Below, one piece after another: positions 1-64,000 of a DNA stretch of 64,000 bases. The translations under genes were made by a program, and so were the position numbers. Position 1 is the first letter of the stretch. Every line of letters starts with the position of its first letter. The stretch lies in NCBI GenBank assembly GCA_001938485.1, contig MQRK01222230.1, forward strand, positions 1-64,000, in the 5' to 3' direction. Below the pieces are notes generated by a model, which saw only the letters and a program-made list of their open reading frames with translations, ran no database searches and was not told where the DNA came from. Source of the stretch: Girardia tigrina. Lineage: Eukaryota.

Positions 1-93
1 TATATATATATATATATATATACTTTTCAATTCATTCCAATGGCAATCAGGTTAATAAAACAAAAAATAGCCATTTTTCAAAAAATTTATTTT

Positions 94-130
94 TCAATAC
101 TAGTTTCGCCATATTGGCATTTTCAGTTGA
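94..130 (-). ncRNA. Minimal type I hammerhead ribozyme, core mutated (CUGAAAA)
   Basis: Reverse complement reads tcaa-CTGAAAA-t-gcc aatat ggc-GAAA-ctag-TA-ttga; G8 replaced by A. Confidence 0.75.
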
Positions 131-551
131 CTAATTGAAAGTTCAGATCTAAGTTCTTTTTATATAGCGGTAGACTGTTATGTAATATTACTCAATTTAA
201 GGTTTTTTTATTTACTTTAATTAAAAAAATTTACAAGAAAAAACTTCTAAAAAATCGATATTCAAAAGTTTAATTTTTTATTCAAAAAAGAGGCAAAAAG
301 AAGAAAACTTAGAAGAAACAGAAAACAAAAAACTAAGAATTAAAATATTTTAATATAATTTGAGGAATCACTTTGAACATTTAAGCATGGTTTATAATGA
401 TTAACAATGATTATCAGTGATTATCCTCTCCTTATAATTGTCAAAATTTTTACATAAAACACTAAATTCCTTATCACTTCCTATATTTTCTCGATCCCTA
501 CAATTCAATATATGATTAAGAATGGGACTGTTTTGACTCGATTGAGTATGT

Positions 552-1175
552 TCAGCAAATTCTAGTTAGAAGATGGTGGTTTGTCTCTCCAATGTACAAG
601 GCTTCGCACTTGTGATATTTAAACTGATATACTATATTTGCTTGCACACTCAATGGAATTTTTGATTTATTAGAAAATAAACCAAAAACTTTATTTGTGG
701 TAACAATTACCCTCAATTTAAAAATTGAAGGAGTTCTTTTCATTAATGAATTTTTGAAATCTTTTGCTCCGTCAGAAAATGGTATCTTTAAGGTGATGTT
801 TAACAAATTCTCAGTGTTATTTGGAACTTCGATTATGTTGTGACTTTTATTATTTGATTTCCTAAATATGGAGTCAATGGCATCTTTAATTAGCTTATTT
901 ACATAATTTTTATTGTAGCCATTCTTTTCTAATCTATTTTGAAGGTCATGATCTACATTCCCATACGAGGAAGATAAATTCCATACTATATGCACTAGTC
1001 CATTTACCATAATTCTGTTATACTTAGGGTCACAAAAGTTTTTGGGACCACTGTATAATCCAGTATCAGTGGATTTTCGAAAGACCAATGTACTGTAGTT
1101 CATCGATATTCTTTTTATGAGGACGTCCAGAAATGAAATACTGTTAGACTTTTCAATTTCACAAGTGTATTTCAT
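552..1175 (-). pseudogene. Penelope RT C-terminus / GIY-YIG endonuclease fragment
   Basis: Motifs SFLDV, FRK.T.TGLY and YIGET; frameshift near 553. Confidence 0.85.
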
Positions 1176-1386
1176 GTTTGGATGTAACCTTCTTCTGTTT
1201 CTTCTAAGTTTTCTTCTTTTTGTCTCTTTTTTTGAATAAAAAATTAAAATTTTGAATATTGATTTTTTATAAGTTTTTTCTTGTAATTTTTTTTAATTAA
1301 AGTAAATAAAAAAGCCTTAAATTGAGTAATATTGCGTAATAGTCTACCGCTATATAAAAATGACTTAAATCTGAAATTTCAATTAG

Positions 1387-1423
1387 TCAACTGAAGATGC
1401 CAATATGGCGAAACTAGTATTGA
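1387..1423 (+). ncRNA. Minimal type I hammerhead ribozyme (Penelope pLTR)
   Basis: tcaa-CTGAAGA-t-gcc aatat ggc-GAAA-ctag-TA-ttga: stem I tcaa/ttga, stem II gcc/ggc, palindromic stem III actagt, GUA cleavage triplet. Confidence 0.9.
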
Positions 1424-1457
1424 AAAATATTTTTTTGGAAAAATGACTATTTTTTGT

Positions 1458-1497
<40 letters not shown>

Positions 1498-1599
1498 CAC
1501 CGTTATATAATGGCTAGCATGGNNNNNNNNNNNNNNNNNNNNNNNNNNNNNNNNNNNNNNNNNNNNNNNNNNTATACCATGCTACCCATTATATAACGG

Positions 1600-2500
1600 T
1601 ATTTTAGAAAAATATTACATTGGTGAAAGACAAGTAAAGACTCGCATTTGATGTTATGATTTTTGCACAAAATAGTGGGTAAACAGTAAACAACAATTCA
1701 AACCTTTTACATATAAATATTTTGTTGGGCCACCTTTGGCAGAAATAACAGCCGCCAAGCAATTTGGCATGGAATTCAACAATGTCAGACAATACACAGG
1801 TGTGATTACGCTGCATCATACTTCAGGGATTTTTTCTTTCAAATCATTATAAGATGTCGGTCACAAAGTAAATACCTTCTTTCTGAATCTCGCACAACAG
1901 TTCTCAATAGGAATCAGGTCAGGTAAACTGCCAGGCTAGGGGCCAAGTAACTTCACTTAGTTTTGTTGTAGCCATTCCCGAACACACACGCTGTAGCACC
2001 GTCGTGTTAAAATATATCACATTTAGACCTTTTCATAGCTACTAACAACTTCTCTTGTAACAATCCAAGATATGCATTCACAGTTATTGTTGAATTTTCT
2101 GGTAAAAATCACAGTGATCCACTACCACCAGCCGAAATAGTCCCAAATATCATTTCCGATGGTGATTTCTTAACGCACATGAGGTTATATCTTTTATTAT
2201 ACCTCTCGCCAACTGATCGACAGACATGGGTCGAGAAACTATAGAATTGTTTAAGCAGTGTTTCGTCTGTGAAAAACATTGAGTTCCCTTATTGGGGCGT
2301 TCAGTCAATGTATCGTTTAGCAAACACCAGCCTACCCTAATGTTCTTGGAGGATTATCATGGAGTGCATGCTGGATGGTAGGCACTTAATTAAAAATCCA
2401 CTTGTAATCTCCGCCGCACTGTTCTGGCACTAACAGACAACATTAATTGTTTGTAGGCAAAAATTCCTCTCGGCGTTTCATTCCTAACAAACTGAAGAAA
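1600..2500 (-). mobile_element. Degenerate Tc1/mariner transposase remnant
   Basis: Reverse strand gives MFFTDE, HDGA and decayed W...LPDL motifs across frameshifts. Boundaries approximate. Confidence 0.6.
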
Positions 2501-3350
2501 ACAAAATGAAAAATTCCCACACACGTAAACTGATATAAATAGAAAATTGCATATACAAACTAAACCGTTATGCTCACTACGGTTATGAATTTTTTACAAC
2601 CCTACGTTGGCATAACACCAAACGATGAAGTTTTTGACAAAAGTAACATTTTTATTCATTTAAGATGTCCACGTGAAAAATTCCTCCCCCACCAAACAAA
2701 TTTTTAATGCATTGTTTAAATACAAAGATTCAAAGCATGTTCAAAACTTCATAATCAACAATGAAAGTTAAAACGCAAGAAGATATTTTGAGATAAAAAG
2801 TATTGCTTGGGATTCAATTATTCAGTTCAGTCGCATGTAGTTAGTGAGGATTAAATGGTTTTTAAGTTGTCCTTGACTTTTAGATTACGGAAATACTTCT
2901 TGGAACATTTGAATTGCCTGTTCGGCACACCGATTACTCCTTTTCACGATGTAGCAGCCTACAATCATATATGTTTATCAGTTTGAAAGTTTTTTTGATA
3001 TGGCTGTCATACACCCGGTATAAATAAAGAAATTAAGAATTTTTAATTTAAAATCTGAAACTTATGTATACCATTACAAATTTAAATAAAATATGCATTT
3101 TTTTCAATTGTTATTTTATTGATAATAAATAATTAAATATGTGTCTATATGTATTTATACATTAATATTAATAAATTAATCGATATTGGAATTGATTAGA
3201 AAAATCAAATAACAAAATTAAAATTGTAATTACAAAAATTAATTACAGCGTTATGGAATTAACAAGTTCATTGTCTGTCTAATCAAGGAATTCCGACAAA
3301 CGAAATTATATTTTACGGTATCGGAAACTTTCGACAAAACAAACAAAAAC

Positions 3351-4632
3351 CAGGTGACGTAAAAGTCTTGTCAATGGACTTAAACAATAAATTTTAGGAA
3401 CTTAAGCTGATATGTAATAATTTATTTATATTTAGTTTAGAGATGATAAGTATTGAAATCCTTTTTAAATCAATCTTTGATATTTAGAAATCTGTTGTAA
3501 ACCAATGAGAGCAAAACGTGCTGAGATTGCAGCATAGTTTCGCGCCGGCCACCTTGAAGTTAAAATTGCCGAAGAAATGGGATACACTGTGTGAACAATA
3601 GATTGAGTCCACAAGCGTTTGACTACAAACGAGAGTCTGCAAGATAGGCCTAGGAGTGTTCGAAAATCAAAAATAAACCTAGCTCAGCTCACATGGAACA
3701 TCAAGACCAGTCCAGAGTGATCAATCACAGTTCATACTTCAAAGTTTGATGTTATTAAGTCACAGAATAGTTGTACAGTAAAATTAACTGGTTTCAAGAC
3801 TCTTGGTATGATCAAGAGACCTTTACTAACCAATGCAATGAATCAGCATCGCTTTAAGCGATGTCATAACCATTTGATCGACATTAAGTCCCGCCTATCT
3901 GGAATTATTAAAGTCTTTGAAGACGAAATAACTTTCGCAGTGGATCCATCGTGGAACCAACAAAATAACCGTATCATTCGCTTTGGTGTTGATGACATCA
4001 GCGATGAACGAATTATGAACAGAACAAAGCCTCGTACCAGCATAATAATAACTAGTGTAGTGGCAGTGAATATAAATACCAGCTTCTCTAAAGGTCTTCC
4101 CTGCTGGTAACAGACTAAATACCACAGTTTACTATCAAGCTCTGAACCAAACTGTCCTACAATGGCTGAAGAAGTAGTTTCACCGAGAAAATTTTTGTTT
4201 TTATCAAGACAATGTACCATGTCATACAGCTTAGGTCCTCCAAAGTTTTTGCAGAACAAAGCCATACTTTTTACAACCAAAGACAAGTGGCATCCATCTT
4301 CGCTAGATGTGAATCCTCTGAATTACTTCATATGGATGCGTGTAGAGAATGAAGATTGCAATGCTCGATACTCACATGCTAAGACCCTAGGGAATTCGGT
4401 TGCTAAGGTCTGGAAGAATTTACCAGAGGCGTTTTTTAGTGTAAGTCTGAGCCGCATTCAGAAAAAATCTAGAAGCTCCTGTGTATGTAGCATGATATCA
4501 TTTTGAATAAACTATTTAAAATACTTCTATTTAAGTAGAATTCAAAGTTTCATTACGGTGCCTTTTATATTTTAAGAAATATAAATGTTTATCAGTTTGA
4601 AAGTCTTTTGAAATGCCTTTCGCACACCCGAT
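3351..4632 (+). mobile_element. Degenerate Tc1/mariner element, DD37D (maT-like)
   Basis: FEDE..F.V, QDNVPCHT and WHPSSLDVNPLNY; 37 residues between the second and third catalytic positions after one frameshift. Confidence 0.75.
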
Positions 4633-5786
4633 ATAAGTAAAGAAATAAAGAATTTTCAATTTAAAATCTGAAACTTTTAGTATTCCATTAAAAATTTAAA
4701 TAAAATATACAATTTTTTTCAAATTGACATTTTATTGATAAAAAAACAGAGCATCTGATAGATATAAGGGAAACTGCTCTTCTGATGATAAAAAATTATA
4801 GAAAAAAAGAAGAAACAAGTAATCGTAAAGTACGTGAACTCTATGTTCAAATATATAAACGCTGAAAATAGTGGCGATAAAATAGTTCTTGGAAAGAAGG
4901 TTTTACCATTTAATTGTCATTACAAAAAGATGATATAGTTTTGAAGTCTTCAGAAATAGAACAAAATTCGCGAGTAGGAATAATTATGGTCTCCTATAAA
5001 ACAGCTCTAGATTAAAAAGGCTATTGAAAAAGGATGCAATCATTAAAAAATGCTGAGTTACGAATTACAAATAAACAATCTAAAGATAAGAAGTAATGAA
5101 TTTATTTATTTTATTTTGAAGCACAATGTCAAAAAATAATTCTCTAATTTAAAACAGGGGCTCCACAAAAGTTTAAGCAAAATTAATATTCAAAAACAGG
5201 AAGAAATGTTTAGATAATATTATAGATATAAATAATTTTAAAATATTGTTTTCATAATTTGATAATTACTGGGAGAAGGTGCTATGTGAAGCATTGATGA
5301 TTAAAATTTTTTTATCCAAAAATCAATGTGCAAACACCATCTACTTTATGAAAATATTCTAAGATTTTAGTTATAACAGATTCCGTAATACGGAATAATT
5401 ACGTAGTAATTATTTTAAAATGTAGGTCAGTTTGTGGACGTGACTTTTTGGCACTGGAACTTTTTTGGAAATATGGAAACGCTCATAATTCTTTTTGGTA
5501 GTATATATGTTAGGCCGAATACGTGTATTTCGCAGGTCGGTTGCCGAATACACGAATTCGGCAGTTTTTTTAAAAAATTTTTAATTCAATTATGAAATTG
5601 ATATTGACATTTAATATGAAAAAATATGTATTTAATATGAAAATAATGTTTTAAAAATACACTTTTGCAATTCAGGAAGAAGTTTAAATAACTATGAATA
5701 AAAATTTTACATTTGGAGTCTATTTTGTATAATAAATTACGATTTTTTTAGAGTTTAATTTAGATTTTTTCATATGAAATTGATAA

Positions 5787-8066
5787 CAGTGGTATGCATG
5801 ATATCAGATGTTTTGAAAATGCAACTTGTTTCTAATAGATTTCAATGTGCTGATTTCAAATATATAATCCATTTTTTTCTATCACATACAGGTTTTTTTA
5901 CAATTCCAAAAAATGGTTTAAAACATTATATAACTGAAATACATTCATAATCCAGATAACTTCTGATATTTCAATGATATAATCCAATATATGTGAATGT
6001 ATCTGTGCATATATTCATTACTCATATGGACAATGTTGTATACACACAAACACACACTCCCATTTAATTAAAATAAATTCAATATTTAGTATTGAAATTT
6101 CTATTCATTTTAATTCATTTGATTTAACATGGCTACTAGTTCGAGTTCCAGAAGATGTTATTTGAATTCTCCAAATTTATTTTGTTATATTTGCGGAAGA
6201 TACATGTCTCAGAAGCAAAAGCAGCCTATCAATGGATTTTTGAAAAAAAATTATCATACATATTTTAAAATAAAATTAGGTGATCAAGATAAACCATTGA
6301 CACCTCATGTTGTATACAGGACATGTGTAGAAGGACTAGTTGGAACAGAGGTTTGAAAACTTCTTTAAGTTTTGGAATTCCAATGATTTGGCGTGAACCC
6401 AAAAATCACACAGACGATTGTTACTTCTGCATGGTAAACACCAAAGGTTTTAATAACAAGAATAAAAAAGATTTATATATCCTAATTTGCCTTCAGCATT
6501 AAGACAATTACCTCATGGAGATGACATTCCTGTTCCGATACCAATTGACATAGCAGAAGTTTTGTCAAATGATGAATCAAGTTCTGACGATGTTGTTGAA
6601 ACTGATAAAGACAATTTTTCACTTAGCAATTCAGATTCTAGAGGAGGATTTTCTCAGGCTGAATTAAACGACCTTGTTCGAGATTTGAATTTATCAAAAA
6701 ATTCATCAGAGTTACTGGGATCACGTTTAAAGGCTAAGAATTTACTAGAACCTGAAACAACTTTTTCATGATATAGTAATCGTGAAGCAGAATTTAGAAA
6801 ATTTTTTTCAAAAGTTGATTCCCTTGTATATTGTTTAAATATACCTGGATTGATTACTGAGTTGGGAGTTATGTATGATGTCAATGAAGGGAAAATTTTT
6901 ATTGACTCTTCCAAAAGAAGTCTCAAAGCAGTTCTTTTGCATAATGAAAATATTTAGGCATCTGTGCCAATTGCATATTCTATTCAATTGAAAGAAACCT
7001 ATAACAACAGGGTGGTGCTTCTTCAAAACATCAAGTACGATGAGCATAAATGGTTGATATGTGGTGATTTCAAAATAATTGAAATTCTACTAGGCCAGCA
7101 AGGATGCTATACTAAACTTCCATGTTTTTTATGTGAGTGGGATAGCAGGGCAAATAAAGATCATTGGGAAAAAATATTGGCAGTCATGAACAAATTTTTA
7201 ACGAGATATAAAAATATTAAAATTTCCTAAGTTGATTGAACCAAATAGAAAACTCCTGTCTCCTCTCCATATTAAACTTGGATTGATGAAGCAGTTTATG
7301 AAAGCGTTGGACAAAGAAAATAAGTGTATTGCATATATTTGTACCAAATTTCCAAAAATCAGTAATGAGAAACTGAAGGCTGGGATCTTTGATAGTCCAA
7401 ATATCAGAATGCTCGTGGAAGATAACGAATTTATGAAAATAATGAATGAATTTGAATTGAATACATGGCCAGTTATAGAGCTGTGGTGCACGAATTTCTC
7501 GGGAACAAGAGAGCGAAAAACTACGAAGTAATTGTTAATGAAATGATTTCTGTATTCCAAAAATTAGGATGTCGAATGAGCATTAAAATTCACTTTCTAT
7601 TTTAACATTTGGATTATTTTCCGGAAAGTCTTGTCGATTTTAGTGAAGAAATGGGTGAAAGGTTTCACCAAGACATTAAAACAATGGAAATCAGATATCA
7701 AGGACGATGGGTTGTTAACATGATGGCGGACTATTGTTGGACACTGAAAAGGGAGAATTTGACGGCTAAAGAATGTGGGAGAAAATCAAGAATTTTTATG
7801 CTTTATGTACTTTACACTTTATTAATTTTTTGTAAAAAAATTAACTAATTATTATTTTGAACAAATTATTTTGTAGCTAAAATTATTTTCGAAGCTAAAA
7901 ATGTTAAAAATCAGTAAAAAATAAAAATGTTAAAATTGAATTTGTGAAAAATTCTGACGTGATAGAAATATTTCACGTACATATTTGAAATCAACGTGTT
8001 TGAATTATGTTAGAACAATTAAAATATTTGAGACGTCTAAAAATTTTTTTAAAGTGCATACCAGCG
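5787..8066 (+). mobile_element. Chapaev3-type (CMC superfamily) DNA transposon, degenerate transposase
   Basis: TAA TSD on both sides; termini cagtggtatgca / tgcataccagcg. Fragments CYICG, GDQDKP, WREPKNH.DDCYFC, ELNDLVRDL, FIDSSKRSLKAVLLHN, PCFLCEWDSRA, LHIKLGLMKQF, EEMGERFHQDI, MMADYCW. Confidence 0.85.
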
Positions 8067-8102
8067 TAATTTTTCATAATTAATTGATATTTTTTCATAA
8101 TA

Positions 8103-10413
8103 CAGGTAGTCGTCGACTTACGACCTATGCAACTTACGACCATTCGACTTTACGACCACAATCGCTAGCCGCGGCGTACGACAGTGCATACCAGGTTCCG
8201 GTAGCACTACCATATATGCGTGTACCATTTCAACTGGATCTGGTCTGCAGACACTCCAGGCACCTCATGAGTTGTTTACAAGCAAAAAATGAATTTATTT
8301 ATTATAATTATTATAAATTAAATGTTAATTACTTAATATTGATATTCATTTTTTCCTATTTTTAATTTAATTGTGAGTATGAGAAACTAATAGTACAAGA
8401 CGTATTTAAATTGGTTTAATAAATATCTGTCTTAGATATTTTTCATCAAATCCCTCCCAAGATGTCTACCGAGAGGAAGTTGTATTTGTCTACGCCTCAG
8501 CCTGCCATGAAGGAAAGAAAGGTCATCGATCTCGATACGAAAATGAATGTAATTAAGCAGTACAAAGGAGGAAAGAAAGTTAATGTGATCGCACATGATA
8601 TGAAGTTATCACACTCGACTGTGTCGACGATTTTGAAAGATAAAGAAAGAATTTGTGAAGCTGTGAAAGGTTCTGCACCCATGCGATCAACAGTTATAAC
8701 CAAGCAAAGAAGCGGGCACATACACGAAATGGAGAAATTGTTATATATTTGGATGGAAGAACAAATTCAGAAACGGACACCATTAAGTCTTTTTACTGTG
8801 CAGATGAAGGCGAGAAATCTATTTCAGACTCTGAAAGAGCGTGCTGGAGAAGATTGCAGTCAAGAATTTTTAGCAAGTACTGGTTGGTTCCAGAGATTCA
8901 AGAAAAGATTTCAAATACTTAGTGTTCGAGTGACTGGAGAAGCAGCGAGTGCAGATGAGGAAGGAGCACGTACGTTTGTTGATAGTCTGGATAAATTAAT
9001 TACAGATGAGGGATATCTAACAAAACAGATTTTCAATGTTTATGAAACTGGATTATTTTGGAAACGGATGCCAGCACGCACTTATATTCACAAAGAGGAC
9101 AAAAGCATGCCAGGATTTAAAGCATATAAGAATAGACTAACTCTGCTGCTTGGTGGAAACATCGCAGGGTTTAAGCTGAAGCTGTTCTTAATTTATCAGA
9201 GAACCCGCGTGCGTTCAAAAATGTTAACAAGCACATACTGCTCGTGTACTTTCTTTCTCAACGTAAAGCATGGATGACACAAGGATTGTTTGAAGACTGG
9301 TTTATGAACTGTTTTATTCCTCAAGTTCGAGAATATTGTTTGGAGAAAGATATTCCTTTCAAGATTTTATTGCTACTCTATAATGCGCCTGGACACCCAC
9401 CATATATAGGTAGTCTCAATCCTGATGTGAAATTTGTTTTCCTGCCGCCAAACACGACTCCACTCATCCAGCCTATGGACAAAGGTAGGATTGCTACATT
9501 CAAGGTCAACTATCTCCGAACCACCTTCGCTCAAGCAATATCCGCTATAGATGATGACTCAGAACTAACATTGCGAGATTTTTGGAAACACTACAACATT
9601 TTAATGAGTATCAAGAATATCGCTGCCGCCTAGAAGGTTGTGACGACAAAGTGTATGAATGGCATCTGGAAAAATTATGTTAAGCGCTATGTTAATGATT
9701 TCGACGGATTTCACAGTGAACATGAAATCGAAACGATTCAGGAAAAAATAGTAAAACTCGCTAAAGACCTTTCTTTGGAGTGTGAAATGGAAGATGTCAA
9801 AGAGTTGCTAGACATAGAATCCGGAGAACTTACAAATGAAGAGCTAATCGAACTGGAAGAAGAAAGAGTGGCGGAAGAAGAAAGAAGAGAAGCAGAGAAA
9901 GAAGAGGAGAAGCCAGAAAGAAAGTTCACCACTAAGGTTTATCTTTACTGAATAAACTTCTTATACATTTCAGTGCAATGAACCCAAACATCGAACGATT
10001 TGCAAGAATTAAACGGATGGCGCATGATGTTTTTCGTCCGTATCGTGAAATTTATGAAGAAAAAAAGAAACAAACAATTCAGACAAAGCTCACAATGTTT
10101 ATGAAAAAACCAACTCCGGTAACCCCAACTGCTGCCTCAGATGACGACATCAATGATCCGCAGCCAAGCACCAGCGCCCAATAAAATGTTTCATACTTGT
10201 CTATATATTTTTATATGTTATGTTTTTCAATTGGAAAAATGTTTCCTATTGTATTTTTTAAACCTGTATTTTGTAATTTTGTATGTTTTGCAAATATTAA
10301 ACCAGTTGTACCAGTTGCACAGTACTGTACATATAGCCTACTCAACTTACGACCAAATCGTGTTACGACCGGTCTGTCGGAACAAATCGTGGTCGTAAGT
10401 CGACGACTACCTG
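8103..10413 (+). mobile_element. Full-length pogo/Tigger transposon, inactivated transposase
   Basis: Perfect TIRs caggtagtcgtcgacttacgacc and TA TSD. ORF pieces 8462-10184 carry a CENP-B-type HTH, FNV(D/Y)ETGLFWK, NAPGHP and PPNTTPLIQPMD, with frameshifts and stops. Confidence 0.95.
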
Positions 10414-11225
10414 TAAATGGATATTTCTCATATTAAATACATATTTTATTTCATATTAAATGTTAAAATCGATTTCATACTTGAATTAAATTTTTTTTAA
10501 AAAATTGCGGAATTCGTGTATTCGCAACCAACTTGCGGAATACACGAATTCGGCGTAACATATATATTACAAAAAAGAATTATGAGCGTTTCCATATTGT
10601 TTCCATATTATCAAAAAAAGTCCAGCGCCAAAAAGTTCTGATTTCTGTCAGTTTATCAATATTTATCTATTTTCGCTTGATTATGACAGTTGATCCGTCG
10701 AAATTAATAGCAGTAAATTTTGATGATGGTTTTTTTTGTATTTAGTTTTGTTTTTAATATAATAATAATAATTGAAAAACTTTCAAACCTGTTTATCTCG
10801 ACGAAATGTGTCCTTAAAATTATGAATTTATTAAAATAAATTTGATTAAATTTTATACATGAAAAAATATGAGAAAAATTTAACCATCATGTCGAACCAC
10901 AAAATGTTTTAAAATTGCAAATAATAACGGACTTTAAAATAATTAAAAAACATCTAACAAAAAAAATATTTATTCCAAAATTCTTATAAATTAAGTAAAA
11001 ATACACTAAAAGAGATTTTATATTTGGATAGGAAATCACTAATTTATAAACAATTTGCAAACGATGAAATTAGAAACAAAATGTATTTTGTTGGTGCGTG
11101 TTTGTCTTGTACTGACCGAATATGTTATTATACAGAAAGTCCAAAGTCCTAAACCTGGTGCAGTTAAGAGAACACACTGTTCACTCAGATTGTCATTTCG
11201 TCAGACATTTCAGTTTAATTGCTTC

Positions 11226-11692
11226 TGTGAGGAATATTTTAAATTGTTTGAATGTGTGAATGTATTGATGTTGTATGCTAATTTGAGTATGTTGAACTTA
11301 GAATAGTGATTCTCCCACCCAGATGGAAATTGGTATTTTTATATTTAATGTGATTGACTATTCAAACATAATTAAAATGATAATTTGATAAATTCTTATT
11401 TTTAAAATTACAATTAAAATTAAGTTTAATATTTTTTAAGAAAAGAAAGGAAGTCAATTGGATATAAATAAAACTAATTTTGAACAATTTGATAACATGT
11501 TTATTATTTTGAGTTTTTATTAAGAAATGGTTAAAATTATTATTTTTAATTAATATTTTTAGAAATTAAATATTTTCAAAAGATTTAGAAAAATTGTTCG
11601 AAAATTCATGATAAAATATATAAAAAACAATTAAAATAATGTCAAACGGTGAACGATCTTCCAAGAGTTTTGATGACTCTAAATGTAATAAT
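11226..11692 (+). mobile_element. Decayed solo LTR (same family as 18951, 49361, 51617)
   Basis: Starts tgtgaggaat and contains tctcccacccagatggaaattg, matching the family motif; interrupted by the MITE at 11694. Confidence 0.55.
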
Positions 11693-11693
11693 A

Positions 11694-12355
11694 CAGGGAA
11701 AGCCGCTTAATAGGACCACTGGTTAATAGGATCAAATTCTGTGGGACCGAATCATTTCCTATGTTTCGAATATTAAAGCAGCCGCTTAATAGGACCAGTA
11801 AAAGTCGGTTAATGGGACCACTCATGAAAGTGTTTGACCCTTCAAACAACATGAAAGTCATGAAAAACGTGTTTTTCGCGTAGGTCATACACCCACCCCA
11901 ATCAACATACACATACACACGTAACAAAGAAGCAGGTCTTGACTGAATTTGTATTTACTGTATTTGTTCTTATCTCTTTAGCTGCAGAGAGCACCTGCTA
12001 CATTTGTAGCACACACACACAGGACACAGCAAGATGAAAAGTGTCCTGCAAGCAAACGTACAGTTAATGGCGGTAGCCCCATACATTTACCATCCCAGGT
12101 ACGCATGTGTGTGTGTCGCCTAACTCGACATCAATCTTGCTAGAGCACAGTGAGGAGGGTTGAAGACTGGCTGCTGACGAGAGCTGCAGCAGGCTCACAT
12201 CCTCTTATGAAATCGTCACCACCAACTTCTCTCTTGTAGCAACTCGAAAAGTGTACTTTGTCAAAAAATAACACCACTTCGCTTAATGGGACCAGTCGGT
12301 TAATATGACCAGTTTGGCTTGGGACAAATGTGGTCCTATTAAGCGGCTTACACTG
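11694..12355. mobile_element. pogo/Tigger-type MITE
   Basis: TIRs cagggaaagccgcttaataggaccac / gtggtcctattaagcggcttacactg; TA TSD; repeated ttaat(a/g)ggacca subterminal motifs. Confidence 0.85.
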
Positions 12356-12563
12356 TAATAAAAATTCAAATGAAGATTGTCTCAATGTTTTTAACAGCAT
12401 CAATGAGATTTCGAATTGTTTTGAATTTGATTAGAAGACTAAACTTGAGATGAATGCATTGAAAGTGAGAAGTTTCATTTCAAAGATTAGCTTTTGGTTG
12501 GGTATAATCGTTATCTTTATCATTTGTTTCCCCTTTCATTTTTAATCCCTATCATATACCAAA

Positions 12564-13245
12564 CAGTATTTCCCATTATAATGTAGTTTCGGGCGTCAGC
12601 AACTGTTAACCGTATAATCTAGCAACCGCATAATAGCGAATATGTTTATAAAATAACAAAACTAAGTAAAAATTGTTAAACGTAGAGGTGTCCAAATATA
12701 ACTGTCTATCAATTTTTTTCGGTTTGAGCTCTGATAATGGATCTAGATAATCAAATACCTTGATCTCTCTATTTAACAGACCATGTACATAAAGTGTTAT
12801 CAAATTTTTCATCCTTCACAATGCACTTCAGTGCCGCAGTATCGTCAACACTTTGCAACAATTCGTTGATCCTCTCTTCATCTGTTATCCATCCCCTACA
12901 AGTAGATCCAGGACAATCCATTTGAAGACCAATTGACACATGCCTTTCACTTTTCCTCAGCATCATAAGAATTTCAAATTTATCAGCAATGATGTAAACT
13001 TTGAGTTTTTTTAGTTTTACTGAACATTTTTCCAATATGACAGAAAATAAACGGATAATACAAAAACGAAACGATAGGAAAATGAAATCAATTGTTTTTG
13101 ATTTTAATTAAACATTCCATTGACATATTACAACTTTGCGTGAGAATATATATAAGTCCATGGTTAAGGTTTATGAAGGAAAGGTAAAAATGGGCTACAT
13201 GACCATATCACGTTATAGCAAGGCGCGTTATAAAGGGGAGTATTG
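12564..13245 (-). mobile_element. Internally deleted pogo/Tigger element
   Basis: Imperfect TIRs cagtatttcccattataa / ttataaaggggagtattg; ORF 12769-13035 resembles the Tigger N-terminal HTH. Confidence 0.6.
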
Positions 13246-14932
13246 TAATAATATTTTAATAATTTTATTTTTAAAATTTCCTAAAAAGTCGAATTTTGTT
13301 GGATTTTCGCTTTTGTGATTTTCGTTTTTGGTAAATAAACTTTGTCGTCTTATATGATCAAAGATTTATTTGTCCCTCCCCGAGACCCGAACTTCACCCC
13401 CAGTGCCAGGGTGTCACAATTACACAAGTCCTGCGCACACTCTGCAATCAATAATTCTATCGTCATGTTTACAGTTCCCTTGTCATGTACACAAAATTTC
13501 ATGAAGTTAGAGTACAATCAATCCCTATTTTTCCTTAAAATGCTTTTATGGATTTGGGGAGATATATTTTGTCCTAAAAACACCGAGAACCATTTGAACA
13601 TTTTAATGATGTCTAGTTGGCTTTTAGGAGGTTCAAAGATTTCAAACTATCAATTTTTACAATGATAAAACATAAAATTTAGCAAATAAAGCCTAAATAC
13701 TGAACTTTGCTTCCCTGGGGCCAGTCCCCAGAGGGCTATCAGCAAAAAATCCATACCGATTATTTTTATTGGGCCAATAAGCAACTTAAAAATAATGGCG
13801 GTCCTATTTGCGTGCGGCACTTGGGGACCTTCCCTTATTAGTGAATTAATGAAAAATTAGTAGATTTTAATCCTTTAAATGTTTATCCTGTGTAAATGTT
13901 ATATCCAATTTGTTTGTTTACTGAATTCATGTAATCAGCAACAAACTTACCGAATTCACGAACTCAGCAATTGTTTGCCAAATTGATGAAATAGGCAATT
14001 TTTGCCTGTAATTATTTCTTTGAATATTTTTGTTTAATTTCACATAAATAGCAAAATAATTATATTATTTGTTGTCCAAAACTATAAAAAATAATTTCCA
14101 GCAAGAAAAGAATCATTTTTGGAAAAAAGAAGGGATTTATTTCAACAAAATTTAATTTTATATTTTATTTCAATAATATTTTTATCTCAAATAATAGAAA
14201 TAATTTACTTTTATTCTATTATTTGAAAGTAACTTGATGCTCTTAAAAGCTTTTCTAGCCTAAAATTTTGTGACTCGTTAGTTACTTTTATTTTAGTCAC
14301 TTTAATCCAGTTACTTTTTCGGAAATGTTTTCTATTGTCGACATCTAAATTATTTCGTTAAAAATTATGAATAAAAAAATTATTGAATTAAACCTTTTTT
14401 GAAATCGGTGGAGGTTCTTCTTGTTCCTTGACAGTATTTTGTTTATTCAAATAAAAAATATTTAAAAAATTTACTTCTTTTTTCGTTTCAGAGTAGTCTG
14501 TGAATGTTGCATATGATGAGATGGCTTTTCTCAGTCTTGCAATTGTTTTAGCGTATCTATTTTTTAATATTTTTTCACTTCTCTTAATAAATTAATTAAA
14601 TTTTCAAATAAAAAACTTTTCAATATTATAAATGTAAAAATAATATTTTAAAAAATAATATTTCAAGATTGAATGGTCAGTAAGATTATTTAATAAAAAA
14701 TCAATAATATAATTTAATTATCAGTAAATAAATGGTATCATCAGTAAAAAAATTAATATAGCAGTTCTTAATTTTATTGATCAGTTTTTTAAGTGAATAA
14801 TCAGTTAAATAATGATATTAGTCAATTAATAAATTTGTTCTGTAGTGAAAATAAACTATTGTGATATGTAAACAATTTTTAAATAATTTAAATTTGTTTA
14901 CATAATTTTAAAAAATATATTACATTTTCAAA

Positions 14933-16762
14933 ATGGCAACTTCACAATTGAATCTGTATACCAGTGATTCAGATTGGAAGCAGAAGAAAATGTTCAAGCA
15001 TATCAATAACACAAAAAACGAAAACGAACAGTTGGATAAAAACATCAACATTTGAAAGTGCGAGTGAAGCAGAGAGTTCTATTGAAAAGACATGGTCAAA
15101 ATATTATCACAATGTGACTGAAGATGATAGAAGAGTATGTTACTGCTGTAATCAAGTTAAACGCCATGGACCCCAGTGTAGTGCCAGTTTGAATTTACTA
15201 TATCATTCTGACAGTGATAAAGTAACAGTTTATAAAACAGACACAGATCATGACTCTCCAGATATTAATACACGTCGTGGTATAAATGATGAAATTAAAA
15301 AGATAATTGAAAAACTTTTTAATGATGGCCTTAAATAACCAAAACAAATTATTCGAGCTTTACAATCAAAAACAATAAAAATACCAACAACGGTTCAATT
15401 AAAAAATTTTCTGACTCAAATGAAAAAGAAAAAATATAGTGAAAATACAATAAATATTGGTGAATAGGAACAATGTTGTATTGCAAACTCAAATGTTCCA
15501 GTAATAAAAGATCAAACATTTGTTGTATCTTATAAGATAATATATGGAGATGAGGATGTTGATATTGAAGACAAAAATGAAATCATATTTCGTTTATTTA
15601 TTTCAACGATAAGATTATTGACGATTGCATCTGAATCCAGGCACGTTCATACTGACGCTACATACAAATTAGTATGGCAAAGGTTTCCAGTACTGATTTG
15701 GGGAACAACAGATTTAAATAAGTGTTTTCATCCTTTTGATTTATCGATATGCATAAATGAAAGAAAAAAATACTTTGAATTTATATTCCAAAGTATTCAA
15801 GATGGATTAAAAAAGATTCATAAGCAACTATTCAAGCCTAGGGAATTAGTTTTTGATGCCTTAGACGCAATAAAAACAGCTTTTATCAATGTATTTGGCA
15901 ACAATGATATCATTATGTGTTCGGGAACATATGAAAAGTAATGTGGTAAAGCTTATATATCAAATTGATGATAGAACTGTTCAAAGTAAAATATTGAATC
16001 ACTTTAACTTTGCAACTCAAAGGAATTATTTGAAATTACTTCTTTTTTATTTATGAGAAAGTGGAACAAGAAAAAAAACAATCTATTTTGGATTTTATTT
16101 TGTATTTTGACAATGAATGACTGAAAAAATAGTGGTTGGTATGAAGGAATGCAGAATTATATACCCAACACTAATAACGCACTTGAAACGACAAATAAAG
16201 CAATCAAAGATGAAGGAATCTATAGAGAAAGGCTTGTTTTATCCAGCTTCTTAGTTATTTCTATTTATATTGTGAATGATTCGTCAACGAACGTGATACA
16301 AAAAAGCCTACTTCTAAGACGTTTGCAAAGCAACCTACTATCAACTTACAGTTATGGACATCTGCTTATCAGTGGGCAAAACTGAGAAAAGATATCACAT
16401 GTGTTCAGAATGATGAAACAAAAATATACCATATACCAGCTGGTGATTTAGAGTCAATTTCACAAAATGATCTGAATAAGTTTATCAACAAAAGATGAAC
16501 TAACTTTAATCAATTTAAAAAGTCGTTCAATTTTTGGTGTGTGGTAATTCGTGGTACTAACTGGAAAACATTTACCTGCAATTGTCCTTTGTTTTTGAAA
16601 AATTTCTTATGCATGCATGTTGTAGATTTGATATTACGTTTAAAACTAAGCAAACCGCCACCGGCAGCAAAGAGTGTACCAATTGGAGAGAAAAAAAAGC
16701 GTGGTAGGCCAGTAAAAGCAAAGAAAGCTTTAATAAGGAATTTAAAAAATAATGGCAATTGA
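14933..16762 (+). mobile_element. MULE/MuDR transposase pseudogene with SWIM zinc finger
   Basis: HTDATYKL....PVLI.GTTD..K.FHPF, PNTNNALE, CNCP.FLK...C.H (SWIM) and KRGRP AT-hook; many stops. Confidence 0.9.
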
Positions 16763-16879
16763 TATTCATTATTAAAAAGTGAACGCCATTTTTCACAATT
16801 TATTTTCGTAATTAATTTCGGCGGATTACCCGCCATCTTCATACTAAATTAACACTGGCTTTTTGCAACTTATATATGA

Positions 16880-17142
16880 GAAAGGTGATTATGCAATCAA
16901 TCATGTAATAAAAGCTCTATTTGAAAATGTTTAACAGAGAAGTTGAGTGTGAAGCTTGGATATTAATTTTTGGATCCATGGATCTTATTAATNAGGCCTC
17001 ACACGTTACTCTCTCCCAGTAATTTTTAAATCGATTACACAGAATTTTAAAATCATTTTCTCCGATTTTCTTTTTACATTTTAAATTATGTTCGGCAATA
17101 TTGCTCCCATTATCCAACCGACTATGCTCTTTGATCATTTAT
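16880..17142 (-). mobile_element. Penelope 3' fragment (GIY-YIG C-terminus)
   Basis: IKEHS...SNIAEH...F.IL....YWERVTCEA.LIR..DPKINIQ. Confidence 0.85.
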
Positions 17143-17394
17143 TCATTTATTACTGATCATTTCTTTTTTTTAATTACTGATATTTTTTAAAATTATTTAC
17201 TGACCAATTCAACAATTTTACTGATCAATTTATTAATGTCCTATTTTTGAGTGTATCCCTAAGCAAGTAACATGGTTTATTATTAAACATTAGAAAAATA
17301 CCAAAAAAAGGAATAAAAATTAATAATTAAAATCATGATTATTTTTACTGATTTTTCAGTTTTATTTAAATAAAAACAAATAAAATTTTCTCAC

Positions 17395-17484
17395 AACTAT
17401 TTGTAAATCGATCTTTAAGGTTTTTAAGAATTGCATAAACATTTCGAAATTTCCGGAAAGTACGATAAATTTATAAGCCATTCT
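17395..17484 (-). CDS. Candidate cytoplasmic exon of the multi-Ig receptor
   Basis: Acceptor ctttag after a 44-nt intron (17485-17528); open in phase 0 (RMAYKFIVLSGNFEMFMQFLKTLKIDLQIV); candidate donor gtgaga. Confidence 0.4.
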
Positions 17485-17528
17485 CTAAAGAATTATGTTA
17501 CATGCAAATAAGAAAAACAAAGATTAAC

Positions 17529-17731
17529 TTTTGATATCCTTTTTTTCTCAAAAAAGCCGAGTATTAAGTATAATTCCAAGCTGGTTATATATTCTTGGTG
17601 TATATAATATGCGCAGATCGAAATTATCAGAAAGATAACTTTTAAAATAATGGCCCATAAAATAGAAATCAATATAATGTATGATTGAACTTTTTGGGGG
17701 AAAGTTTTGAAATTAAAAGTAATATTAATTC
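17529..17731 (-). CDS. Transmembrane exon of the multi-Ig receptor
   Basis: Acceptor ttttatttag; phase-1 frame open: INITFNFKTFPQKVQSYIILISILWAIILKVIFLIISICAYYIHQEYITSLELYLILGFFEKKRISK; donor gttaat. Not in the ORF track because it lacks a start codon. Confidence 0.6.
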
Positions 17732-17769
17732 CTAAATAAAATAATATATAACACTTAATCTATAATCAA

Positions 17770-18300
17770 AACTTGAAAGCCAATTAAAAACGTTTATTAA
17801 TTTCGACGGTTTAACCGTCATCGTCAGAACAAATGATTTTTCAAAAGAAATTTACTTATATAGTGCAGTTAATGATTATGCAATCAATANGTAATCAGTA
17901 CATCATTTAAAAACTCTCAACAAAGTTGTAGAGAGTGTAGTTTGAACGTTAATTTTAGGATCCAAAGATCTAATATATAACGCTTCACATGTCACTCTCT
18001 CCCAATAATTTTTAAATTGAGTGCACAGAATTTTAAAGTGTTGTTAAGTTATATCTCCTTTACAATGTCTTCTATGTCCTGCAATGTTAATTCCACCTTC
18101 ATTGCGACTGTGTTCCTGGATTCTCTTACAGAGATGACGTGAAGTCTCTCCAATGTATGTGGCGTTACACCCATTACATGTATATTGGTAAATGAGATCC
18201 GAACACAATCCCAATGGCGTTGGAGATTTATTGCCGAACATGCTTTCAATTTTCTGGGTACGGGATATTACTTTTAAACTTATTGCATTTCATCGGTTAA
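17770..18300 (-). mobile_element. Penelope 3' fragment with hammerhead
   Basis: LIYQYTCNGCNATYIGETSRHL..RIQEH (GIY-YIG), followed by a 3' region with a hammerhead. Confidence 0.9.
17792..17830 (-). ncRNA. Minimal type I hammerhead ribozyme
   Basis: Reverse complement gtt-CTGACGA-t-gacgg ttaaa ccgtc-GAAA-ttaa-TA-aac; AUA triplet. Confidence 0.85.
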
Positions 18301-18524
18301 ATCAATGTTACTTAAGTTTAAAACAGTATTTTTAACATTAAATTTAAAAACACCAAACAATTAATCTATAAACCTTAATTTTATTATAAATTTTAAAATA
18401 AATAATTTCATCAAAGGAACAAATTGACATAACTTTTGTGCTATCGATTTTTATTATAAATTGTACCTGTGGAATTTAACATGCGATTTTCATGTGTAAC
18501 AATAAAATTTATTTTCTCATTCTA

Positions 18525-18771
18525 CAGGGTGCCCAGTAGAAAACCAAAGGATTTTATGAAACCAAAGTGTTTTTAATTAAACACGTGATAAAGGCAAACA
18601 ATTATACTTACATAAATAAGCTTGTTCTTCAGTGGTTTTCAAAATGTTCTCCGTCATTGTTGCAACACTTTATTTTATTTATGTAAGTATAAATTTGTTT
18701 GCTTTTATCAAGTGTTTAATTAAATAATTTTTGGTTTCATAAAATCCTTTGGTTCTCTACTAGGCACTCTG
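18525..18771. mobile_element. Tc1/mariner-derived MITE
   Basis: ~40-bp TIRs cagggtgcccagtagaaaaccaaaggattttatgaaaccaaa; TA TSD. Confidence 0.85.
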
Positions 18772-18950
18772 TACTGTTTCGCCATTTTCTCGTAACTAGG
18801 GCTCGATATAAATTGCACCAAAAATACTTAAAACTTATTTTTATGATTATGACTAAGGGCTGGTTAAAATAATGTTTAATATATTTTTGGGAGTAGAATA
18901 AATTTTAAGTCTTTGTGTAATGATTATAGTCATTTAAATATTCACACGTT

Positions 18951-19408
18951 TGTGAGGGATAATTCGGAATGTAGTAAGTTTGTTATTTGCATGCTGTTTT
19001 AATTTGTAGCTCTCCTACTCAGATGGGATTGATATGTTTATTGATTGATTATTTAAATCTAATGATATTAATTTTAAATACTAATTAATTAAAGTTTTAT
19101 AATTATGAATTTTAATAATATTTTTAGTAAACAATTTTAACTTATTAAATTTAATATATTTTAAAAATTAATGTTCATTTAAAAAATTACATAATGCCTT
19201 TTTATCCAATAAAATTTAAGCAATTAAAAATTAATATTAAAAAATTTCCCATTCATTGTTTTTAGATTTGAATATATAAACAAAAACTATATCAATCAAA
19301 GAAAGATGCTCTCTGAAAATTGCTGTGAAGAATCTGTTTGTATTGTCAATAAATGTTTACATTCAAATTGTGATGTTGTTAATACGTTTATTTAAAATGT
19401 GAACTACA
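18951..19408 (+). mobile_element. Solo LTR
   Basis: TG...CA ends, TATA-like tatataaa, aataaa, and similarity along its length to 51617-52090; no clear TSD. Confidence 0.7.
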
Positions 19409-19499
19409 TTCGGTAAAAACAGTGAAAATTATTCTATTAATTAATATATAAAAGACAAAACAAATACGGGATGATTTCCAGAAAATTATATTTTATTGA

Positions 19500-21103
19500 A
19501 ACAAGTTTTAACGTTTTTTATAAATCATTTTTGGATGTTCCTCGCTAACAAAACAACAATTAACGTCACTTTTTGTGTGAGATTTTTGGTCAAAATTCCA
19601 ACCTAGCTTACATTGAACTTTTGCTTTGCGAACAACATAATATTTGAGTTTGCATTATTAGCTGTGAAGGGTTTCCGAAGAGCTGTTCCAATATAAAAAT
19701 AACCCTCTTTTATAACTTTTTTGGCACTCCAGAAAGGAAACACATGCATTGATGCTTGAAATATAAATTATGAATATTTTGTAATGTAGGTTGACACTTT
19801 CACATTCATGACATCTACTTACTTTTTAGTTTTGTTGCAATGGGCAATAAAAATTGGCTTGCTGTTCTTAGTGTTAGTCCTTTATATACGTCATGTCCTT
19901 GTATCTTTTTTTGTCAAAACGTAAAAAGCAATTTATAGTTACTAAGCGACAGATGCATGTTTCTTCGAAATATTATTCTGTCCTGATTTGAACTTCATAA
20001 CTCTTTAAAAGACTTATGATTGTCTTTGTACACACCTTCTGAAATACAAAAATCCTAAAAGGCATGAAATTCTAAACGAGAAATTCTTTTCACTTTCACA
20101 ATTAGCTTCAACAATGCTATGTTCAAAAATGTAGTTAAAGGAGATATAAAATCTTTGACTCGAGATGAATGTAATTTTTTATAGCGAGCTTATGACATAG
20201 AATATTTCTACCTTATATTTGATCAATATTTTTGAAGACTTAATCAGTCAATATTACACCAGATGGGCTGCTGACGTACTTTTCTACTGCTACATTATCC
20301 TTAAATTCTTTATTGTCAATATCTAATGCCTCTTTCCATAGTGATAGCACTTATCACTTGCTTTATGTCCATCTGGATTTTGAAAATATAATAGATTCAA
20401 AGAATGTTGGGAAACTATCTTTGTACTATGGCTTGGATTCATAAGATATATAATTAATTGAATTTATAAAACGTTTTCCGTAAGTACAAGTAATCTAATA
20501 AATAATATGCCATTCATCAAAATAAAAATCAGAACCGTAGCCATCGGGTGGCAGAAGGGGGCTGAGCACCACCTAGACTTCTCCATGAATGATTTTCCAT
20601 GACTAACAATTTTTATTTCTATCCCATTTAACAAATTGGAGTGTGAATGAGTGGTTGGAGAAAAGCAGCACAATGATTCTCTTCTTTCCTGCCAATGCAC
20701 GCAAATCACAATTTGAATAAAGTTTATACAGCAAAACCTCTCCACAGTAGAACTTCTGTGACATAGAAGCAGTCGATGTTACAGACCAGCCAATCTAACT
20801 TGAGCTACCAGGCATTTGAAGCATAACGTTCGAATTGCATCAATTTTGATAACATTTATTTCACTCACAAAAGACAGAAAGTTGCAAATGTTTTAATTAA
20901 TGTTACAATGTTGTCATTCTGATGTTTGTATTTAGTATAATACTATGGCCAACACTGAATTTCTTATTTCCTTTCACAAATAGTACTTAAAATAAGCACA
21001 ACATAATCCACTACATAGACGATAGACAAGAAAATACCAGAAATAATCGATTATCGAGCCACACCTGAGCCCCATCTAACGTTCTCGGTTGGCTACGGCC
21101 CTG
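19500..21103 (-). mobile_element. Degenerate hAT element
   Basis: Terminus cagggccgtagccaacc (same type as 27496); heavily decayed transposase. Left boundary approximate. Confidence 0.5.
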
Positions 21104-21149
21104 GTAAACATACTACGATATAAAAAACTAATAAATTAAAATTATTTAC

Positions 21150-21374
21150 TCCAACGTTTATTTTCAAATAGAACATGATGATTCAATCGAAAGAGCATTT
21201 AATGGAAGTAACACGATAAATAGATATTTTGTGATACCAAAAACTTCCCTTAAAATCTATGTGCTTGGGGTAGGATTCCTTTTTGACATTTTCTCGATCA
21301 TCGAAGATAACCAACAGTAAAGCTGATTTTCCTTGTTCATGAATATTATGAACTAACGGGTGTAAAGGCAAAAT
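21150..21374 (-). pseudogene. Candidate decayed domain exon of the Ig-like locus
   Basis: Open frame with one internal TGA (21183-21185) and donor gtaaat; 5' part abuts a MITE terminus (gcgaagcaagac). Confidence 0.35.
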
Positions 21375-21434
21375 CTGGCGAAGCAAGACATTTCGACGCC
21401 AGAAATTAGGATTTAAATGAAATATGAATAAAAT

Positions 21435-21680
21435 GAAATAACTTGTTATTAATTAGGATTTTTAGGATAAATATTAAATAATTTGTTATTAATTATGAAT
21501 TTTGGGAATAAAATTAAATAATTGGTTATTAATTAGGATTTTTGGGCATAAAATTAAATAATTGGTTATTAATTAGGATTTTTGGGCATAAAATTAAATA
21601 ATTGGTTATTAATTATTTAATTTTTGGGCATAAAATTAAATAATTGGTTATTAATTAGGATTTTTGGGCATAAAATTAAT
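21435..21680. repeat. 40-bp tandem repeat (~6 copies) inside a MITE-like insert
   Basis: Unit attggttattaattaggatttttgggcataaaattaaata. Confidence 0.9.
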
Positions 21681-22052
21681 GGTTTCCTTATCATTTTTAA
21701 TTTTAAGATATTGAATAAGCATATTAACATTAAAATATTTTACCTTTAAAAAAATAATAAATTATTCTGGCGAGATAAAAATTTAAATTAACCCCTCATA
21801 ATACGTATATTGAATATTGAACACATCAATATAAAATTAATTATTATTATTGATAAGTTGTTTAAATAATCAGTCTTTTACAAAATGAGAAAAGGTATAA
21901 ATTTGAACTATTATGAATAACGAGTTCATAAGCAGAACCTCAGCATCAGAAACCATTTAAAACATCAATTATATATATATATTAAGATTTAATGGCAATT
22001 TATTTGTAAAAAAAATAAATAACAAACGCGATTTTAAAAGTTTTTTATTTCT

Positions 22053-22087
22053 CAAAACATGTTTCGCCATTACGGCATCATCAGTTG
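22053..22087 (-). ncRNA. Minimal type I hammerhead ribozyme
   Basis: Reverse complement caa-CTGATGA-t-gccg taa tggc-GAAA-catg-TT-ttg. Confidence 0.85.
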
Positions 22088-22153
22088 TGAAATAAATTTC
22101 AAATTACAAGTCATTTATATGGCACATTGACTTGTAATTTGAAATTTACTTCA

Positions 22154-22188
22154 CAACTGATGATGCCGTAATGGCGAAACATGTTTTG
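22154..22188 (+). ncRNA. Minimal type I hammerhead ribozyme
   Basis: caa-CTGATGA-t-gccg taa tggc-GAAA-catg-TT-ttg; palindromic stem III, GUU triplet. Confidence 0.85.
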
Positions 22189-22223
22189 AGAAATAAAAAA
22201 CTTTTAAAATGGCGTTTGTTATT

Positions 22224-22306
22224 TATATATATATATATATATATATNNNNNNNNNNNNNNNNNNNNNNNNNNNNNNNNNNNNNNNNNNNNNNNNNNATAT
22301 ATATAT

Positions 22307-22341
<35 letters not shown>
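22224..22341. repeat. (TA)n and (GATA)n microsatellites around an assembly gap
   Basis: Seen directly in sequence. Confidence 0.9.
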
Positions 22342-22479
22342 CAATGCTACTACGCAACAGATAGTCTCAAATTTGTTCAGGAAATTATTGAAAGGTAATT
22401 TAAACCTCAATAACGAATTTCGGGGTCACCCAAGAACGCAGGTAGACAAGGATTGCATTAAGGATCGTAACAAAACTAC

Positions 22480-22760
22480 AAAAACTTGAGGTGACCATTC
22501 TGTATCCTCCTCTATGCTCACCAGATTTAGCCATAACTAATTACCATTTCTTCCTAAATTTGAAAAACTTTTTGATAGGAAAAAAATCAATTCCAAAGAT
22601 GCCTCAAAATAACATTCGAGGAATTTATATAATTCTTACCCACCCAATTTTTATTTAAATTGCCTCAACAAGCTGGCGCTCGGATGGAAAAAGTGTGTCG
22701 ATAATATGGCTGTATACGTTGATGAATGACATAAGCATATTTATTGGTAAATTATCAATA
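22480..22760 (+). mobile_element. mariner 3' remnant
   Basis: Decayed (H)PP.SPDLA..(D)YHFF..L motif and RW.KCV. Confidence 0.65.
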
Positions 22761-23014
22761 AACTTTGACTTTAGTTTTACGAATTTCATACGTGTTTTCT
22801 TTTTTTACAAATATTTGATCTGGATCACTTAAAACATTTATATGCTTTCACAAAATTATTTAAAAGAAATCGTCAGAAATCGGTTATTTCTTTAAAGAAA
22901 CATGTTATAAATATTAATTTTCAAATGATATTCAAAAATGTATTTCATAACTTAAGTTAAAATGTTAAATTATGTTCTTTACAATTAAACAATAGGAACA
23001 TCTTTAAAACCTAC

Positions 23015-23353
23015 TTTCGAATTCGAATAAAAATGTTTGTGACTTGCTAATACTTCCTCCACCTTTAGATGATGATACAGCGATACACGTACAAAAATAT
23101 AAACCTTTCTGTAAAACATAATCGAACCTCAAAGTTTGAACATCCTCCAATTGTACATTTATTAGAAAATTTCCGTATTTATCTATAATACTATCGTTAT
23201 AAGATTTCATATCGTACTCCATTTTTATATAATCATCACTCTGATTACAAAACCAGCTATAAACGAAAACCCTGTCAATGGAATTCGATTTACAAGTAAC
23301 GGCATATCCTCTTTTTACCAAACCGGGGCTCAAATATAGTTGTAGATTGTCCT
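23015..23353 (-). CDS. Multi-Ig receptor exon 9 (WxC/CxC Ig-like domain)
   Basis: Acceptor atcacag, donor gtaggt, phase 1/1, 339 nt open: LYLSPGLVKRGYAVTC...YSWFC...GLYFCTC. Confidence 0.85.
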
Positions 23354-23984
23354 CTGTGATAAATTTTGATAATAGAAATGCATGCAAATTTAGTTAAGAA
23401 TAATGAAAGTAATTAGGTGAAGCTCATTCAGACTAAATTTAAGACTTTACTTAATTCATAATAATTAATATTAAGAATATTAACAATACTAATAATAATA
23501 ATAGTAATGATAATTATTTAAAAACGAAGCAAGTGTTCTTCACAAAATGATAAGCACGATATAATTTGGATTATAAATAACAAAATACTTTATTTTATTG
23601 TTTTTTTTGTCAGTGAGCAAAAGTACCAGGTGCGTACATGAGTACATTCGCACCATGCCTCGGGCCGAATATATTAAATGAACAGATCAACCCTTCTTAT
23701 ATATCTTCCAAAATTTAATAAAAAAGAAACTGGCAGACTAAGTGAAATAGGTAATTTAGAAATAATTATTTTTAATTTTTTTTATTAACAACACTTAATA
23801 TCTTAACACGAAAAAAATAAGTATTTTATAATGAGTATTTTTGTTATGTTTTCTTTTGTAAAATGTTGTGGTACACAACAGCTTATAAGTTTTGAAACCA
23901 TTTTTGCCCTTTACATTTGTTTACGTTTCCTTTGTCTCACAATTCGTAAATGTTTTCGAATGTTTGATGTGCATTACTCTGAAG

Positions 23985-24598
23985 TAGGGTTTCTGTCCCG
24001 GGATTTCCCGTTCCCGATTTTGTGGGAATAAATTTATAAATGAATAAATGATATCATAAATGAAAAATAACACTATAATAATATATTTAAAAATATCAAA
24101 ATTTAAAAAATATTTTTTTAAAATATTTTTGTTTTATTATTAAATAAAAGCACCACTTTTTTTATTTTTGATTAAATTAATATAAAATTCAATCCCATTT
24201 CGTCTATTGTAAAAACAGTAGAAGATATCTCGCTTGCGATGATTTCTTATGTTTAAATTGGTTATGCGAAATTGAATTGGAAGATTCGTATAATAAGCAT
24301 ATAGTTTTATATTTTTTATATTTTCATAATTATCATAAAATTAGATATCACTACCCAAGAAAATTGATTCTAAAAATTATCAAAAAATCATCGATTTTGG
24401 CCCTTTTTTCACTATTTTCATTCAAAATTATAGATCATTAACCAAGAATTATATATCATACCCACGGATAGATTACTTGGGTTATTGGGTAGTGGTCTAA
24501 GTACTCCATAAACATACTACTCCCGAGAATCCCGGGAAAGTCTTCAAAATATTCTCGTTTCCCGGGAAGCACTATTTGCCGGGAATTGAGAAACCCTA
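23985..24598. mobile_element. hAT MITE
   Basis: Termini tagggtttct / agaaacccta; 8-bp TSD ctctgaag/cactgaag. Confidence 0.85.
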
Positions 24599-24810
24599 CA
24601 CTGAAGCATGAACTTGCTAGAAAATATCGCAAATCACGTTTCATTATCTTTTATTAAAAGCAAAACATATGGCATTAGAAAAAAATGAAATATTATTGAA
24701 ACAAATATTTAAAATACCATAAAATAAGCTTTCGAATGATATATAACAATTTATATTTATTGGGTTCGTGATCAACGATAGAATTCATAACACAAATATT
24801 TATTGACATA

Positions 24811-24969
24811 CAGTTGAACCTGTCTAATCCGTCCCTCTTTAATCCGGCAACATGTCTAATCCAGCAGGTCCGAAAATCCCCATTTTTCAATTACGGTATT
24901 TGTTCTGACTCTCTCTATTCCGGCGTATTTTGAAATCCCCTGCCATGCCAGAATAGACAGGTTCTACTG
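24811..24969. mobile_element. pogo-type MITE
   Basis: TIRs cagttgaacctgtcta / tagacaggttctactg; TA TSD. Confidence 0.85.
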
Positions 24970-25101
24970 TAACAATTAAGTATTTTTCAAACAAATTTAT
25001 CAAGAACGATGTTTTCTTGTTTTGCACAAATCAAATATTAAATTTGCTAAATATAAATGAATATCAATTTATAAATTTTAATTGAATTATAAATATTTAA
25101 A

Positions 25102-25182
25102 AGTACCTCATTTAAAAACTCCCAACCAAGTTGTAGAGAATGCAGTTTGAACGTTATTTTTAGGATCCAAAGATCTTATATT
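25102..25182 (-). mobile_element. Short Penelope 3' fragment
   Basis: Matches 17897-17975 (atttaaaaact...tttgaacgtta.ttttaggatccaaagatct). Confidence 0.75.
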
Positions 25183-25199
25183 TCACAAAAGATCTTATA

Positions 25200-25394
25200 T
25201 ATCACAAAGATCTGAACATTACAATATGAAATTGCAAAACATCTCGATGTCATGTTGAAACCTTTAATTCCTAAAGGTTTTGGGTGTCTTGATAGTTTTG
25301 AATTTGTAGATTTTATTTCAAAATTTGATATTAAACATAACGATAAAATTATTATAATATGTGTGAGTCTGATTGGTTTTTTGAAGCATGACAT
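25200..25394 (-). pseudogene. Candidate paralogous leader + V-like exon, truncated by Penelope insertion
   Basis: MSCFKKPIRLTHIIIILSLCLIS signal-like N-terminus; GFNMTSRCFA aligns with exon 1 GYKSVAKCEA; AG acceptor 6 nt before the ATG. Confidence 0.4.
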
Positions 25395-25447
25395 CTCTCC
25401 CTAGACAATTGAAGTCAAGTATTGTTGAATTTAAAAATGTCTATTAA

Positions 25448-25724
25448 CCTTCACTCTGTGCATTGGGGTCAAATGGACCCCAGTCTATTTAAAAAGCGAT
25501 TTAAAAAAAATTGAGCCAAGTAAATTAAACTGCCAAAGCTTAATAAATTTCATTTATTAAAGTTTAATAATCTTTTGTTATTAATAAGTTATTATAATTA
25601 ATAAAAATTTAAATAAAAACTAAAATTTTGTTAGTTTTCCTTACAAAATATATCAAAATGTATATGGGGTACGATTGACCCCTATGCACAGACGCCGGAA
25701 AATTTTCAATGCACAGAGTGAAGG
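25448..25724. mobile_element. piggyBac-type MITE
   Basis: TTAA TSD; TIRs ccttcactctgtgcattg. Confidence 0.9.
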
Positions 25725-25989
25725 TTAATAATTGTACAATAAATTAATTGTTATTTAACAATTAATAAAATATGCAATTTTTTAATCATTGCAAATTTAT
25801 GAATATTCGAGTAAAGCAACAAGTCATTCTCCAGATGCTGATAACAGATCATTTTAGACGTAATAAATCTTGCAAGACGACTTCATCTGTTAATAAAAAT
25901 AAAACAAAGATTTTCAACAAAATATCAAAAAAATAATATAACTAAAATAATATTTACAAATAAACTTGAAAAAAGATGGCAATTTTTTA

Positions 25990-26550
25990 TTAAAAACAAA
26001 TAAACGCCATTTAAAAATATATTTTAGGATAGTATATTTCGACGGTTTAACCGTCATCATCAGATCACTGATTATGTTCTTTTTTATTGCTTTTATATAA
26101 GAAATGAATGATTATGCAATCACTTACGTAAGTCTAATCGAAAACTCTTAGCAAATTAGTTGAGAGTGCTGTTTGAACATTGATTTTAGGATCACATGAT
26201 CTTATCAACAATGCTTCACATGACACTCTATCCCAATAATTTTTAAAATGCTTGCACAAAATCTTAAAATCATTTATGCTCATATTACATTTACACGTTT
26301 TTTTATGCTCAGCAATATTACTCTTTCCCCATTTTTGACTGTGTTCTTGGGCTCGTTTGCAGAGATGACGGGCAGTCTCTACGATGTATGTGGCATTGCA
26401 CCCATTACATGTGTATTGATAAACAATGTCCGAACATACTTAGGAGTATGTGATTTATTGCAAAACATATTCTCAACTTTCATTAATACTATCATTAATA
26501 CTTTCATTATCCTAAAATATATTTTTAAATGGCGTTTATTTGTTTTTAAA
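25990..26550 (-). mobile_element. Penelope 3' fragment flanked by 41-bp inverted repeats
   Basis: Similar to 17900-18250; inverted arms 25991-26031 / 26508-26548. Confidence 0.85.
26028..26066 (-). ncRNA. Minimal hammerhead with mutated cleavage triplet
   Basis: Reverse complement gat-CTGATGA-t-gacgg ttaaa ccgtc-GAAA-tata-CT-atc; U16.1 appears as C. Confidence 0.7.
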
Positions 26551-26948
26551 ATAATATTGTAATTAGTTATACTTCGTCAAGAGAATCTACCACAGACCAA
26601 GTAAAGAATGTTATATCGTCTACAGATCAAATATACGAGTCTGGAAAATATTCCTTCGAATTTAAATTACACAGTAAGATATCCACAATATTATGATCAA
26701 GATTAAGACATGCAATTTTTTTGAGTTTTCCGGAAATAAATTTTCGCACAATCAATTGTGATTTGGTAGGAGATTTAATATTTATTTACTTTCTTCTCAA
26801 ATTATGTTTACTTGGTTAATTGTAGGATTTTAGTTTCAGTATTAGGTTAATCACATAATATATATAATTTCTTATTATAATTTTTAAATTCAATTTTTTT
26901 AATCATTCGCCTATGGCGATATTTATTTTTTTTAATTTTTATTATTAA

Positions 26949-27189
26949 CCCTACAATGCGCAATTTTTTTAATTTTAAAAATATATGCAACACACGCGGC
27001 CAGTATTACAAACTGAACTGTCCTTTTTGTTGACAAAATATATTGCATCTATGACTTTATGGGCAGTTATCATTCCATAGACAATGTTTTTGGTTCACAG
27101 TATGTAAACACTCAAAGAATATCACGTGATTAAAAGATATTGAGGTAAAATATGGTTGATTCAAATATGAATCAAGGCGCATTGTAGGG
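26949..27189. mobile_element. piggyBac-type MITE
   Basis: TTAA TSD; TIRs ccctacaatgcgc. Confidence 0.9.
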
Positions 27190-30059
27190 TTAATAATGTT
27201 TATAAATAATGATATATTATTTTAATATAAATAAATATAAGTCGGGACAATCACTATAACTAAGAATGCCGTTTTCATAAGCCCATTGTTTCTTTTACCG
27301 TTTTTATATATAAAATTATTAATTAAAGATTAATTTACATTCGGGTTAATTCGGGTTTTTATAAAATACAGTCAGACCGTGTAGAGTGTTTAGAGACTCA
27401 ATACCATTGAAAGATATTGGATGCCTGCGTTTATAAAATATATTTCTTCTCGCATAATGAAATTATATATTCATTAATAATTTTATATACCAGAAAAGGG
27501 CCGTAGCTAACCTTACTTTTATGAGGGGGCAATCAGAAATGGAAAGGGGGCACATGTCTAACAGTGGAAGCATAGGGTGGTCTCTATGTTCCAATCAGAA
27601 GCCTAGTAATATAATTAGTTGCAGTTTATATTGCCTTATTCATATCAATCTGTCATGTGTGTGTGCACTCTTTACTTTTAAAATAAAAATTGGATCAACA
27701 ACTATTTTATAGATTATCTGATATGTTTGTGACAGATGGTTGTTTTGTCGATGTATTATCCGAGTCACATTTTTAAGTAGTTAGTTCCCTCTCATTAATT
27801 GACACTCATTCTGAGTCATTCATTCATTCATCCATAAGATCTATTTCAGGTAATTGTGAAATATGACTATGTGAGATAGTTTTACACAGTTATTCATAGT
27901 TATGCAAAGTTATACAACATTATTGAATGCTAACTATTATTTAGTATATGGGTAAATCCACAATAACTTGAGCCAATGCAACTTTCTATGTTATTGTTGT
28001 ATAACTTTTTTCTGAATTGTAATATCTTAAGGAAATTTTGGAATATATTTGTTAATAAACTTGTTAATACATTCTTAAAATGCATTTTATCTTTGCTTTT
28101 ATGGATATGAAGAAAAAAATTATGCATATGAAATATCAAATGTATTTGATTGTTACTTTTTATGTTTTTAACAATGAATGGATGAAATATATACCAGGCT
28201 ATATATATAAAATCTTCTAATTGATGCTATTTAATTATTAGTTATTTTTGTTATATAAAATACCATTAACTGAAATATAATACTTATCAATATAACTTTT
28301 TGATTATATTTAAAAATCTTATAATGTTTATATGTCCTAACACCAATCATATTATCAAATATTTTTTTCTTTCATAATACTAATAGTTGAATATAATGAG
28401 ATACATCATTTAAAAGAACAGGTTTTACTGAATTATTGACAATATAACTGGAACAATTAAGGTATATATTGACATAAAAAAGTAAAGTATAAATTATTTA
28501 ATTAATTTCTTTACCACAAAATGTCCCAATACCAATTAATGATATCTGGCTGTTTATTCACAAAATAATCATGAAATTGTTTGAATAATATGGAATTATC
28601 CATATTATGATAATTTTTAAATGTTTAATGCTTAGTTGTATCTTATTTTTATTAAATTGGTCCAAAAGGTATTTATTAATCACAAAAATGTCCCAACACT
28701 AAAAATTATTTTTCATAAATTCAAACAACAATAAACCATTGTTCCAAAATTATATATGTTAATGACATCATTATAAACATATAATCATTTTTTAATGATT
28801 TATTATTGTTTGGTTTTGTCTATAATATTTATTGGTGTTGGGACAATACTATTATAGCTTGGTGTTGGGACAAAATGTCACATTCTTCAAAGTTAAGAGG
28901 TTGTAGTATAAAAATGATGAAGAAAACATATTAGTAGCCAAACATTTTCTAAATCTGTATGATATTCACAGAAGATTGATATAAAGATACCATGCATATG
29001 ATCTTCCTATGCAATACAGCAATAGCATTTATTCTAATACCAATAGCCTTTGTCTCAACACAAATCATTTAAATTCCTTAATTGGCTTAATAATAGTGAT
29101 TATATTCCAAACTCAAAAATTTTTGTGGTTTTAATGATCTTAAATATATTGGGTATTTGATAAAAATTATTTCTTTAACTCTCTTGAGTTTTATAGTATC
29201 GACACGTAATCTGACTTTGAGTTCAGAAGGTTCTTCCAACTAATTGTATACTTTTAAAAGTTATTCCTCGCTTGAGGTTCAGTAAATATTCCTCTCTTGA
29301 GGATCGTCAACAATTTCAATCTCGAATGAGATTTTTTAAATTTGATTTCTAAAATATTCTCACAAGAGAATTTATCAATTAACTTCTTGTTAAAATAAAT
29401 AACGAACGACCAAAATCTAGAAACCTTTATTAAATAATTCAAATCGGCGAATATACATAGTTGAAAGAATTAACAATGGAGAATCTTCGAGAATCTTTTA
29501 TTAAATTTTTTGTGTAATTTTTTCTCTAGAAAAATTTGTGAGCCTAATGTGATTATGTACGGGTATTTATACCCGATTTTTATATTATAAATTATGTAAA
29601 TTTAATTAAAATTAGTATTAAAAATTTAAAAATTATATATAAAAATTATTTAAAAAAATATTATTAAAAATTTATTTATTAATTAAAAAAATCATTTTCC
29701 CATTTTTTGGGATTTAACGAAAAACATGACAGATGTACAAGCATCTGTCATGTTCATTTTTTTTAATTAGTTTCCCTTAAGGTGCAATTGCACCAATTTT
29801 ATTTTTTTTTTCGGTGCGCTTGCACCTGACATTTAAAAAAAATGATGCTCTTGCATCTAATTTCGGTGCGATTGCACCTAATTAAAAATTTCGGTGCGCT
29901 TGCACCAATGAAATACAAATGGCAAAAATGCCATTGAAAATTTTTTTATCATTTTATTTATTTTTTTAAAAAATGAAAGGTAATTTTATTTTATAATTAA
30001 TAATTTAATTTTTTTGTAATATAATATTAATATTATAATATTAATAATAAAAGTAATTA

Positions 30060-30099
<40 letters not shown>

Positions 30100-30240
30100 T
30101 ATAATAACCATAAGAATATTAATGAATTAATAATAATAATGATTTTATTATAAAAAAAAAATAATAATAAATAAATAATCATGAATAATAAATTATAATA
30201 AATAATCATTATAATAATAATAACAATAAATAATTAATTA

Positions 30241-30334
30241 TTCCCCAAGCCTTTAACGGCTTTCTCCAAACGACACAGGCGTGCCCCCATAATGAACGGC
30301 CCCTGCGAGGGAGGAAAAATCCGTTGCAAAGGAG
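30241..30334 (+). mobile_element. GC-rich stem-loop fragment in (TAA)n, probable 3' end of a non-LTR retroelement
   Basis: Hairpin aacgg-cc-cct..agg..ccgtt followed by a TAA-repeat tail. Confidence 0.45.
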
Positions 30335-30355
30335 TAAATAAAAATAATAATAAAT

Positions 30356-30389
<34 letters not shown>

Positions 30390-31135
30390 TGATAACAATA
30401 AAATACTGATAATAATATCAATAATAATAATAATTTAATTATATAAATAATTAATAATAAATGATAATAATACTANNNNNNNNNNNNNNNNNNNNNNNNN
30501 NNNNNNNNNNNNNNNNNNNNNNNNNNNNNNNNNNNNNNNNNNNNNNNNNNNNNNNNNNNNNNNNNNNNNNNNNNNNNNNNNNNNNNNNNNNNNNNNNNNN
30601 NNNNNNNNNNNNNNNNNNNNNNNNNNNNNNNNNNNNNNNNNNNNNNNNNNNNNNNNNNNNNNNNNNNNNNNNNNNNNNNNNNNNNNNNNNNNNNNNNNNN
30701 NNNNNNNNNNNNNNNATAATAATATTATGGAAATAATAATAATACTTTTTTTTAAATCAAAATAATAATATTATTTATAAAAGTGGTAATAATTAGTAAA
30801 AATAATATTACTAGATTTGTTTTTTATATTTTTAATTAATTATTTTATATCCCTAATAACTTCCACGCGTCCCTGAGCGCTAGCTCAAACTACTGGAAGC
30901 TAGAAAGGGATGAGACATCACAAAGATTTCCGTTTTAATAATTATTATATATTTTGTTTTATTATTTTTCTTACAGGGCTCACTATGCAGGAGTGAAAGA
31001 TTTTTATAGGTATGATTTTAATTTCAGGATCTCAACAAATATAATAAACCAATTAATTGTATAAACACATTGCTTGATAATATTAAAATATCAAATTATA
31101 AAACAAACTTTGACTCAAGTTATTGTGGATTTACT

Positions 31136-32549
31136 CAGGGACGGCGGAACCGGGGGGCAGGGGGGGCAATTGTCCCCCCATAATATTTGGTAGGGGGGCA
31201 AGGTGTATAGTTTGCCCGCCCCCTGAAAAATGATTAATTATGCTTCACTGGCAATGCTTTGATGGAGGTGTGAATATGAAAGGCCGTCTGAAAGGATGTC
31301 ATGCCTTTATTAGCCGGTCTCATCCCTCAGCCATGTATATCTATTGCTGCAATCATTCCTTGGATCTGGTTTTGGTGGAAGAAGCTAAGCAGGTACCTTT
31401 AGTGGCGGAAGTTGTAGGAGCCAATAGCGAAGCAGATAGAGAAAGGATGGAAATAGTGGAAATATTATCGACTGTAAATATTAACGACTGGATGAAGGTG
31501 TTCGTCGATATTTTATTTGCTCTATGTCTGAATTTGTCTTAATTCTGTTAGTATAGTGTGTTTGTGTCTTTGTGTGAATGGAGGTGGATGTCTGCTGTGT
31601 GAATGGATTTATAATGTGCAATGTATAGTTGAATGTATGTGGTTGTCTTTATGTGTGGTTGCTGCTGATGTGAAATGGGAAGTTGTTGTCTCTTTGTGGT
31701 AAGTGCACAGTGTGGCTTGTTGTGTAAATAAAGTTTTTACCCTTGACTTCTACAAGCAGATAGGAAAAGGATGGAAATAGTGGAAATAAAATATCGACGA
31801 ACACCTTCATCCAGTCGTTAATATTTACAGTCGATAATATTTCCACTATTTCCATCCTTTCTCTATCTGCTTCGCTATTGGCTCCTACAGAAGCTATCAA
31901 CTGCGTTAGAGATGTGTCATCATGCCTGCGATTTTCAGCAAATCGAATGAATTTGTTCTCCAAATACGTTGCAGAAAGTGCCTTTGGCTACTCGAGCTGC
32001 CCAACGGCTGTTGTCAATTTGCCCTACCAGATGGTCTGTGCGTCTGAATTCACTAAACTGTTGCCAACTTATCATGTGCGCACCGTCGTCTGTTTCCATT
32101 GCTGAGCGGTCTCTCTCAGGTCTACGCAGAGTGAAAAGCTACTTGCGGGCGACAATGGGACAAGCCCGATTGACGCACCTTCTGCTTTTGAGTATTCATC
32201 GTGGAGAAACTCAAACTCTGGAAAAAAGGCCATTTTGCGTGAATTTGTGAATCGTAATAGCGAGCGCAGACTTTTGTTTGGTACTGTCTGAAAATAGGCA
32301 TAGCATTAACAGTGTGGAAAATACGTATCTTCATTTTTTTATTCTCCGGTGGAGAAGGGGGAGAGGGAATACACTGAGTTCAGTTGTAAAGGCTCCGCTT
32401 AAGCATGTTAGAACGAGTAACTTTGGAAAACAACTCAGTAACATATTGAGAAATGACAAAAAAATTTCCTTCCAGAAAAATATCTGTGTATGGCGTCGGC
32501 AATGGGTAAAATTTTGCCCCCAAATTTTTAAAACGTTCCGCCGTCCCTG
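31136..32549 (+). mobile_element. Nested, internally deleted hAT element
   Basis: TIRs cagggacggcggaac / gttccgccgtccctg; TSD gatttact/gatttacc; QCFDGG.NMKG, YCCNHSLDL, ICPTRW, AERSLSGLRRVKSYLR.TMGQ.RL. Confidence 0.92.
31413..31889. mobile_element. 477-bp TG...CA element with ~105-bp perfect inverted termini (Ginger-like or atypical solo LTR)
   Basis: Interrupts hAT coding sequence; TSD gaagt/gaagc; 31413-31518 is the reverse complement of ~31784-31889. Confidence 0.8.
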
Positions 32550-34474
32550 GATTTACCCATATAATGTGAATTATAGTGCTAACACTTAAAAAACGAAGGT
32601 GTTACAATATAACTTATTTTACTTTCACATTGCTTTACTAATTTAGATTTTAAATATTGACATTNNNNNNNNNNNNNNNNNNNNNNNNNNNNNNNNNNNN
32701 NNNNNNNNTTCGATTCAAATAAATTTTCATACTGTTTGCTGATAGTTGATTTATATTAGGCCTACCTGATGCCAATTCACATAAAATTTATTTTACTTAA
32801 TGTCCATTTTAGGCCACAACAGTCACATGGATAAGTTTGTCATTCGTTCCAGTACAATGCCGGTATCAGCAAGGAAGCCATCATCCACCACCTCCTCAAC
32901 TTCTTCATCTCCTGGGATCTCCGCTTCTTCAGCAGATTGGGCTTGCCAAATTATGTATAAAGCGGCTACCACTTTTGCACCTCCACCTGTTTTGGCTGTT
33001 CAAGAGGCACTAATACCAGTGCTTAATTCAAAAGTAACTCAGTTGATACATCCAGATGATCTTGGTACAGCCAGCCCCTGCAAGCCAAAACTGAAAACTT
33101 ATCCCTTCACGAAATTCTGAGACAAGAATCGATCATTTGGTGGACCCCTGTGGTATTCAAAGTTCTCTTGGCTATAGTACTCCATCAAACAGGACAAGTG
33201 CTTCTGCTATCCATGCCGGAAGTACACACACTGCCACGACCTCCCATCTGACAGTGTATTCTCCGTTAATGGTTTTTCAAACTGGAAAATAGGGTTGGAA
33301 AAGGGAAAAGGTCTATTACGACACAACTTGTCACAATCCCACATGGTAGCTATGGAGAAACGGAAAGAACATACCATCCGGGCAGCAAAAGGAACAGAAA
33401 TACAGTAGCTTCTCTCTCCTCTTCAAATTGAGAAGAATCGCTACTATTTGCAGTGCATATTTGATGTCTGCCAATTCCTTGTAGTAAATGAACTTTTATT
33501 CCGGGGTTCCACCGAAAATGGCGAATCAATATTTTCCACTGGGAAGTTTCTCAGCCTCTTGTCATATACCATCAAGAAGGATGAGAAATGGAAGGAAATC
33601 GTGAAGTCCATCCCAGATTATGCAAATATACATCACCATAAATACAAAATATGATCATCGAAGACATGGCTTCTATTGTCAAAAACAAAATCGTACACAT
33701 GGTGAAACCAAGCGACTGCAATATGTTCACATTAAAATGCGATGGCACGCGAGAAAAGAAAAATGTCGAGAATTTCTCTGTTGTTGTGAGATTTGCCTTC
33801 CAAGGGAAGCTCCATGAACATCTCATCGAAATAACTGAGCTGGAACATGATGAACTGGATGCTGAATCAATGGCAAACAAGATCATTGAAATCATCAAAG
33901 CCTTCGACATCGACCCTTCCTCAATGATCAGTCAATGTTATGATGGTGCAAGTGTGATGTCTGGTAAGCGAAGTGGTGTTCAGAAGCAGTTGCAAGACAC
34001 AATTGGTGTGCATTGTTTCGTGCATTGTTTCAATCACCAGCTCCACCTGGTTGTAACAAATGCATTAAACAGACTGACTTTTGTTCGACGCATGTTTTGC
34101 CTTCTTAGAAATGAAATCCCTATTGTGAAACCTTTTATTCTCCACAGGACTCTGTCAAAAGAAAATGCTGACCAGATGAGAGTGCAGCATATCAACGAAT
34201 TGCTGTATCCATACAAAGAATGCAAAAAGTATCCATACAAAAGATGCATTCCCACAGACATAAATTATTCACAGGGGCACTCACTTTTGGAGCATCGACA
34301 GCCACCTGCGAGAACAGTTTCTTGACATTGACAAGAATTTTGTACCCTGCACGTCGATCAATGCTACAAACTCGAATGAAGGATCTGGTGCTGTTAGCAT
34401 TTGAGCGGGAAATCACATCCACAATTTCAAGCGAGGAACTGTTCACCAAATTTAGAGAAAAAAAGAGGCGTTTA

Positions 34475-34585
34475 GTTGTCTGATTTCCATTATACTAGTT
34501 GTCTGATTTCCATTATACTAGTTGTCTGATTTCCATTATACTAGTTGACTGATTTCCTGTATACGTATTAGTTGCCTGATTTCCT
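34475..34585. repeat. 22-bp tandem repeat (~4 copies) at hAT 3' end
   Basis: Unit tagttgtctgatttccattatac-like. Confidence 0.85.
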
Positions 34586-35010
34586 TACTCTGTAACTACA
34601 CATGTAACATGCACACTCCAGCTTCTTTTACATTCCTTTCATTCAATTTTGTTCATTTCTAAAATTTATGGATGGAAATTCTGAAAACTTCGTCCTCATT
34701 TTTTATTACATGGTAAATTTTTCAGAGGGGGCACAGAGAATTTTTTGAGGGGGCACGGCCCCTAGTGCCCCTGGTTAGCTACGGGCCTGTACCAGGAGCG
34801 GTAAATGAAACAATATGATTCATCAAAACGGTACTGTTAGTTATAATGATCACAGAACGTAATATTTATCAAAGTTATTTTTCTTACAAATCACCTTCGG
34901 CATTGAAACATTGTTTCGAGTGCTCAATTAATGGGGGCTCAGTCAACTATTATTTTTAAAATGAATTAAATGCATTAAAATAAAATATTATACTAAAAAT
35001 CCTAAATTAC

Positions 35011-35298
35011 GTATGAATGCATAATTTAAAAGGCCATTAATAGATCTCTTAACTCGTCTTGCATAAATCGTGAAAAAAAACTGATAAAATCCATCTACGC
35101 TTCTGTTACCAAGTTTATAATATACAAATGCTGCTGGTATCTTTGGTATGTCTTGTATCGTTTTTTCTAAATTTGTTAATAAACTGCTTTGGAAATTTAT
35201 TATGTCCAAGTAAACTGGAAATCCCATTTCTAAATAAATGGTAACTGGATTGCTCAGCTTCTGTATTCCGTTCCAAGTAACACTTATAAATCTATAAT
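35011..35298 (-). CDS. Multi-Ig receptor exon 8 (Cys-less beta-rich domain)
   Basis: Acceptor ttattttag, donor gtaatt, phase 1/1, 288 nt open: YRFISVTWNGIQKLSNPVTIYLEMGFP...VDGFYQFFFTIYA. Confidence 0.75.
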
Positions 35299-36419
35299 CT
35301 AAAATAAAATTAAAATTTAATAAACAATATTTTGAATTTACATTTACAAATTTAATGCCTTATATAAAATAGTAGCTTATATAATGTAACAGAAGATATC
35401 GTTTAAAATATTTATTTGACGTTCATTAAAGGATTAACTTAAAATACTTCAGAATTTTATACAAAAATATTTAGAAATTCTATTTTACTTATTATATTTT
35501 CTTTATCGACGGAAATTGTTCGAAGAGTGACAACACTTCATCCTCATTGGTATGCTGATACATTGTATTTTCTGACCTTAGGTCATTAAGAATCATCTCT
35601 ACTTGTGCAGCTAAGTAACGTCACAAACAAAATAGCTTCATTCCGTTAAAATTTTTGAAAAGATTTCATTGTTGATATTTCAAAATCAGACAACATCACA
35701 CGTTCTTTTGCATAGGGGTAATTAAAGAACGACAGTCTCACAGACAAGTATAATTTGCTTTTTTTGAAAAGAATATAGAGAGTAGATGGATTAACTCCAC
35801 TATTTTGCTCAAAATGAATTGAATAAGGCTGAAAAAGAATTGAAAAAACCTTTAAGAATATTCAATCTCAGCGAAAGATCACCACAAGAGACGAAATTAG
35901 ATTTAACGGAGAGAGAAAAATCAATCTTTTCCACCAACCAGGGACACCCACCGACGCTACAGTACTGCAGCCACGATACTGCACACGCTCTGACAAAACT
36001 ACCCCCAATTACATACATCGATGTTAATTTATAATCAGTTTATTAACCCAAATGGGGCCACCGTCCTTTTAATGAACACTGCTCAAATATTTTTTTTACA
36101 TCAATTTGACGTCTCAGCAACAGGCGGCATTAGGTGCAATAGTCTTTGTATATATGAGTCATGAGTTTGAGACCGTATGAAACAAAAAATATTTTTTAAT
36201 GTAGAACAAGTTATTTAGATATAATAAACCAGAATTAATATCAAAAATTCATTTTTTCTAAAGGAAATAGTTTCGGCCCCATTAGGGTTAAAATGAAAAT
36301 AAGGTGATTTGTTATTACTATATCCTTTTAACCAATTACAAGCAATATAATTTACAAACAATTAAGGACGTATTTCAATCACAACTTTCAATAATAATTA
36401 TTTTTCTAAGATAACTTAC

Positions 36420-36734
36420 ATTTACAAAGAAATAGTGATTCTACTTTTCCCAATGGAAATTGTCGACACCACGTCACCATGGGTAATTCAAAAATAAACA
36501 TTTGACAGGTAATCTTTACATCGGAATCTAAATTATATGTGTTATTAAATCTCAAAGCATTCGATGAAATGTAAAATGCATTTATCAGTGACACTGGTGA
36601 AACTGTGAAATATCGTATATAAGTTAAAGACCTATCGTAATTCCCATAGAAGAGGCACGAAAAAGCTAGGCCATCCTCTTTGGCTATGTTTTCACAACAG
36701 TAATTCCTGCTTACTTTGCTCATGTGTTTGTAAT
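36420..36734 (-). CDS. Multi-Ig receptor exon 7
   Basis: Acceptor atgtttcag, donor gtaagt, phase 1/1, 315 nt open: GLAFSCLFYG...VKITCQMF. Confidence 0.8.
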
Positions 36735-36859
36735 CTGAAACATAAGATAAGTAAAAATTAAAATCTTGATAAATAATAAATTAAAAAAAGCAGGAAATAT
36801 TTGCAACTTGTTTCATATTGTTTTATTTTATATATTAAACTTTACTGAAACACTAATTT

Positions 36860-37830
36860 TAAAAGTATGGTAAGCGTGATATTATAACGGTGGTCGTAAT
36901 GTGTACTACATCATGTTCCAAGAGCGTCAGTTTTGAGGGTCATCATTGATAATACACTAGAACTCATTAATAAACATCTAAAATTGGTAAAGTTAAGCAG
37001 TCTCTATTCTTAATATCATGTAGCGTTTATTTATCATACCTCATGCACAAAGTCAGAACTGTCACAATAAATATGTGTTGAAATAACCTCTTAATATTTG
37101 TGCCATAGAAGTACCATTTAAATAAAAAGAATGAATAGTGCTTTAAGAAAGATAGACTCACAATGGGTTCACTGTTAGTACCAACATTTGAATCAATTTT
37201 TAATAAATCCGTACAGGATAAAATTGATACTTACCCTGAGGAACCACTGTGCTATATACGAGATTTGTGGATGACATCTTTCTGATTTTCAGAAATCAAC
37301 CCATTATAAAACCATTCCTAAAATTCATAAATTGTCCTCATTTTAAAATTAAATTCCTTACAACATTAGAAGTAAATAACTTACTTTCTTTTTTGGACAA
37401 TTTTGTTACTAAGAAGAATGATAGATAACGAACTGATTAATACAGAAAGACAACATATCCAGGTCTCTACAAAACTACAGAGAGCTTTTATGACGAAATA
37501 AATAGAGGGTATGGAAAGGGCTTAGTTCCCAGAGTTGGAAATTTATCTTCCAATTTCGACATCGTAGATCATGGTTTAAATATTCTTAGATGATATTTGT
37601 GGACAACATTTACACGAAACAACAAATAAATCAAAGCTTTTGGGTTTCATTGGACACATTATGTACACAAATATGAGTTACAAAAGGATTAAAAGAATAA
37701 AAATATTAAAGACCAAACGCAAATATTATAATTGATTATAAAATACCATATTCTGAAGAATTAAAAGCATTTAGGAGAGTATTTTAACAATGTAAGTTGA
37801 GTCAAAGTTGTTTTAATTATATACAAAGTA
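36860..37830 (+). mobile_element. Degenerate Penelope reverse transcriptase
   Basis: MGSLL.P, RFVDDIFLIF, L.FLD and YRKTTYPGLY in shifted frames. Confidence 0.75.
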
Positions 37831-38399
37831 AAAAGCTACTTTTAAAATAATTTGAAACAATGTATGGATTATAGGCTAAACTGTTTTATAAATTTATTCG
37901 TAATGCGTGTTAGGAGGGGTTAACTTAAATTTGCATTTCGCCTAAATAGTTTATTATTTTTTTAATTTAAAAGTTAAAAAAAGTAAATAAATACAAAAGT
38001 TTAAAATTAAAAATAAAAAAAAATATTTTTATGTAAATTTGTTAATTAAATATTTTAAAATTAAAAAATGATATAATAAAAGAAAACTATTAAAGAACCA
38101 AATACTTAATTATAAATAAAAATATTTTACAGTCAAAACAATTGATACATTTTCTTAGAAGTTATGAAATAATTTTAAATAAATTTTAAAATAAATTTTT
38201 AGTTTTAAAGTAAAAATATTTTATAAAAATTTGCGAAATTTTAAAAATTGAATAGAAAAAACATTTTAATAGATTAATTTTTTGCGAGATAATTGAATTA
38301 ACAAGAAATTTGTTTAAATATGTGATTTGCAGTCATAATAAAGATTTTGGTGTTGAACTACGAGTATTGAATCTGATAATAATGAAAATGGCATAAACG

Positions 38400-39370
38400 C
38401 TACTTAGATGTGTGAAAATTTGTACATTAGAAATTCAGACCAGGAAGAAGAATTCATCGGGCTATCAACATCCTGCAGAAATTACATGGGAAAGCTCAAT
38501 ATAACAATATCAAAATATTCGTGATATTCATCGATCAGGAAATCAGCTTTCAATATTGTTCCCCTTGAGTCATTCTGAAGTTGTTTAAATAGACAAGGTA
38601 TAATGAATCGAATATTTGAGATCATTAAAGCCTTCCATGAGGAATTAGAAGGCTGCATTATGAATGAACTATTCAAAATGACAAAGGAAAGCAGCAAGAT
38701 TATCTTGGACCTGCTCATTTTCAATATTGCCTTTCATACAGTTTTAGAAAGGGCAGGATCTCTCTACAGGGGTAAGGGATAAATACAGAAGGCGGAGATA
38801 TCTTTGAGATAAACCAATTAGCTTATGATGATGACCTCTGTTTTATAGACACTGTCTGGAACAATCTGATCCATAATTAAAAAAATATTAAAAAAGCATC
38901 TTTTGATTTTTAGCTCAAAAGAGACATTTGTTAGGCCAACATTTTGAACCCATACTGCTTGATGCTGGTATTGAAAAGATATCTAAATTCAGTTATTTAG
39001 AATCTACAATCTCTTCAACTGGCAACGTTGATGAAGAAATAAAGATATGGGTGAAGACAGAAGCCCAAAAGATCATGGAACTCTAGCCAGTACTGAAGAG
39101 CTCTAAGCTAAGAAACAGGAAATAGATATTTAATTCGTGGATATTTCCACAGCAGTCATAGCTGTAGAACCACCGACAAGAACATTAAGAATTTGCACGC
39201 CATTTTTAATCTGTGTGCACTACTTATTTTGTAGGTAAATAAGATCTAAAATATCCATATACACACTTGACATTTGACTTCAGCACCATACGGATATCAT
39301 TTCAAGCAGATGATTTACCTTACATAGTAAGACTAAAGCGACTGAGACGTTTTAGTGCATGAATCAAATT
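38400..39370 (+). mobile_element. Degenerate non-LTR (RTE-like) RT
   Basis: LAY(D)DDL and FSYL.STI remnants; boundaries approximate. Confidence 0.6.
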
Positions 39371-39399
39371 AGGAGACCCGAAATAATAATGGAGAAAAA

Positions 39400-40770
39400 T
39401 ATCAGCAGGAGAAAAAAAGCAGTTTACCTCAGAATGTCTGTGATAAAAAAAGCCAAATTTGTTCTTCAACATTTATCGCTCCCTCCATCCCCATCGATAT
39501 CTGTTGCTAAATATTATTGGTTCACTAGAACGTTGAGATTGAATATAGCACCTACATGCTTTCGCTTCCTTCATTGGGTAGTACTGATGATACCGCTGGT
39601 TCTTCAACTTATTCTATTGAATCAACATAATGATCACGAATAAGATTCATCAAAAGCCACACTTTTGTCTTTTACTACTATCTGCATAATTTGCATTGAA
39701 AGTCTTTGATGTCAATGGACCTCGTACAGAATTAGACTGCTTCAGTCTCCGAGATCTTTGTTGGTTTCCTGTTAGACATGTATTGATAATTCATGACTCT
39801 GCATGCCTCTGGATGTATTTTTGAACATAACACAGCTGCGAAAGGGACATTTTAACTTTTCCTCGCAGACAAATCCAGATACATCATGCTGCAATTTTAT
39901 AGTATCTGATTCAGAAAGTGATTCTACAACTTTGGTCTTTAAATCGTCTATCATATAGATAATGCTTTGTGAAAAACAATTCGATAACAATGATTTCCTT
40001 GGTATGCTGTTTTCAGTTTCCTGTTTACTCATAGCATGTTATCCATATGCAATTACGTTTGTATTTCGTTTGCCATCCAACTGAGATAAAACTGCACCAA
40101 TGGTATTGCGACTAGCACCTGTATCTAAAATGAAATACATCTAGAAATCAGAATATATCCAAACTAAATTTTTATAAGAGTTTCTTAAAATTGACAAAAT
40201 GATTTTTCATATTCATCTTTTTTAATATATTTTCTAGATTCCCTGAGAAACTTTACTAACTTCTTAATCATTTTTTGATAATAATTATAAAGACCCGAAA
40301 AGAAAGTCTTAATTTTTTTAACAAACGTTCTTTTCAAAAAACCTAAAATTTTGTTTTCCTTTCAAGAAAATGACAATTCTCTAGGTGACATTCAGTTTTG
40401 ATTTTTCATCTAACACCACTTGATAGTACGCATTTTCGAAATCGATTTTATTGAAGACACTGGCCCCATTTAGAGAATCTGATAGTTCCTCGTGGATTGG
40501 CAAAGAGTAAACTGGTCTTTCGGGTACTTTATTCAGCTGCAAAATCCAAACAGTTTTTATATCCAGTAGTTTTACTTCTTGTTTGTCTTTTTTCCATATA
40601 CAAACAAGGACGAAGTGTCGGCTGCGAGTGGAGAACGATAAAATGAGTATATGATCCAGCAGGCGCAGATTATCCATTCACTAGCCAGACAACAGAGGGT
40701 CCTGTGCCCGATGCTTAGTGAATATGAAGAGATTCATGCAATCACGAGGGCGTGTGATGACAAAGAATAA
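39400..40770 (-). mobile_element. Degenerate Gypsy pol fragment
   Basis: LNGASVFNKIDFENAYYQ (RT) and LDT.AS...IGAVLSQ (RNase H). Confidence 0.8.
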
Positions 40771-41008
40771 ATATTAAGGAAATGAAAGTTGTTTAAATTT
40801 GTGAATGAAGTTGTAAAGTGAACGTAAAAATTGAAATTCTTTTACAAATATATTTCCAGGAACTTACTTGAAGCCTTTTTATTTATTTATTACAGATTAT
40901 ATAACATAAAAAGATTAGAAAACCGAGAATCTTTACAATAAAACAATAAATAGATGCAGTAAATAGGAAACAATTAATTAAAATTTTCATTAAAAATATC
41001 TTTTTTAC

Positions 41009-41320
41009 TAAACATCGTAATTTTCCATTCTCCATTAACAAGTGATTCATTTGTATCCTTCCAAACTAAATCCCATTTTAATTGTGCACAAGAATAAGCA
41101 AACACAAAAGGTAAATATTTAAGTGGATAAATTATGACAACATTTGTATAAAGGGAATAATAAGAAAAGACTATTTCAATAGAAGTAATTTTAATGGCAA
41201 GGATCTTTGAGAGTAACGGATAATTTAATTCGGATGTTACAACGATGGGATCTTTATCTTGTATATCATACGCACATGGTATGGAACAATTTAGATCAAT
41301 GAATCTCATTATCGGAGTAT
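41009..41320 (-). CDS. Multi-Ig receptor exon 6
   Basis: Acceptor cttttag after a 50-nt intron, donor gtaaaa, phase 1/1, 312 nt open. Confidence 0.8.
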
Positions 41321-41370
41321 CTAAAAGTGTATTATTTATGTATAAGTTAAAAGTAACTAAGTCTTCGTAC

Positions 41371-41685
41371 TAGATTTTGGAACTTGAAAATCTAAAGGCC
41401 GACAATGTTTTGTATAATCATCAATAAACCGACATCGACATTGGCACATAATGTTTTCGTCAAGAAAGAGATCATTCACCAACAATGTATTATTTTCAAG
41501 GTAAAATTTAGTCAAAATATATTTTATTTCTTCAAAAGTATTTAGCTTGTTATTTGGAGGTATCGGAATACTTTTATAACTGCATTTTATATAAACCCAA
41601 AAATAATCAGCAAAGTTATTTATTATACACGACATAAGGGTATTAAAGGCAAATTGTTTTGGTCTTAAAATAAGATTTGGTACAT
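41371..41685 (-). CDS. Multi-Ig receptor exon 5 (P-x10-C...IxC...CxC domain)
   Basis: Acceptor tttcttttag, donor gtacga, phase 1/1, 315 nt open: VPNLILRPKQFAFNTLMSC...YIKC...MCQCRC. Confidence 0.85.
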
Positions 41686-42041
41686 CTAAAAGAAACATAT
41701 ATAATTAATTCAATAAAATGCTGAAACAACGAAAATGGCGAAATTTATTATTAAATTTTAATAAAATTTTATTATATTTCAAATTCAAATAATTTTATTA
41801 CAATAAAATAAATATATGTTAGCAAATTTAAATAGACAAAATGTTCACAAAAACCTTTTTATATTCATAGCACATAACATAATAAGTCCCGGTCTGAGGG
41901 ATTTATAACCTCAGTGTTGAAGTTATAACACAATTTCTGCAGAGCAGAATCTTTGAAATAATAGATTTGAAAAAACCATCACATTATCATAATTTATTTA
42001 AAGTTATGTAATTTTAGTGACACATGTATTATAAATTTTAT

Positions 42042-42130
42042 GGGGATTTGTTACTGTGTTAAGCCAGTCGGACATACCTCCACGTGGTGTCCCTGGGAAA
42101 CTAGAGCGTGCTCAAGGCTAAAGTGTCCGA
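42042..42130 (+). ncRNA. HDV-like self-cleaving ribozyme
   Basis: P1 ggggat/gtccct with G1-U wobble; P2 tcggacat/gtgtccga; P3 acc/ggt; L3 tccacgt; P1.1 cc/gg; P4 ct-a-gagc/gctc-a-ag; J4/2 gCtaaa with catalytic C at 42118. Confidence 0.92.
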
Positions 42131-42336
42131 AGCTTGCCTTGTTGGGGTGCTGACCAACATAGTACGTGGGTCTGGGCCTGCAATCCATGCCTTTAAAAGG
42201 CATTGCTATCCGAGCGGGATGTGGAAATGTCTTCGGACAACGCCCACTATCAGTTGAGGGGTGAAACCCGATGAAACACCGACTCGGCTCCTTTGGCTCC
42301 AGAGGGGCGTATGCGGATTACCGCGGGAGGGAGGTG
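42042..42336 (+). mobile_element. 295-bp non-coding retroposed element headed by an HDV-like ribozyme
   Basis: Perfect 12-bp TSD tataaattttat (42030-42041 and 42337-42348); GC-rich; begins at ribozyme G+1. Confidence 0.88.
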
Positions 42337-44524
42337 TATAAATTTTATATCAATGGATAAAACCAAATTTCGGTCTTGATAAAACTTTGTTATCTGATTA
42401 ATACAATTACTGTTGAAATGAAACTCTGGCATCAAAAACCTTATGGAGAATCTGCACCAGGGAAATCCCTCATTATTTATTCGTTTTGCCAAATTTAATT
42501 GCAGTTGTATGACTACCGATGATCATGAACGTCAAAGTCACCCCAAATCCGCTGTTTTTCCGGAAACCATCTAAAAAATTCACGACATATTTTTGAAGGA
42601 ATGTAAAATGAAATTGAGTGAAATAGACACCATCTTGAAGATATCAGAAGGCAGTGTCTTTACCGTTTTACACGAAAATTTGGGTGTGCGTAATTTGATT
42701 TCGAAAGGGACGTTGCGTTTGTTGACATCAGATCAAACACAACAACGCATCGACAATTCACAACGCTGTTTGAATCTGTTCAATAGAAATAAAAAGGATT
42801 TTTTGCGTCGATATATAATAATGGATTAAACTATTTCATACTAGAATAAAAAAAATCTTCACGTAAGTGGAAAGCATCCGGTGAAAGTCGTACAAAACGA
42901 CCGAAAACTGAATATTCAGCTGGCAAAGTTATGTGTTTGGTTCGATTTGGGGGGATGATACAGCCGATTTCACCAGTGCAAATAGGGCACGTGTGGAGCG
43001 CATCAAAAGTATTGAAAATGTCAAGATTATTCGCTCTATGTTCAATGATTCAGCGAAGACGATTCCTAAGAATACAATGGTAATCAGCGAGTTGAATGTG
43101 GCAATAAAGCAACAATCAACTGATCCAAATGTTTGGAATGAATGATTTTGCAGTCACAGTAATATTGCAAGACCAAATCTATCAACACCTTTGAGTCAAT
43201 CAAGTTCGGAATGTATAAAGGGTCAATCTCAATCCTTGACAAACTTTGTGATCAACATTAACAATCGTTCTGTTGAAAACAATGGAAGATAACGTTCTTA
43301 CAATGGATCGAATCAACGTTATTCGGAAAATATAAATTGCATTCGATCAGCTCTTCTGCAAGATCGATCCAGTAGATTCAATCGATCGCAAATTGAATGT
43401 GTAAAAGACAATATAATCGAAAATCTCGTGCAATTTCATCTCATACTGAATTTCAGTTATTTGAAGAAAATGAGTCTCGAAAGAGACAAATTACAGATCT
43501 TATCAAACGGTTATTGACTGATTATGCTATCCGACCGAATAATTAGAGTGACGGCGGATCACAAGTTATTCCACGTAAGAGTAATTAGACTGAAAACCAA
43601 AAAATAACTCCTACAGGTGGTTGTACCAAAAATATCTCTGTATTATATGAGGTACTTGTGATTCCCATCTGAAACAGAAAACTAAAGAAAAGCTCTTGAA
43701 TCTCGTTGAGTCAGATTAATCTAAATAATTACCCGCCTGGTCATTGTACAATAAATATCGATCGGATGTCACCTCGATGCGAAGGGATCTATCACCGCCA
43801 CCCAATGTTCAGAAGAATAAAGCGATCTTCAATAATATGATTATTCTACCAAATTTCAATGATGACTCAATAGATGATAATTTATTCAACGATATCAGCA
43901 AGGTTCATTTATCGCCGGTGTCTCAACAAATATCAGTTCAAAAACCTCTTTCTAAAGATTCAGATGTTATTTTACCTCCTAAAGTGTCTTTGGTCAATAA
44001 AAATACACAAGTATCAAAATCAAAAAAAAAGGTAATCAGTGAGTAAATGAGTGAAAAGAGTCGACAAGAAATTGAAACTAAATCAAACATTGGTCACTTC
44101 ATTTTTTTGCTTAATTCATACTAGAATAAAAAAATCTTCACGTAAGTAGAAAGTATCCGGTGAAAGTCGTACAAAATGACTGAAAACTGAATATTCAGCT
44201 GGCAATGTTATTAAATCCGTATTTTTGGACGTACGCAGGTTTTGGTTTATATACTACTTACAGAAAGGTTAAACCTATCAATTGTGATTATTATATGACA
44301 TGGTTTGATCGATTGAGTAATTTGATCAACTTTGAACCATCTGCTCTTAAAGCCTAGAACTCGAGATAGTCGACTTTTTTAGGTTTCAAAATTTTTTTTG
44401 AATTTTATGTCAAAAAATAAAAAAACAAAGGGTGAATTTATTATTTATTCATCAAAATCATCACAAAAATTTAAAAAGCAGGTGGTTCAAAGTGTATCTT
44501 ATTCAGCGCGGTGAGTTCTATATA

Positions 44525-46270
44525 CCGTGTGATTCATAAGTCGTCGTCTCAAGATATGGAACTATACTCCGATGTAATGTAAAACTTTTTGAATATGATA
44601 TAAATGTATTACGACATGGTTTTTTACGCAGTACAACTTGAAGACATGAAAAGAAAAAGGTTTTACAATAATTGTTCAAAATGTTCACCATTTTTCTGCA
44701 AACACAGATTGCATCGCTCCACAAAATTCGTGTAGCATTTTAGAATGATGCGGTGATCGATGTCTGACTCGACCTTTTCTCTTATAAAGCAAAGAAAAGC
44801 TATGGTTTTCTGCAGACTTTCATATTCAATTATATTCCTTTGATTGTTTACGCCCTATTGATTGATTATCCGGTTATTCAATATCTATGAAATTGAAATT
44901 TTAAATGTCTGATATTAGTTTGTGTACTTTCACTTTTATTCAAATGCGCCAACTGCCAGTACAATGGCTGAANNNNNNNNNNNNNNNNNNNNNNNNNNNN
45001 NNNNNNNNNNNNNNNNNNNNNNGATATTAGTTTGTGTACTTTCACTTTTATTCAAATGCGCCAACTGCCAGTACAATGGCTGAAGCAAGTGGAAATGTCG
45101 AATTTTCTATTAAAGATAAAGTTTTCATCACTAGTCATGTAGTCGTTTAGGAAAGCTGCACAAAAGCGTGTCAAATTTTTAAAGAGCGTTTCAAACGTGA
45201 ACCGCAACGTGAAGAACAACGGTTCAGCATTGGAAGAAGAAATTCGAAGAAACGGGGAATTTGTCAACAAAACCGCGATCATGAAGACCATCTGATGAAC
45301 ACATGAAGGAAAGTGTTGTTCAGTATGTGAAAGAAAACGATACTGCAAATCAACGACGGGTTGCACGTGTCCTTGGTACTTCGCAGAGTTCTGTTCATCG
45401 TTANNNNNNNNNNNNNNNGGTAAAGCCTTTCAAGTTTTCTTTTCAACAAGAGTTAACAGAAGATGACCCAGATCGAAGAATTGAATTTTGTTCTTGGATA
45501 ATCAACGAAAATGGCACCAATTTTTGCAGAAGAATTATTTTTTTTCTGCTGAGGCATCGTATTACCTTAATGGTCATGTGCGAAAGCATAATCTTTTTTA
45601 TTATTCTGAAGAGAATGAACATCGTTTGATTCGTGTGCCTATGAAATCGCCGGGATTAACTGTTTGGGCAGCTGTTTCCTNNNNNNNNNNNNNNNNNNNN
45701 NNNNNNNNNNNNNNNNNNNNNNNNNNNNNNNNNNNNNNNNNNNNNNNNNNNNNNNNNNGCTGCCTTTTGTTGGGGATAACACGCAACACTGGTATCAACA
45801 TGATGGCGCACCCCCGTATTTCAGCATTGCAGCGCGAACGTGGCTGGATGAACATTTCCCACAAAGATGGATTGGTCATATAGGACCCCAGGAATGGCCA
45901 CCTCGGTCTCCCGATTTGACGATACCTGACTTCTGGCTATGGAATCACGTCAAAGATCGAGTTTACGCCATCGAAAATAACTATCTGAACCTCGACGAAC
46001 TACAAGGCGCCATTTCAAGAGTGCTGTCAGACATCGATCACCGCATCATTCGAAAATGCTACACGAATTTTGTGGAGCGATGCAATCTGTGTTTGCAGAA
46101 AAATGGTGAACATTTTGAACAATTAATTGTAAAACCTTTTTCTTTTCATGTCTTCAAGTTGTACTGCGTAAAAAACCATGTCGTAATACATTTATATCAT
46201 ATTCACAAAGTTTTACATTACATCGCAGTATAGTTCCATATCTTGAGACGACGACTTATGAATCGCACGG
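44525..46270 (+). mobile_element. Tc1/mariner DD41D (rosa/Visitor, long-TIR type) element
   Basis: ~215-bp TIRs, TA flanks; FS(A)EA, QHDGAP and WPPRSPDLTIPDFWLW with 41 residues between the second and third Asp. Confidence 0.9.
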
Positions 46271-46685
46271 TATGTACCAATTTTCATCGAAATCGGGATG
46301 TGCGGGTTCGGGAGGTTCCCTAGTAAGAGAGATTGTTGTGAATATGTAAGATTTATCAATTCGGATATAATTTTACTTTTATCCAACTGCTTTTTTCATT
46401 ACCTGATTGTTTCAGGAATAATAGTTGTTCTAGCCTTTCTGGTCACTATAATGTCAGTGTATAAACGAATAATTACTTTAATGTAATAATTTCAAATTAA
46501 ATGTAATGGTTTGTAGAAAAAAAACGAATTAATTATGTTTTAACATAACATTCTTTTTAAAAATGATCTTTTAGAGTTAGAAATACTGTAATTTTTATTT
46601 TGGAATAAAATTATTCATATTTTGAAGTAAAATTGTTTATAGTTTAGAATACAGCTATTTATATGTTGGAATAACTTTGTAATTA

Positions 46686-47380
46686 CTCTGAAATCTCGTT
46701 ATAAGCCTTAGGCTTAGTAGATAAAAAAAGTTTTTTTTCAGCTTGGTAGAGGCTTAGTATCAAGGCTTAGTAAAGAAATTAGAAAAATTAATTAAATTTT
46801 TTTTATTTTAATATAAAAACTTAAATCTGATCTTTATCATCATCTTATTCATCAATTCCAAAGTTTCTCTCATCCGTTAAAATGTCAATGAGTTGATCAC
46901 GAATTTCTTCATCATTAGTTTCCATGTCATCATGGTTATCATGTGGGTCTTCTTCGGAGACTTGATCAATTTCTTCTTCATCATCACCGTAGAATTTGAT
47001 TGTTGTCTTTTTGAAACCACTTGCAATTGTTGAGACTGGAACTTCATTCCATGCTTCTGAAATCCATTTTGTAATTTCTTCGTATGATACACGCTTTAAA
47101 TTTCCAGATTTTGTATAATTTTTGTAACCATTTATGAGCCAATTTTCCCACCTGCTTCGAATACGTGATTTTAACGATTTATTGACACTGATATCTAAGA
47201 CTTGTAGTTTTTTAGTTAGACCTCCATGAATCATATCCATCAAAGTACCACTGCGATAAAGATTTTAGATAAAAATTCAGGTAGCAGCTTAGTAAAAAAT
47301 TAGAAAAATTATGATGACCGAAATTATTTATTAAGCCTCGGGCTTAGTAACTAGTAGAGGCTTATAACGAGATTTCAGGG
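46686..47380 (-). mobile_element. Internally deleted pogo element
   Basis: TIRs ctctgaaatctcgttataagcc / ggcttataacgagatttcaggg; TA TSD; IHGGLTKKLQVLDISVNK..K and WISEAW. Confidence 0.9.
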
Positions 47381-47451
47381 TAAGTCTGAAAACGCTAGAA
47401 GCTTAATTACACAAATAATATTTGTTAATATGTAAATATCATGATTAATAC

Positions 47452-47760
47452 TTGTTATGGGGAGATGAAACCTTTTCCTGTTGAACTCCGTAGCACTAAA
47501 TTTACCTTCACACCAACAGGATATAATCTTTAGTTGAAAGATCAAATTCAAATGGAGTTCGTTTTCAACATCGACAAAGATTTGATCAAAAACTGATTTC
47601 GAATATGGATCGAGGTAGTCTCTATATTTTCGGTTTTCTAATAACAATGTAAAATTATTGAAATCACAGTACCACTTCAGACTTAGAGCTGTATTTAGAA
47701 CCGAAGAGCAGGTTAAAATGTCAAATGCATTTGGATAAGTTGGTGTAATAATCACAAAAT
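47452..47760 (-). CDS. Multi-Ig receptor exon 4 (WxC/CxC Ig-like domain)
   Basis: Acceptor tatatcag after a 48-nt intron, donor gtatta, phase 1/1, 309 nt open: ITPTYPNAFDILTC...KWYC...ISCWC. Confidence 0.88.
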
Positions 47761-47808
47761 CTGATATAAAAATAATTATTTAAAAATTTAAAAATACGAT
47801 AATATAAC

Positions 47809-48108
47809 CTTTAGTAGTTAAAAGAAAATCTATTTGAGGGAATGCTTCTCCGGGGATGGATACTTTATGCTTGACAATACAAAAACAATACAGAATACGT
47901 TCTAATTTGTCGAAAGATAGATTAATGATATTTTCCTTGATTTTCAAGGATTGAATAAAGGATGTGTCCTTAGCCGAAATAGTCTGCTTGGATTCGTCTA
48001 CATAACAACCCCAATCATAATGTAAATCTCCCAACGGTTGATCGAAAAGACATTCCAAATTTTGTTTCAATCGGGGAACTTTTGGTTTTAATGAAAGTGT
48101 TCCATAAG
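47809..48108 (-). CDS. Multi-Ig receptor exon 3 (WxC/CxC Ig-like domain)
   Basis: Acceptor actgtag, donor gttata, phase 1/1, 300 nt open: LSLKPKVPRLKQNLEC...YDWGC...LYCFC. Confidence 0.88.
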
Positions 48109-49257
48109 CTACAGTTTAACTTTATTTCCTTTATTTTTTAATACAAAAGCATGTATAAATATAAACTTATTTTAGGAATTTTTAAACATTAACATAAAAC
48201 TTTCAGATCGTTATTAATTTAAAGACCTCAAAACATCTGAATTATAATGTAGAGACAAACAAGATACTTTAATATTTATTTTTAAAATTTTTGATATTGT
48301 TTTATAATTACTAACATCAATTTAAAAATTAAGACTTTTTGGATTTAATTTCATATTAGCATTGAAGATATCACTTTTCATTCTTTTGTAGCTCGCTTGT
48401 ACAGGAATCTTGGGATCTAAATGATGTAGCTCAAGCCTTTCTTACTGGTGAATTTTATAAAAATTAATGTAATTGGATTGTGTGAAAAGAAAAGATAAAC
48501 TATTCTTCCGCTGTGATAACACATGAAAAATGATCTTTCAAACCATTCTTAAGGGTTCCTTACAAGAGGTGACCATGTTATATTAATGGAAGATATAATA
48601 AGTATTCTTAAAGTATTTTGGATCCTCAGGAGCGCTGGAGTAGCCGAAAAGTTGCCCTCATCATCATAAACTTTGATTTACTGATTTTTTAAACTAAAAA
48701 AAAGTTAATTTTTTGACATTTAATGTCATGTTAGTCAATACTTTCACACTTAAAAGAACAAAAAAAATGAACTCATTAATTGAAAACATGAGAAGCCCCA
48801 GAAATTTTATAAATTATAATAACTTATAACACTGTTCTGTATTGAAGATCTTTTCATATTAGAAAAAGCACAAAAAATCTTTTCCAGCAGCACTTTCAGA
48901 ATTTTCAAATTTGCAAAGCCTAACATTTCATTAAAATTTTTTTTACAAAACAATAAGCAGATTATCAACCACTCAGCTCAGATCATTTGATGTTAAGGAA
49001 ACTTTTACAAATCAAGAATGTCAGTGTTAAAAATATCAAATATTTTTAGATTTCATTTTAGGACATTACGAATGTGTCGAGAGGCTACACATAATTGAGA
49101 GGGTTGCAAGCGACGAGTGACTCAAAAGCGCCGTTATATGATGGTTTCCCGATTCCGTAATATAATCAGCTAGCACAATTGATAAATTTCAGCTTTTAGA
49201 CGAATAACAGAAAAGCAGATGCGTGCAGATGGTTCTCCGTGTGAGTGTTTAGTTATA

Positions 49258-49332
49258 GAATATGGATCGAGGTAGTCTCTATATTTTCGGTTTTCTAATA
49301 ACAATGTAAAATTATTGAAATCACAGTACCAC
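49258..49332. repeat. Exact 75-bp copy of exon 4 sequence (47601-47675)
   Basis: Identical by direct comparison. Confidence 0.95.
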
Positions 49333-49360
49333 AGTACAATACCAAATCAATTATGGTTAA

Positions 49361-49785
49361 TGTGAAGTGAACTCACACATTTGACAGAACATTTATTACA
49401 TTCACAATTTTGATCATCTCTTTGACGATCAATAGTATTGCTTGCACTTAAATCCATCACTCAATGTTTAATACTTCTCATTTCAATCTGAACTTAAAGA
49501 AAATTATTTTATTTAAAATATTTAAATTAAATTTTATTGGCTAAAATAAAATTACTTTTTAAAATCATTTTTAAACATTAATTTGATTTAATTATTTAAA
49601 ATTTACAATAATAAAATTTAAAAATTTAAATATGTAATCTAAATTTGAATAAATTAGTTTAAGATAATAAGAATTAAAATATTAATCATCCATCCGATTA
49701 GGAGAGGCACAATCCCAAATCAACATAAAACATTTAAACATGCAAACACTACACAAAAACATCAACACACCAAATATTCCTCACA
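49361..49785 (-). mobile_element. Solo LTR
   Basis: tgtga...tcaca termini with perfect 5-bp TSD gttaa. Confidence 0.85.
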
Positions 49786-51616
49786 GTTAATATTTGGATC
49801 TATAAGGAAATATTTTGTGAAATCGGAGACTGCTAAAACTAATTTTTTATGAATTGTCATTGAATTATCATTGAATCAAATTAAAATATAATTTCATTTA
49901 ATTTCTATATTTTTCGTATTTTGTTATGGTTATTTATATTACAACATTTGAGGGTAATGTATCTTTTTGTATTTTTTGATTGTTACTTTATTATAGTATA
50001 TCGTTGACATAAGTATTTCTATATTTTAAAGAACTGATATTATTGGCTTTTATTTTTATTTTACAATAATTGTTGTTGTATTAATGTACCGATATTTAGA
50101 AATGGGTACTACTAATTGGTGTTACTTTGCTTTAATTTTAGAATTATTACTGGTGTTATTATTTCCAATTTATTTAGATCCATATTATTAATTAGAGAAA
50201 TTTTCGTTAATATTATAATAACTTGTCGTTTATGGAAGCGATTTTCTTTCGCTTATTTTTTTTGACCATCAATGATAAATAAATTATGAATTAATTTTTT
50301 TTTAAAACTAATTCAACTGAATAAAAAAAATTTCGTATTCATTATTTTAGAAATTTTTTTCTTCTTTGTTACCATTGAAAGTTTATACATTTTTTTAAAA
50401 GCTTGTAAAGCTTTCTAAATTTTATATAAGATTATTAAGTTCAGAGAAAAGCCTCTTTTTTTTAAAAGATTTTGGTCTTTCAAATGTTTGGATGAATTCT
50501 CATGTCCCTACATCGGTTCTTACTCTTCTTTTATTATTCAAAAACGCAGATGATTAAAAAAGATTGTTCCATAAAGCTGTTTTAAAGTTTCCTTTATCGT
50601 TTAACTTGATGTTTGTCATAAGATATGTCTTTTATTGTATTTTTAATATTTAACTGCATAAAATCGAAACAAGTTTTATTTACTGTTTCCTTTTTTCCAT
50701 TCACTCATCATAGAAATTTTGCTAGTTTCATCATTTTATAACGTTTTTATTAATTTAGTTTCGTCTGTCTGTTTGTTTAAGATTTTCGTAATTTTGCAAT
50801 TGATTTTTCCATGGTCTGATTGAGCAGCAATTTTTGTCCAAACCTGAAATCCCATTAAACAATATGAATTAATTAAAAATTACTATCTAAATGATTAATA
50901 TTAGTGGTTCTTGGAAACTCGTCAGAATTATTAATATCAGACATTAAAACTTTTATTATACCACAAAAAAATGTTTAAATCTAATATTTAAACAAATTTA
51001 TTTTTTTTGAGAAACTATTTATTTCATAAATCTTAAACCGATATAGATAAAAATACATATAAATATTCATATTTACTTTTTTATTATTTCTATAATTACG
51101 ATAATACATTAAAATATTTAATCGTTTCATTTAATTTTATTACTTTTTTTTAAAATCGTTTCACATAAAAATTATACACTTTTTTACTTTTTATATTATA
51201 TTAAAACTCTCAAAAATTTTTATTAGCAATTTAATTGATCTTAATTTTAGTAATTTTATTTTTTCGAATGTTACATATTTAATTATATAAAAAATTTTAA
51301 TTTGTACATATTTAATATAACTTTATTTTTTCGTAAGTTACATATTTAATTATATAAAAATTTTAATTTATACATATTTAATATAACTTTCTTTCAAAAA
51401 TTTTCCTAACATTTTTAATTCCTAACAATTAATAAGTCTTTTAAAAAACATCCTGATACAATTATCCCATATTTATAAAATAAATATTAAACAATTTAGT
51501 TCAAATATGTATATTTTATCTTTGTCATAACTTTATGAATTTTTGGTACATTCTTAAAAATAAATACATTTTTGGATTCCTAATTAATTTTAACTTATTT
51601 GATTAGATCGTTGTCA

Positions 51617-52090
51617 TGTGGAATATTCAATAAAATTATTGAATCTCTGGATTTTGAGTATTTTACTTATTAGCAACATCACAATTTGCATGAACACATT
51701 TATTAACTACACAAACAGACATATTTTCAGTAGCATTCTTTGTGGAAAGCATCGTTCTTGATTAATATGTTTTTTGTATATCTATTCAAATCTTTGCTTA
51801 ATGAATGAGATATTGATAATACTAACTTTTAATTTCTCAAAATTTTATTTTATAGAAATGCATTAAGTAAATTTTAAAATAAACATTATTTATTTCAACA
51901 AGTTAAATAGTTTACTAAAAATATTATTAAAATTAATAATTATAAAACTTTTTAATTAATTAGTATTTAGACATTAATCTCATTAGATTAAAATAATTAA
52001 TCAATTTATCAATCCCATCTGAGTAGGAGAGTCACCAATCTAAGCAGCATACAAATAATAAACTTACAATATTCAGAATTTTCCCTCACA
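51617..52090 (-). mobile_element. Solo LTR
   Basis: TG...CA; similar to 18951-19408 (ctctcctactcagatgggattgat; caaattgtgatgttg). Confidence 0.75.
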
Positions 52091-53008
52091 GTACCATTTT
52101 CCATAATTTTCTTGTGTTAAAAAAGAACCTTTTGGTGGATTAAGTGGTGGAAACGGCACTCCAAAGACCAAACTATTAAATTCAGCAGTTACCATCGAAT
52201 TATTTGGTCAAACATTTTCAAGTAGTACTGAATACTTCGGTATTCAACATTGATCCCACAGCTGCACTTGTACAGAAAACAAAATGTTCTCCTTATTTGA
52301 GTGGTCATTTTTCCACTCCATCTTACTCTTGTTCGTGTTTCCTCTCATGGAAGTATTCTTACTGTACTACTTAATCTATATACTTTCCTTCCAAATAAAA
52401 CTTCTGCCAGGCTCCGTTCGATTGATTTCTGATGTGTTGCATTAATCGTAAATTTCCTATGAGATAAAATCTCGACCCGATTCGTTTCTTTCTTTTCTTA
52501 AATACTAACCTGGATGTATTCCTGTTTAATACTGAATTAAATTTTTAACATATAATTTTTTATAATTTCTGGAAAAAACAATTATAAACATACAGATATA
52601 TTTCTTTAATTTCTTTAATTTATTATTGTTTTGAAATTTCCGTAAAACCCTTTTATTTTTATGTTATTATTTACTTTTATGTTATTACCAATTTAAACCA
52701 CAGAAGAGATACTATTTTTACAATGTAACTATTTTTTTAATCTGGAAATTTAAAATAAACTTCTTCAAATACATTATTTTCTACTCCAAAATTATAAAAT
52801 AAATAAGTATACAAATGTATTTTTAATACATACAAGAAATTTTAATATTATAATTTTAACTATCGGTCATTAATAGAAAATATATGATGTATACATCAGT
52901 TTAACAAGGGTTTAGTTAAATTTAGGGTTTAGTTTACTTAATTGAAGTATAGTTTACACTTTTTCGAAATATTCATAGACTAAAATATTCATAAAAGAAC
53001 TAATTTAC

Positions 53009-53293
53009 TTGACGGTACATCGATAGATAGCTCGACATGACTGCGATAAAATTTTTTTATCCAACAGTAACATGTACAAGAAAAATTGGTTCCATATAAA
53101 AAATTCATTTTAATTTTTATTTTAAATGATGATTTTTGTGTTTTGTAACATACGTAATCTAGGTAAGCACTTCTGGTATGGCAAAAGTTACAATCCCATC
53201 CGATACCCTGATATGGAATTGATATTGTCAGATTACAATACATTGTCTTGTTCAATTGAAAAGGAAGAGGATGTATTTTTAGAAATGGGACAA
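53009..53293 (-). CDS. Multi-Ig receptor exon 2 (WxC/CxC Ig-like domain)
   Basis: Acceptor ttattttcag, donor gtaaat, phase 1/1, 285 nt open: VPFLKIHPLPFQLNKTMYC...IGWDC...FSCTCYC. Confidence 0.88.
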
Positions 53294-53799
53294 CTGAAAA
53301 TAAAAGTTGTTATATTGATCAAACTTTAAATTTGCATAAAATATTTTTATCTAAGTATATCTAAGATATCTTAAATATTTTAAAACGTCGAGTTGTTTAA
53401 TTAATTATTAAAAGTTAAATAATCACTTAAATTAAACTAATATTTCATAAATAATATTTTAATAATAATTTCTTAAAATAAAAAAATTATTTTAAATTTC
53501 AATTATAAATAATTTTTGTAATAATTAAATTGTATTTTAAATTTGTTTGAATAATAAGACGTTAAAGAATAATACAGGGTTTGTCAGCACATTTCAGAAT
53601 GACATCATCACATTTAAGATTTTTGTAAATCAATTTAAGAATTTTGTACATCCGTTTAAGAAATGTAAAATCAATTTAAGAATTTTGTAAATCAGTTTAA
53701 GAATTTTGTATTTCCATTTAAGAAATTCGTCAATTCATTTATGACTTTGTGTAAATATTGCGAAATATACAAGTTTACAAATACCTAAATCACAGAAAC

Positions 53800-54550
53800 A
53801 AAAACTAAAATGAATCTTCTTGTTACTAATCACAATTACAAAATGCCACACTCCTCAGCTACTGTCTAAAATAGTGTAATGAAATTTTTCGATGAAAAAA
53901 GGTGAAACTATGGTTTCTTAAACTATGGTATTTATTCCACAAAAAAATTGAAAATGAGGAAAATTTTACAATTACAGTAGATTATTGGACAGATAAAGCT
54001 ATGCTAAGATATCTAAATGTTACATTACAGTCGGTTGATACACAATACCTTCGAAAAAACAGAAGAAAGACTTCCGGAATATGGTGTTATTTTAATCGAG
54101 ATATTATTCCATCAACACATGATGGCGCAAGTGTCAAATTTCTGCTGAAATTCAATGTTTCTTTAATCATGCAATACATTTGATTGCAATATTTTGCATT
54201 AGACTGTAATTGAAATATTTTACATTAAACGTAAGCTCAATGGTAATAATTCTACTGATGTTGAAGATGAGTATGATGATGACGAGAATAATGACGAGAA
54301 TGAAGTTAAGTATAAAATGAAGGTATAATTGAATCTGGTATGCTCCTTCAGTTTTGCCCAGGGTATGATGTAGCGCTAGCAGAAATACTTTAGTTTTTTT
54401 AAATATTACTTTTTTAAAGAAACAAACTATTTTTATATAATTTTAACGAATTTCTTTGAATTTTTCAAATTAACCGGGTAACTCGGGTAGTTTCGAGAAT
54501 TACTACTCGAATACCCGGGTATTTTCAAATCGGGTAATTTGAAAACACTA
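53800..54550 (+). mobile_element. Degenerate Ac-like hAT remnant
   Basis: ITVDYWTD....YLNVTL and STHDGASV; terminus ...aaaacacta. Confidence 0.6.
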
Positions 54551-55132
54551 GTTTTTTTTATAATCGACCTTCTTTACATTCCGACGCAAACGTAACATTC
54601 AATACAAGAATAATTCTTATTTAAATCTTTCTCGTGTTAGTGCATGTGTAGAGAAAGGAAGGTGTTTGATAATAGATTGCATAGATTGACAGAAAAGTAA
54701 GGCTATTAATCGCATATATGGATGTAACTGAAGACACACTGTCAATTGATCGTAATGATCACATTCTGCAGTATTTAAATCCAAATGGTACCTTTAGGTG
54801 CATTTATTCAAAATAATTCCATCTTCAATAATGATTGAAGATGTATCCATATAATATAAAATCATTTATTCATAAAAATGCTTTGTACTAGAATGTCAGT
54901 TGGTAGAGGCTGAGAAAACCTGATTGAAAATGAAAGACTTCAAAACAAATAATTTAAAAAACACAAATAGAAAATATTAATATATTGCTTCAAAGTCTCT
55001 CTCTGGCTCCGGCCATCCGGCCACTAATTTTCCGGTGAATCCCTAATAATTACGATTAGCTTAAATTTAAAATAGACAAATAAACCGGCGCCAAAAACCA
55101 CTGTACCCCATTAAAAACCCGAAAATGATTAC

Positions 55133-55502
55133 TTTTTGCGTGAAGAATCTCAAAACTTTCGTAAATGACGCCGCCCGTTAAGTATTCACAAATAATCTTT
55201 ATGTCAATGTTGGAAAATTCGATATTAATAGTCAAATTTTCTTGAGACACGGAAAACCGGGGAATAATGTAGGAATTTTCGAAATCGGTAAACTCATTCG
55301 AGTTGCCCGCAGACGGCAATTTTATTCGGTTATTGTGCATCTCCAATATGAATGTATATACACCTTTGATCGAGTCATTCTTTGCCTCACATTTGGCCAC
55401 AGATTTATATCCGACATTTCTAATCTCAACACTCACACAATCGCTCTCAATCATCAAATGGACGTATAACATTAGGGAAAGAAGTGAAGAACCAATTGAC
55501 AT
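55133..55502 (-). CDS. Multi-Ig receptor first coding exon: signal peptide + V-like domain
   Basis: ATG preceded by an in-frame stop; hydrophobic leader MSIGSSLLSLMLYVHLMIES; AKC...LTINI...IICEY Cys pair ~67 aa apart; donor gtaatc in phase 1. Confidence 0.8.
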
Positions 55503-55928
55503 TAAAATATCAATTTAAGGAGAATCTTTTGTTTTCAGAAACTAAAATAATCCAATTTACGAAGTTTTTTTACTGTTTTTTATCAGAAAAATATAATAAT
55601 TTAATTCACCTGTCGATACTACGGAACGGCAGCTCAGTTCAAAAGATACAAATTTAAAATCAAAGTTAATTGTTGTAATTTAAATTTGATTTATTGATAC
55701 GAATAAACAAATGTTTGATGTTTATAATAATTAGCAGTTTTTATTTATAGTATTTGTAATATGAGATTTTCTATAGTTTTGTTGCCATGATTTAGCTCAC
55801 TTCATTTTAATATCATGGATATCGGCGAATTGTGTAATGAATTTTGTTACTTTTTTTAAATTTTTGAAATAAAAATAAAAAAAACATTTTAAATTAATAT
55901 TAAGTTATAAAATAAATAATATTATTAA

Positions 55929-56150
55929 CCCTTTCCTGACTATTGATGTCATATGGAATCATGTTTCATTTTAATATTTTATAGGTATCTATGGAAAAAA
56001 TATGAATAAAATTTTTATCCTGATGAATAAGGAAGATTTTTCTTTTAAAGAAAAATTATTTTAACACGTATTTTGTCAACCGTCCTTTTATTTTATCATT
56101 TAAAAATTGCAGAAAGTGATTTAAGGATTTTTAATTCAGCCAGGAAAGGG
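55929..56150. mobile_element. piggyBac-type MITE
   Basis: TTAA TSD; TIRs ccctttcctg / caggaaaggg. Confidence 0.9.
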
Positions 56151-56475
56151 TTAATAAAAAAAATTTTTATAAAAACAACCACGTTTTTCAAGCATTACCA
56201 ATGCACTAAAAAGAGGAAAATAATTTTTTTTCTAGACATGTGAGAAATTTTATACCTAACCAAAAAGGTGGGGCGCATTTCTGAATTACTGCTATTAGTA
56301 ACTGCTATTTCCTCTTTACTGCTTTTTAGTAACAATCGATCATTTCTATGCCCCACGTTTTTGGTTTGGTATAAAATTTCTCACATGTCTAGAAAAAAAT
56401 TATTTTCCTCTTTTTAATGCATTGGTAATGCTTAAAAAACGTGGTTGTTTTTATAAAAAAATTGTTTTTATTAAT
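56151..56475. repeat. Fold-back with ~125-bp arms; related arm at 57147-57227
   Basis: 56151-56275 is the reverse complement of ~56350-56475. Confidence 0.85.
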
Positions 56476-56739
56476 AATATTATTTAACTATTTTTAGTTA
56501 TTATTTAGGAATTCAAATCGTTCGATTGATTTCGAATAACAGAAATGATAATAAAACCAAAATAAAACTTTTTAAACCTAATTTTAATACTTATACACTT
56601 AATTATCACTTGATTTTCACAATATTTGTTCAATTTATTAATTTTTTCAGTACATCATTAACACGGATTATTTTCCCGTATAAGACATAAGCTATTTAAT
56701 TATAGCATATACGGTAAATGTAATGCCGTAAATGTTTTA

Positions 56740-57570
56740 AAATATTGTATTGTCATCGGAAGCAAGCCTGTATAAAAAAATTCAGCTCAATTGGATGACT
56801 GAAAGTGGTCGAAAAATCAATCGCAAGATTTCTTCCAGACAGACAAACAGATAGACAGACAAGAAACTAAGCTAAGAAAAACGTGGTAAAAATATAAATT
56901 TATTGCAAAAATAAGTAATGATGATAAAATGTGGTTTTAAGTTTCCATATTAATAATTGTAGAAATAATGAATCCGATAAATTAATGAACCCACTATTTC
57001 TATTAAATTAACTAGAATAATTGTCCTATTAGGTCGACAGTGATGACCGGTGAATTATTCTATCTGCTTTAAGAATAGCTAAGTTAATTTAACTAATACG
57101 TTAAATGAACCTAACTATCCAAAGATGAAAATAAAAAAGTTTTAAAAACCACGTTTTCATATGGACTAAAAGGAGGAAAATAATTTTTTTCTAGACATGT
57201 GAGAAATTTTATACCTAACCAAAAACGTTATTATTATTTTCATATTTTTTAATAGTATTATTATACTACTTAGTATTAATATACTACATATTATTATAAG
57301 TAGTATACCAAGATTTAATTTTATAATTTATAAATTTTATATTTTAATTTAGTCCATATAAAATTAATTAATTTGAATTTATTAGAGCATTTTTGAGATG
57401 CAGAGATACTAAAATCTCAAAATGTCAGGCAGAAGAAGCCTACATAAAAAATTTCAGAACGATCGGATGAGTGGAAGTGGTCTAAAAAAGCGTGTGAAAA
57501 GTGAAGCATCACAAACAAACAGAAAGACAGACAGAACCCAAAGCAAGTTAAGTAAAACGTGGTAAAATGA
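56740..57570 (+). mobile_element. DINE-1/Helentron-like non-autonomous element ends (two copies)
   Basis: aaatttcag..cggatgagtggaagtgg, (acag)n tract and terminal aaaacgtggtaaaa at ~56760-56890 and ~57436-57570; family assignment is inference. Confidence 0.5.
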
Positions 57571-58618
57571 TAAAAATTAACGAAAGTTTTAAAATTATAT
57601 AATTTACTAACAATAACTGAATGCTTTCTAACTTTACAAAATAACAAATAGTTACTTCTTGGGTTGCAAAAGCGATAATCGATGTTTCAAAAAAATATAG
57701 TTTTTTCTTTTTTTCGCACACAAAGATAAAAATCGTTTTAGTTGTCGTTGAGAAATATTGCCAGTTACTTCAAAAATAAAAACTGTTTAGTTGTCGATGA
57801 GGTATGTTTTTTGTAAGAATAATTTGGGCGAGTTGATGAATTAAATTAAATTGTCTTTTATTTAGATGGCGAATAAACTGTTAACAAGACGTAACAATTA
57901 ATTCGGATATAAAATGATTCGGAGGAAAAAATAATTCTGCGGTAAGTAAGTTAATACAGTATTAATTAAAATTTATCGATTTGAATTTTTTAAAATTAAA
58001 TTCAAATTTTCATAATACAATTAATTTTAATATTATAATAATCTACCAGTTTCTTTCTTTTTTGTTTTTAATTGATCATGATCTCGTTTAACTCTTCTTT
58101 AACGGAACGAAAATTTTTTTTCTAAAACTTCTTCATTTCACTTTTAGCCTCTGATTATTTTTCTTCTTCCAAAAATAAATAAATACACATAAATACAAAC
58201 ACAAAAAATAAAAAAAATTGACGAATCCCATATAAAAATAAATAAGAAATAAAAAAATGATCTTGTACAATCAGCAAAAATAAATGGAAAGAAAAACACG
58301 TGAAAATATCGGACAGTCCGTTCGTTTAAGTGAGGTATCACAATAATATTTAAAATGTTAAAGATAACATTTGAATTAATAAAAGTTGAAATTAAATAGA
58401 TTTAAAAAACGAATTAAATTTAAAATTAATAAATAAAATAAATTTGAAAACGATAGAAATATAAGATCCGAAAAATAGTTTAACACAATTTATTAAACTT
58501 TAAAAGTGAATACAATTTGAAAAGAACTAAATATCATAATATATATGAAATTTTAATGAAGTTTAATGAAATGTTTATTCAAAGGAAGATACCATATTTA
58601 AAAACAATATATACACAC

Positions 58619-61298
58619 TATGGTTATGATAGAAAAATTTTTTCACTGTTTCCAAATTGGCATACTTGTATGAGATGAGTTTCTTTAAGTAGAATACGAA
58701 AGTAATATTCATTTTATGAAATCTTTTAAAAAGTTTCCCTATCAAATAAATTGTTTATATACCTTTTACATATATGTGGTAATTACACATGAAATTGTGT
58801 CATTCATTTATTATGCCATTGATGTAGGAAGAAATTCTTACGCTGCTGAATCAGTTCTGATATATAAACATTGAAAAGGCGCCAAGAAAGTTATTAGCCA
58901 CAAATACGTATAGTGAGTCATATATTATTAAACATTCAGGCTTTATATGATTTGTAAATGTTATATTTTGCTGTAGGAATGGCATATAGAAAATCACAGG
59001 AAGCAGTTGAAAGAAATTTTTCCTTATGGTCAAAAAATTTAGTCAACTTTGAAGATTCCTTGAAAAAGCAGCAGGAAGTACAACTGGTGGAAATCAGGTA
59101 AAGTGATAGGTGCAAAATGCCAAATCAATTTGTCATATTGGGTCGATATTTATATCTTGCTGGAAATATCAAATCAATAAATGTAAGAACAAAAGAAATA
59201 GTTGCTGAAATCAAAGATCTGTAGCAAAAATTTAGCTTTCCCTGAGAAAGTGAACGATCTATACAAAGAAAAGTCGAAAATATTATTGCAAATTATCAAA
59301 AATATCAGAAGACCTGAAGGTGATTCAGTTTCCTTTTTCTCGAAGTTATTTGACATCATAGATATCAAAGGATGCTGGATGAACAGGGAAGATAAAGAAT
59401 TCTACAATCTACAACCATCTTCAAATGGTGGAGCTGAATATTCAACTGAAAAGGAAGCTCCCCAGGGGTCAATTCATCTATTTAAACGAAGACTGCAATT
59501 TCAACCATATTTACAACTGTTAGGAACGACATTAGTCGTATAAATGTCTCTTGTTTCTTCCGACATTCAAATAACGAAAAAAATACGCCTGGATTAAAAT
59601 AATTTATTACATGAAAATTTTTGAATTTTCACACAAAATTTCTGTTTATTTAAACCACTGTATTTATTTGAGGATATTTTTAGTATTTCTATTTTTAAAC
59701 GCTTCTTATAAATATGGATATGGATACAGATATAGAAATTTAATAATATTAATAATTATTTAAATGTTGAAAATTAAAATATCTTCTAAATTATACTTAC
59801 AAATCTTACATCAACTATCAAGATCATCTGCTGTCCCAACAAATGTTACTGAAACACTTTCATCGGAGTCATCAAGTGAAGAATCGTCACATTATTAACA
59901 TTATGATACTAGGAAACAAAAAAGACGAAGACAATCAACAAAAAGTGCTGTTAAACTTGTTACAAAAGGAAATCTCTCAACAAATAAAGCTTCAAAGGTA
60001 TTAAATATACTTACTGAAGATGGATATGATGTTCCGATTCCTTCACAATCTGGTGTTTATAAAGCAGTCTACAGAGAAGCACAACGACTAGTCATGTATT
60101 GTAAAGATTGTCTCAAAAATTATCAATAGTCACTTCATTTTGATGGTAAGAATCTAGAAGGTGAAAAACAAGTTGTTGTCCTGAAAAACACTACAAATGA
60201 AATATGTTTGGCTGTCCTCTCGCCGGAAAATGGAAAAGCTGATAGAATTTGTTCTGTAATATCAGCTGTTTAAACGGAGTTTGACTTATTTCAAGATGTT
60301 AAAATGATTATTTGTGATACAACCAGTGTGAACACTGGCAAAAATAATGGTTTTGTTGCGAAGATACAGAACCATTTTATGACGGCTTATGGCTTTTGTC
60401 CTCAATATTTTTCCTGTCAATATCATGTATTGGACAGGGTTCTAAGGTTGGCAATGAATTATGTCCTTCAATCTGATACATCAAGCCCAAATATTTCGTA
60501 TTCTTTTGTGGGTAAACTGAACCGTGATTATGAAAATCTGAAAGTGATTTTCGTTCACAAACAGACAGGCCACAACTCAATGAAGAAACTGTGGGATGGC
60601 CAGATGACATGAAGTTTCTTAACCACCTATGTAATGTCTTCAATTACTATGAAAGGTATCAAATCTTTCCATAAATTCGAATCCATGCACTTCCACAATA
60701 CCCGTTGGAATTCTCGTGCCATTTTTGAACTCCTTGCATTTATATTACTTCCTCAAACACGTACAAGCGAGTTTGAAAATTTATGTGCATTCATAGCAGG
60801 TCCTTGGTGCCGCTCTTGGTTCTCTGATCAAAAAGATTGACAATCAGCAGCTGATGTGTTGAAGCCACAATTACAACAATATCCCAAAGCATTTCAACAT
60901 CAGATTCAGTTATTGATGGAATTCAAAGGAATAATCAGTGTACAGAACGTGCTATTCAAAGTATGGAGAAGATGTTTCCAAGGTGTAAATCGGCTGAGAA
61001 GTTGGAAGACAGGTTTATTTTGATTAACAATAAATTTCCCTGACTCTTAGAACTATGAACAATTGAATTTTTTCCTTAAACAGCATTTGTCTTGAAATAA
61101 ATATGTTTTGCTAGAAATTTTTGTATGCATTACTGGTTATAATAAGGCTCGGTAGAAAAATGGTTTGGTGGGGGAACTTTTTTTCTTGCTGTCATCTGAA
61201 ATGAACAAATTTGTAAATCTGGTGCTAAAACTTTTTATTGCAAAAATAAATCTTTTCCTACTATGCCAATATGTGGTTAGAAAAAAGTCATAACCCTA
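58619..61298 (+). mobile_element. hAT-superfamily (hATm-like) transposon, degenerate
   Basis: Termini tatggttatga / tcataacccta; perfect 8-bp TSD atacacac; SLHFDGK, CDTTSVNTG..NG, CQYHVLD..LR, TRWNSRAI, NNQCTERAI. Confidence 0.88.
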
Positions 61299-62877
61299 AT
61301 ACACACACATCCGATTTAATTTCCTCTTCCATTAAATTTATATTGGGTTGTTGCATAAGTTCCCGCCGTTACACGACACTATGACGGATTACCATCTCTT
61401 CCACTGCCTTTCAAATGAAATGAGGGGTGTTAGCTTCGAAAATCAGGATCATCTTGAGAATTGACTCAACAACTTCGCATCTACTGTGAAACCTTTCTGT
61501 TCAAGTTTCCAGAATGATAGTTCTTTTAAAATTTAAAATTATTTAAAATTTTATTTAAAAATTTCATTTAAAATTACCATAACCAATTTAAAGTTTAAAA
61601 GGATGTTTGAATGACTTATTAATAGCGAAATGACTAACTGATCCTTTTTTTATAATTACTTGTTCTTGAAGTGATGGTTACAGCGCCAAAGTATTTGACA
61701 AAATATACATTTCATTTGTTTTAAAGTTTTTTGATATAGTTGGAAAAAATCATAAATTAAAGTTCCTTTTTCAAAAAAAATCTTTTTATTATTTCAAAAA
61801 GATATTCCGATATTTTCAAGAAAATATGTTGAATAAAATCTTAATATGAATTATGATAATTTTTTAATTAATATAAAATTAAATTTCCACTTTTGATATT
61901 AAAAGATATACAAGATTTTGTAAAAAAAATATGACAAATATCACTAGTTAGTAATTAACTTCATAAAAATAGATAATAGAACAAATTTTAAAAGTATTTT
62001 TAGACTATATATCTTATTCATTTTATTTTTAAAAAATTCTTTTAGATTTACATTAAGATATTCCTGAACAATGTGTTATTCTTTGGCAGTTCATCTCTTC
62101 ATTAAATTCATTATATTGGTAGGTGAAGCAAAGTATTTTGACTCTTTTTGCATTCTGGATATTCGGCTTTCAGACATCTGAAAGTAAAAATACCTTCTTA
62201 ACAATTGCCCCTTCTGAATATATAAAATTTATCAAAGATTAAATGACAGAAGTAATGTAAGATTAACAAGGTGTTGAATTAGATTCAAGATCTCTCGCAA
62301 TTCCTCAAGACAATTTGATCTGTGAATACTTATAAAAAATATCTCATACTTTTGAATCAATTCCAATGGCACTTGATTAAATAAAATAAAACAGTGATTT
62401 ATAAAAAAACATTGATTTATGTTTAGACCTCTTCTGTTGATGAAGTATTATTTTCAAATATGTTAATAAAGCATCAATCAATTGTAAACCATTTTAATTT
62501 AATTCAATTTCCTTTCAAACTACAAGAAAAAAGAAATTACGATATTGAAAATACAAAAATCTAGTAAATCAAAAAATATTTTTATATCCATGGTTAATGC
62601 GGGCAGAACTCTGATTGGTTAGCAGAATTTTTTTATCTTTTGTGGACGAGAAAATTAGTATTCCATTTTTTAATAAATTTATCATGTTATTAGTAACTTT
62701 TTAATTGCCAAATGGAGTTGTAGAAGTTTTTGTATGAAATATTTCCTTCTACAAAAGATTTAAATAGTTACTAATAGCATAATAAATGTATTAAAAAAAT
62801 ATTAACTCCATGGATAAATTTAGAAAGCAAGTAAATATAACACATGGGAAAAAACCAAAACATTTCTATTTAATATA

Positions 62878-64000
62878 CAGGGTACCCAATAAAAAACCAA
62901 AGGACTTTATGAAACTAGTGTATTTATTTAAACACGTGATAAAGGCCTAAACAATCGCTTCCATATCAATATTCTGCCATGTGAGTTGTAAAACACTTTT
63001 AAGTGGGGACACGAAAATTAAGTCTCGGAAAACTAAGTCTCAGAAATTAAAAGTTTTTTTCATTATTGTAAGTCTCAGTGTTATTTTTGTAAACATAAAT
63101 TTTTAATATAATCTAAAATTTGTAAAATAAATTTCAAAAAATAAACAATTCCAGTAAAATTTAGAAAAAATGAAAAATTCAATTTTAAAGTATTATTTAA
63201 AATATTTCATTTAAAGATTTTCATTTGATTTTAATCTTAAATAATTTTAATTATTTAAATCTCGATCAATGAAAATTAACTAATCAATCATGCTCAAAAA
63301 ATTAAGTCTCGAATTGTTTGTTCATATTTTCTTATAATATTTTATATCTTATTAAATTATTTTTTTTCTAAAATTTATTGAATTTTTTATTTTTTCTAAA
63401 TTTTACTTGAGTTTTTAGATTTTTCTAAAATTTACCCTAATTTTTTATTTTTTCAAATTTTAATTTCAGAGACTTAATATTCCGAGACTTAGTTTTCTGA
63501 GACTTAATTGTCTTGCTCCGCTTTTAAGTTCATCAACCGTGGTAAAATCGATGCATACTGCTTGCAAGTGTTGAAGAAGAATTCCCTAGATCTATAATCC
63601 ATACCACTTAGGTCGGGACTTTTCGATGGCTACTCAGAATGCCTGATGAACTGAGGGGTGATCTTTTCTTACCAGTTAACTGTTGCCTATGCCGTATGAG
63701 GTGTTGTTTTAATTTTGCTAAATCCATTTTTCAGCGCCCATTACATCACTTATATCATTAACATCAATGGGTACATCTCATAACGATATACAATCTCGTT
63801 GATGGTTTTCTTCTTTCTTTTGGATGGAACCATATTGTCTTGACCTTCAGTTAATCCCTCAAGGAAACAACATAGTTTTCTTATGCCAAGATACCCTGGT
63901 ATAGTCCATTATTTATGGTTGTTGTTAATAAACTTCATCACAAGCTCATGTTCAGGTATCTTTGTTTTCAGTTCGACTGGAATATTACAATTTTTACTAC
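62878..64000 (-). mobile_element. Degenerate Tc1/mariner element, runs off window
   Basis: TIR cagggtacccaataaaaaaccaaaggactttatgaaac; reverse-strand TPHT and PSKSPDLSGMDY. Confidence 0.7.
63005..63520. mobile_element. MULE-type MITE
   Basis: 9-bp TSD cttttaagt; long imperfect TIRs with repeated aagtctc motifs. Confidence 0.85.

What the first reader, a model, noticed from the sequence alone, without database searches (positions are those of the whole stretch)
17395..55502. Hidden ~38-kb gene for a divergent multi-Ig type I membrane receptor built from symmetric phase-1 exons
Seen: ten minus-strand segments with canonical AG/GT boundaries join in one frame with no stop: 55133-55502, 53009-53293, 47809-48108, 47452-47760, 41371-41685, 41009-41320, 36420-36734, 35011-35298, 23015-23353 and 17529-17731 (3036 nt, 1012 codons). 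Every domain exon is 285-339 nt, a multiple of 3 and phase 1/1, while neighbouring transposon ORFs are riddled with stops. Established: one domain per phase-1 exon is the hallmark of Ig-superfamily surface proteins. Inference: a functional, lineage-specific recognition or adhesion receptor (leader, nine beta-sandwich domains, TM, short tail). I do not recognise an orthologue. The domains are very divergent from each other, and any exon could be skipped in frame, as in allorecognition or immune-type receptor families.
Basis: partly seen in the sequence, partly recalled or inferred. Interest (0 to 1): 0.88.

Follow-up and report, generated by a model that had tools for sequence, protein, structure and literature searches.

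The report
Orphan tandem-immunoglobulin cell-surface protein gene
An intact-looking 38-kb invertebrate gene, hidden among transposon debris, encodes a single-pass surface protein made mostly of unusual antibody-like (Ig) domains with no detectable relative in protein databases; it is probably a cell-adhesion or recognition molecule, but nothing yet shows an immune role.

Summary
All ten minus-strand segments sit at the stated coordinates, stop-free, with AG/GT edges; exons 2-9 are phase 1/1. No assembly gap falls in an exon. Continuity across the gaps is well supported in intron 4, plausible in intron 9 and only indirect in intron 8. Seven of the nine ectodomain exons (E1-E5, E7, E9) form one divergent Ig family. 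A profile of them hits only Ig-superfamily chains in PDB (best E=0.0025), and an AlphaFold model of E9 is all-beta with beta-sandwich neighbours. Five (E2-E5, E9) carry an unusual four-cysteine pattern in which a Cys replaces the tyrosine-corner Tyr. E6 and E8 could not be shown to be Ig, so 'nine beta-sandwiches' is unproven. No homologue was found among 1.8 billion representatives (E2-E5, E9 profile), and there is no paralogue in the window. The 3' end is uncertain: a 37-66 aa tail, no ITAM/ITIM. Best reading: a lineage-restricted tandem-Ig type I adhesion/recognition glycoprotein. Exon skipping, polymorphism and an allorecognition role are untested; symmetric phase-1 exons are the norm for such genes, not a sign of immune function.

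The parts
55542..55609 (-). Candidate 68-nt 5'UTR intron (CAG|GTGAAT donor, TTTTAG acceptor); an in-frame stop lies just upstream of the ATG
   Evidence: inferred from sequence only
55133..55502 (-). E1: ATG, signal-peptide-like leader (about 22 aa) plus Ig domain 1 (two-Cys type, B-F Cys spacing 67)
   Evidence: (E1 vs E5+E7 profile: 2/1000 shuffles)
53009..53293 (-). E2: four-Cys Ig-type domain (WxC, CxC), phase 1/1
   Evidence: 40/1000, the weakest of the five
47809..48108 (-). E3: four-Cys Ig-type domain, phase 1/1; followed by a 48-nt intron
   Evidence: (6/1000)
47452..47760 (-). E4: four-Cys Ig-type domain, phase 1/1; a stronger internal donor at 47506 would remove the last 18 aa in frame
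   Evidence: (0/1000)
41371..41685 (-). E5: four-Cys Ig-type domain (Trp replaced by Ile), phase 1/1; followed by a 50-nt intron
   Evidence: (8/1000)
41009..41320 (-). E6: domain of unresolved fold; has a YxC motif and a Cys pair 62 apart, possibly a degenerate Ig
   Evidence: no signal against the Ig profile
36420..36734 (-). E7: Ig-type domain (two-Cys core, spacing 50), closest to E5 and E1
   Evidence: 0/1000 vs E1+E5
35011..35298 (-). E8: Cys-free domain of unresolved fold, with a furin-type RVKR site near its end
23015..23353 (-). E9: membrane-proximal four-Cys Ig-type domain; weak Pfam Unc5_NetrinR_N match
   Evidence: E=0.027, below cut-off; 0/1000
17529..17731 (-). E10: short stalk, TM helix (KD19 3.1, with a central Lys) and start of the tail, ending in a basic cluster
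17395..17484 (-). Candidate exon 11 (90 nt, phase 0) after a 44-nt intron; either reads on to a stop near 17362 or splices over a 47-nt intron onto TAA. Alternatively E10 reads through to a stop 11 codons past 17529.
   Evidence: not resolved

Best explanation
A single, intact spliced gene of an AT-rich invertebrate animal encodes a type I membrane glycoprotein of about 1,020-1,050 aa: signal peptide, nine ~100-aa extracellular modules (one per phase-1 exon), one TM helix and a short tail with no enzyme domain. At least seven modules are V-frame-like Ig domains that arose by old internal exon duplication. In five of them a Cys two residues after the C-strand Trp position and a Cys at the tyrosine-corner position probably form a second, C-to-F disulfide beside the usual B-to-F one (inferred from register). 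Most likely the protein works as a long, disulfide-stiffened, N-glycosylated rod that binds a partner on another cell or surface (homophilic or heterophilic adhesion/recognition) through its distal Ig domains. Any signal would pass through a partner protein, since the tail is short and the TM holds a Lys. It may be cut by furin in E8. Shown: exon anatomy, open frame, relatedness of seven modules, Ig affinity at borderline-to-moderate significance. Inferred: splicing, disulfides, cleavage, function.
For: Exon chain and chance test. Leave-one-out profiles relate E2-E5, E7, E9 and E1. The seven-domain profile hits 17 of 17 IgSF chains in PDB (TCR V-beta E=0.0025, CEA, embigin, Fab) with B-Cys and C-Trp in register. 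A second profile aligns end to end to the PD-L1 V domain, the second Cys of CxC on the canonical F-Cys and the first on the tyrosine-corner Tyr. The E9 model is all-beta, pLDDT 68, and its nearest PDB structures are CEACAM N domains, PVR, PD-1, JAM and other beta-sandwiches. 14 N-glycosylation sequons against 7.9 expected. TM helix. No coding-like downstream exons or non-transposon ORFs that could hold a kinase or phosphatase.
Against: No single exon passes any Pfam Ig model. Of four Ig-module profiles tried on PDB only one reached E<0.01, and IgSF chains are over-represented there. Foldseek E-values are 0.02 or worse and TM at most about 0.5, with non-IgSF sandwiches mixed in. E6 and E8 show no Ig signal, and the low-confidence E8 model has a long helix. 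There is no expression data, and two gaps in intron 8 are not independently bridged.
Confidence: 0.68

Rival explanations
1. It is one member of a clustered, highly polymorphic self/non-self or pathogen-recognition receptor family (like Hydractinia Alr), generating variants by allelic diversity and in-frame exon skipping, and signalling through an adaptor that pairs with the TM Lys.
For: Extreme divergence from everything in the databases. One domain per exon, as in Alr (PMC9546547), and all-phase-1 introns, as in sponge aggregation factors (PMC5400394). TM Lys with a short tail resembles adaptor-coupled activating receptors (own knowledge).
Against: No paralogue or pseudo-exon array in 64 kb; no ITAM/ITIM. 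E3-E4 and E5-E6 are tied by 48-50 nt introns, which in such genomes are probably intron-defined (PMC13594981), making single skipping of those exons less likely. Phase-1 symmetry is general for extracellular modules. Absence from databases may only mean the lineage is unsampled.
Confidence: 0.2
2. It is a fast-evolving orthologue of a conserved IgCAM or guidance receptor (nephrin/SYG-2-like, or derived from an UNC5-type first Ig domain) that the searches could not reach.
For: E9 weakly matches Pfam Unc5_NetrinR_N over most of the model (E=0.027). From memory, UNC5 Ig1 has the same two-disulfide CxC arrangement; not tested here.
Against: UNC5 has two Ig, two TSP1, ZU5, UPA and death domains (PMC10084454); none of the non-Ig parts is seen. 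UNC5 chains do not appear in PDB searches at E<=10. Orthologues of conserved IgCAMs normally hit Pfam I-set/V-set models; these do not.
Confidence: 0.12
3. The model is a scaffold chimera or a recently dead gene: E1-E8 and E9-E10 come from different paralogues joined across gaps, exons are missing in gaps, or it is not transcribed.
For: Gaps at 30476 and 32665 in intron 8 are not bridged by unique sequence. With all-phase-1 exons, frame cannot reveal a missing or foreign exon. Several donors are weak.
Against: All exons are on one strand in a sensible order (leader first, TM last). E9 belongs to the same module family as E2-E5. There is no stop or frameshift in 1,012 codons while intronic transposons are fragmented. 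All stated gap sizes are smaller than a domain exon, though they are estimates.
Confidence: 0.1
4. It is the ectodomain half of a catalytic receptor (tyrosine kinase or phosphatase) whose cytoplasmic exons lie further downstream.
For: Candidate exon 11 ends in a good donor (GTGAGA at 17394). A furin site in a membrane-near module occurs in receptor phosphatases (own knowledge).
Against: The nearest acceptor gives a 47-nt intron followed by TAA. The 17 kb downstream holds only transposon ORFs and no convincing coding exons.
Confidence: 0.05

Closest known systems
Tandem-Ig type I adhesion/recognition proteins with V-set/I-set domains (CEACAM, nectin/PVR, PD-L1, JAM as structural neighbours)
   Same: Signal peptide, tandem Ig domains one per exon, B-strand Cys, C-strand Trp, E-strand hydrophobic residue and F-strand Cys in register, single TM, short tail.
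   Different: No tyrosine corner (Cys or Ile there), an extra Cys pair in five domains, no hit to Pfam Ig models, 11-21% identity between its own Ig modules in the alignments, two modules of unresolved fold.
Hydractinia Alr family (PMC9546547)
   Same: Invertebrate, very divergent IgSF single-pass proteins; each domain and the TM on its own exon; hard to detect with HMMER.
   Different: Alr have 1-3 Ig domains plus an Fn3-like spacer, lack the B-F disulfide, are clustered (41 genes), and many carry ITAM/ITIM. This gene has nine modules, keeps the B-F Cys pair, has no neighbouring paralogue in 64 kb and no ITAM/ITIM.
UNC5 netrin receptor first Ig domain (Pfam PF25609)
   Same: Weak match to E9 (E=0.027); from memory the same C-strand Cys plus F-strand CxC pattern.
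   Different: Below Pfam's cut-off (15.2 vs 27 bits); only one exon matches; no TSP1, ZU5, UPA or death domain.
Sponge aggregation factors (PMC5400394)
   Same: Almost all introns in phase 1, domain-bounded exons, low similarity between repeats.
   Different: Built of Calx-beta, VWA/VWD and Wreath domains; none detected here. An analogy of gene architecture only.
Schistosome Sm200 (PMC3066142)
   Same: Large lineage-specific surface protein of unknown function.
   Different: Sm200 is GPI-anchored and about 200 kDa; this has a true TM followed by a tail. No sequence link appeared in the homology searches; no direct pairwise comparison was possible.

Membership tests
Immunoglobulin superfamily (V-frame: V-set/I-set) | Two-sheet beta-sandwich of about 100 aa | tested here: met
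   For E9 only: all-beta model with eight strands, pLDDT 68, beta-sandwich neighbours at TM 0.4-0.5. Extended to E1-E5 and E7 through relatedness.
Immunoglobulin superfamily (V-frame: V-set/I-set) | B-strand and F-strand Cys pair 50-75 apart | tested here: met
   Invariant in seven modules, spacing 50-69. Absent in E8, doubtful in E6.
Immunoglobulin superfamily (V-frame: V-set/I-set) | C-strand Trp of the pin | tested here: met
   Present in E2, E3, E4, E9; replaced by another hydrophobic residue in E1, E5, E7.
Immunoglobulin superfamily (V-frame: V-set/I-set) | Tyrosine corner (DxGxYxC) and CD-EF salt bridge | tested here: not met
   The position two before the F-Cys is Cys or Ile in all seven modules. 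Alr domains also lack these and are still counted as IgSF (PMC9546547), so this bars a canonical V-set/I-set label, not the superfamily.
Immunoglobulin superfamily (V-frame: V-set/I-set) | Significant match to curated Ig profiles or Ig sequences | tested here: inconclusive
   No Pfam Ig hit per exon; profile-to-PDB best E=0.0025, all hits IgSF; other profiles E>=0.35 or no Ig hit.
Immunoglobulin superfamily, modules E6 and E8 | Ig or Fn3 fold | tested here: inconclusive
Type I single-pass membrane protein | N-terminal signal peptide, one TM near the C-terminus, basic residues inside | tested here: met
   Hydropathy only; no dedicated predictor was available. The basic cluster lies about 20 aa after the TM, not directly against it.
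Hydractinia Alr family | 1-3 Cys-poor V/I-set domains plus Fn3-like ECS | tested here: not met
   Nine modules with the B-F Cys pair kept; the membrane-proximal module is a four-Cys Ig.
Hydractinia Alr family | Clustered paralogues, high allelic polymorphism, allele-specific homophilic binding | not testable with these tools
   Only 64 kb of one assembly; no paralogue inside it.
ITAM/ITIM-bearing immune receptors | ITAM or ITIM in the tail | tested here: not met
   None in the three tail options.
UNC5 receptors | 2 Ig + 2 TSP1 + TM + ZU5/UPA/death | tested here: not met
   Architecture differs; only a sub-threshold Ig1 match (PMC10084454).
Sm200-type GPI surface protein | GPI anchor signal at the C-terminus | tested here: not met
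   The hydrophobic stretch is followed by a tail of at least 26 aa with a basic cluster.

The most novel reading that the evidence does not exclude
The gene is the first seen member of an undescribed, lineage-specific family of polymorphic recognition receptors built on a four-cysteine Ig module, with in-frame exon skipping and adaptor coupling through a TM lysine. It would be a candidate self/non-self or immune-recognition system in an animal group (gene architecture fits planarian-like genomes; organism not identified) where none is known.
Probability: 0.15. Interest if true: 0.8.

Novelty: new variant of a known kind. Interest (0 to 1): 0.42.

Why it matters
It shows a large, probably functional surface-receptor gene that homology-based annotation would miss entirely, and defines a repeated Ig module with an unusual cysteine pattern that can be used as a profile to look for a family. 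If that family proves expanded and polymorphic it would be a candidate recognition system in an invertebrate lineage. If single-copy, it is one more orphan Ig adhesion protein, a class known from many invertebrates.

Tried and rejected
Homologue searches, all blank: E9 alone and the five-domain alignment, both limited to proteins of 0.55-1.75 times the query length; the five-domain profile against 1.84 billion representatives, no length limit; exact look-ups of ten window ORFs; metagenome contigs with E9 and E1; phage records with E9. E1, E6, E7, E8 and E10 were not searched in the large protein collections. Pfam and NCBIfam per exon: nothing above cut-off. PDB by single exon (E9, E8, E6): only chance hits; the E8+E6 profile hit on Saglin (E=0.026) is taken as chance. 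The hhalign score of A1 against A4 is circular because E5 is in both, so it was discarded and replaced by leave-one-out tests. An E6-E8 relationship, suggested by eye, was not significant. The E8 fold search rests on a pLDDT-44 model and is meaningless. Identifying the organism through a Penelope-like fragment led only to unnamed metagenome contigs. No Rfam family or tRNA; the promoter scan is bacterial and at chance level.
Full report
Setting. The window is 29% GC with no tRNA or Rfam match. Apart from the ten segments, its long open stretches are, where recognisable, transposon remains: pogo/Tigger, MULE, DDE and hAT-like by Pfam, and Penelope-like and Tc1-like by relatives and terminal repeats. 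It has spliceosomal introns in two size classes, about 44-68 nt and 1-12 kb. This is an AT-rich invertebrate animal and not human. A short-intron peak of 45-85 nt with a broad long class is described for planarians and Drosophila (PMC13594981), so a planarian-like source fits, but I could not identify the organism.

Observation. They have no stop in the gene frame and 3-13 stops in each other frame; E2-E9 are symmetric phase-1 exons of 285-339 nt with YAG/GT edges. A splice-site scan finds six phase-1/1 open exon loci on the minus strand against 0.21 expected (max 2 in 100 shuffles); the two on the plus strand are in transposon-derived stretches. The thresholds were chosen with the exons in view, but the margin is large. 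It is backed by codon-position bias (p=4e-6) and by exon GC above flank GC. Retaining either short intron stops translation within a few codons.

Assembly gaps, tested without filling them. No N falls in an exon. In intron 4 the three gaps lie inside one element bounded by 93-97% matching terminal inverted repeats at 44519-44768 and 46026-46276, and the 44973 gap is flanked by a 62-nt exact overlap, so both sides belong together. In intron 9 the 22247 gap interrupts a (TA)n run. In intron 8 the 30476 gap has AAT-rich repeat on both sides, and the 32665 gap has no bridging sequence. The link of E9-E10 to E1-E8 therefore rests on the scaffold, the shared strand and phase, the leader-first/TM-last order, and E9's membership of the same module family. 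Because every exon is phase 1/1, frame cannot reveal an exon lost in a gap.

What the modules are. E2, E3, E4, E5 and E9 align with five invariant residues: a Pro, a Cys near position 19, a second Cys 14-15 later (in WxC in four of them) and a CxC. Leave-one-out profiles recover E4 and E9 (0/1000 shuffles), E3 (6), E5 (8), E7 (11) and E2 (40). E1 and E7 are recovered from the E1/E5/E7 subset (2 and 0/1000). E6 and E8 are not recovered. So seven modules are old duplicates of one unit. A profile of the seven, searched against PDB sequences, returns 17 hits at E<=10, all Ig-superfamily: TCR V-beta best at E=0.0025, CEA, embigin and a Fab, with B-Cys and C-Trp in register. A five-module profile aligns end to end with the PD-L1 V domain (E=0.35). 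There the second Cys of CxC sits on the canonical F-strand Cys and the first on the tyrosine-corner Tyr. Two other profiles gave at most one weak antibody hit, and Ig chains are abundant in PDB, so the sequence evidence is moderate. The AlphaFold model of E9 is all-beta (eight strands, pLDDT 68, pTM 0.61). Its nearest structures are CEACAM N domains, PVR, PD-1, JAM and nanobodies mixed with other beta-sandwiches (E>=0.02, TM about 0.3-0.5). Together these support an Ig fold. The only Pfam lead is Unc5_NetrinR_N on E9 (E=0.027, below cut-off); from memory UNC5 Ig1 has the same cysteine arrangement, which is a lead and not a test. E6 has a YxC and a Cys pair 62 apart, and E8 has no Cys and a GxYxF stretch, so both could be degenerate Ig domains by eye. 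But the E8 model is unreliable (pLDDT 44) and partly helical. E8 ends with a furin-type RVKR site, expected about 0.1 times by chance in this ectodomain.

Ends. E1 opens with a hydrophobic leader, preceded by an in-frame stop and a probable 68-nt 5'UTR intron. E10 holds a 25-residue TM with a central Lys. Its donor is weak. Three endings are possible: read-through (37-aa tail), a 44-nt intron and an exon running to a stop (66 aa), or that exon cut at 17395 and spliced over 47 nt onto TAA (56 aa). None has an ITAM or ITIM. The 17 kb downstream shows no convincing coding exon, so a catalytic tail is unlikely though not excluded.

Relatives. None found. The most telling blank is the five-module profile against 1.84 billion representatives. 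Even exact copies of the window's ORFs are absent from the collection, so the lineage may simply be unsampled; the blank does not prove uniqueness. There is no paralogue or spare Ig exon in the window.

How it most likely works. A glycosylated (14 sequons against 7.9 expected), disulfide-rich rod of nine modules stands out from the cell and binds a partner through its distal Ig domains, as tandem-Ig adhesion and recognition proteins do. With a short tail and a charged TM residue, any signalling would go through an associated protein. The anatomy is shown by sequence; binding, cleavage and signalling are inferred. Phase-1 symmetry is the usual footprint of exon-shuffled extracellular modules (for example sponge aggregation factors, PMC5400394). 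Alr proteins differ in domain number, cysteines, clustering and tail motifs (PMC9546547). Sm200 is GPI-anchored (PMC3066142). UNC5 has a different architecture (PMC10084454).

Verdict. A real, probably functional gene for an orphan tandem-Ig type I surface protein with a non-canonical four-cysteine Ig module: a new variant of a well-known kind. Interest 0.42; it would rise to about 0.8 if a polymorphic, expanded family were shown (probability about 0.15).

Noticed in passing
window 49258-49332 (minus strand, intron 2): A 75-nt, 100% identical copy of the interior of exon E4 (47601-47675) inserted 1.6 kb upstream of it in the same orientation, without splice sites. It looks like a recent templated insertion or an assembly artefact.
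   Followed up: partly
window 49378-49487 (minus strand): Exon-like 110-nt piece with a good acceptor and a GTGAGT donor just upstream of that copy, containing a short Cys-rich stretch; by eye it has early stops in all three splice phases, so it is not part of the gene.
   Followed up: partly
window 47506: Internal phase-1 donor in E4, scoring higher than the annotated one; its use would delete the last 18 aa (G strand) in frame.
   Followed up: partly
window 44519-46276: Tc1/mariner-like element with about 250-nt terminal inverted repeats spanning three assembly gaps; the 44973 gap looks like a false gap (62-nt overlap).
   Followed up: yes
window 46683-47383: Short pogo-like DDE remnant with 26-nt terminal inverted repeats, ending 69 nt from the E4 donor.
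   Followed up: no
window 8423-10181: Near-complete but frameshifted pogo/Tigger transposase (CENP-B and Tc5 HTH domains).
   Followed up: no
window 555-1292, 16868-17138, 17800-18289, 26036-26439: Several Penelope-like (RT-adjacent/GIY-YIG) fragments; the closest database relative of the first is 59% identical and comes from unnamed metagenome contigs.
   Followed up: partly
window 22015-22226, 18523-18773, 56151-56474, 52-1466: Palindromic or inverted-repeat MITE-like elements; also 40-nt and 21-23-nt minisatellites at 21428-21740, 34473-34564 and 53607-53756.
   Followed up: no
L003:1912-4227: A 771-aa ORF with no Pfam match next to a Penelope-like RT on an ENA metagenome contig; unrelated to the finding.
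   Followed up: no
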